A DNA stretch of 32,000 nt, from assembly GCF_036323395.1 (NCBI RefSeq), contig NZ_AP028907.1, positions 1,770,001-1,802,000 on the forward strand. The letters run 5' to 3'. Positions 1 to 32,000 of this stretch are shown piece after piece (within the stretch, counting starts at the first letter, position 1; each line of letters begins with the position of its first letter). The position numbers were made by a program, and so were the translations under genes. The stretch comes from Pyrodictium abyssi (GTDB lineage: Archaea > Thermoproteota > Thermoprotei_A > Sulfolobales > Pyrodictiaceae). Below the pieces are notes generated by a model. That model saw nothing but the letters and a program-made list of their open reading frames with translations. It was not told the origin of the DNA and searched no databases.

Positions 1-120
1 AATAGACATAAGACAAATACACACGCAGCAACACCACACCGTCATTCACTGCCACACAAGCCAGATATATTTCATTCATTTAAGCTAAATTAAATAATAG
101 CACAAGGTTATTATAATGTT

Positions 121-1209
121 ATGGAGGTAGTTGAGATGATACAATGGGATTTATTCAATATCATGATGGACAAGTCTATTAGTGCACGATTACTCAGACT
201 TGCACTCCTAACCAGGACATATGGACCGCATTATGTTATATTTAAACTTATTAAACGCTTTCTGACTAAGGAAAGAATTATCGGGCTTGATGAAATAGCA
301 AATATAGTTAGGTACTATTCTGGTTTAAAAGTGGAGAAATATGGCGATAGTGAATACAGAATATATTGGCCTGAAGGTGACTACGTTACCGTAAAGAGTT
401 ACGAAGAAGTTCTTTTAGTCGCAATTGCGCATAACTTATCCTACAAAGTCGTTGATTCTGAAAGTGCATATCTCTGTAAGAAGTTATTGAGCGAACGATG
501 TATCGTATTCGATGAGAACTACGTTGAACATGAAGACATAAAAATCTCTAGAAGAACTATAGCTGGGTGTCCTACTTGTCTGGCAGAAACAATGATCCTT
601 AAAACGCATGACGTTGTACGCCCCTTTGGTAAAAACGTACTAGACATCGGAGCCTGGGTAGGTGATAGTAGCCTTAGATTAGCAAAGCTAGGTGCAAGTA
701 GAGTAGTCGCAGTAGAACCCAATCCTATGAACTATTCAGAACTTCTACACAACCTTGAGTTAAATCCTCATATAAAGGATGCGATAATTCCAGTACACGC
801 AGCTGTAGATGAAGACGGCGAGGTAAAAATTTGCTATAATTCCGATTTTAGTGGCGGCAGTTCAATATTTCGTAATGGCAGATATTGCGATATAGTACCT
901 TCAGTCTCATTCAAGACTCTTATAGAAAAATACGGACCATTTGATATCATTAAGCTTGATTGTAAATGATGTGAGCTTAAAGTGTTAGATGAAATCTCTA
1001 CTATTAAATATAGACCAAAAGTTATAAAATTAGAAATAGATTTAAACTCATGGGGGGCACTGATAGAAGATAACCCAGTAAGAGTCATTGAAAAACTTAA
1101 AGAAGCGGGATACAGTGTACAGACGTATCGTACATTCCCTAGTATACCATATATGAGCCTTATGCAAGTAATTGCTACACTAGAAGATGAAAACAACAAT
1201 GATATATAA
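121..1209 (+). pseudogene. FkbM-family SAM-dependent methyltransferase interrupted by an in-frame TGA (967-969)
   Basis: ORFs 121-969 and 982-1209 share one reading frame. The N part has a class-I MTase motif (VLDIGAWVGDSSLRLAKLG ... VVAVEPNP). The FkbM signature K-x-D-x-E-G-x-E reads KLDCK*CELKVL, with the stop in the Gly position. The C part continues family-like. Confidence 0.75.
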
Positions 1210-1222
1210 AATTTATTTATAA

Positions 1223-2160
1223 TTATATGATCTTATGTAGTATCTTTTTATTATAATGTTCTATTACTTTTTGAGGCAATGGGCCAAATTTTCTCTCATC
1301 ATAAGGCTCTAGCCTGGCAATTAAGGTCTTCATGTACTTTATACCTGCCTCATAGAGATCCGATGCGCCATACTCATCTTTTGCGACTTTTTTCGCGAAT
1401 TCAAAGGCTTTTTCTACATCCTCTTGTAGTAGTCTATCAACAATTCCCTTATACTTCCACCATACATGCTTAAAGAAGAGTCTTTCTGGTTTTCTTACAT
1501 CACAGAAGTGATAACCTAGCGGTTCTCTGATATATACTACTTTATACATGTGTACTGGAGCTATAAGACTTTCGGTATTTCTTATCTCAACATATTTTAG
1601 CTTCCTAGACCATGTATATAGCCAATGCTCTACATGCATGGGATTAGGACATAAATGATATATGTCTCCACAGAACCGTATAAACGGCCAGTATACCAAG
1701 TAGTATAGTTTCCTGTCCGTTACTTCTATAATTTCTCTAATAGTTTTTACAAGCTTTTCATCGGCAACAAAATCGGCATCCCAAATTAAAATCCATCTAT
1801 ATCTTGCTTCTCTTAGACCGAGGTTACGAGCCTTAACTAGATCACCAGGTGGCAACTTATAGAACCTTATAGGGAGTCCATGCTCATTTTCAATCTTTCT
1901 ATAATATGTGGCGTATTGTCAAAAGATGAGTCTATAACGATATATTCATCAACTATTTCTTTGATAGATAATAGAGATAACTCTATCCATTCCTCTTCGT
2001 TAAACGTACACACCATAGCTGTTATTCCTTCTTGTTTCCCCTCCTTTGTAGCGTCTATAATGCCAAGAGTAGCAGATATACTTGACATAGTATTCCTTAG
2101 CATAAAGGTACCTCGGCGTCCAAGTATCCTTCTAACAAGCCTTCGTAAGCTTAGCCCCAC
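1223..2160 (-). pseudogene. Family 2 glycosyltransferase split by a frameshift near 1895-1905
   Basis: ORF 1867-2160 carries the GT2 N-terminus (ITAMVCTFNEEEWIELSLLSI..YIVIDSSFDNTPHII). ORF 1223-1855 carries the remainder (GDLVKARNLGLREARYRWILIWDADF, DxD motif). The second frame stays open back to 1918 (..RKIENEHGLPIRFYKLPPGD), so a 1-nt indel in an A-rich tract would join the two. Confidence 0.7.
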
Positions 2161-2361
2161 TTTCTACACCCCAAGAGCCACTGTGGTTCACTTTACTATA
2201 TTATTGACACCATGGTGTCCAAGCGTAACGCAATGAATTCAAGTTTGTATTGTACTTAAACAAGTGAGAGACATAACGATAGGTGCTGGACACCATGTAA
2301 ATGCACACGCTTTCCAGCTTAAGATAAAAGAGCCTTTCACCGTACCTTACATTTTTGCGGC

Positions 2362-3117
2362 TTAGCTGCCTGTGTGTAGGAACTCCTTTATCGTGCTGGG
2401 GTCTAGCTTGTTGTAGCGCTCGAGGCTGCCTAGGTCGTACCAGGGCCCCCGGTAGATGTAGGCTTTAACCCTCATCCCCTGGCTTATCATCCAGGGGACT
2501 AGGTCGCCCATGATGTCGAAACCCGTGCCGAGTGCTTGCTCGGCCCTGTCGAGGACACGGGGGTTTAAGGCTAGCACGCCTATGGTGACCAGTAGGGGGA
2601 GCCAGGGCTTCTCCTCGAGCTTAGTAACGTTACCCTCCTGGTCTACCTCCGCCACGCCTACGGGGACCTGATACTGGTCCGCCAGCACCAGGGTGGCATC
2701 AGCCCGCCACTCGCTGTGCCTCTCGAGCAAGTCGTGTACATTCACGGGGGCCAGTATGTCGCCGTACCAGACGAGCACTGTGTCGGCGTCGAGTAGGCCC
2801 CTACGCCGGGCGTTGAGGAGGGCGCCGCCAGTGCCGGTGTACTCGTCGGTGTCTAGGCTGTAGCGTATCCGGACACCCCAAGCGCCACCATCACGGAAGT
2901 AGTTGGCTACCTGACGCCAACGATAACCCACAAGCAGCACGATATCCCGTAGCCCGTAGCGGGCGAGCCACGCCACAATATGCTCCAGGAGAGGCCGCTC
3001 CTCCGGCCCTACAGGAACCATTGGCTTGGGGATAAGGTCGGTATACGGGCGGAACCTCCTACCCTCACCGCCCGCAAGGACCGCCGCGACGATACTACGC
3101 AACACACTGTACCCCAA
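2362..3117 (-). CDS. Sugar-phosphate nucleotidyltransferase (glucose-1-phosphate thymidylyl/uridylyltransferase-like)
   Basis: N-terminal motif AAVLAGGEGRRFRPYTDLIPKPMVPV (GxGxR NTP-transferase signature) and a 251 aa ORF. It is GC-rich, unlike its AT-rich neighbours. The true start may be the GTG at 3105. Confidence 0.9.
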   Translation of the reverse strand: MGYSVLRSIVAAVLAGGEGRRFRPYTDLIPKPMVPVGPEERPLLEHIVAWLARYGLRDIVLLVGYRWRQVANYFRDGGAWGVRIRYSLDTDEYTGTGGALLNARRRGLLDADTVLVWYGDILAPVNVHDLLERHSEWRADATLVLADQYQVPVGVAEVDQEGNVTKLEEKPWLPLLVTIGVLALNPRVLDRAEQALGTGFDIMGDLVPWMISQGMRVKAYIYRGPWYDLGSLERYNKLDPSTIKEFLHTGS

Positions 3118-3470
3118 GCGTATTCCTCACAAATAGCGCGGCCACCATTAAGACTGTACCGTTAAGTAGATGATAATTTATCGCACACCATATAAGATGT
3201 GAACTTAGCCAACCGGGAATGAGACACATCATACCTTTCATATATTGTACTTGAAGAGTACCGTACATGAATCATTATTATAGCAGCATTTAGCGCTGAG
3301 GCCTAGAAATAGCGGGTAGGGGTCATCATATGTGATGCATTAGCCATCCGTATTCCAGAGTGTATACAATACATCCTGCATAACGCAGTGCAACACAAAC
3401 CATCATACTAACAGGATACTAACTTTTGGCGCTCGCCCTTCGTATCTAGGCTTGGCGGAGGTTTAACATT

Positions 3471-4517
3471 ATGGTAGTACGCGTAGCAGTCATAGGCGCT
3501 GGCTACATGGGTTCAGCACATGCACGTGTGCTGAAGAGGATTATCAATGAGTATCCCGGTCTTGCCGAGCTAGTATATGTGGTGGACATAGATAGACATA
3601 AAGCTATTAACGTTACTAGTAAATATGGAGGGAAACCTACAGATAGTATAGATAAGCTTCCAGACGAAAGCGTAGACTTTGCGATTATTGCTACACCGAC
3701 TTCATTCCACTTTACTGCTGTTAAGCAGCTGGCGGAGAAGGGTGTAAAGGGATTTCTGATAGAGAAGCCTATGACGAGAAACCTCGAGGAAGCTACCAGC
3801 CTAATAGATCTAGAGAAAGAGTACAATCTCTGGATAACAGTAGGTCATATTGAGCGTTTTAATCCAGCCACAGCAGCACTGCATAAGAGAATAGCAGCAA
3901 ACAGTTTCGGCGATATACTAACACTCGTCGCAAGACGGGTTGGGCCCTTCGCTGCCCGCGTCAAGGATACAGACGTAGTGTACGACCTAGCTATCCATGA
4001 AGTTGATAACGCTCTTGTAATATACAGGTTACTCCCCCACACAGTGAAGTCTTATACGCTGGGGGGCATAGTATCAAACCTAACGGATTACGCTCTAGCG
4101 GTACTAGGCTATGATAACGGCTTTGCAAGCATCGAAGTAAACCGTGTAACACCATTCAAACAGAGAATACTATACCTTACAGCCAGAAAAGGTGTAGTAT
4201 TCTTAGACTACATGAAACAAGAGCTACGCTTCCACAGCAACGACGAGGAGACAATAATCCACGTCAACCGGGAAGAACCACTATACCTCGAAGACCTAGT
4301 AACGCTAAGAAGCTTCGCAGACAAGAATAAGCCGCCAGTAGACACGCGTCAAGCATTCACAGCACTATATATCTGCGAGAAAATACTAAATTCAACAAAA
4401 CGCGGAAAAGAAATAATACTAGACAAAGAGGGCGACTATAAAACGTATAGCGATATACTAGAAGAGGGCATTAAGAGATATCGCCACTATGTAAGCCAAC
4501 ATACAAGCCAACACTAA
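3471..4517 (+). CDS. Gfo/Idh/MocA-family NAD-dependent oxidoreductase (WbpB-like sugar dehydrogenase)
   Basis: Rossmann start VAVIGAGYMGSAHARVL, the family EKP motif (FLIEKPM), and a 348 aa ORF in a sugar-gene context. Confidence 0.9.
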   Translation: MVVRVAVIGAGYMGSAHARVLKRIINEYPGLAELVYVVDIDRHKAINVTSKYGGKPTDSIDKLPDESVDFAIIATPTSFHFTAVKQLAEKGVKGFLIEKPMTRNLEEATSLIDLEKEYNLWITVGHIERFNPATAALHKRIAANSFGDILTLVARRVGPFAARVKDTDVVYDLAIHEVDNALVIYRLLPHTVKSYTLGGIVSNLTDYALAVLGYDNGFASIEVNRVTPFKQRILYLTARKGVVFLDYMKQELRFHSNDEETIIHVNREEPLYLEDLVTLRSFADKNKPPVDTRQAFTALYICEKILNSTKRGKEIILDKEGDYKTYSDILEEGIKRYRHYVSQHTSQH

Positions 4518-4803
4518 AATAATTATAAAATAATCATATTTCGGGTTCTTATATTCAGCTACTAATGTACAGCGAGCAGTCAACTTCCAGTAATAACTTC
4601 ATCGATTAAGAAGACAACACGAATGCAATTAGCACCCGATCCCAGTACTATAATCACATTACGACTATGTATAATCATGGCTGAGCCAGTAACAAGACCT
4701 TGTTGTAATACTCATTGCTGTATGATTTATTATATGCGTACTACGATGCATGCAAAGAAGGGGGTTGCCGGGCATCATATGGCGCTGACGAGGATGATCA
4801 TGC

Positions 4804-6153
4804 ATGGATGTAGTAGACCTAGTCCTAAGCGGGCAACAACCTCTAGCTGTTTGCGGCGCGGGCTATGTTGGACTAAGCCTCGCCGCCGTATACCTCCGCC
4901 ACGGCATAAAGGTCATACTAGCAGACATAAACGAGGAAAAACTCAGACTCATAGAAAGCAAGAAGTACAGATACATCGAACACACGGTGGAAGAAGCTAT
5001 AAACACGGGACTGGACAGCGGCAGGCTACAGCTGACAACAAGCTGCGAAGAAGCCACCAGGAAGAGCAGAATAACTGTCGTAACCGTCCCAATACACCTA
5101 GACTGGGACACAAAAACAATCAACTACACGCCCTTCGTCAACGCCCTAAAAGATATAGCACGCGGCCTCAAGAAAGGCGACCTAGTCATAATAGAATCAA
5201 GCGTCCCTCCCGGGACTACAGAGGAGATAGCAAAACCCGTACTCGAAGAGACCAGCGGCCTGCGTGCTGAGGAGGACTTCCTCCTAGCATATAGCCCAGA
5301 ACGCATCTACGTAGGAAGGGCAGTCAAAGACATCGAGGAGAACTACCCAAAGATAGTAGCCGGGATAGGACCACGCAGCACAGAGGCAGCAGCAAAACTC
5401 TACAAGAAAATAGCCAAGAAAGGCGTATTAAGACTCCCAAAGCCCCGGGACGCCGAGTTCGAGAAGCTAGCAGAAGGAGTATACCGTGACGTCAACATAG
5501 CCCTAGCCAACGAGCTAGCCATCGCAGCCATGAAGCTCGGCGTAGACTTCTACGCGGCCCGCGAAGCCGCAAATACCGCAAAACCTTACATAAACATACA
5601 CCTACCCGGACCAGGAGTAGGCGGCGCCTGCATACCAATATACCCATACTTCCTAGCCAACAAGCTCCTCGAGAAACACTACATTCCACAGCTCATGCTG
5701 ACAGCACGCCAGATAAACGAACAAATGCCCTTAGTTATAATAAAATTAATAGAACAGTTAGCAACAACACATAAGATAGAGAAGAAAATCGCAAAAATAG
5801 CTATACTAGGAGTAGCGTTCAGAGGCGACATAGATGATACGCGCCTTTCTCCTACGCACGATATAGTAGCGTTGCTTCGCGCCAGAGGATATAATAATAT
5901 ATGGGCACACGACCCCTTTGTAAATTATGACCCAATCCTCAACGGGCTGGGGGTAAGGCTAACAAACAACATTTATGACGTACTAGATAATGCTGATATT
6001 GTAATAATAGCTACTAGACACAGTATATACAAAGATATCAAGCTTTCAGAGCTACTCAAGCAAACCGGCAAACACTCAATAGTAATAGATACAGTAAATT
6101 ATATAAAAATTGATGTTAAATATGATAAAATAATAGTATTAGGATTAAGATAG
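4804..6153 (+). CDS. Nucleotide-sugar 6-dehydrogenase (UDP-glucose/GDP-mannose dehydrogenase family, WbpA/WecC-like)
   Basis: N-terminal VCGAGYVGLSLAAV Rossmann motif, catalytic-Cys motif GGACIPIYP, and a C-terminal UDP-binding-type region (ILGVAFRGDIDDTRLSP). 449 aa. Confidence 0.92.
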   Translation: MDVVDLVLSGQQPLAVCGAGYVGLSLAAVYLRHGIKVILADINEEKLRLIESKKYRYIEHTVEEAINTGLDSGRLQLTTSCEEATRKSRITVVTVPIHLDWDTKTINYTPFVNALKDIARGLKKGDLVIIESSVPPGTTEEIAKPVLEETSGLRAEEDFLLAYSPERIYVGRAVKDIEENYPKIVAGIGPRSTEAAAKLYKKIAKKGVLRLPKPRDAEFEKLAEGVYRDVNIALANELAIAAMKLGVDFYAAREAANTAKPYINIHLPGPGVGGACIPIYPYFLANKLLEKHYIPQLMLTARQINEQMPLVIIKLIEQLATTHKIEKKIAKIAILGVAFRGDIDDTRLSPTHDIVALLRARGYNNIWAHDPFVNYDPILNGLGVRLTNNIYDVLDNADIVIIATRHSIYKDIKLSELLKQTGKHSIVIDTVNYIKIDVKYDKIIVLGLR

Positions 6154-6267
6154 ATATTTTACTCCACAAGGATTCATCGTCTTAATCAATAGCCAAGAAA
6201 GCTAACTATACATAACAATTAAATGCAAGTGAATGTAAGTTAATAGAGGCGACATTGGGGTAGGCAA

Positions 6268-7332
6268 ATGAAGTACAACAGAATAGGCTATGTTGCGAAT
6301 CTGAAGTCACCATTTCAGAAAGAACTATATAGATTTCTAATTAAAAAAGAGAACCTATATAACTATAAAGTATATCACATTAGCCAGTTAAAAGAAAGTA
6401 ATAATTCAACTAACAAAATAATGTTCCCATTTAGATTAATATATCAATTACTAAATCTAAACATATTAAATTTAGATGCATTATTAATCGAATTTATATC
6501 ACATGAAGCCTTTTTCTATAAGATATTAAGTCTACACAAGGTGCCAACCTTTGTCAGGTGCCATAGAATAGAACTCTATGATTATTACAATAACCATCGA
6601 AAGAAATTTCTCTATGCAATTGAATTCGCAACACTTATAATGTGCGTAAGTAATGCTATGCGGGAAAGACTTGCTGAAATAGCACCACATGCCAAGTATA
6701 AATCAATAGTAGTCTATAACTCTGTCGATATTAATAAATTTAAACCATTAAATCTAGAACAAAGATATGTGGATCGCCGTGATGGAAAATTTGTAATAGG
6801 CAGTATGGGAAGATTCATAGAATCTAAGGGCTTTACTGAACTTATTTACACAGTAGCTAGATTAATTAAGAAAGGTTATAATAACATAATCTTAGAGATA
6901 GCTGGGTATGGTCCATTATATTATAAAATCAATAAACTTGTCGAAAAACTCAATATTAAGAAAAACGTCATTATTCGTGGCTACATTCCACATGATGAGA
7001 CTGTTAAGTGGTATAATAGTTTAGATATGTTTGTACTTAATAGTAAAATTGAAGGTATGCCTACAGTTGTGCTAGAAGCTATGGCAACGGCACTTCCAGT
7101 AGTTGCCACGTCCGTAGGCGGTATACCTGAGGCTCTAGACAGTGAGTGGATATATGAACCATACAATCTAGATCGTTTAGAAGATCTAATACTAAAAATA
7201 TATAATATGGATCCTTCAAAGCGAATAAAGATTGGTATGAAGAATAGACTTCGTGTTATCGATAAATTTAATCTAGAGAAAAACTCCAAAGTAATAATTG
7301 ATCTTATACTTAAAAATATTAACAATATATAA
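6268..7332 (+). CDS. GT4-family (GT-B fold) glycosyltransferase
   Basis: C-terminal signature EGMPTVVLEAMATALPVVATSVGGIPE (E-x7-E type). 354 aa, AT-rich. Confidence 0.9.
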   Translation: MKYNRIGYVANLKSPFQKELYRFLIKKENLYNYKVYHISQLKESNNSTNKIMFPFRLIYQLLNLNILNLDALLIEFISHEAFFYKILSLHKVPTFVRCHRIELYDYYNNHRKKFLYAIEFATLIMCVSNAMRERLAEIAPHAKYKSIVVYNSVDINKFKPLNLEQRYVDRRDGKFVIGSMGRFIESKGFTELIYTVARLIKKGYNNIILEIAGYGPLYYKINKLVEKLNIKKNVIIRGYIPHDETVKWYNSLDMFVLNSKIEGMPTVVLEAMATALPVVATSVGGIPEALDSEWIYEPYNLDRLEDLILKIYNMDPSKRIKIGMKNRLRVIDKFNLEKNSKVIIDLILKNINNI

Positions 7333-7388
7333 ATTATATTAACTAATATTAGAATGCTAATGTAGTAATATAACTGGTGGTAGTAAAT

Positions 7389-8618
7389 ATGAAACACAGA
7401 GTTGTACAGTATATAGACTACTACGGCGATAAAATGGGAGGTGGCGCAATATTCGCTAAATGGCTAAACATATATTTTAATTATGTTAAAAAGATACCTG
7501 CACTAATACTATCTACGTCATATCCAAATAAGTATTCTAGATATAATGAAGACCTCGAATCTATCTTATTAGTAGGAAAAAATGTAAAGCCTTTTGTAAA
7601 ACATTTTGTGTCGTCACCCAGAGGTAAACGTAAAACAGCTAAAGCTTTTGCCTGGTTTGGTACAAATATATATCTAATAATGAAGAAATACGATATATTA
7701 CAGATACATGGTAGTATATCATCTACAAAATTACCATTCATAAATAGATTATATTTCTGTCCAATTTGCATAGCACTACATTTAAGAAATACTTACAAGA
7801 AATATATAAAGAAAGTAGTTCTAACATTACATGCCTACTGGACACTAGTTAATTTAGTTAACAATACAAATAATATAAAGGATATAGCTCTGGCCGAGAA
7901 AATGCTATTTGATAATGTTGATGATATTATAGCTGTAGAATTATACCACTATAATGTACTCAGAGAGCAAAATATGTCCGCTAGGATACACTATATACCA
8001 TCAGCATCTGTTCCTAAAAAATTAGTGTATAATCCATATGTTATCCCAAATATAGAAATAGATGAAGAAATACTTAATAAAATTAGAAATAAGATTAAAA
8101 TTTGTCTTCCTAGCAGATTAGAGCCAGAAAGAAATATCATAGATTTTGTGCGCCAATATATTAAGGCTATAAACACATATGATTATGTAAGACGAAATAC
8201 GATATTGCTTATAGCAGGCAGCGGTTCATTAGAAAATCTTATCAGACATATATCAGAAAAAATCAGCAACATAATATATTTAGGCGCTCTAAGCCATATT
8301 GAAGTTCTATCTATGATAAGAGATCATTGCGATATAGTAGTAAATACCGCGAAATCGCCTGGCACGGGACGTATAACCATAGAGGCTTTTACATTCAAGA
8401 AGCCCGTTCTCCGGCGTATGTCAATTGATATCAATCCAATAGTGGATGGTGTAAACGGAATAGTGTATAGTGACGATGATATTATAGATAAGTTAGTGGA
8501 TATAAGCTTAATGAGATACGATTTGCATAAGCTAGGTGAGCACGGACAAGAGACAGTGAAAAAGCGATTTCTATTCGAAGATATAGCGGAAAAATATATG
8601 AATATCTATAATTTATAA
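7389..8618 (+). CDS. GT-B fold glycosyltransferase (GT1/GT4-like, divergent)
   Basis: Long ORF with a C-terminal GT-B-like segment (GRITIEAFTFKKPVLRR...VDGVNGIVYSDDD). It lies between two GT4 genes with short spacing. ATG at 7389, with an alternative GTG at 7377. Confidence 0.72.
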   Translation: MKHRVVQYIDYYGDKMGGGAIFAKWLNIYFNYVKKIPALILSTSYPNKYSRYNEDLESILLVGKNVKPFVKHFVSSPRGKRKTAKAFAWFGTNIYLIMKKYDILQIHGSISSTKLPFINRLYFCPICIALHLRNTYKKYIKKVVLTLHAYWTLVNLVNNTNNIKDIALAEKMLFDNVDDIIAVELYHYNVLREQNMSARIHYIPSASVPKKLVYNPYVIPNIEIDEEILNKIRNKIKICLPSRLEPERNIIDFVRQYIKAINTYDYVRRNTILLIAGSGSLENLIRHISEKISNIIYLGALSHIEVLSMIRDHCDIVVNTAKSPGTGRITIEAFTFKKPVLRRMSIDINPIVDGVNGIVYSDDDIIDKLVDISLMRYDLHKLGEHGQETVKKRFLFEDIAEKYMNIYNL

Positions 8619-8620
8619 TC

Positions 8621-9781
8621 ATGGTGAATATTATGCACCAGGATATAGATGTAGTTTTGGTGTCACGCGGATGGTTTCCAACCACTAAGGGCGGTGCAGA
8701 AAAATTTATATCAAGACTCGGAAACGAACTATATAAGAGAGGACTAAAAGTAGTTGGTATCACGCAATGGGTCAGAAACGCTTTTTATCCCAAAACTCCT
8801 TACAAAATTATATTTATTTCTGGAAAGGGAAAACCCAATACGCTATCATCATTGGTATTTTCTTTAAAAGCTGGCATAACAGTAAATAAGCTGAAACCAT
8901 GTGCTGTCATAGTAAATGGCTACTGGGGAGAACTAGCTCCACTATTCATCAAGAGTTCAAAGATAGTAACAATTATACATGATGTAGGGTTTGTAAACTC
9001 CATATATCAGTCCAAATTACACTACAATACTATCAAAAATATTATGCGAAAATATATCTTAAGCAAAATAATTAAAAAATCCGACATAATAGTTGTTCCT
9101 AGCTTAATTGTGAAAAAAGATATTATAAATTACATTAGTAGTTACTGTACAGAGAAGATATACGTGCTGGGTTTCGAAGGTATCGATGGCCCGTTTAGAC
9201 GTATACATGTAGAAAATGAATACTTTGATATAGTCCATGTAGCACGATTTGCCCCCAACAAGGGACATATCATACTCCTGAAAGCCTTTGCCAATATTCT
9301 CAATGAACTGAAAAATATACGCCTATGGCTTGTTGGAGGTATTGATGCGAAACACATAGATTATTATGAGAAAATAAAATATATAGCTAATAATATAAAT
9401 AGGAAGTTTAATAAACCTGTCGTGAAAATAGTTACAAATGCTCCATCGCTGAATAATTACTACGCATTAGCCGATGTATGTGTAGCCCCATCCATTGGTG
9501 ACGAAGGCTATGGACTTGCAGTTGCTGAGTGCATGGCATACGGCAAGCCTGTTATTGCATCTGATATATTTGCTGACACCGGAGTCGTCTCCGCTGAAAG
9601 GGCATTTGTAGTAGAGCGTGGCGATCCCTATGCATTAGCAAATACTATTAAGTACGTCTATTTGAATTACGAGGAAGCACTTAAAAAAGCAGATAAAGGA
9701 TTAGAGTTTGCTAGAAAATGTAGTTGGAGTAAAGTAGCTGATAAATTTATAGAATTACTGAGACATGTTAACTGTAAGTAG
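8621..9781 (+). CDS. GT4-family glycosyltransferase
   Basis: N-terminal GG motif (PTTKGGAEKFISRL) and C-terminal EGYGLAVAECMAYGKPVIASD. It starts 3 nt after the previous stop. Confidence 0.9.
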   Translation: MVNIMHQDIDVVLVSRGWFPTTKGGAEKFISRLGNELYKRGLKVVGITQWVRNAFYPKTPYKIIFISGKGKPNTLSSLVFSLKAGITVNKLKPCAVIVNGYWGELAPLFIKSSKIVTIIHDVGFVNSIYQSKLHYNTIKNIMRKYILSKIIKKSDIIVVPSLIVKKDIINYISSYCTEKIYVLGFEGIDGPFRRIHVENEYFDIVHVARFAPNKGHIILLKAFANILNELKNIRLWLVGGIDAKHIDYYEKIKYIANNINRKFNKPVVKIVTNAPSLNNYYALADVCVAPSIGDEGYGLAVAECMAYGKPVIASDIFADTGVVSAERAFVVERGDPYALANTIKYVYLNYEEALKKADKGLEFARKCSWSKVADKFIELLRHVNCK

Positions 9782-10159
9782 ATAGCATGCCTAGACTATT
9801 ACTCTTACTCATATTTTAGTCAACTATTATGCATATTTTACGCTAAATGAGATACGTATAGCTAAGTCTAATCATAATATTCATAAGTTAAATTTAAATT
9901 ATAGCCCTTCTCGAAGTTTTCCTGCAAGCTACGTCCATAGGACACTTTTAAGATACTACACAAAATCCTTATTAATATAGTTTGTCGAGGACCATTAAGA
10001 GAATTAGCTCAAGTTAGTTGTACAATCTAACGTCACAATTATTTTCGTGGTGTTTCTCTCTTGAAATCTGGAGCATTAGACAGAGCCACTTACCGATAGC
10101 CGGGATACAAGGATACCAATAACAGAATTGCTAGGCCAGACCGCTATAATAACCCGACA

Positions 10160-11644
10160 ATGTTGAGAGGTGCCACAAACGTGGGTGTTATAATATCGAC
10201 ATTGATCCGTAGCTCGTTATATACAATAGCATTAGTTATCAACATAGCAGCTTCCGTAACCATAGTTAGAAAACTAGACATTAGAGACTATGCACTATAT
10301 CAAACTATTATGAAACGCGTTGTATCCTATGGTGCCTTATTACCAGGACTCTACGGGCTTTGGCTATATAGGTACACAGTAAAAGGCGTTAGAGGAGCTG
10401 CTGCAGCAGGCCTTTTGCTTTCAACTGTTGCCGGATTAATCACAGCGATAATTGGTAATATCGTTGCAACTAGCCTAGGTGCTTACCCCCTTACGGCAAT
10501 CCTCGCTGGTTTTGCTGCAAGCCTTGCAGTTGCATGGACTGGTATACGGTGGATTATTGATGCTGTTCAGCCTGTCCGCGTTGCCGTGGCTGTTCTTGTT
10601 CAAAGAATACTTTATAGCATATTAATAGTGGTTCTCATTTACCATATGAGACTTGGTGTTGATGGAGCTTTTGTTGCAATGCTAATCTCCTATCTTAGTG
10701 CAATTATACTTGTACTCTTCTGGCTTCGAAGCCGAGGTATAGTAGAGTGGCCCGGTCTACGTTACGTAGCCAATATACTTACAGAATGGCTGCGTAAAAT
10801 TTATGTAACAGCACTGAGCAGTATTGCCACAATCATACAAGCGCTAGACGTTGCCATAGTATATGCTTTTTCTAATGTTGATGTGGTAGCAGCATTTTTT
10901 GCTATAATGAATATATTTTTGCTAATAACGGAGGCAGCATGGAGTGGTTTTACATACTTACATGGCTTTGTACTCTCCACAAATGACTACGAGTCGGCCA
11001 TTAATGTAATACGTATAACAACTCTATTAGCATCACCATTCGTTATATATATTGCAATATATCCATTACATTTAGTATACTTACTGAATCCTAAATATTC
11101 TTGGGCGTCTATTATAGCTCCAATAACAGCTATTAGTTCGCTAGCGCTTATAGCTAATGGTGGCCTTCAAAATCTCCTTGCAGGCCTCATAAGAGATACA
11201 CGAGGCTCAGAACGGAAACTTGCCCGCCTTTACTCTATAGACGTTTTTGCATCAATGATCTACTTGATATTGCTCACCATAGGACTGTGGCTCTCGGATA
11301 CAAGACAAGCTGATATCATTTCATGGGCCTTAGCATATCTTGGGTATAGTGTAATATTTTTATTCTTTCTCCTAATCTATATGAGGAATTATGTGAAGAA
11401 TAAGTTTCTCTATAGTAGTTTAGTTAGCAGTTTAGTTTGGGGCTTGTTTTTATATCCGGGAATAGCCATTCTAACTGCTTTAATGTTTCCTCCGCTTAAT
11501 GCCCCGTTACCTAGATTCTGGGATACTGTGGAGGCCATAACGCCTTCGATTATAGCTGCTGCTTTGACGTATAGTGGCCTAGTTTTACTTATAGACAAGT
11601 GGGCACGTGAACTCTTTAGAACTGTGCTCAAAAAAGCATTATAA
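10160..11644 (+). CDS. Polytopic membrane protein, Wzx/MOP-type oligosaccharide flippase-like
   Basis: 494 aa, almost entirely hydrophobic helices (at least 10 apparent TM segments), in a glycan-cluster context. Confidence 0.78.
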   Translation: MLRGATNVGVIISTLIRSSLYTIALVINIAASVTIVRKLDIRDYALYQTIMKRVVSYGALLPGLYGLWLYRYTVKGVRGAAAAGLLLSTVAGLITAIIGNIVATSLGAYPLTAILAGFAASLAVAWTGIRWIIDAVQPVRVAVAVLVQRILYSILIVVLIYHMRLGVDGAFVAMLISYLSAIILVLFWLRSRGIVEWPGLRYVANILTEWLRKIYVTALSSIATIIQALDVAIVYAFSNVDVVAAFFAIMNIFLLITEAAWSGFTYLHGFVLSTNDYESAINVIRITTLLASPFVIYIAIYPLHLVYLLNPKYSWASIIAPITAISSLALIANGGLQNLLAGLIRDTRGSERKLARLYSIDVFASMIYLILLTIGLWLSDTRQADIISWALAYLGYSVIFLFFLLIYMRNYVKNKFLYSSLVSSLVWGLFLYPGIAILTALMFPPLNAPLPRFWDTVEAITPSIIAAALTYSGLVLLIDKWARELFRTVLKKAL

Positions 11645-12062
11645 TTAATCTCATCCAATTAAGTTGAGCCACATGTTTAGCAAAAACGTCATTATTTTCA
11701 CAAAATTATAGGGTTACATTTAATACTACCTAACTACTAGCTATAATACGAACCTATATACTCTTTGGATCAACATACGATAAATTGTTTGTAGATAGAT
11801 ATAATGAATTTTGGTGTTACATGGTAAATGATATTACTGTTGTAGGACTGAGATTGATAATTCTGTACAGCAAGCATATAGCGATATGAAATTCAACCTA
11901 TTAATGAATCATCGTATATGTTAGTTTTTAAAGAATATAATACCTATATAGGACAACATTTCACTCATGCAACTATGGAGGCCACCAATCTATAGTAGGG
12001 GCTAAAATCGTGTGCTGGTCTGGAGGCGTTATATCGTAGGAGCTTCTTTGGGTGTGCGGGTT

Positions 12063-13178
12063 ATGGGTTCTGGGAAGGTTGTTGTCCTGGTTACTGGCTC
12101 CGGGTCCTCCGCTACTCCTAGCACCTTGTACTCGCTGCGGCGCAACCCTGAGGGGCGTCGTGTCCGGGTGGTGTGCACGGATATCCGGGACGGGGTTGCT
12201 GCCCGGTTTATGTGCGACGCTTTCTACCGGGTGCCCCGCGCCGGCGACCCCGGCTTCGTCGACGCTGTGCTGGAGATCGCGGGGAGGGAGGGCGTGGCTG
12301 TGGTGCTGCCGCAGGCTCCGGCGGAGCTGCCGGTGCTGGCGGCTGCGCGGGAGAGGCTGAGACGCGAGGGCGTTGCTGTGGCTGTGTCGAGGCCGAAGGC
12401 TGTGGCTACTGCGCTGGACAAGTACCGTATGCTCCGGGCGGCGGAGGGGCTTGGAGTGCCAGTGCCCAGGGTGTTCCTGGTGCACGACTGGGACGGGCTG
12501 GTGGGGGCTGCGGAGGAGCTCGGGTACCCGGATGAGCCCTTCGTTGTGCGTGTGGGTAGTGGGGATGGGATGAGGGGGTTCCGTGTCGTCGTGCCGCCTG
12601 GGCGTGCCCGGGAGTGGTTCCGGGGGGAGAGGCCTGGCGGGGCGCCGTGGACTACTCTCTCCGGGCTCAGGGAGATACTGGGCGGGGGGCGGTTCGAGGA
12701 GCCGGTGATGGTGGCGGAGTACCTGCCTGGCGTGGAGTACACTGTCGACGTGCTGGCGGGGGACGCCGGGAACGGGTACCGGGTGTACGCGGTTGTGCCG
12801 CGGCGCCGCCTCGAGATGCGGATCAGCATGACCTGGGTGGGGGTGGTCGAGGAGAGGAGGGACGTGATGGAGTACAGCGCTAGGCTCGCGGAGGGCCTGG
12901 GGCTCGAGTACGCGTTCGGCTTCCAGTTCCGGCTGGGCCGCGACGGGGTGCCCCGGCTGCTGGAGTGCAACCCCCGGATACAGAGCACGATGATAGCCTC
13001 CACCTTCGCGGGCGCCAACGTGGTCTGGGGCGCGGTGAAGCTCGCCCTAGGCGAGGAGCCCGGCCCCTACAGGGTGAGGTGGGGCACGCTGCTCCTCCGC
13101 TACTGGGGCGCCCTGGGCGTCCACCGGGGCGAGCTGGTAGCCAGCGACTGGGCCCTACACGCCGAGCAGCAGCAGTAG
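12063..13178 (+). CDS. ATP-grasp domain protein (carbamoyl-phosphate-synthase-L / PylC-like ligase)
   Basis: The ORF reaches 13178. The N-terminal pre-ATP-grasp region is VVVLVTGSGS...VVCTDI. The central region (PFVVRVGSGDGMRGFRVV, AEYLPGVEYTVDV) and the end (LLECNPRIQST) match ATP-grasp architecture. ATG at 12063 preferred over the ORF-track start at 12012. Confidence 0.8.
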   Translation: MGSGKVVVLVTGSGSSATPSTLYSLRRNPEGRRVRVVCTDIRDGVAARFMCDAFYRVPRAGDPGFVDAVLEIAGREGVAVVLPQAPAELPVLAAARERLRREGVAVAVSRPKAVATALDKYRMLRAAEGLGVPVPRVFLVHDWDGLVGAAEELGYPDEPFVVRVGSGDGMRGFRVVVPPGRAREWFRGERPGGAPWTTLSGLREILGGGRFEEPVMVAEYLPGVEYTVDVLAGDAGNGYRVYAVVPRRRLEMRISMTWVGVVEERRDVMEYSARLAEGLGLEYAFGFQFRLGRDGVPRLLECNPRIQSTMIASTFAGANVVWGAVKLALGEEPGPYRVRWGTLLLRYWGALGVHRGELVASDWALHAEQQQ

Positions 13179-13603
13179 GGGCCCCCGGGGGCGTGCCCTG
13201 CGTCGTGTACACCGGGTCCTCCTCGAGAGGCCCGGGCCTCGGGGCTGACAGCCCGGTTCCCCCGAGCCCCTGGGTGTAGCGCTGGCCGCCGGGGCGCTGC
13301 GCAGCGGCTGCCCTGGGCCTCTTCGACGTTGTGCTGGAGGCTGCGGGGGTGCCGGCGCTGTGTTGGTGTAGGCTCCTGTTGGGCTGCGGGTGTCCGCAGT
13401 TGTGCTGGGCGGTTACTGGATGCCCTGTTGCGGAGGGCTCGGGGGCCTGCTGCTCAACGGTGTTCCCGGGGGCTGTGCGCAGGTTCATGCCCGGGTACCT
13501 GGTGTATGGGGGTGAGGGCTCTGCATCGTCTCGGTCATGTAGTGTGGCTGTCTTGGTGCTGGACCTGGTCACGGAGCTTGGCAGGAGCTTGCTCCATGTA
13601 CAT

Positions 13604-14056
13604 CTATGTTTTCGCTTGATTAATCCTTGACAGTAGGGCGTTGTAGTCGCTTATATCATGGATGAAGTACGCTTCCACCCCGTATCTTCTTGCATTGCTG
13701 ACCATTACTCTGTCTGCGCTTACTAGTATAGCGGGGATGATGCTGGCAACCGCTATGTAGAACGCGTCTATAGCTCTACAACCCGTCGCCAGAGCGATGT
13801 CCACGAGCAGGTCATACTCTATTTCATCGATGACGATGACCTTGTTCATTATCTCGTCGTATAGCTTTTTGGCTATAGCTCTGGGTTTCCTCCGAGTCAG
13901 CTGCGAGGCAAGCTCTACACCAAACACCAGGGGCTCGATAATGTCGAGGCTATTCTCGTCGATAAGCCTGAATAGGTTGCGCGCCCTATTACTCCGCTCC
14001 TCATCGTATATGAAGAGGCGGTCGATGAAGACCGAGACATCAACCACTATGTTCAT
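13604..14056 (-). CDS. vapC: PIN-domain ribonuclease toxin VapC
   Basis: MNIVVDVSVFIDRL start, conserved E in IIEPLVFGVELA, C-terminal GCRAIDAFYIAVA ... SADR. It is a paralogue of 21778-22245 and noticeably less GC-rich than its flanks. Confidence 0.9.
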   Translation of the reverse strand: MNIVVDVSVFIDRLFIYDEERSNRARNLFRLIDENSLDIIEPLVFGVELASQLTRRKPRAIAKKLYDEIMNKVIVIDEIEYDLLVDIALATGCRAIDAFYIAVASIIPAILVSADRVMVSNARRYGVEAYFIHDISDYNALLSRINQAKT

Positions 14057-14064
14057 AAGCCTTG

Positions 14065-14229
14065 CTACCTCCTCTCTTCGAGGAACTCCTCTAGCACATC
14101 CTCCTCAACCCTCTCAGCGTACTTTTCGAGCACCTCGTCAATACCCTTGGATATGCCGGCCCCTTTGGACCCGAGTAGCTTTCCTACAGCGCCTCTGGGC
14201 ACGCGAAGCCTCACAACACCGCTAGCCAC
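14065..14229 (-). CDS. vapB: Small antitoxin (VapB-like), 54 aa, below the ORF-track cutoff
   Basis: Hand translation from the GTG at 14229 gives VASGVVRLRVPRGAVGKLLGSKGAGISKGIDEVLEKYAERVEEDVLEEFLEERR*. The stop lies 8 nt upstream of the vapC ATG. A degraded copy exists at 21130-21254. Confidence 0.6.
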   Translation of the reverse strand: MASGVVRLRVPRGAVGKLLGSKGAGISKGIDEVLEKYAERVEEDVLEEFLEERR

Positions 14230-15161
14230 GGGCCTCTACCACACGGTACTACTGCCTACTGAGCCTTCTTAACCCCCTCCCCCGGGGGCACCCTGAAGCC
14301 ACATGGCCAGATGACCGGGAGGAGTCGTAGCCCACAGCAGGGGTGGCAACGTTTTAAACCAGTCCCCAAGGACCTGGGGCAGCTAGCCCTATAGCCGTGT
14401 CCCCGTAATGCGGGTACCATGAGGGCGAGCCGCCCAGGATTAGGAGCCTCTGGGCCCGCCTGGCCCCCTGGGTGGCCACCCGGGAGGAGGCTGCCCGCGC
14501 GGGCCCTTCTACACGCCCGTCGAGCCCTACAAGCTCTTTACCCGCGGCCATGCACCCCTCTCTCACGAGGGCGCTCCTGTATGGGTTCTGGCTCTAGGCC
14601 TGGGGTTGCCCGGGAGCTCCTCGATGCTGCCCGGTGGATGCTCGAGTCTGGCCGGGTCGCGGCGGCTGCTGTGCTCGCGGCCGCCGCTCTCCTGGGCGGC
14701 CCGGCTGGCGCCGCTCTGGCCGCTCTCTCCGCCACAGCGCTGCTGGCTGGAGTAGACCTCGCGGTGCGCGGGGCGAGGGTCCACTAGATAGCCGGGGCCG
14801 GCGTCCCCTCTCCTTGTCCTCTCTGGGCTAGCCCGTCTAGCCCCGTGGCCTCCTTGGCGCTGCTGTCCCCGGGCAGCAGTGATGACGGCGGGACAAGGGG
14901 GGTGCCTCAATAGGGCTAGGAGCTGGAGCATTGCAAGGGCGGATATCCTGGCTCAACTAGCTAGGTATAGCCCGCATGTCCTGTAGTGTTTGATTGCCTT
15001 GTCTGGGTTAGGGGGCTTCTAGTGCTGCCTCCCGACGGTGTCCAGGGGAGAGTGTGTTCCAGTGTGCAGTGTATGCCTGGCTCCTAGGGTGCTGCAGGGC
15101 CGGTAGGAGGGGTATATGTGGGGCTCCCAGCTCCAGTGTACCCCTGGGGTGGCTCCGGGGG

Positions 15162-15482
15162 TTGGCTGTTGTGCGCGACAGGCGCACCATCGTGCTCGAC
15201 GAGGACGTGGCGGAGGAGCTGGGGCTAAGGCCCGGCGAGAGGCTAGAGGTGAGGAGAGAGGGGGATGTTATTGTGCTGCTGGAGGAGGGGGACTGGGTTG
15301 AGAAGCTTGTGAGAAGGTTTGAGGAGCGGTACGGGATGCCTACGGAGGAGTTCCTCGAGGCCTGGAGGCGCGGGGAGATACCGGAGCCCGAGGACCCGGA
15401 TCTACTCGCCGACTTTATGGAGTGGGAGGTGCTCGGGGAGCTGCGGCGGAGGAGGGGTGCGTGCCGGGGCTCCCGAGGATAA
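15162..15482 (+). CDS. AbrB/SpoVT-like putative antitoxin with a C-terminal acidic extension
   Basis: RRTIVLDEDVAEELGLRPGERLEVRREGDVIVLLE resembles a swapped-hairpin AbrB domain. It overlaps the downstream DUF6516-like gene by about 20 nt. The start is uncertain (TTG 15162, GTG 15171; the ORF track gives 15054). Confidence 0.55.
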   Translation: MAVVRDRRTIVLDEDVAEELGLRPGERLEVRREGDVIVLLEEGDWVEKLVRRFEERYGMPTEEFLEAWRRGEIPEPEDPDLLADFMEWEVLGELRRRRGACRGSRG

Positions 15483-15823
15483 GGCGCGTCGCCGCGCTCC
15501 TCCGGGGCCGTGGCTATAGTGTTAGCCTCGTGAGAGCTGTGAGCCGGCCCGGCTTCTTCTCGTACCGGCTGAGGGCCCGGCGGAGAGGGGTTCTCATCTA
15601 CGTGAGCGAGGTCTGGCTGCAGGGGAGGCTGGCTAGGTATGCGTACACCCTTGTGGTCGGCGGGAGGGCTGTCCTCCGCTACGACAACGCGCCCCACCAC
15701 CCCGGGCTATCTACGTATCCGCACCACGTGCACCGGGAGGGGAGAGTCGAGCCCCTCGAGAGACCCAGCCTCGAGGGGTTCCTGGAGGAGGCTGAGACGC
15801 TCCTCCGCCGGAGAGGACTCTAG
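15461..15823 (+). CDS. DUF6516 / TumE-like putative toxin
   Basis: The motif LRYDNAPHHPGLSTYPHHVH...PSLEGFLEEAE matches my memory of the DUF6516 (TumE family) signature YDNAPHH..PHHkH. GTG at 15461 preferred over the ORF-track start at 15422. Confidence 0.6.
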   Translation: MPGLPRIRRVAALLRGRGYSVSLVRAVSRPGFFSYRLRARRRGVLIYVSEVWLQGRLARYAYTLVVGGRAVLRYDNAPHHPGLSTYPHHVHREGRVEPLERPSLEGFLEEAETLLRRRGL

Positions 15824-15925
15824 CCCACCGGCGGCAAGCACACCCCGGACCCCGCCTCGTACGGTGTGAGTGTCGGGGTGCATCCCCTCTTAGGTATTCT
15901 AGGGCTCTGGGCCCCGGCATCCCGG

Positions 15926-16118
15926 CTATGTCGAGAGCGCTGACACGTCTAATGCCAGCCTCATGGCCTCATCCCTCCTCGCGGCCGGCCCTTATGGCCT
16001 CGACTATCTCCTCTACGGGTATCCTGCCCAGGATACTCTGGACCCTCGCCCTGGCCTGGGCGTTGTCCTTGGCGCCCCTGGGGCCTGGGGGAGGGGCTAT
16101 ACGCGGCCCTCCCTCCCC
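15926..16118 (-). pseudogene. Remnant of an RHH-VapB / VapC pair
   Basis: The minus strand reads ..RVQSILGRIPVEEIVEAIRAGREEG* (15969 end; no usable start codon upstream). Four nt later comes ATG-MRLALDVSALST* (15964-15926), a PIN-like N-terminus cut off after 12 codons. Confidence 0.35.
16097..16102 (+). promoter_or_regulatory. TATA-box-like element (CTATAC, in the shared TATACGCGGC motif)
   Basis: An AT-rich hexamer in GC-rich DNA, about 40 nt upstream of the GTG at 16140. The same 10-mer occurs upstream of 26114. Confidence 0.3.
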
Positions 16119-16139
16119 CTACTGTAGGGGTGTAGATGA

Positions 16140-16331
16140 GTGTCTAGGGTTGTTGAGGCTGTGTACGAGAAGGATGTGCTGCGGCCTCTAGAGGACCCCG
16201 GCCTAGAGGAGGGTGAGAGGGTTAGGCTGGTTATTGTTAGACGTGACCTCTCCAGGTACCGGGGTGTTCTGGGTAGGGCTAGCTACAGGGAGCTGAAGAG
16301 GCTGGAGGATGAGGCGCAGCTACAGCCTTGA
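16140..16331 (+). CDS. vapB: AF2212-like (DUF104) antitoxin
   Basis: VVEAVYEKDVLRPLEDPGLEEGERVRLVI is the classic DUF104/AF2212 pattern. The stop overlaps the TTG of the downstream PIN gene (TTGA). Confidence 0.8.
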   Translation: MSRVVEAVYEKDVLRPLEDPGLEEGERVRLVIVRRDLSRYRGVLGRASYRELKRLEDEAQLQP

Positions 16332-16786
16332 CTGCTGGCCCGGTCTTTATCGATACTAACGTTTTCTACAATGTGCTGTTTGAGACGGAGTATGCCGAGG
16401 AGTCTCAGCGCCTCCTCGAGACTGTGCCGAGGCCCGTGACGTCCTACACTGTGGTGAACGAGCTCGTACTCGTCGTGGCCAGGAAGGCTGTTGAGAGGGA
16501 GCCCGGCGTTAGAAGCTACTACGGGTTTAGAGAGGTTATAGCGGAGAAGGGCTACGGGCCCGTATAGCGCTACATCGAGGAGGCGCTGGGCCTACTGAGG
16601 GACGCTGGCGTAGAGATAGTAGACGACCACCGCGATGTGAACGGGTGGCTAGAGATAATGAAGGCCTACGGCCTGCTGCCGAACGACGCGCAGATAGCCC
16701 TGACATGCAGACACTACGGGATAGAGACCATAGCTACCTTCGACGAGGACTTCAAGAGGGTCCCATGGCTACAAGTGGTGCCATAG
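16328..16786 (+). pseudogene. vapC: PIN-domain VapC with an in-frame TAG at 16565-16567
   Basis: 16328-16564 encodes the PIN N-half (VFIDTNVFYNVL.., VVNELVLV). After the TAG the same frame continues for 72 codons to 16786 with the PIN C-half (LLPNDAQIALTCRHYGIETIATFDEDF). Confidence 0.75.
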
Positions 16787-17185
16787 AAGGGCCGTGTAGG
16801 CTCTCCAGGCCCACCTAGGAGGGCCAGCGCCTCCCCGGGCAGCACCTGTGCGCTCAGAGCGTGCCCCCGTGGCGGGGTATAGAGCTGACAGTGGTCCTAG
16901 CCCTCCCTTGGCACCACCGCTGTCGTCTCTCCTTGGTGCTCCGCCTCCTTTTCGTGTCGTCATGGGGCTGAGGAGGAGAGTAGGCTGCTGGAGGAGGTTA
17001 GGGGGCTCCGCGGGAAGGTGAACAGGACGCTGCCGGCGGCGCTGCGGCGGTTGGCCCCCGGGGCCTACTCGGTTATTGCTGGGAGGAGGCTGCCCCGCGC
17101 TGGGCGGGGAGGCTAGCGTGGACGTGGCGTGGTAGCCTGCATGGCCTGGTGGGGCCGGGCTGCCGGGGGTTCGGGCGGCCCCGGC

Positions 17186-17647
17186 CTAGCCGGGGGTGCT
17201 AGGGGTAGGCGGTCCCGGGGCCCGGGGCTTGTTCTGGGCGTGTCTCTGGAGGCCTCTTAGCTCGTCTTTGGCGCGGAGGAGGAGGCTCCAGCGGAGCCCT
17301 GGCCGCCGCGTGAAGAGGGGCTGGCCTTTGCTGAGCACTGCTGCGCGGAAGCCCGGTGGGGCGTAGTCGAGTAGCTTTACGTCCACCGGGGCGCCGGCGA
17401 GCTTGGAGAGGAGTAGGCTGAGCGTGTAGGTGTAGTATGGCTCGTCGTGGTAGCTTATCCTGCCTGCCGTGTAGACTGCTACGTCTATGTCCCGGAATAG
17501 CCTGTGGCGCGTGAACCCCCCGTATATTAGTGCTAGGAGTATCTCCCTGTGCCTGCTGAGCTCCGATGCTATCAGCCTGGCGGTCTCTAGCCTGGCTCTA
17601 GGGGGCATACTGCGTGGTAGCGGCTTCTCCTCTAGCAGCCTCTTCAA
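17186..17647 (-). CDS. mntA: Minimal nucleotidyltransferase (MNT) antitoxin
   Basis: LIYGGFTRHRLFRDIDVAVY matches the G[SG]x9-13DxD pol-beta NTase motif. It overlaps the upstream HEPN gene. The start may instead be the ATG at 17608. Confidence 0.85.
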   Translation of the reverse strand: MKRLLEEKPLPRSMPPRARLETARLIASELSRHREILLALIYGGFTRHRLFRDIDVAVYTAGRISYHDEPYYTYTLSLLLSKLAGAPVDVKLLDYAPPGFRAAVLSKGQPLFTRRPGLRWSLLLRAKDELRGLQRHAQNKPRAPGPPTPSTPG

Positions 17648-18095
17648 TGCACTCCTCCAGTCTGTGGAGGAACTCCTCTACGGCTTTTATGCCTCCCCTA
17701 GCTGCCTCGTTGAGGGCCCTCAGGTCGTCTATGAACCAGTAGCGGTGGATTATCGCGTTGCGTAGCGCTGCTAGCCTGGCCATCTCCTCGCCTACACGGG
17801 CGGGTATGACCCCCGCCTCGATGAGCCTCAGGAAGGACTCGCGGTAGGATGAGGGAGGCTGCTCGAACAGCTTCTCTAGAAGCGCTACCGCGGCGTCTAC
17901 AGAGGCCTCGACGAGGAGTATTATGGCGTAGCGGAGCGAGTATCTCAGCGTCTTGTCCCTGGCCACCTCCTCGGCCGGCAGCCCAGCTAGGAACCTTAGC
18001 TGGTCAAGCGCCTCCCGCGCGTCGGCTAGGTAGCGGCGTATCGCCTCCACCTCCTCCGGGGAAAGCCTAGACCCAAGGCTGCCGCACACACCCAT
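17598..18095 (-). CDS. hepT: HEPN-domain (DUF86) toxin
   Basis: LAALRNAIIHRYW matches the Rx4-6H HEPN RNase motif. ATG at 18095 (MGVCGS..). The 5' extension of the ORF-track entry (to 18440) is low-complexity and unlikely to be coding. Confidence 0.85.
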   Translation of the reverse strand: MGVCGSLGSRLSPEEVEAIRRYLADAREALDQLRFLAGLPAEEVARDKTLRYSLRYAIILLVEASVDAAVALLEKLFEQPPSSYRESFLRLIEAGVIPARVGEEMARLAALRNAIIHRYWFIDDLRALNEAARGGIKAVEEFLHRLEECIEEAARGEAATTQYAP

Positions 18096-18292
18096 AGTAC
18101 ACTCCTCCGGCTCCCCGTCGACCGGTGGACACGGGGCTCCATGCCGAGCCTGCCGAGGCCGGTAGCCCCCGCTCACACTACCCCCGGGAGCAGCGCCCCG
18201 AGGGGCGAGACGCATTCCCCTCCATAACGCTGCAGAATGAGACCCGCATATCCTGCTCGCCGACCCCGTGCTGCTAGCCACTCGGGCGTTCC

Positions 18293-18583
18293 GTGCCCCG
18301 ACACCATTATGGGGCTGCGCGCCAGGCCCCGGGAGCTCCGTCGCTGATAAAAGATCTAGCCGAGGAGAGGAAGAAGCTAGAGGATGAAATCGAGAAGCTC
18401 CGGGACGAGAAGAGGCTGGAAGAGAAGGTGAACGCGACACTGGCGGAGCTGGAGGAGCCCAGGGCCCGGCTCGACGGGCTGCGGGGCGCCGTGAACGCCA
18501 CTACTGCGTGCAGTGGGGGCTCCGGGCTGCCTGGCCTCCGTGGCTGTGGCGGCGGGGAGGCTGCCCCGCGCGGGCGGGGCTAG
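18293..18583 (+). CDS. Hypothetical small coiled-coil protein (doubtful)
   Basis: Charged heptad-like stretch KDLAEERKKLEDEIEKLRDEKRLEEKVNATLAELEE. A decayed paralogous copy without a start codon lies at about 16960-17116. No clear promoter or start. Confidence 0.25.
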   Translation: MPRHHYGAARQAPGAPSLIKDLAEERKKLEDEIEKLRDEKRLEEKVNATLAELEEPRARLDGLRGAVNATTACSGGSGLPGLRGCGGGEAAPRGRG

Positions 18584-19099
18584 AGGGTGTGGCCTCGGGG
18601 TGCCTGGTGCTGCCGGGGGCTGTAGGGCTTCATTCTCGCCTCCTGTGCTGCTTGGCTAGGAGCGCGTATGTACTGGTGGTATTCTTCCACCTTTTCCTCG
18701 GGGAAGGGTGTCTCCGCGTCCACCCCCTCTACTCTTGCCAGCTTCCTGTCCAGCGTGTATATCTTCTCCGCGTTGAGGCTCCGGGCTAGTGCTACAAGGT
18801 AGCCGTCCCACGACTCGATGCTGTAGGCTGCTGTGTCTAGGGCCTTTGCCGCTGGTGCGGCTTCTACGCTGGGGTAGAGCGCGGGTGAGCCCGTCTCAAG
18901 CATAGAGACTAGGACCTTCTTTACGGCGTGCCTCTGGACCCGGAGGTACCTCGTGGCTATGTGGTAGGCGCCGAGCACGGCTGTCACCGGTATTACCGCC
19001 CTCCGGCGGAGCGCTAGGACATCCTCCTAGGAACTCCACGGCGGGCCGGCGGAGCGGGTTCTCGAAGCACACGAGGACAACTATGCTGACGTCCACCAC
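18580..19099 (-). pseudogene. vapC: PIN-domain VapC disrupted by a frameshift near 19015-19040
   Basis: The N-terminus (VVDVSIVVLVCFENPLRRPAVEFL) is in the frame of ORF 18896-19138. The continuation (EDVLALRRRAVIPVTAVLGAYHIATRYL ... WDGYLVALARSLNAEKIYTLDRKL) is in the frame of ORF 18580-18987. Confidence 0.65.
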
Positions 19100-19103
19100 C
19101 CCC

Positions 19104-19452
19104 TCAACGTACCCCGAGCTTGCGCTCCGCGTACTCACGCCCCATCCACTCCCACTCCTCCTCTACCCGGCCGCCAGCCTCCTCGGTGAACGGCTCTAGA
19201 CGCTCAGCCAGAGCCCGCTCCCTCCACCACGCGGCCCGCTCCCCCAGGTCCCCGGCCCCCCGGGGGCACAAGCTCCACCCAGCCACCCCGGACCCGCAGG
19301 ACCAGCCGCCCACCGTTCTCTAGGCCTAGTAGCCGGCGCACCTCAGCCGGGAGGACTAGCCTCCCACGCCGGTCCACCCGGACCTCGTACTCCCCGGAGC
19401 AAGCCGCGGCACAGAGCCACCCCCGGGCGAATCCTCCAGAGAAGACCCTCAC
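19104..19452 (-). pseudogene. vapB: AbrB/SpoVT-type VapB antitoxin disrupted by a frameshift at the C6G5 run 19256-19266
   Basis: The AbrB domain YEVRVDRRGRLVLPAEVRRLLGLENGGRLVLRVRGGWVELVPP is in one frame. The plausible C-terminus (GDLGERAAWWRERALAERLEPFTEE..EYAERKLGVR*) is in another and ends 5 nt before the vapC GTG. Confidence 0.6.
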
Positions 19453-19575
19453 TAGGTATAACCTGGGGCCCCGCTATCGCTGTCTCCATCCCTTAGCGCT
19501 GCGGCCCTGTGCCGGGCGGCCCCGCCGGCGTGCCCCCGGGGGTTCTTGCCCCTTGTGGGCGCCCCCTGGCCGGGG

Positions 19576-19947
19576 CTAGCGGGGGTTCGCCCCGCGGGGC
19601 TGCTGGGCGAGGATGCAGGCCCATGTGGAGGGGCCGTCGAGGAGGATGCGTAGCCTGTTCAGCACCTCTCTCCCTACGAGGCGCTTGCCCCCGCCGTAGA
19701 GGGGCGTCTCGATGTAGACCTCGAGCCGCCGCCCCGCTACCTCGGCGACGGCGCGGGCCACTCTCATCGTGACGGTGTCTGCTAGCGTGCGGTAGGTCCT
19801 CCAGAGGCTCCGGGGCAGCTCGCCTATCATGAAGAACTCGTACTCGCCACGGGGCAGCATTATCGGGCCCTCGTACCCGGTGTCCACTTGGAGGGCTATC
19901 TCGCCGTACTCCTCCAGGGCCGCGTTGTAGAGGCGCAGACGGAGCAT
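19576..19947 (-). CDS. Retropepsin-like clan AA aspartic protease (AF_0612-like)
   Basis: MLRLRLYNAALEEYGEIALQVDTGYEGPIMLP has the catalytic D-T-G preceded by a hydrophobic beta strand. The C-terminal VGREVLNRLRILLDG is family-like. About 123 aa from the ATG at 19947; the ORF-track N-extension is Arg/Gly junk. Confidence 0.8.
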   Translation of the reverse strand: MLRLRLYNAALEEYGEIALQVDTGYEGPIMLPRGEYEFFMIGELPRSLWRTYRTLADTVTMRVARAVAEVAGRRLEVYIETPLYGGGKRLVGREVLNRLRILLDGPSTWACILAQQPRGANPR

Positions 19948-19988
19948 GGGGTAGGGGAGCCTCAGCCCCGGCGCGTAGCTCCAGCACT

Positions 19989-20375
19989 CTATGCCGGCTC
20001 CAGCGCCCCGCCCAGCCACTCGCCCCCTCCCCCGGCCTCGTCGTCCACACCCGGCCGCACCAGGACGGCCCTTCTCACCCCGCGACGGCGTAGCTCGCGC
20101 AGCGCCTCGGCGGCCTCCTCGAGGCTGGCGTAGACGCCTACTAGCCGGCCCCCGGCTATCACGACGTACATGCCGCGGGCCTCCCGGAGGAGCCGGGGCC
20201 GCAGCCGCTCCCACGCCTCATCGTCCACAGCCGAGTCCTCCACCACGGCGCCGCCGCGGAGCCAGAGCTCGATAGCCTCCTCCACGGCCTCGGAGGGCGA
20301 GAGGCCCCGGCGGGCAGCCTCGGCCTTAAGAAGCCTAACCTTCTCCGGAGATATCTTCTTCAGCACTAGAGGCAA
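19989..20375 (-). CDS. Ribbon-helix-helix DNA-binding domain fused to a DUF5678-like domain
   Basis: The N-terminus KISPEKVRLLKAEAARRGLSPSEAVEEAIELWL is RHH-like. The C-terminus MYVVIAGGRLVGVYASLEEAAEALRELRRRGVRRAVLVRPG resembles DUF5678. It lies immediately upstream of the aspartic protease gene. Confidence 0.65.
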   Translation of the reverse strand: MPLVLKKISPEKVRLLKAEAARRGLSPSEAVEEAIELWLRGGAVVEDSAVDDEAWERLRPRLLREARGMYVVIAGGRLVGVYASLEEAAEALRELRRRGVRRAVLVRPGVDDEAGGGGEWLGGALEPA

Positions 20376-20479
20376 CCCAGTCGCCCCGGGTACACCAGTA
20401 CACCCAGAACAGCGCTTTCAACCTATCCCCTGGCAGAGCCGAGCCCCAGGAGCGGCCCGGAGCGTAGGGCTATGCTTAT

Positions 20480-20517
20480 CCCTCTCTGCCCGCTCTACAG
20501 CCACGGGGCAGAGAGGG
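20480..20517. other. 12-bp stem / 14-nt loop hairpin (CCCTCTCTGCCC ... GGGCAGAGAGGG)
   Basis: Perfect inverted repeat read directly, in the ORF-poor stretch between 20375 and 20762. Confidence 0.5.
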
Positions 20518-20761
20518 CCCCCGGAGTGCCTCTGGTGGCCCGCCCCCTGGGAGCTGGAGGCCGGAGCCCGAGAAGGCCCGGATTACTCGCCGCCTAGCCC
20601 CCTGACCTCGCCTCCGAAGAGGCCTCGAGGAGCCTGCTCCTGGAGGCGCTGCTACGCGAAGCAGCCACACGGGAGGACGTGGAGAAGCTCGAGGAGAAGA
20701 TAGAGCAGAGGATGCACCGGATAGAAGAGAGGCTCGTAGACCGGAGAAAGAGCCGAGGGAG

Positions 20762-21067
20762 GTGGGCCCCGTGGCCGAGGAGAGACGGGCAAGGGTAATC
20801 GAGTACGACCCGGAGGCCGACGTGCTAACAGTGAACCTCCGGCCCGGCAGGAGGATAGCCGAGGATAGGCTACTCGACAACGATGTGGTGGTATCGGTGG
20901 ACGAGAAGGGCGAGCCAGTGCAGGTGCAGGTGCTCGACGCCAGCAAGCGGGGCCTCGTCGAGGCGCTCCTAGAGCTCCACCAGGCCCGGAAAGCCCTACT
21001 CCAGCTCCTCACAGGGCGGAGCACCGCCGGCCCCGCCGAGAGACAGCAGGCCCCCGAGAGCCCGTAG
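20762..21067 (+). CDS. DUF2283-domain protein (putative antitoxin-type), no cognate DUF4258 partner seen
   Basis: RVIEYDPEADVLTVNLRPGRRIAEDRLLDNDVVVSVDEKGEPVQVQVLDAS matches the YDxEADxLyi ... G.vvgiEil.as pattern. Confidence 0.78.
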   Translation: MGPVAEERRARVIEYDPEADVLTVNLRPGRRIAEDRLLDNDVVVSVDEKGEPVQVQVLDASKRGLVEALLELHQARKALLQLLTGRSTAGPAERQQAPESP

Positions 21068-21129
21068 CCCCGCCGCCCCGGCGGCTACAGCTCCCGTGCC
21101 CTGAGGGCCGTAGCTGCCAGCGCAGCCTA

Positions 21130-21254
21130 CTCAACCCTCTCAGCGTACTTTTCGGGCACCTCAGCAATACCCTTGGATATGCCGGCCCCCTGGACTCGAG
21201 TAGCTTTCCTACAGCGCCTCTGGGTACGCGAAGCCTCACAACACCGCTAGCCAC
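21130..21254 (-). pseudogene. Degraded duplicate of the vapB gene at 14065-14229
   Basis: About 144 bp (21130-21273) aligns with 14104-14247 at roughly 90 percent identity by eye. Translation starts identically (MASGVVRLRVPRGAVGKLL), then an indel shifts the frame. No PIN gene follows. Confidence 0.65.
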
Positions 21255-21262
21255 GAGCCCTC

Positions 21263-21352
21263 TACCACACGGTGCTGGTCGCCCCGGACTGGGCCCTGCA
21301 CGCCGAAGAGTAGAGGACCCGGCGGCCCCGCCGGCGTGCCCTGCCCCGGGGG
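21263..21352 (+). repeat. Copy of the ATP-grasp gene 3' end plus downstream sequence (compare 13133-13200)
   Basis: It translates LVAPDWALHAEE*, versus LVASDWALHAEQQQ* at the end of 12063-13178. It is followed by the shared GGCGTGCCCTGC motif and is fused directly to the vapB-fragment upstream region. Confidence 0.65.
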
Positions 21353-21383
21353 CGGGGTTTGGCGTGTAGTAGGCCCGGCCAAC

Positions 21384-21427
21384 AGGGACCCCCGGGGACG
21401 GGTACGGGGGAAGCGGAGCAGGGCTGG
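21384..21427 (+). repeat. Direct repeat R1, copy 1 (AGGGACCCCCGGGGACGGGTACGGGGGAAGCGGAGCAGGGCTGG)
   Basis: It matches 22349-22391 with one indel and one mismatch. The two copies bracket the vapBC cassette at 21509-22245. Confidence 0.85.
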
Positions 21428-21508
21428 GAAAGGAGCGTGTAGCTCGGCGACTCTGCTCATACTGGAGGGCGTGGCGGCGATACTGGTATAGCAGCCCGCT
21501 GGGGCGTA

Positions 21509-21781
21509 TTGATGGGTGAGCGTGGGAGGGAGCGGGTGCTGGCTCTCTGGAGGGGTCTTCCGTTGGCTGGGGAGGCCGTGGTTGAGGCGGTCTACGAGAG
21601 GGGTGTGCTACGGCTCCTTCGGCCCCTGGACTTGCCGGATGGGGCGCGTGTCGTTGTGAGGATAGTGGAGGCGGGTAGGCCGCCGCGTGGCCTGCTGGAG
21701 GTCCTCGACGAGATTGCGCGGGAGTACCGGGGCCGGGCGCGGGAGGATCCTCTCGAGGCGTTCCTCAGGGAGAGAAGATGA
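21509..21781 (+). CDS. vapB: AF2212-like (DUF104) antitoxin
   Basis: VVEAVYERGVLRLLRPLDLPDGARVVVRIVE. The stop overlaps the vapC ATG (ATGA). The real start may be TTG 21563 or GTG 21578. Confidence 0.8.
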   Translation: MMGERGRERVLALWRGLPLAGEAVVEAVYERGVLRLLRPLDLPDGARVVVRIVEAGRPPRGLLEVLDEIAREYRGRAREDPLEAFLRERR

Positions 21782-22245
21782 TAGTGCTGGATACGTCTAT
21801 CCTAGTGGACGCCGTTATACCGTTTGACGAGCACCGGCGGAGCATAGTTAGGAGGGTGCTCCGGGCGGTAGAGGAGGCCGGGGCGGTTGTCTACGAGCCC
21901 CGTCTCGTCCTGGTAGAGCTGGCGGGCGTCCTGGCCCGGTACCAGCCGCCGGATAAGGTGCGTAGCCATGTTGAGAGGATAGCAGAGAAGCTGGTGATAA
22001 TAGACTACGGCGTACTGCATGATACGGCTTACCGGGTGGCCCTGGAAACGGGGTGTAGGGCTGCAGACGCGTTCTTCATAGCGGCCGCGCTGCACACGGG
22101 CTCGCTTCTAGCCACAAACGACAGGATCCAGGCGGCAAACGCGGCTAGAATGGGTGTCGAGGCCTACTATGTGCTGCAGCAGCACCAGCAGCTCATAGAG
22201 CGGTTAAGGGATGCCAAAGAACCCCTAGACACAATGGATCAGTAA
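21778..22245 (+). CDS. vapC: PIN-domain toxin VapC
   Basis: MIVLDTSILVDAV, YEPRLVLVELAGVL, GCRAADAFFIAAALHTGSLLATNDRI. All PIN acidic positions are present. Confidence 0.92.
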   Translation: MIVLDTSILVDAVIPFDEHRRSIVRRVLRAVEEAGAVVYEPRLVLVELAGVLARYQPPDKVRSHVERIAEKLVIIDYGVLHDTAYRVALETGCRAADAFFIAAALHTGSLLATNDRIQAANAARMGVEAYYVLQQHQQLIERLRDAKEPLDTMDQ

Positions 22246-22348
22246 AATGGGGGAAGAGACTGGATTAGTTAGGCAACTGCTAGCCGGCCGACTACGTGGA
22301 GCCAGGGCCCCAACGTCTTCGATGGCTAGAGGTGCCAGCCAGGCCGAT

Positions 22349-22391
22349 AGGGACCCCGGGGACGGGTACGGGGGAAGCGGAGCCGGGCTGG
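22349..22391 (+). repeat. Direct repeat R1, copy 2
   Basis: See 21384-21427. It is immediately followed by the GCCCCCGGGGGC palindrome. Confidence 0.85.
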
Positions 22392-22513
22392 CCCCCGGGG
22401 GCGTAGCTAGCTATCCGGGGATGGTCTTGCTGCTCCTCTTCCCCTGTCTACCCCCTCTCTGGCTGCTGGCGCGCGTGTGGGGTTTGGTCTCGGGGGTGGG
22501 GCCTCCCCTGGGG

Positions 22514-22936
22514 CTACTCTTGTACGATTTTTATGCCTGGTAGGTTTTTGAAGTGTTTGTCGAAGGTGTAGACCTCTTCTACGCCGTGTTCCATCATCTT
22601 GATGTAGGCTAGGGCGTCGTTTAGGCTGACCGTGTAGCGGCTTGCTGTGGCTAGCGCCTTCTCGTAGTCCTCCTCCGTGACGCCTGCCACCCTTATATTC
22701 TCTAGCGAGAGTATCCGTGCCGCTACTCTGAGGCTTGTCTGGAGGCCTAGCCTCGCCTCCACGATGTTTGCTATCTCGGCTACGTGGATGACGGTTGTCA
22801 GCACCTCTTCGGAGCCCGCGTCTATGCGCTCTATTATGCTCTTGGCCCGCTCCTTTACCTGGGCTTCTCGCTGGCTTAGCCTTCTCCTCGGGGCGAGGTA
22901 GGCGTGGAGGAAAACGCTCGAGTCGAGGAACCTCAC
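22514..22936 (-). CDS. vapC: PIN-domain toxin VapC
   Basis: MRFLDSSVFLHAYL, VIHVAEIANIVE, SLNDALAYIKMMEHGVEEVYTFDKHF. The GTG start overlaps the vapB stop by 1 nt. Confidence 0.9.
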   Translation of the reverse strand: MRFLDSSVFLHAYLAPRRRLSQREAQVKERAKSIIERIDAGSEEVLTTVIHVAEIANIVEARLGLQTSLRVAARILSLENIRVAGVTEEDYEKALATASRYTVSLNDALAYIKMMEHGVEEVYTFDKHFKNLPGIKIVQE

Positions 22937-23172
22937 TACCGCTGCCCCTCCCTGGCTAGGGCTCTGCGCAGCTCGTGGGTGTCGGTGAAGTCCTCCACAT
23001 CGTCCACGACTATGGAGTCGAAGAGGCTTGTAAGGCTGACCGGTTCTACGGGCCGGAGCACTATCCTATCCTCCTCGGCCTCCACAATGAATAGCCTTGT
23101 CTTCAGCTTTCTCCGGATACCAGCGGGTATCAGTATCCTTCCCTGCTTATCCATCCTAGCCAGGAGACCCAT
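22936..23172 (-). CDS. vapB: AbrB/SpoVT-type antitoxin VapB
   Basis: ARMDKQGRILIPAGIRRKLKTRLFIVEAEEDRIVLRPV is a canonical AbrB-type swapped hairpin. Confidence 0.9.
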   Translation of the reverse strand: MGLLARMDKQGRILIPAGIRRKLKTRLFIVEAEEDRIVLRPVEPVSLTSLFDSIVVDDVEDFTDTHELRRALAREGQR

Positions 23173-23435
23173 ACCCCCACCAGCCCTATAGAAGCGCTAC
23201 CACCGGCTTAATAGTGCTTCCAGGCTCTCGGTGCTATACCGGCTCCTGGAAGCCCTCCAGGACCACCGTGACCCGGCACTACAGTGCTCCATGCGGGGGC
23301 TGAACCCCTGGAGGGGCAGGAGGAACACCCCTAGTACTACCACCCAGCAACGCCACATACAAGCATGCAAAGAACACATCTCCACCGGGCCTGCACGGCT
23401 ACCAGGCCACCTGCACACTACAGCCCTAAAGGCCA

Positions 23436-23463
23436 CCAAGGCCTGCTGCGCAGCAGGCCTTGG
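23436..23463. repeat. Perfect 28-bp palindrome CCAAGGCCTGCTGCGCAGCAGGCCTTGG
   Basis: Read directly: 13-bp arms with a 2-nt centre. It lies in the roughly 580-bp ORF-poor spacer 23173-23754. Confidence 0.8.
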
Positions 23464-23754
23464 CGGCTGGAGGCTGCGCCTAGGTGCACAGCCGGAACCG
23501 CAAGAGAGATTTAAGGCGCTCCTCTCCGCGGGCTCCTTGGCCGCTGTAAGAGGATCTAGCTAGCCGGGGAGGGGGAGAAGGGCTGGAAGAGGCAGGGGCT
23601 CCGGGGGACCCGGGGCTGCGGCTGCCGGGGCTGGGTGGTGCTTGGACGCGGGTTCTAGAGCCTTGCGGCGCGCATCGAGCTGCTTTTTGATGCCGCTGTT
23701 TGGTGGTAAGTGTGGCTAGCGCCGGGTCCGGCCTCCTGTCTCTCTGGGACTGCT

Positions 23755-23936
23755 CTCGGGTCCTCCGCTACCCCGGGCACCCTGTGCTCGCTGCGGCGTA
23801 GCCCGGGGCGTGTCCGGGTGGTGTGAGCCCTGGGTATCCGGAGTGTTGCAGCCCTGGTTTGCGTGTGCGACGCTTTCTACCGGGTGCCCCGCGCCGGCGA
23901 CCCCGGCTTCATCGACGCTGTGCTGGAGATCGCGGG
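23755..23936 (+). pseudogene. Fragment duplicating the 5' part of the ATP-grasp gene (compare 12098-12283)
   Basis: 23865-23936 matches 12212-12283 with a single mismatch. The upstream 110 nt is more diverged, with two short deletions. In frame it reads ..VV*ALGIRSVAALVCVCDAFYRVPRAGDPGFIDAVLEIAG, with TGA replacing the Cys codon. Homology ends abruptly before the vapC stop at 23978. Confidence 0.8.
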
Positions 23937-23977
23937 TGTCGGTGTCACGTGTCGGCTCCTGGGCTACTCGGCTGCTC

Positions 23978-24385
23978 CTACGCGCCCTGTAGCTCTTTTA
24001 GCAGCTGCTCGACGCTGATGGACTCGGGGAATCTCTGTAGGTCGCTGTCCTCTGTGACTAGCTTCATCCGGTGTGCCCGCGCCGCGTATAGGTAGGATGC
24101 GTCGTAGAACGTGAGGCTCTCGCTCGTGGCGAGCTCTGCTATCTCGGGCAGCCTGTCCCGGAGGCTTATCACCTGCATGCCGCCGAGGACCTCCTGGAAG
24201 AGCCTGGCCACCACCAGGAGGTCCCTGATCCTGCCTCTCCGGTGCTCCTTCCAGATGACGTTCCCGACCTCGTAGACTGTCAGGTCTAGGGCTGCGAAGA
24301 GATGGGTGTAGGCTAGCAGGGTTTCCCGGAGCCGGAGTACTAGCGGGTATAGGGCCGAGGCGTCGAGGAGATACCTGCCCGCCAC
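23978..24385 (-). CDS. vapC: PIN-domain toxin VapC
   Basis: RYLLDASALYPLV, LDLTVYEVGNVIWKE, SLTFYDASYLYAARAHRMKLVTEDSDL. The GTG at 24385 just after the vapB stop is preferred; the ORF-track start is 24433. Confidence 0.85.
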   Translation of the reverse strand: MAGRYLLDASALYPLVLRLRETLLAYTHLFAALDLTVYEVGNVIWKEHRRGRIRDLLVVARLFQEVLGGMQVISLRDRLPEIAELATSESLTFYDASYLYAARAHRMKLVTEDSDLQRFPESISVEQLLKELQGA

Positions 24386-24393
24386 AGCCGCGG

Positions 24394-24618
24394 CTACCTC
24401 TCCTTCCTCGTCTCCCGGACCGCCTGCACCCACTCCTCCACCGTGAGGTCCATGGCGTCTAGCGCCTCGTCTATGAGCCTCCGGAGCCGGTGCATCCGGG
24501 CCCGCCGGATCTCCTCCTCCAGCGCCTTCTCCACGACAGCCCGGAGGTCTATGCCCAGCCTCTCAGCTTCCTCCTTGAGCTCGCGCCGGACCCGGACAGA
24601 TAGGACAACCGTAGACAC
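24394..24618 (-). CDS. vapB: Ribbon-helix-helix (CopG-like) antitoxin VapB
   Basis: VVLSVRVRRELKEEAERLGIDLRAVVEKALEEEI fits a beta strand plus two helices. GTG start at 24618. Confidence 0.85.
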   Translation of the reverse strand: MSTVVLSVRVRRELKEEAERLGIDLRAVVEKALEEEIRRARMHRLRRLIDEALDAMDLTVEEWVQAVRETRKER

Positions 24619-24653
24619 TCCGCGCCTCCCCCGGCACCGTAGACGCGGCCACC

Positions 24654-24661
24654 GTATATAA
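24654..24661 (-). promoter_or_regulatory. TATA-box-like element TTATATAC
   Basis: The only AT-rich octamer in GC-rich DNA here, 37-44 nt upstream of the vapB GTG at 24618. Confidence 0.35.
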
Positions 24662-24810
24662 GCAGCGTGTACACTATAGCCACCCCAGGCAAGCAGAAGG
24701 GGACTAAGCAGGCAAAGGAGCCGTACACGCTCCCTAGTATCCCCCGGTGCGCCGCCATGCAGGCCCCGGGCCCCGGAGCCCTGTGAACGCCGCCGTAGCA
24801 GCGGTGGTCC

Positions 24811-24981
24811 TGGCCCCCGGGCTTGCCGGATGGGGCGCGTGTCGTTGTGAGGATAGTGGAGGCGGGTAGGCCGCCGCGTGGCCTGCTGGAGGTCCTCGAC
24901 GAGATCGCGCAGGGGTACCGGGGCCGGGCGCGGGAGGGATCCTCTCGAGGCGTTCCTCAGGGAGAGAAGATGATAGTGCTG
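24811..24981 (+). pseudogene. Truncated duplicate of the AF2212-type antitoxin 3' part plus the first codons of vapC (compare 21618-21790)
   Basis: About 160 nt are nearly identical to 21631-21790 (3 mismatches and a 1-nt insertion, GGGAGGGATCC). The copy includes the ATGATAGTGCTGG junction and then diverges. Confidence 0.82.
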
Positions 24982-25132
24982 GGATGGATTGTCTCTATGC
25001 CCGCTGGGCGCTGAGAGATGGCGGAGAACGTGGAGAAGCTCTTAGCCGAGATAAGGGGAGCATCTGTGGCCAGGCGGGGCGGGCAGAGCATCGCATAGCG
25101 ATGGCTCCTCATGCTCCTACCGGATAACATAG

Positions 25133-25586
25133 CTAGCGCGTATGCGGGCCGTGGCCTCCCATGGAGGCTGGTTCTAGGGCGTCCACGGTGGCGGTTTTCA
25201 CGCCAGCTCTGCTGGCTTTTTCTCTCAGCTCTCTGTCCTGGGTGACCAGGGTTAGGCCGTGCTTCCGGGCCATGTACGCGTAGGCGGCGTCGTAGAATGT
25301 TAGCCCGGTTTCTAGTGCTAGCCTGGCTACGCCCTGGTAGTCGCCGGTGCCTCTCACGCTGAGTACATGCATCGAGCTGAGTATGGCTACTAGCTTCTCG
25401 GCCTTCTCTAGGGCCTCCTCCACGCCCGTGTCTCCGAGCAGGCGTGCCTCCTTCCAGACGACGCTGCCGAGCCCGGTGGTACGCGAGGTCGAGTGTGTAG
25501 GATTCACGCAGGACCGGGACCACCGCGTCGCCGTATCTGCGTAGGGCGACCGCTATAGCGCTGGAGTCCAGCAGGTAGCCGGCCAC
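25133..25586 (-). pseudogene. vapC: PIN-domain VapC disrupted by a frameshift near 25465-25485
   Basis: The N part (AGYLLDSSAIAVALRRYGDAVVPVLRESYTLDLAYH) is in one frame. The rest (GLGSVVWKEARLLGD ... GLTFYDAAYAYMARKHGLTLVTQDREL) is in another. It is a close paralogue of 23978-24385. Confidence 0.7.
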
Positions 25587-25824
25587 GGGGCACCCGCCGT
25601 GCTCTCCTCTGCTCCTTCACCAGCCTGGCTATCTCGTCCTCTGGGAGCCTGCTGAAGAACTCCTGTAGCTCCCGGGCAGCGGCCCGTAGCTCCTCCTCCC
25701 TCTTCTCCAGCTCCTCTTCGAGGGCTCGGCGCAGAACCTCGCCGACGTCTATATTGTACCTCTTCAGCTCCTCGTAGAGCTCTCTCCTAACCCTGGCGGA
25801 GACAGTGACGTAGCCACTAGTCAA
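25504..25824 (-). CDS. vapB: Ribbon-helix-helix antitoxin VapB (the C-terminal tail may be aberrant)
   Basis: YVTVSARVRRELYEELKRYNIDVGEVLRRALEEELEKR. A paralogue of 24394-24618, but the ORF runs about 80 nt into the vapC start instead of stopping before it. Confidence 0.72.
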   Translation of the reverse strand: MTSGYVTVSARVRRELYEELKRYNIDVGEVLRRALEEELEKREEELRAAARELQEFFSRLPEDEIARLVKEQRRARRVPRGRLPAGLQRYSGRPTQIRRRGGPGPA

Positions 25825-25865
25825 GCAGGCCCCACCCTAAGGTACCACTAGACCCCTACCAGGCA

Positions 25866-25873
25866 CTAATAAG
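25866..25873 (-). promoter_or_regulatory. TATA-box-like element CTTATTAG
   Basis: AT-rich octamer 42-49 nt upstream of the TTG start at 25824. Confidence 0.3.
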
Positions 25874-26073
25874 GACAAGCGCAGCAGAGGAACCCACCGC
25901 CTCCATGGATACGACATCTCCAACAGGCTCCCGCTTCTCGGGCCCCTGGGTCCTTAGGCCTGCCGGAGGGGCTCGCATCGTTCTGAAAATATCTCGTGGC
26001 TGGTGCGCTGCTCTATCCCCGCCGGGGCCCTCTATCCCGGAGAGCCGCCCTCCGAGGAGTATCCAGGACAAGT

Positions 26074-26080
26074 CTTATAC
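26074..26080 (+). promoter_or_regulatory. TATA-box-like element (CTTATAC, in the shared TATACGCGGC motif)
   Basis: 34-40 nt upstream of the ATG at 26114. The 10-mer is identical to the one at 16098-16107. Confidence 0.3.
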
Positions 26081-26113
26081 GCGGCAGGGGCGTATGTGCG
26101 TGTTGGTGTGTGC

Positions 26114-26404
26114 ATGTCGGTGAACATTACTGTCCGTATACCGCGTAGGCTCGCAGAGGAGATGAAGAAGCACCGGGAGATAAACTGGAGCGAGGTAGTG
26201 AGACGCAGCATCGAGGAGTACCTCCGGCGCCTAGACGAGGCTAGGCGCCTCGAGACGCCCGGCGAGCTGCTCGAGGAGCTACGCAGGCTAGGCGTAGGCC
26301 CAGAGGACCTCGAGCCCCTACCACCCGGCGCCGAGGAGGAGTACTACGGGAGGATGGTGGCCGAGGAGTGGAGGAGGGTAAGATCTACGACACAAGCGCA
26401 GTGA
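26114..26404 (+). CDS. vapB: RHH/VapB-type antitoxin
   Basis: MSVNITVRIPRRLAEEMKKHREINWSEVVRRSIEEYL. ATG at 26114; the ORF-track start at 26003 is unlikely. Confidence 0.8.
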   Translation: MSVNITVRIPRRLAEEMKKHREINWSEVVRRSIEEYLRRLDEARRLETPGELLEELRRLGVGPEDLEPLPPGAEEEYYGRMVAEEWRRVRSTTQAQ

Positions 26405-26709
26405 TAGAGCTGGTGGCGCGGAGACGGGCCCCGCTAGTACCAGGCTACATATCCGTGCTGACAGCGGTAGAGTACCCGCCGGCCGTGCCCCGCGTACTAG
26501 GGATACTGTACCCCACGAAGCAGGACTACCGGCTCGCAGTAGCATGGCAGGCCAAGCTCCGCAGGCTCGGCGCGCCGATGCCGGCAGTAGACCTCGTCAT
26601 AGCCGCCCAGGCGTACAACAACGGCATGGAGCTAGTAGCGCTCGATAAGCACTTCCAGCTCCTAAAGGAGAAGATAGCGCCAGACCTCAAGCTGGTAGAG
26701 GAGCTATAG
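26368..26709 (+). CDS. vapC: Short PIN-domain toxin VapC
   Basis: KIYDTSAVIEL, VLTAVEY, AVDLVIAAQAYNNGMELVALDKHF. It overlaps the antitoxin gene. Confidence 0.8.
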   Translation: MEEGKIYDTSAVIELVARRRAPLVPGYISVLTAVEYPPAVPRVLGILYPTKQDYRLAVAWQAKLRRLGAPMPAVDLVIAAQAYNNGMELVALDKHFQLLKEKIAPDLKLVEEL

Positions 26710-26779
26710 CAGCATGCTGCAGCACACAGCGCCCCTGGGGGACCCACGCCCCGCTGTACCCCCGGGGGGCCAGAGGCTT

Positions 26780-27364
26780 CTACGGGCCCAGGACGCGTCT
26801 AAGCGCCTCTAGGAGCCGGGGCTCCTCGGCGCTGTTCTCTAGGTGTAGGAACCTGACTCCAAGCCTGCTGCACGCCTCGGCGTAGGCGGGGTTGTCGTCT
26901 ACGAGTAGCAGCTCGCCCGGCGGGGCCCCGGTCCCGGCTAGTATCATGCGCAGCATCTCCTCCTTGCTGGGGTGGTCGTCGCGGGTGACTAGGCCGCGGA
27001 AGTAGCCCAGCAGGCCGTGCCTCCGTAGGAACGGCTCCACGACGGCCCGGGGCTGGAGGGTCGCCAGGTACACCTCTAGGCCGTGGCCGCGGGCTAGCTG
27101 GAGCGCTGGCTCCACGTCGGGGAAGGGGGCCGCCCTCTCCGCGGCTTCGCGCTCGAAGCGCTCGAGCACACGGCTGGCGAGAGCGTACTCCCCGGTGCCC
27201 CATAGGCTGGCCAGGAGCCGGGTCAGGCTAGCCACGGGGCGCCCGAGGACCCGGGACACCTCCCGGCGGGCCCGCTGCCAGTCCACCGGCAGCCTCGTGA
27301 CCACCCCATCGAAGTCGAGTACCAGGACCGAGACCCTACCCCGGCGGCTGCTCATCCCCCTCAT
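26780..27364 (-). CDS. HAD-superfamily hydrolase/phosphatase
   Basis: Motif I VLVLDFDGVV, motif II-like LATLQ and motif IV LLVDDNP. 194 aa. Confidence 0.85.
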   Translation of the reverse strand: MRGMSSRRGRVSVLVLDFDGVVTRLPVDWQRARREVSRVLGRPVASLTRLLASLWGTGEYALASRVLERFEREAAERAAPFPDVEPALQLARGHGLEVYLATLQPRAVVEPFLRRHGLLGYFRGLVTRDDHPSKEEMLRMILAGTGAPPGELLLVDDNPAYAEACSRLGVRFLHLENSAEEPRLLEALRRVLGP

Positions 27365-27437
27365 CCTGCCGGGGAGCAGCGATGACCACCTACTTCCGGC
27401 TTACGGTCCCAGCGGGGCGCTGCAAGCCCCCGGGGGG

Positions 27438-27899
27438 CTAGCCGTGTTTCCTGACGAACTCCTCCTCGTGGATTATGCTGGTTGTGTCTTCTCCCACCGC
27501 TTCTAGGAAGTCTAGGAGCCTCATGTCTCTCGTCAGGAAGCTTAGCCTCCGTGTCTTCGACGTCGTGTAGAGGAGGAGGTCTATAAGGTCTTTGAACCCT
27601 TTCCTGCGCAGTTCTAGCGCCTTCAGGTACCCTGCTGCCGTGGGCTGGGTTGCCCTAAACGCCTCCCTGATAGACTTTAGCCCAAGCATCACCCTTCTCC
27701 TGTCATAGTCTATTCTCGAGAGCTTGCCCATTATCTCGAATACGTTGAACTGTGTGTAGTAGATCTCGGCTCTCCCTAGCCTGTATAGCTTCTCTAGCAC
27801 GGTTAGTGCCTCCTCCACCCCCTCTACATCGACCCCCACTACCGGCAGCAGGTACGTCGTGTCTAGTAGTATTCTAATCCTGTTCTCCGAGGAGTTCAC
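27438..27899 (-). CDS. vapC: PIN-domain protein (VapC-like)
   Basis: IRILLDTTYLLPVVG, QFNVFEIMGKL, LSFLTRDMRL. It overlaps the upstream AbrB gene. Confidence 0.8.
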   Translation of the reverse strand: MNSSENRIRILLDTTYLLPVVGVDVEGVEEALTVLEKLYRLGRAEIYYTQFNVFEIMGKLSRIDYDRRRVMLGLKSIREAFRATQPTAAGYLKALELRRKGFKDLIDLLLYTTSKTRRLSFLTRDMRLLDFLEAVGEDTTSIIHEEEFVRKHG

Positions 27900-28128
27900 C
27901 CTGCATCTCCTCTGACTCCTTCTCGAACTCCTCGAAGCTTGTCTTGGCGAACTTAGGGTACCTCAGCGCCAGCTCGAAGGGGTCGGGCACTACCTCTATG
28001 ACCACCTTGTTGTCCTTTACTCTCAGCTTTACAACAGTACCCTCCTTTATGCCGACGGCCTCAGCTATACTCTTGGGTATGTAGAGCATGTTCTTCCGGC
28101 CTACACGGGTCCTAGCAACCAGGCCCAA
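27874..28128 (-). CDS. vapB: AbrB/SpoVT-type antitoxin VapB
   Basis: VGRKNMLYIPKSIAEAVGIKEGTVVKLRVKDNKVVIEVVP. Confidence 0.9.
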   Translation of the reverse strand: MGLVARTRVGRKNMLYIPKSIAEAVGIKEGTVVKLRVKDNKVVIEVVPDPFELALRYPKFAKTSFEEFEKESEEMQGELLGEQD

Positions 28129-28164
28129 GCACGCCCGCCAGGATGATACACATACTCCTAGACG

Positions 28165-28171
28165 GTAAAAA
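28165..28171 (-). promoter_or_regulatory. TATA-box-like element TTTTTAC
   Basis: 37-43 nt upstream of the TTG start at 28128, the same spacing as in the other TA operons here. Confidence 0.3.
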
Positions 28172-28365
28172 CACTCCCAGACAAAGGGGCCTCGTCCAGG
28201 CCCGAAAAGAGCCGGCTGGCCTGGGGAGAGACAGCCGGGTCCGAGTACTCCGCGGGGCCATAGGGACCGGGAGAGGGCAAGCCGCCGGGAGGAACGGCTA
28301 TGCTGTATGTGGTAGGCTCCTCGGTCTACGCTAGCATGCTACAAGCGGAAGGGATGACTGGTCTA

Positions 28366-29499
28366 CTAGCCCTCCTGGCTTTGCTCCTCTGCTATGCGCT
28401 TTATGGTCTCGGCTATCGCCCTGGCCTGCTCCACTGTCACGGCTGGGTGTACTGGTAGGCTGAGGACCTGCCTGGCTGCTTTCCTGGCTTCGGGGCAGCC
28501 CCTGGGGCAGTCTATGCCGAGCCGCTTGTAGAGCGGCTGGTCTGGTATAGCGCGCGGGTAGTGTACCGCGGTTGCTATGCCGTGTTGGCGTAGTTTCTCT
28601 GCTAGCTGGTCCCGGGTTAGCGGGAAGGCTTCTGTGACGCGGACTACGTACTGGTGGTAGACGTGGCGGGCCCAGGGCTTCTCGGCCGGCGGGGCTATGC
28701 CATCTACACTGCGGAGTATCCTTGTCATTGTCTCGGCGTTCTCTCTTCTGCGCCTGTTCATCCAGTCTAGCTTGCGGAGCTGGGCGCGGCCTATCGCGGC
28801 CGCTATGCTCGTCATTCTCAGGTTGTAGCCTAGCTCTGTGTGGAGGTACTTCTCTGCCTGGCCGTGGTTCCTTAGGAGGCGTATCCTCTCGGCCACCTCC
28901 CTGTCGTTGGTGGTCACCATTCCGCCCTCGCCGGTGGTCATGTTCTTGGTGGGGTAGAAGCTGAAGGCTGCCGCGTCCCCCAGCGAGCCTACGCGGCGGC
29001 CCATGTACTCTGCTCCGTGTGCCTGGGCAGCGTCCTCTATGAGTACTAGCCCGTGGTCCTCGGCTATCTCGCGTAGGGGCTTCATGTCGGCGGGGTGGCC
29101 GTAGAGGTGGACTGCTATTATCGCGCGGGTCCGGGGAGTTATGAGCTCCACCACGCTGTCCGGGTCTAGGTTGTAGGTCTCGGGGTCTATGTCGGCGAAT
29201 ACGGGCCTGGCGCCCTGGTATAGCACCGCGTTAGCGGTGGCTATGAAGCTGAACGGTGTGGTTATCACCTCGTCTCCCGGGCCTATGCGGTAAGCCTTGA
29301 GCAGCAGATCTAGCGCCGCTGTGCCGCTGGAGACCGCGACCGCGTAGTCCACGCCTATGTACTCGGCGAACTCGCGCTCGAACTCCTCCACCTCAGGGCC
29401 GTGGGCTAGCATCCCGGAGCGGAGGACCCGCTCAACCGCCTCCAGCTCCTCGGGGCCTATCATGGGCCGTGCTATCGGGATCAAGACCGGGGCCACCAC
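28366..29499 (-). CDS. DegT/DnrJ/EryC1/StrS-family PLP-dependent sugar aminotransferase (WbpE-like)
   Basis: IPIARPMIGPEELEAV start, DAAQAHGA, and FSFYPTKNMTTGEGGMV with the Schiff-base Lys. 377 aa. Confidence 0.95.
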   Translation of the reverse strand: MVAPVLIPIARPMIGPEELEAVERVLRSGMLAHGPEVEEFEREFAEYIGVDYAVAVSSGTAALDLLLKAYRIGPGDEVITTPFSFIATANAVLYQGARPVFADIDPETYNLDPDSVVELITPRTRAIIAVHLYGHPADMKPLREIAEDHGLVLIEDAAQAHGAEYMGRRVGSLGDAAAFSFYPTKNMTTGEGGMVTTNDREVAERIRLLRNHGQAEKYLHTELGYNLRMTSIAAAIGRAQLRKLDWMNRRRRENAETMTRILRSVDGIAPPAEKPWARHVYHQYVVRVTEAFPLTRDQLAEKLRQHGIATAVHYPRAIPDQPLYKRLGIDCPRGCPEARKAARQVLSLPVHPAVTVEQARAIAETIKRIAEEQSQEG

Positions 29500-29511
29500 G
29501 CGTCTCCAGCG

Positions 29512-30300
29512 CTACCCCTCAAGGTACGTGTAGAGCTTTATGCCGAGCCTCTGCGCCAGCCTCTCGGCGCGCCTGTCCACGAAGCCGCCGAGTATAGCCA
29601 GCTCGGGCCGGACGCCCTCCTGCTTTTCGTAGAGCCTGGCTATCCTCGATAGCTCGAGTACGTCGCTGGTATCCACTCGGCTCTTCACCTCAACCAAGAT
29701 GTGGACCCCGTCCCTGACCACGACGTCTACTTCCACCTCCGAGGGGTAGCCGTAGACCAGGCCCTCGGCATCGTAGACGCTCCACCGGTGCGCCGTAGCC
29801 CCGAAGTACTCCTCAAGTATGCCTCTCATCGCCTCGCGGAACGCGTGCTCGCTCAGCACGCCGAACCGGTGCGCCACCGTGGCCAGCGTGCGGTCTAGCC
29901 GCTCGAGCCTCTCCTCCACCCTCTGCTGCCTCTCCTCGAGACGCTGCTGGCTCTCCCGGAGCGCCAGCACCTCACGCCAGAGCTTCTCTATCTCCCTCAT
30001 AACCTGCTCCATCCTCTCCTCCAGGCGCTGCTGCCTCTCGGCGAGCCCCGCGAACCTCTCCTCGAGGCGGGCGAATCTCTCCTCAAGCCTAGTAATGCGC
30101 TCCAGTATCTCCCGGTAGCCCAGCAGCCCCATCAACGCGTAGCGGAGTTCTGGGTCGGACTCGACGAGCTCTAGGAGAGCCCGCTTAAGCCTCCCAGCGT
30201 CGATAGTATTGCTGGAGGACAAGGCATAGCCACCGCAGTGAACCCCGTCTAGCCTCCGGGTAGGACGTACGCCTATAGCCGCTAGAAGTAGCTTAGGCAC
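29512..30300 (-). CDS. Coiled-coil protein with a C-terminal PD-(D/E)XK-like nuclease fold (DUF3782-like)
   Basis: Long heptad region (RLEERFARLEERFAGLAERQQRLEERMEQ..). The C-terminus EVEVDVVVRDGVHILVEVKS fits D..E-x-K. It lies 12 nt upstream of the DegT gene. The start is uncertain. Confidence 0.65.
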   Translation of the reverse strand: MPKLLLAAIGVRPTRRLDGVHCGGYALSSSNTIDAGRLKRALLELVESDPELRYALMGLLGYREILERITRLEERFARLEERFAGLAERQQRLEERMEQVMREIEKLWREVLALRESQQRLEERQQRVEERLERLDRTLATVAHRFGVLSEHAFREAMRGILEEYFGATAHRWSVYDAEGLVYGYPSEVEVDVVVRDGVHILVEVKSRVDTSDVLELSRIARLYEKQEGVRPELAILGGFVDRRAERLAQRLGIKLYTYLEG

Positions 30301-30338
30301 CGTAAACCCTTATTAAACACCCCTGCAGCCCTCGATAG

Positions 30339-30728
30339 CTACTCCGATGGGCTACTGAGGTATTCCTCTAGCTCCTGTTCCTCGCGCTCGAGCTCGTCGA
30401 GGTTCTCGGGTATACGCTTGACCCGGAAGACTCCTATCCTGTAGTCGTAGAACTCGCTCGGCTCCGGGGGCTCAACCACAGCCACCAGCTCAGCCTCGGC
30501 GCCCAGGTCCTCGAGGGTGTAGCGTAGGTCGTCTACCCAGTCGTTTATCCCGCACGTGGCGCAGAAGCTCCCCTCGAAGACCACGTAGGCCCGGTCCCCC
30601 TGTATCTTTAGGAGCCGTGCGCGGGACTCTGCGCCGCGGTAGCGGTTGTAGCGGCGTATAGCCAGCTCCATTAGCCGGCGTAGGCGTTGCTCGTAGCCCG
30701 GGTCGCGCCTGACAGCTAGCTGGCTCAC
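30339..30728 (-). CDS. Conserved-looking hypothetical protein with a CxxC motif
   Basis: 129 aa ORF with coding-like composition (YVVFEGSFCATCGINDWVDDLRYTLEDLG). No family recognised. Confidence 0.5.
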   Translation of the reverse strand: MSQLAVRRDPGYEQRLRRLMELAIRRYNRYRGAESRARLLKIQGDRAYVVFEGSFCATCGINDWVDDLRYTLEDLGAEAELVAVVEPPEPSEFYDYRIGVFRVKRIPENLDELEREEQELEEYLSSPSE

Positions 30729-30875
30729 GGCTGGCTGGCACCCTAGGGTGTAGACACGCTTCCCTTAACACGCGTTAATAAGTGGTTAGCGCCGCCGCGG
30801 GCCGCTGCACATCCTGCAGCGTCGCAGCGGGCTACCCTAGATATACCGGGCACGGCGTATACTCAACCAGGGTGC

Positions 30876-31178
30876 ATGCCCGTGACCGAGCTTAGAGTAC
30901 AGCTCCTCGGCTCCGAGAAGAGAGAAGACCTCTACACGGCCAGGCTCAGCGTAGAGTACGCTGGGCACAGCTACCAGCTAGAAGTCCCCCGCCTGGTACG
31001 CGAGCCCGCGCGGCTAAGCTTCCGGCTCCAGGGCGACTACCTGCTCATCGAGCTATTCGACCGGGAGGACAAGCCCCTAGCAACCTGCTGTATCCACAAA
31101 GGCCACCTGGATAAGGGCTGCCTAGACTGCCCCTCCCTCATACCCCCGCCCCGGGGCGAAGCCCAGGCCTGCAGGTAG
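30876..31178 (+). CDS. Hypothetical protein
   Basis: 100 aa ORF divergent from 30339-30728. The N-terminal two-thirds are plausibly globular; the C-terminus is Cys-rich. No family recognised. Confidence 0.4.
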   Translation: MPVTELRVQLLGSEKREDLYTARLSVEYAGHSYQLEVPRLVREPARLSFRLQGDYLLIELFDREDKPLATCCIHKGHLDKGCLDCPSLIPPPRGEAQACR

Positions 31179-31438
31179 CCCGGGGGCCGCACCGTTTATC
31201 CCGCCCAGGCGCCCCATAACCCGGCGTGGAGGGCCGTGGGGCTCCCCCGGCCCCGCCCCGCCGACTGGGCCGCGTGCCGGCCCGCCCAGCGACACGGAGG
31301 GGAGGAGGCGGGGACCGGCAAGGCCGGTATACCCTCCACCCCCTACCCCCCTTGTCTGTGCTCCATCCTCTGCGGGGCAGAGCCCTAGGCACTCTGGTAG
31401 CCCCCGAGGGTCCCTCCGTATAGCTGGGCTGGCCAGAG

Positions 31439-32000
31439 ATGGACAAGTGTCTCGAGATACGTGGCGCCTCCAAGCAGTACCCGGGCGGCATAGTGGCAGT
31501 GGACGGTGTAAGCCTCACAGCCAGCTGCGGCACCGTCACCGCGCTGCTTGGGCCCAATGGGAGCGGGAAGAGCACCCTACTAGCCATGGCCGCGGGAGTG
31601 CTGAGGCCTAGCAGCGGAGTCTTCCTCGTCGCCGGGCTCGAGGTCTGGGGGCCCCGTGGCAGGGACGCCCGGAGGCTCCTCGGCTACATGCCGCAGGCTG
31701 AGCCGTTCCACCCGCTGCTCACCGGCTGGGAGAACCTCGCGCTCCACGCCTCCATGAGGGGTGTCCGGCTCGACCGGGGCCTGGTCCTAGAGCTCGCAGA
31801 GGAGCTGGGCCTCGGCCGGGAGGCGCTGGGCCGGCGCGTCGGCGGCTACAGCGGGGGTATGAAGAGGAAGCTCGCGCTCATAGCGGCTGTGCTCCACCAG
31901 CCCCGGGTGCTCCTCCTCGACGAGCCGGACTCGGGTCTTGATCCAGGCTCGCGGCGCCGGCTCGCAGAGGTTCTCCGGCGGCTAGCCCGCAGCGGCGCCG
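31439..32000 (+). CDS. ABC transporter ATP-binding protein (3' end outside the window)
   Basis: Hand translation from the ATG at 31439 has no stops to the window end. It shows Walker A GPNGSGKST, Q-loop MPQ, signature YSGGMKRKL and Walker B LLLDEPDSGLD. Confidence 0.9.
   Translation, partial: MDKCLEIRGASKQYPGGIVAVDGVSLTASCGTVTALLGPNGSGKSTLLAMAAGVLRPSSGVFLVAGLEVWGPRGRDARRLLGYMPQAEPFHPLLTGWENLALHASMRGVRLDRGLVLELAEELGLGREALGRRVGGYSGGMKRKLALIAAVLHQPRVLLLDEPDSGLDPGSRRRLAEVLRRLARSGA

Follow-up and report, generated by a model that had tools for sequence, protein, structure and literature searches.

Genes and cassettes between the ATP-grasp and DegT genes

We analysed a 32,000-nt stretch of the Pyrodictium abyssi chromosome (the window), in which an array of small genes is wedged between an ATP-grasp gene and a DegT gene. 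These ∼15 kb are predicted to hold 12 toxin-antitoxin pairs together with decayed remnants, within a gene cluster for cell-surface sugars. The features are as follows.

12063-13178, plus strand: ATP-grasp gene (Pfam PylC-like_N and ATPgrasp_Ter), left border
13179-28365, both strands: the array
13179-13603: spacer 3' of the ATP-grasp gene, 89% nt conserved in related locus L002, no family match
13604-14229, minus strand: cassette 1, unclassified 54-aa antitoxin (14065-14229) and intact PIN gene (13604-14056); GC 51%
15054-15823, plus strand: cassette 2, AbrB-like ORF (15054-15482) and putative TumE/DUF6516 toxin gene (15422-15823)
16140-16786, plus strand: cassette 3, AF2212-like antitoxin (16140-16331) and PIN gene (16328-16786, two ORFs)
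17186-18098, minus strand: cassette 4, HepT/HEPN RNase gene (∼17598-18098) upstream of an MNT nucleotidyltransferase gene (17186-17647)
18580-19452, minus strand: cassette 5, decayed AbrB-PIN pair, AbrB/MazE (19204-19452) and PIN (18580-18987)
19576-20375, minus strand: cassette 6, RHH protein (19989-20375) and clan AA aspartic-protease-like protein (19576 to ∼19992)
20762-21067, plus strand: orphan DUF2283 gene (E 1e-11)
21119-21273, minus strand: relic, 92% nt identical to the 5' portion of the cassette-1 antitoxin gene with its upstream region (14093-14247)
21273-21344, plus strand: relic, 3'-terminal ∼45 nt of the ATP-grasp gene and ∼25 nt downstream (13132-13201, ∼80%)
21509-22245, plus strand: cassette 8, AF2212-like antitoxin (21509-21781) and intact PIN gene (21778-22245), overlapping by 4 nt
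22514-23172, minus strand: cassette 9, AbrB antitoxin (22936-23172) and intact PIN gene (22514-22936); GC 56%
23749-23936, plus strand: relic from the 5' portion of the ATP-grasp gene (12093-12283), with indels and 85% identity overall
23978-24618, minus strand: cassette 10, RHH antitoxin (CcdA model, 24394-24618) and intact PIN gene (23978 to about 24397-24433; PF01850 site 23978-24433)
24812-24982, plus strand: relic, 96% nt copy of the cassette-8 antitoxin end and first PIN codons (21621-21790)
25133-25824, minus strand: cassette 11, RHH antitoxin (CcdA model, 25504-25824) and frameshifted PIN gene (25133-25507)
26003-26709, plus strand: cassette 12, RHH antitoxin (PSK_trans_fac/RHH_12, 26003-26404) and short PIN-like toxin gene (26368-26709)
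26780-27364, minus strand: HAD hydrolase gene (E 9e-11)
27438-28128, minus strand: cassette 13, AbrB antitoxin (27874-28128) and intact PIN gene (27438-27899); GC 53.5%
28366-29499, minus strand: DegT/DnrJ/EryC1 aminotransferase gene (E 6e-142), right border

The ATP-grasp gene likely starts at ATG 12063; its ORF is open up to 12012, and homology to L002 starts at 12049. The encoded protein is 93% aa identical to P0001 (356 aa) of L002.

Pfam scans placed the PIN domain (PF01850) at nine sites in the array, six on the minus and three on the plus strand, as many as the original prediction had counted as PIN/VapC genes. Seven of the nine scored above the Pfam cut-off of 23.6 bits (split gene 16328/16637 taken as one), and the two below it are at 18580 (19.0 bits) and 26368 (22.9 bits). 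Two Asp columns are nearly invariant in the alignment, and all copies with an N-terminus carry the N-terminal Asp. The acidic residues appear to be retained in the intact copies. Five copies look complete (13604, 21778, 22514, 23978, and 27438), whereas the short PIN 26368 has no central Glu region. A profile built from the window's PINs gave eight matches within 13.2-28.4 kb. The rest of the window (16.8 kb) had none, and related loci totalling ∼170 kb had one. PINs are thus clustered in the array far above chance, in a comparison that is only rough because the profile is biased to the window's own PINs.

Each of the nine PIN genes has a small ORF upstream, overlapping the toxin gene or at most 8 nt away; in the cassette layout the antitoxin gene comes first and overlaps are 1-37 nt (GTGA in cassette 10). 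Eight of the nine partners match AbrB/MazE, RHH-type or AF2212 models, some under cut-off. Most antitoxin matches fall below Pfam curated cut-offs (three of AbrB/MazE type, including those at 15054 and 22936, RHH_1, and PSK_trans_fac), and the RHH_12 match was made by the P. delaneyi homologue of the cassette-12 antitoxin. The profile scans bore out most PIN and antitoxin calls, including the types named for the antitoxins (three AbrB, three RHH, two AF2212, and one unclassified). Disruptions affect three of the nine PIN cassettes. The cassette-3 PIN is broken by an in-frame TAG (16565-16567), the cassette-11 PIN is frameshifted, and cassette 5 carries at least three frameshifts, such that the AbrB domain, antitoxin tail, PIN N-terminus, and PIN body are each in another frame. 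Sequencing errors are a conceivable alternative cause of the frameshifts.

Cassette 4 had been called a HEPN/MNT pair, and both halves were recovered, the HepT-like protein at E 1e-17 and the Pol-beta nucleotidyltransferase (MNT) at E 9.6e-9. The translations show the HEPN motif RNAIIH (Rx4-6H) and the MNT motif YGGF...DIDVAV that mark a putative HepT-MntA pair. HepT lies upstream and MNT downstream, the reverse of the usual HepT-MntA gene order. The AbrB plus DUF6516 pair also held: the putative cassette-2 toxin matches TumE (PF20126, formerly DUF6516; E 1.5e-15, 57 bits vs. a cut-off of 23.4), and the ORF upstream has a weak MazE_antitoxin match (E 6e-4). A TumE/DUF6516 domain gene 3' of a small partner gene is the layout of the TumE-TumA family (PMC10584680). 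The orphan DUF2283 gene was likewise found as predicted.

Cassette 6 was only partly as described, namely as an RHH-DUF5678 protein with a protease. An RHH/protease-like pair is present; its RHH partner gave a borderline RHH_1 match alone, with no DUF5678 match even at E≤1. The protease-like protein has a DTG motif and matches no Pfam protease model; its sole match, TIGR03698 (E 4.8e-8), scored 33.3 bits against a cut-off of 57.35. We therefore rejected the assignment of cassette 6 as an above-threshold TIGR03698 protease with a DUF5678 partner.

Relics, repeats and base composition

The gene fragments claimed for the array are real, comprising partial cassette copies at 92-96% identity and ATP-grasp relics. 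The final 73 nt of the relic at 23749-23936 are 99% identical to the original, and the relic breaks off sharply, 41 nt short of the next PIN gene. The two ATP-grasp relics inside the array, near the partial cassette copies, are scars that show growth of the array by recombination. A 55-nt direct repeat (21372-21427 and 22337-22391, 91%) lies on either side of cassette 8. Cassettes 10 and 11 are paralogous (PIN 38.6% aa; antitoxins 48-56% aa across ∼31-34 residues), and the C-terminal tail of the cassette-1 antitoxin is 43% identical to that of the 21509 antitoxin. We found no repeat family recurring at cassette borders, and no remains of IS, MITE or CRISPR in the array.

The relic at 21273-21344 and the original ATP-grasp 3' end form a 72-nt direct repeat around 8.1 kb. 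The left part of the array (13132-21344) might thus be read as a decayed integrated element that entered Campbell-type at the ATP-grasp 3' end with cassettes 1-7 as cargo, the ∼80% identical repeat copies bracketing it like attL/attR. On its inner side, the right repeat borders the relic that copies the cassette-1 antitoxin upstream region at 92%; such a tail-to-head junction would be expected from a circular intermediate or from tandem duplication, which could produce the same picture. We regard such an element as unlikely. Integrase, transposase, replication, and virion genes were absent from the array ORFs and from six-frame scans of its unassigned DNA, and the GC of the segment is host-like. 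The initial 1.1 kb of the presumed cargo also occurs, rearranged, in L002, and is therefore older than the split of the two lineages. The second ATP-grasp relic (23749-23936) lies outside the segment and would require a separate event.

Unassigned DNA makes up 34% of the array; it is GC-rich and gave zero Pfam signal in all frames. The GC content of the array is 64%, the same as that of its flanks, and is lower only in cassettes 1 (51%), 9 (56%), and 13 (53.5%). Most cassettes are therefore not recent imports from a donor of different composition. An 11.7-kb low-GC glycosyltransferase block adjoins the locus, and GC steps abruptly from 39% to 65-70% at ∼12000. Such a switch might suggest an assembly artefact or chimera, but it lies outside the array. 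In addition, a PIN protein of the window has a 100% identical counterpart encoded on a 2.22-Mb P. abyssi contig, and the independent assemblies L002 and L003 are collinear with both array borders at 89-92% nt identity. We consider an artefact extremely improbable.

The locus in related genomes

In the Pyrodictiaceae MAG L001, the ATP-grasp and HAD genes are convergent and overlapping, the DegT and oxidoreductase genes lie just upstream, and this contiguous run of four genes contains no toxin-antitoxin gene. In L003, a closer relative than L001, the HAD gene adjoins DegT, the AbrB-PIN pair at 27438-28128 is missing, and both flanks are 92% nt identical. L002 has other genes after ATP-grasp, at 89% nt identity. 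P. delaneyi has only two cassettes in common with the array. H. butylicus and L006 had no toxin-antitoxin genes closer than 10 kb to DegT; the AbrB-PIN unit of cassette 13 (84 + 153 aa) is present in H. butylicus at a different locus. The array is thus absent or different in these relatives rather than identical and syntenic everywhere. The comparison with them supports the earlier suggestion that the array is accessory and grew through insertion into, and expansion within, the nucleotide-sugar locus.

The HAD gene had been described as the only non-toxin-antitoxin gene within the array. It does encode a hydrolase, but its neighbours in L001 (ATP-grasp) and L003 (DegT) indicate a conserved member of the sugar locus and not a stray gene inside one array block. 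The array therefore appears to occupy two insertion sites.

The pairs of cassettes 6 and 12 are 90 and 86% nt identical, respectively, to their P. delaneyi counterparts, about as conserved as DegT between Pyrodictium species (83% nt). With the recurrence of the RHH-protease pair beside glycan genes, this suggests an old origin, and perhaps a host function, for part of the cluster. The RHH and aspartic-protease-like pair might then be a conserved regulator or processing module serving the glycan locus, and not selfish. Its two genes stay together in P. delaneyi, near TauE, methyltransferase, and GT4 genes, and in seven metagenomic loci; the pair is directly 5' of four glycosyltransferase genes in L014, and in L010 a DegT homologue lies 1.5 kb away. 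The survey is, however, a small sample retrieved by querying with this very pair. The genes next to the pair vary on either side between close relatives (L013 and L014 vs. the window), as they would for a mobile cassette, and the protease match is under the family cut-off. We judge this reading improbable.

Comparison with known islands and proposed explanation

Vibrio superintegrons are long arrays of small promoter-poor cassettes, in which toxin-antitoxin pairs are thought to stabilise the array. The P. abyssi locus resembles them as a long array of small cassettes that includes toxin-antitoxin pairs. Unlike an integron it has neither integrase (ORFs and six-frame scans) nor recurring attC-like border repeats, and its cassettes lie on both strands, so we rejected an integron cassette array.

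A similar case is the hyperplastic region of Sulfolobus islandicus LAL14/1, where strain-specific vapBC and HEPN-NT pairs lie beside glycosyltransferase genes and vapB and vapC types occur in varied combinations, in a variable region enriched in glycosyltransferase and toxin-antitoxin genes (PMC3718332). There, vapBC pairs are scattered over a large region with degenerate IS copies flanking them, whereas the Pyrodictium array packs 12 pairs into 15 kb and is scarred by remnants of the ATP-grasp gene next to it. Mycobacterium tuberculosis carries many toxin-antitoxin systems in genomic islands, where they may shield adjacent DNA from deletion (PMC2781298). M. tuberculosis and the Pyrodictium array have in common a VapBC-dominated, lineage-specific expansion with several pairs per island and a proposed stabilisation of adjacent DNA. 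M. tuberculosis is a bacterium, however, and its islands hold a few pairs at most; those systems were assayed for toxicity, whereas the Pyrodictium cassettes are known from sequence.

Toxin-antitoxin and HEPN/PIN nuclease genes also cluster in the variable regions called defence islands, as set out by Makarova and colleagues (background in PMC3506569), and PMC10440598 and PMC3506569 describe growing evidence for phage-defence roles of toxin-antitoxin modules. The array could accordingly be an anti-virus defence island, with PIN, HepT, and TumE as abortive-infection effectors beside surface-glycan genes that viruses use as receptors. When ten proteins were tested with PADLOC, TumE matched the candidate model PDC-M44B (E 1.8e-10) and the adjacent DUF3782/PD-(D/E)XK gene (29512-30300), which is an indel relative to L003, gave a full-length match to C3a181 (E 1e-17). 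These were the only hits, and PADLOC recognised no component of an established defence system among the ten. No CRISPR-Cas, restriction-modification (Pfam scans of ORFs and unassigned DNA) or other established system was found alongside, and no CRISPR array, other tandem repeat array or Rfam match turned up; nor does the window contain a tRNA gene. One in three PIN genes is broken, which is unexpected under strong defensive selection. We consider a defence island improbable and rejected membership; of the predicted "defence or addiction island," addiction fits.

The explanation that we favour, and think likely, is an accessory toxin-antitoxin island in which selfish two-gene cassettes accumulated at two intergenic sites of the nucleotide-sugar (cell-surface glycan) cluster. 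Judging by gene families, a small DNA-binding antitoxin (AbrB, RHH or AF2212 type) would be encoded immediately 5' of its toxin gene, mostly overlapping it, and the toxin would be a PIN/VapC ribonuclease, a HepT ribonuclease with an MNT partner, TumE, or an aspartic-protease-like protein. By analogy with the VapBC, HepT-MntA, and TumE-TumA families, the antitoxin would neutralise the toxin and repress the operon; loss of the pair would release the more stable toxin, such that intact cassettes would withstand deletion.

The glycan locus would be a recombination hot spot, as suggested by its variable content among relatives and the adjacent low-GC glycosyltransferase block. Cassettes may enter by recombination, with neither a recombinase nor a boundary motif found to account for their route, and while active would be difficult to lose. 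Nonsense and frameshift mutations would then turn cassettes into GC-rich spacer DNA, which occupies a third of the array. What the sequences show directly is the gene content, the differences in presence or absence among relatives, internal duplications, ATP-grasp relics, and disrupted genes; the toxicity, addiction, and autoregulation of the cassettes are what we infer from the families, and the hot-spot and sink dynamics are our interpretation. The P. abyssi array is a very dense yet ordinary case of an already known type of accessory "addiction" island, best read as a sink for selfish toxin-antitoxin cassettes that resist deletion, in a glycan locus prone to recombination.

Gene content and state of the cassettes

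ORFs were listed over 11-30 kb, and about 50 candidates were scanned against Pfam, NCBIfam and PADLOC. Pfam confirmed the ATP-grasp and DegT genes that flank the 15-kb toxin-antitoxin block, and matched PIN (PF01850) at nine places within it. A small ORF was found directly 5' of the PIN gene in 9/9 cases.

Genes of the array (window positions; each PIN, PF01850, is followed by its upstream ORF; families from Pfam, TIGR03698 from NCBIfam)
13604-14056, minus strand, PIN; 14065-14229, unclassified 54-aa ORF
16328-16786, plus strand, PIN; 16140-16331, AF2212-like ORF
17186-18098, minus strand, HepT (E 1e-17, RNAIIH motif) and MNT nucleotidyltransferase
18580-18987, minus strand, PIN; 19204-19452, AbrB/MazE ORF
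19576-20375, RHH protein and DTG-motif protein (TIGR03698, clan AA aspartic protease, below cut-off)
21778-22245, plus strand, PIN; 21509-21781, AF2212-like ORF
22514-22936, minus strand, PIN; 22936-23172, AbrB/MazE ORF
23978-24433, minus strand, PIN; 24394-24618, RHH-type ORF
25133-25507, minus strand, PIN; 25504-25824, RHH-type ORF
26368-26709, plus strand, PIN; 26003-26404, RHH-type ORF
26780-27364, HAD, confirmed
27438-27899, minus strand, PIN; 27874-28128, AbrB/MazE ORF
AbrB-like ORF with TumE behind it (PF20126, formerly DUF6516; E 1.5e-15)
Orphan DUF2283 gene

In these profile scans the original prediction stands almost item for item: nine PIN/VapC genes each with a small antitoxin upstream (three AbrB, three RHH, two AF2212, one unclassified), a HEPN/MNT pair, an AbrB + DUF6516 pair and an orphan DUF2283 gene. 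The pair predicted as RHH-DUF5678 plus protease was recovered in part. The RHH gene and its DTG-motif partner are present, DUF5678 was rejected as it had no Pfam support, and the protease match stays below the cut-off. The tail of the 54-aa ORF 14065-14229 is 43% identical to that of the 21509 antitoxin. HepT is the first gene of the HEPN/MNT pair and overlaps the MNT gene downstream by ∼50 nt, the reverse of the usual order in such pairs, in which MNT comes first. TumE-TumA is an experimentally validated toxin-antitoxin family that targets translation (PMC10584680). The mechanism of each cassette in the window is predicted from its family.

Five PIN proteins appear to be complete and to keep the conserved acidic residues (alignment A3). 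A shorter form of PIN is encoded at 26368, 91% identical in amino acids to a Pyrodictium delaneyi protein of equal length. Three cassettes are broken: PIN 16328-16786 carries a single in-frame TAG at position 16565, coding in the AbrB-PIN cassette 18580-19452 is spread across three frames, and PIN 25133 has lost its N-terminus through a frameshift. Assigned genes or relics cover only 66% of the 15.2 kb; the remainder, split into GC-rich pieces of 0.16-0.94 kb, gave no Pfam signal in any frame. The longest pieces (14230-15169, 18099-18579 and 23173-23748; 0.5-0.9 kb, 65-70% GC) contain long ORFs on both strands with no family match in any frame, and may represent cassettes that have eroded completely or small genes as yet unknown. 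The product of ORF 18293-18583 is a short coiled-coil-like peptide.

Comparison with related loci

In a Pyrodictiaceae MAG (L001; ATP-grasp 67% aa identity), DegT, a GFO/IDH/MocA oxidoreductase, ATP-grasp and HAD (minus strand) lie within 4 kb, with ATP-grasp and HAD convergent and overlapping and no toxin-antitoxin gene. Judged from gene order, this is the empty state. A second relative, L002 (ATP-grasp 93% aa, 89% nt), is homologous from 12049, 14 nt 5' of the ATP-grasp start, to 13652, beyond which come rearranged pieces of cassette 1 (13604-14229), two ORFs of unknown kind and an RHH_12-PIN pair that differs from the window's. The L002 ATP-grasp gene is frameshifted at 4036-4038 (window ∼12950), near codon 312 relative to the window, and the product called from it is cut short at 356 aa. 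In L003, the closest relative (DegT 95% aa, 92% nt), DegT adjoins HAD; the AbrB-PIN pair 27438-28128 is therefore a single-cassette indel.

P. delaneyi (L004; DegT 87% aa) has only the RHH-protease (90% nt) and RHH_12-PIN (86% nt) pairs in common with the window. In that genome 1.5 kb separates the two pairs, which are 4-7 kb from DegT and next to sulfate-activation genes. No toxin-antitoxin genes were found within 10 kb of DegT in H. butylicus or in L006, another relative. H. butylicus has an 84+153-aa AbrB-PIN unit as in 27438-28128 (76% aa) ∼70 kb away, adjoining another RHH-PIN pair. As predicted, the array is accessory by these sequence comparisons: it is missing from L001 and differs in content in L002, L003 and P. 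delaneyi.

A metagenome scan with the protease-like protein as query found the RHH-protease pair kept as a unit in seven loci, with neighbours unlike those of the window even at 83-97% nt identity. Four glycosyltransferase genes directly follow it in contig L014, and a DegT homologue lies 1.5 kb from it in L010. The pair (17304-18110 in L004; also L008-L014) forms a unit in many Desulfurococcales-like contigs, with glycosyltransferase or DegT genes as recurrent neighbours (L014, L010, P. delaneyi). Such a pair may represent a toxin-antitoxin type so far unrecognised or may accompany glycan loci, and a host role for this old pair is conceivable.

A glycan gene cluster fills the left 12 kb (1-11999). 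Its GC content is only 39%, falling to 30-35% across 6-10 kb, and it includes an FkbM-type methyltransferase, a GT2 fragment, a GFO/IDH/MocA oxidoreductase, a UDP-sugar dehydrogenase, three GT4 genes and a flippase-like membrane protein. An NTP-transferase gene (2362-3117) forms a 55% GC patch. The switch to 65-70% GC DNA comes at ∼12000, no more than ∼60 nt from the ATP-grasp start; at that point L002 and L001 carry a different oxidoreductase, of high GC. By composition and gene content, this half of the glycan locus appears to have been replaced horizontally. On the other side, between DegT and a conserved 129-aa gene, gene 29512-30300 (minus strand) combines a coiled coil, DUF3782 and a PDDEXK_10 nuclease fold. 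PADLOC model C3a181 matches it over the full length (E 1e-17), and L003 lacks the gene. P. delaneyi has a 63-aa PDDEXK_10 fragment within its own small toxin-antitoxin cluster.

Internal repeats and the search for signs of mobility

Self-comparison recovered the predicted gene fragments as partial cassette copies and ATP-grasp relics. Segment 24812-24982 repeats, at 96% identity, the junction of antitoxin and PIN in cassette 21509-22245, and 21119-21273 repeats, at 92%, the start of the 14065 antitoxin gene together with the region upstream of it. The latter segment directly abuts a 72-nt relic of the ATP-grasp 3' end (21273-21344, matching 13132-13201), and a 188-nt relic of the 5' part lies at 23749-23936, carrying indels yet 99% identical over a 73-nt stretch. 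The border gene, in copied form, therefore took part in at least two events. The 72-nt repeat brackets 8.1 kb with a tail-to-head junction, as Campbell-type integration or tandem duplication would leave, but we consider such an origin of the segment unlikely, and no integrase speaks for the Campbell-type route.

Cassette 21509-22245 is flanked on both sides by a 55-nt direct repeat (21372-21427 and 22337-22391, 91%); a third, weaker copy (27402-27442) adjoins the AbrB-PIN indel. PINs 13604 and 21778 are 36% identical in amino acids and PINs 23978 and 25133 38.6%, with 48-56% between the antitoxins of the second pair over about 31-34 residues. To judge from these alignments, both are pairs of old paralogues.

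Repeat search and self-BLAST gave only pairwise duplications and no repeat shared by the cassette borders; integron- or attC-like borders were rejected. Six-frame Pfam scans of the 14 unassigned stretches gave no integrase, transposase or replication remnants at E<=0.05, at a sensitivity that also missed the known AF2212 fragment 24812-24982. The window has no tRNA gene as a target site, no Rfam match at the gathering threshold and no CRISPR-like or other tandem repeat arrays of note. Borders of the AbrB-PIN indel, read by eye against L003, lack a target-site duplication; the spacer there contains a GC-rich palindrome in both versions, which is not informative. A chimeric assembly was rejected on the L002/L003 homology and on PIN 27438-27899, which is 100% identical to a P. 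abyssi protein encoded on a 2.22-Mb contig. What stands out is 12 pairs plus relics in 15 kb, free of IS or integrase traces and accompanied by relics of a flanking gene.

A probable sink for toxin-antitoxin cassettes

Two intergenic sites within a conserved set of sugar-modification genes are taken up by the array, which fills 13.6 kb from ATP-grasp to HAD and 1.0 kb from HAD to DegT. Turnover of its content is about as fast as the separation of Pyrodictium species: cassettes are gained (the L003 indel, with a like unit at another locus of H. butylicus), duplicated in part, recombined and inactivated. Accessory status, turnover and ATP-grasp relics together lead us to read the locus as a probable sink for selfish, deletion-resistant toxin-antitoxin cassettes within a recombination-prone glycan locus. 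This fits the addiction half of the predicted "defence or addiction island". A defence role is possible, but PADLOC gave it no specific support, with no established defence system among the ten proteins tested.

Toxin-antitoxin genes are already well known to cluster in variable regions and islands. Glycosyltransferase and toxin-antitoxin genes are both enriched in the variable region of S. islandicus (PMC3718332), and genomic islands of M. tuberculosis house 37% of its toxin-antitoxin systems, which may shield the DNA next to them (PMC2781298). A joint reading that we regard as quite improbable combines recombinase-independent capture anchored in the ATP-grasp gene with stabilisation of a glycan-switching locus. 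Circular or linear DNA with an ATP-grasp piece would recombine with the flanking gene, and every capture would deposit fresh toxin-antitoxin cargo along with an incomplete copy of that gene; the block would then hold the hypervariable surface-glycan locus in place, the left half of which would have been exchanged for the 30-45% GC glycosyltransferase cluster. If true, hyperthermophilic archaea would have, in their toxin-antitoxin arrays, a built-in means of stabilising glycan-switching loci.

Under the reading as a cassette sink, the locus does not reveal a new kind of system. It offers a ready set of thermostable VapBC, HepT/MNT and TumE pairs, as predicted by family, for testing, and is a further instance of an association that recurs in Crenarchaeota, that of toxin-antitoxin genes with surface-glycan clusters. 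With intact pairs, broken pairs, partial copies and flanking-gene relics side by side, and with relatives in empty or intermediate states, it is a compact natural record of cassette arrival, duplication, recombination and decay in a hyperthermophilic archaeon.

Follow-up and report, generated by a model that had tools for sequence, protein, structure and literature searches.

The vapBC operon and its flanking repeats

The locus lies within a window of 32,000 nt of Pyrodictium abyssi DNA (contig NZ_AP028907.1, positions 1,770,001 to 1,802,000), and consists of a two-gene operon with one copy of a direct repeat (R) on either side (Table 1). It had originally been predicted that the two copies, R1 and R2, enclose exactly one operon encoding an AF2212-like antitoxin and a PIN-domain protein, and this was borne out by the Pfam matches of the two products. 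The start of vapB was placed at the ATG at 21512, with TTG codons at 21509 and 21563 as other possible starts; the antitoxin is on record in both 89-aa and 72-aa versions. The stop codon of vapB and the start codon of vapC share the sequence ATGA at 21778-21781. In a family alignment of 14 homologues, the acidic residues D5, D97 and D115 of VapC were invariant and E47 nearly so; judged by these PIN-toxin residues and by the coupled upstream antitoxin, the gene pair is predicted to constitute a type II VapBC module. A TATA-like element (TATA, 21487-21490) is situated 22-25 nt ahead of the ATG at 21512, and the putative promoter and leader were found to be 96.4% conserved with respect to a metagenome contig (L075) carrying an orthologous unit. 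No relatives of the vapC family were found on viruses or plasmids in IMG/VR.

Table 1. Features of the vapBC locus and of the surrounding island (window coordinates)
Feature	Position	Strand	Remarks
Intact ATP-grasp gene	12012..13178	+	Pfam ATPgrasp_Ter, PylC-like_N; 3' end forms the left edge of the island
Frameshifted, truncated vapB pseudogene	21119..21254	-	Copy of the vapB at 14065-14229
ATP-grasp 3'-end stub	21274..21352	+	Directly left of R1; stop codon TAG at 21311-21313, plus post-stop motif
Repeat copy R1	21373..21444	+	Strong part 21373-21427 with exact core at 21390-21419; weak extension as far as 21444
Putative promoter and leader, R1 to vapB	21445..21511	+	Read from sequence; promoter inferred
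vapB, AF2212-like antitoxin	21512..21781	+	PF01954, E = 1.8e-12 (Pfam)
vapC, PIN-domain toxin	21778..22245	+	PF01850, E = 5.2e-12 (Pfam)
Repeat copy R2	22338..22408	+	Strong 22338-22391; weak extension to 22408
GGCCCCCGGGGGCGT	22390..22404	+	Identical to 13180-13194, just past the intact ATP-grasp stop codon
ATP-grasp 5'-part fragment	23752..23936	+	84% identical to 12097-12283; 73-nt stretch at 99%
Truncated pseudo-copy of the vapBC cassette	24812..24982	+	96.5% identical to 21621-21790
HAD hydrolase gene	26780..27364	-	Pfam HAD families; right edge of the island

Both repeat copies were recovered from the window sequence where they had been reported, the first (AGGGACCCCC...) at 21384-21427 and the second (AGGGACCCC...) at 22349-22391, and they differ as described, by one additional C and one A/C mismatch. 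Local alignment stretched the similarity to 21373-21427 and 22338-22391 (55 columns, 90.9% identity), inclusive of an exact 30-mer common to both (21390-21419 and 22354-22383); the fainter similarity reported beyond the copies corresponds to the weak extensions listed in Table 1. Measured start to start, the copies are 964-965 nt apart. A 26-nt core of R, with up to three mismatches allowed, occurs exactly twice in the 32 kb and was not encountered in any of 100 dinucleotide-preserving shuffles, while an nhmmer profile built from R1 and R2 detected no third copy in the window; these two results rule out a chance origin of the pair. R1 sits within the conserved 5' leader of the operon, approximately 65-135 nt before the start codon, with the promoter and the 5' end of vapB outside R, and R2 begins 92 nt past the stop codon of vapC. 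The core holds a palindrome, CCCCGGGG, and a tandem ACGGGT/ACGGGG. No TATA-like box was recognized in the sequence ahead of either copy.

A scan of 20500-23500 found no inverted repeat bracketing the vapBC unit, R being a 55-nt direct repeat, and a transposon or MITE, as defined by terminal inverted repeats and a short target-site duplication, was rejected on these grounds. In line with the original statement that no recombinase gene is present, a search of 30 open reading frames of the window (most of the larger ones included) found no integrase or transposase family.

The surrounding toxin-antitoxin island

The operon is part of a 13.6-kb island (13179-26779) bounded by an ATP-grasp gene on the left and a HAD hydrolase gene on the right. 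The island holds at least 10 toxin-antitoxin modules, with cassettes on both strands, and is a patchwork in which short duplicated segments and gene stubs recur. In a Pyrodictiaceae relative (L077/L078), the ATP-grasp and HAD genes are convergent with a 36-nt overlap and the entire island is absent; the HAD product of the window shares 48% amino acid identity with its orthologue there.

The ATP-grasp 3'-end stub that adjoins R1 on the left is 76% identical to 13133-13201, a score reached by none of 1000 shuffles, and it is 85% identical to L075 across 33 nt. Further stubs or post-stop motifs of this gene were found at 19512-19542 and straight after R2. At the latter position, GGCCCCCGGGGGCGT may be a relic of a right-hand copy of the target; 4 of 1000 shuffles attained the score of this match, and the evidence is weak because such palindromes are frequent in the local intergenic DNA. 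The piece of ATP-grasp 5' sequence at 23752-23936 is further duplication debris. Of the toxin-antitoxin genes, the vapB pseudogene belongs to a segment (21119-21276) that is 92% identical to 14093-14250, with a 1-nt deletion, and the truncated pseudo-copy of the cassette carries a 1-nt insertion and comprises the 3' two-thirds of vapB and the initial 13 nt of vapC; this pseudo-copy shows that duplication has occurred locally. Self-BLAST of the 12-25 kb interval revealed at least six other short duplications of 76-96% identity, involving vapB, vapBC and ATP-grasp stubs. The AbrB-PIN module next to the operon (22506-23246) has counterparts of 97% identity among relatives (L072/L074), where the flanking DNA is unrelated from 3-8 nt beyond the stop codon.

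The orthologous unit and a survey of the family

Positions 83-1072 of L075 were found to be 93.7% identical to 21390-22385 of the window, with R1 and a decayed R2 at matching positions. The L075 unit is nested in an outer direct repeat of 72 nt (71/72 identical) made up of the final ATP-grasp codons, as read from one short metagenome contig whose A1-cassette-A2 path could in principle combine a circular form and an unoccupied chromosomal site. The left copy of this outer repeat is joined to the cassette 4 nt ahead of the stop codon and the right copy retains the stop; the two stretches concerned (L075 1-93 and 1120-1220) are 90% identical to window 13082-13193. The cassette adjoins the live ATP-grasp gene in L075, but not in another close relative (L076) or in the window, and the context downstream of the ATP-grasp gene varies among all three.

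The two copies of R differ in their conservation. The 38-nt core of R1 (21390-21427) is 97.4% identical to that of L075, on par with the coding sequence, whereas the 3' non-coding DNA is approximately 84% identical and the R2 position only some 62-77%. Moreover, the R2 core of the window is the same as the R1 core of L075 (38/38), while R2 of L075 differs at approximately 8 of 35 positions, an asymmetry which points to R2 having been homogenized by R1 in the lineage of the window.

Across the family, significant bracketing direct repeats (E < 1e-5) were found at 10 of 52 homologous vapBC loci and at 4 of 321 control positions, an excess of approximately 15-fold (Fisher p = 8e-7). Some of these repeats derive from a target gene, namely the 3' halves of tRNA-Arg genes (L025, L033, L048), a tRNA 3' half (L060) and the 3' end of a HAD gene (L045); others are leader duplications in tandem cassette arrays, one of which (L056) has a truncated second leader. 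The att-type examples belong to a sister clade that is only about 40% identical to the clade of the window, in which a single bracketed case, of the tandem type, was found. Nested inner repeats were found in none of the other att-type relatives. The closest homologues, L001 and those of P. fumarii (L002-L004), carry neither flanking repeats nor any R-like sequence, and among the relatives no allele was found that lacked R or that had lost the cassette and kept one R (popped out). An empty site for the vapBC pair was likewise not encountered.

Identity and origin of the repeat

Several identities of R were considered. ARAGORN predicted no tRNA gene anywhere in the window, alignment of R with seven tRNA-Arg genes of relatives gave scores not above those of shuffles, and a search of Rfam returned no match at gathering score and, at E <= 10, only sub-threshold miRNA noise; a tRNA-derived att identity was rejected on these three results. 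The similarity of R to ATP-grasp coding or downstream DNA was not significant, and R was rejected as a diverged form of either. On both strands R folds no better than shuffles (z-scores -1.38 to +0.52), and a structured RNA or attC hairpin was rejected for this lack of a fold signal. A 21-mer of R gave no match in genome contigs or in viral contigs, and three metagenome matches of 21-24 nt, having unrelated flanks, were discarded as chance. R2 matches the beginning of a gene in P. fumarii (L002 482-525) over 48 nt at 79%, which was treated as G+C-rich chance because the protein concerned is without a counterpart in the window.

As to the original reading of the pair as an att-type duplication, a cassette boundary or a tandem-duplication scar, the unit in L075, the variable occupancy of the site and the family survey place R1 and R2 at the edges of a vapBC unit that is discrete and movable. 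An att role of R is doubtful, as R matches no tRNA and no recognizable gene end, and a tandem-duplication stub stays a live alternative because the patchwork contains six or more short duplications, of which the pair is one. With about an even chance of being correct, R1 and R2 are proposed to be a recombination scar at the cassette borders that arose by single-crossover insertion or unequal crossing-over and was later gene-converted. For the vapBC cassette itself, the outer ATP-grasp repeat is a better candidate insertion scar, as judged from the junctions in L075, and R therefore requires a second event.

In the mechanism that we infer for the scar formed by R, R1 and R2 would be a duplicated junction segment left at both borders when the approximately 1-kb cassette was inserted or duplicated. 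An R-vapBC-R arrangement could result from a circular copy of the cassette by a single crossover through the 55-70-bp segment (Campbell-type insertion), or from unequal crossing-over between cassette leaders. R1 would now form part of the conserved operon leader, and R2 would be a non-essential second copy that gene conversion has held, or made, nearly identical to R1 in this genome. The island would have grown by serial insertions at the ATP-grasp 3' end, each leaving a gene-end stub. The joining could be performed by host homologous recombination or by an integrase acting in trans, such that the cassette would need no recombinase of its own, and the vapBC pair itself would then select against loss of the cassette.

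A broader version of this mechanism, tentative and on balance unlikely, would regard the vapBC pairs of this archaeal family as minimal mobile units of approximately 0.8-1.1 kb with their own promoter and no recombinase. Such units would circularize, return to the chromosome at the 3' ends of conserved genes (tRNA-Arg, HAD hydrolase, ATP-grasp) by a single crossover that duplicates the target end, accrete into islands, and be retained through their own addiction function; R1 and R2 would be the terminal recombination segments of the cassette, flanking a target-derived core in the circle.

Alternative explanations

A dedicated att function of R is possible, if doubtful: R would be the core att site of a tyrosine-type recombinase encoded elsewhere, and the cassette an integrase-less, cis-mobilizable element moved in trans. 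An exact 30-nt core with less similar arms does resemble an attL/attR pair, cassettes of the same size in the sister clade are bordered by tRNA-Arg 3' halves, and gene 3' ends are duplicated in L075 and L045. The 3' halves of tRNA genes are the classic archaeal att target. Remnants of elements are known at archaeal tRNA genes (PMC3119797; PMC3718332), and in bacteria both decayed att-flanked elements and accretion at a single att site are established (PMC5704250). Against this, no integrase was found in the scanned open reading frames of the window or in the short homologous units, and R, besides being neither a tRNA nor a recognizable gene end, lies inside the outer repeat of the ATP-grasp 3' end, which makes a better candidate for an att. 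In L075 the R2 copy is decayed and thus not conserved as a site, and the collections searched yielded no additional copies of R.

It is unlikely, in our estimation, that the bracket is incidental, with R2 a stray fragment, or the stub of a lost second tandem copy, that played no role in the arrival of the cassette. The six or more further duplications (76-96%) nearby and the tandem arrays and truncated second leader of L027 and L056 would be in keeping with such an origin, as would the pseudo-copy at 24812-24982, which at 96.5% identity is of similar age; the similarity of R1 and R2 stops at 22391-22408 and the copy of the vapB 3' and vapC 5' parts follows 2.4 kb onward and could be the displaced remainder of a second tandem unit. 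R2 is nevertheless found at the same place, approximately 92 nt past vapC, in the L075 unit, and therefore travels with the cassette rather than being random debris. Bracketing repeats are, in addition, strongly enriched around the vapBC family, and R does not include the promoter and vapB 5' end, unlike the repeats of the tandem arrays of relatives.

It is improbable that R serves a cis-acting function in its two copies, for example as an operator or insulator bound by VapB, VapBC or another regulator, or as a small structured RNA. The conservation of R1 and the leader with respect to L075 (96-97%, like coding sequence, compared to approximately 84% for 3' non-coding DNA) is consistent with it, as are two motifs of the core, its palindrome (CCCCGGGG) and its tandem ACGGGT/ACGGGG, but R2 is not conserved in L075, folding is no better than that of shuffles (z of approximately -1.3 to +0.5), Rfam gave only sub-threshold miRNA noise, neither copy is preceded by a TATA-like box, and R1, at approximately 65-135 nt ahead of the start codon, lies outside the usual position of an operator. 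That R is an integron-type attC and the island an archaeal integron cassette array is exceedingly improbable: repeat-bracketed toxin-antitoxin cassettes do recall those of Vibrio superintegrons, chromosomal integron arrays in which toxin-antitoxin cassettes between similar repeats are typical, yet this is contradicted by there being only two copies of R for the 10 or more cassettes of the island, by the lack of a hairpin-forming imperfect palindrome in R and of an intI-like gene in the scanned open reading frames of the window, and by the presence of cassettes on both strands.

Comparison with known systems

The vapBC locus is not a new kind of system, and it would be an ordinary one if R were a mere duplication stub. 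It does illustrate clearly how cassettes of this sort spread, and the vapBC unit of approximately 1 kb is one of many that have accumulated where a sugar-pathway gene, the ATP-grasp gene, ends. The spread and accumulation of toxin-antitoxin genes in archaeal chromosomes is usually described merely as location in variable regions, whereas concrete junctions are supplied by the present locus and its relatives: a repeat-bounded 1-kb unit of vapBC alone, a nested duplication of the host 3' end in a near relative, stubs of the ATP-grasp end throughout the 13.6-kb island, and a family-wide excess of bracketing repeats that includes tRNA-Arg halves.

Integron arrays are similar in that small, promoter-bearing toxin-antitoxin cassettes gather in them, bordered by similar repeats, but the window has no attC structure, IntI or attI, and offers two copies of R and cassettes in mixed orientation. 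In the tandem vapBC arrays of metagenome-assembled loci (L027, L008, L019, L049, L056), a repeat stands before vapB and again after vapC, as here, with a spacing of approximately 0.8-1.0 kb, and in L056 the second leader is truncated. The repeat of these arrays includes the promoter and the 5' coding part of vapB and is followed by another cassette, unlike R, which ends approximately 65 nt ahead of the start codon, with no second cassette after R2.

Parallels are also found among elements of the Sulfolobales at tRNA genes (SSV- and pNOB8-type, 'gene capture'), which have been described as decayed integrated elements (PMC3119797; PMC3718332); the archaeal plasmid pAH1, for example, integrates at tRNA-Arg[TCG] (PMC3119797). 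These share with the present locus direct repeats of approximately 40-70 nt, vapBC as common cargo in variable regions and serial insertion at one site, and the sister-clade cassettes are likewise bordered by tRNA-Arg 3' halves. Unlike them, the window has a repeat that is not a tRNA, no intN or intC fragments or element genes, and a unit of approximately 1 kb made up of vapBC alone, and the identifiable target is the ATP-grasp 3' end, with the outer pair rather than R as its repeat.

The decayed att-flanked elements of bacteria resemble the unit in that they keep att-like flanking direct repeats without integration genes; the present host is an archaeon for which no helper element or integrase was identified, and homologous recombination could give identical products here. 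The cassettes on both strands and the many junctions resembling illegitimate deletions also differ from bacterial accretion islands, with which the island shares repeated stubs of the target end, here the ATP-grasp sequences at 13133-13201, 19512-19542 and 21274-21352. If confirmed, the mechanism would mean that toxin-antitoxin islands of hyperthermophilic archaea grow by insertion-duplication at one gene end, like bacterial accretion, and that host recombination might suffice for this without a dedicated integrase.

The repeat pair and its cassette

Two direct repeat copies, R1 and R2 (jointly R), border a single vapBC cassette, and the repeat itself is real; the sequence bears out the original prediction of copies at 21384-21427 and 22349-22391, distinguished by one extra C and a single A/C mismatch, and they enclose an operon in which the gene of an AF2212-like antitoxin overlaps that of a PIN toxin in ATGA. 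By local alignment the copies extend to a 55-mer, their starts lying 964-965 nt apart, and weak similarity reaches on to 21444 and 22408. With up to three mismatches allowed, a 26-nt core occurs twice in the window and in none of 100 shuffles; a profile search found no third copy of R in the window. The repeat folds no better than its shuffles on either strand, and Rfam at E <= 10 returned miRNA noise only. Three metagenome matches to a 21-mer core of R were rejected as chance, with unrelated flanks.

Coordinates of features in the window; pairs other than R are from self-comparison of the window
Feature	Position	Paired position	Identity	Remark
ATP-grasp gene	12012-13178			left of the toxin-antitoxin run
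Toxin-antitoxin modules, dense	~13.2-26.8 kb			PIN with AF2212-like, AbrB or RHH antitoxins; TumE; HepT + nucleotidyltransferase
HAD hydrolase gene	26780-27364 (-)			right of the run, then a DegT aminotransferase gene
vapB	21512-21781 (+)			AF2212-like
vapC	21778-22245 (+)			PIN
R1/R2	21373-21427	22338-22391	90.9%	55 columns
Exact 30-mer of R1 and R2	21390-21419	22354-22383
ATP-grasp gene 5' part	12097-12283	23752-23936	84%
ATP-grasp last codons, stop, post-stop DNA	13133-13201	21274-21344	76%
vapB of the 13.6-kb module	14093-14250	21119-21276	92%	21-kb copy truncated and frameshifted
Post-stop motif	19512-19542	21318-21352	86%
Truncated pseudo-copy of the vapBC cassette	21621-21790	24812-24982	96.5%
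AbrB-PIN module	22506-23246
Spacerless palindrome	23432-23467			36 nt
Overlapping 61-nt repeats	29880-30087			inside gene 29512-30300 (-)
CCCCGGGG	13183, 14280, 17056, 19258, 19534, 21344, 21390, 22354, 22393, 26760, 27428, 31149

An orthologous cassette

The same cassette was reached by cluster look-up in L075, a 1280-nt JGI metagenome contig, positions 83-1072 of which are 93.7% identical to window 21390-22385. Identity amounts to 97.4% in the R1 core, 96.4% in the leader, 98.1% in vapB, 96.5% in vapC (70% at its C-terminus), 84% in the 3' non-coding DNA and, for R2, 62% in global alignment or about 77% locally; both repeat positions were therefore already present in the common ancestor. To judge from these comparisons, R1 behaves like functional leader DNA and R2 is free to decay. 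In the window, the R2 core equals the R1 core of L075 (38/38 positions), so that all differences in R2 fall on the L075 branch, and the simplest reading would be that R2 was overwritten by R1 through gene conversion in the window lineage, a step that we infer. The vapC products also differ in length (162 aa in L075, 470-958; 155 aa in the window), and identity, at ~97% before, is down to 70% in the final 10 codons and is low further downstream too, suggestive of a recombination breakpoint close to the 3' end of vapC.

Probable insertion at the ATP-grasp 3' end

In L075 the final 72 nt of the ATP-grasp coding region are present twice, on either side of the whole cassette unit (1-72 and 1139-1210; 71/72 positions agree), both copies being 90% identical to the window's intact ATP-grasp gene. 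On the left, the ATP-grasp sequence gives way to the cassette 4 nt short of the stop codon; on the right, the stop is retained and the flank is a different one. Directly left of R1 the window has a stub of the ATP-grasp 3' end. The cassette thus appears to have been inserted at the 3' end of the ATP-grasp gene, with R as an inner and presumably older pair. Directly after R2 follows the 15-mer GGCCCCCGGGGGCGT, which is also the post-stop sequence of the intact ATP-grasp gene, a match that is weak because such palindromes are frequent in the intergenic DNA of the window. The motif CCCCGGGG, mostly as GCCCCCGGGGGC, occurs 12 times in the window against 1.45 expected; its copies mostly appear intergenic, several of them directly after stop codons, and it is possibly a terminator-like or protein-binding palindrome.

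From the self-comparison pairs, the stretch of 440 nt that separates the DUF2283 gene from vapB is a mosaic, made up in order of a vapB pseudogene, the ATP-grasp 3' stub, R1 and a putative promoter. Repeated insertion at the end of the ATP-grasp gene is in keeping with the stubs of that end found at 19.5 and 21.3 kb. The pseudo-copy of the cassette, wedged between two minus-strand PIN modules, retains the 3' two-thirds of vapB (with a 1-nt insertion) and the first 13 nt of vapC. Two further structures were observed: the palindrome (GCCACCAAGGCCTGCTGC/GCAGCAGGCCTTGGCGGC, 94% complementary), which has the AbrB-PIN module on one side and the ATP-grasp 5' fragment on the other and appears to lie in non-coding DNA, and the 61-nt repeat, six copies at 21-nt spacing in the gene of a DUF3782 + PD-(D/E)XK (PDDEXK_10) protein, which probably reflects heptad-type coiled-coil coding.

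The toxin-antitoxin island

The G+C content changes abruptly from ~30-49% at 1-12000 to 60-70% at 12001-32000, and the low-G+C 12 kb, coding for glycosyltransferases and sugar-nucleotide enzymes, look like a horizontally acquired glycan-synthesis island; also encoded there are a UDP-glucose dehydrogenase, a nucleotidyltransferase, an FkbM-type methyltransferase and a 494-aa protein without Pfam match. Neither tRNA genes nor Rfam families at the gathering score were found in the window.

The window's ATP-grasp and HAD genes stand 13.6 kb apart, with the toxin-antitoxin island (13179-26779) in between. In a Pyrodictiaceae MAG (L077/L078), a DegT gene is followed by those of a GFO-type oxidoreductase and the ATP-grasp protein; in this region (L077 8001-9650) the HAD gene, its protein 48% identical to that of the window, is convergent with the ATP-grasp gene and overlaps its end by 36 nt, and toxin-antitoxin genes are absent there. 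A closer relative (L076; 89% DNA identity over window 12049-13652) matches the window for the first 470 nt past the ATP-grasp gene and retains the 13.6-kb module as a rearranged remnant, with divergence after it. Two metagenome contigs (L072/L074) carry the AbrB-PIN module at 97% identity and a MAG (L073) at 86%; homology stops 3-8 nt past the stop codon of the PIN gene, and the flanking DNA is unrelated. Given the relatives' differing downstream context and these sharp ends, each module behaves as a discrete unit that moves or is replaced.

Bracketing repeats in the vapBC family

A vapC-alignment scan gave 64 loci, 52 of which were compared 650 nt upstream versus 450 nt downstream of vapC, with direct repeats taken as significant at E < 1e-5. 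Such repeats bracketed 10 of the 52 vapBC loci versus 4 of 321 control positions in the same loci (Fisher p = 8e-7), and they form two classes. Target-derived repeats are tRNA-Arg 3' halves (L025, L033, L048), a tRNA 3' half (L060) or a HAD gene 3' end (L045); the others are duplications of the leader and vapB 5' part in tandem arrays (L008, L019, L027, L049, and L056 with its second leader truncated). The att-type bracketed cases come from a sister clade, ~40% identical; in the vapC clade to which the window belongs, one locus is bracketed, by repeats of the tandem type.

Seven sister-clade cassettes lie 44-80 nt from tRNA-Arg 3' ends (anticodons GCG, CCG or TCG) in taxa including Archaeoglobaceae, Desulfurococcales and Pyrodictiaceae; a second partial tRNA copy stands on the far side in three (L025, L033, L048), and four (L017, L032, L037, L057), 44-58 nt from the gene, are without one. 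At L027 1500-9500, at least six paralogous cassettes follow in tandem with a period of ~835 nt, having in common an intergenic leader (motif ATTGCCACGAAGTGGCGAACGCCAATTT) and the vapB N-terminus; their toxins differ.

Origin of the repeat pair

We give an even chance to R1/R2 being a recombination scar at the cassette border, with two routes taken as one explanation: a circular copy could have entered by a single crossover through the R segment, or unequal crossing-over or tandem duplication could have been followed by loss of the second cassette, either of which would yield R-cassette-R. The original prediction, which likened the repeats to an att-type duplication, a cassette boundary or a tandem-duplication scar, is largely right as to the border; its specific att claim is unproven. 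That R is a dedicated att site, with an integrase acting in trans, seems unlikely: as predicted, the window yielded no recombinase gene, no integrase or transposase family being found among the 30 ORFs scanned (most of the larger ones included), and R2 has decayed in L075. Nor does R match an identifiable target: it has no similarity to tRNA-Arg genes and none of significance to the ATP-grasp gene and its downstream DNA. Its 21-mer core had no match in genome and viral collections. Somewhat less probable again is that R2 is an incidental fragment, a reading disfavoured by its travelling with the cassette and by the enrichment of bracketing repeats in the vapBC family. A functional cis element would agree with the conservation of R1 and is at odds with the fate of R2, which leaves it improbable; an integron-type site is contradicted and deserves next to no credence.

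Relation to known systems

In Sulfolobales, vapBC pairs cluster in variable regions and tRNA genes harbour decayed integrated elements (PMC3119797, PMC3718332); it is standard for integration to leave direct repeats as scars (PMC6563490). The main interest lies in the family-wide bracketing pattern, which offers a mechanism, open to testing, by which toxin-antitoxin islands could grow. Compared with known integrated elements and scars, the P. abyssi case is archaeal, its cargo is vapBC alone in ~1 kb, its identifiable target is the 3' end of a protein gene, and the cassette has an extra inner repeat; it is a variant of described integration systems, of modest novelty.
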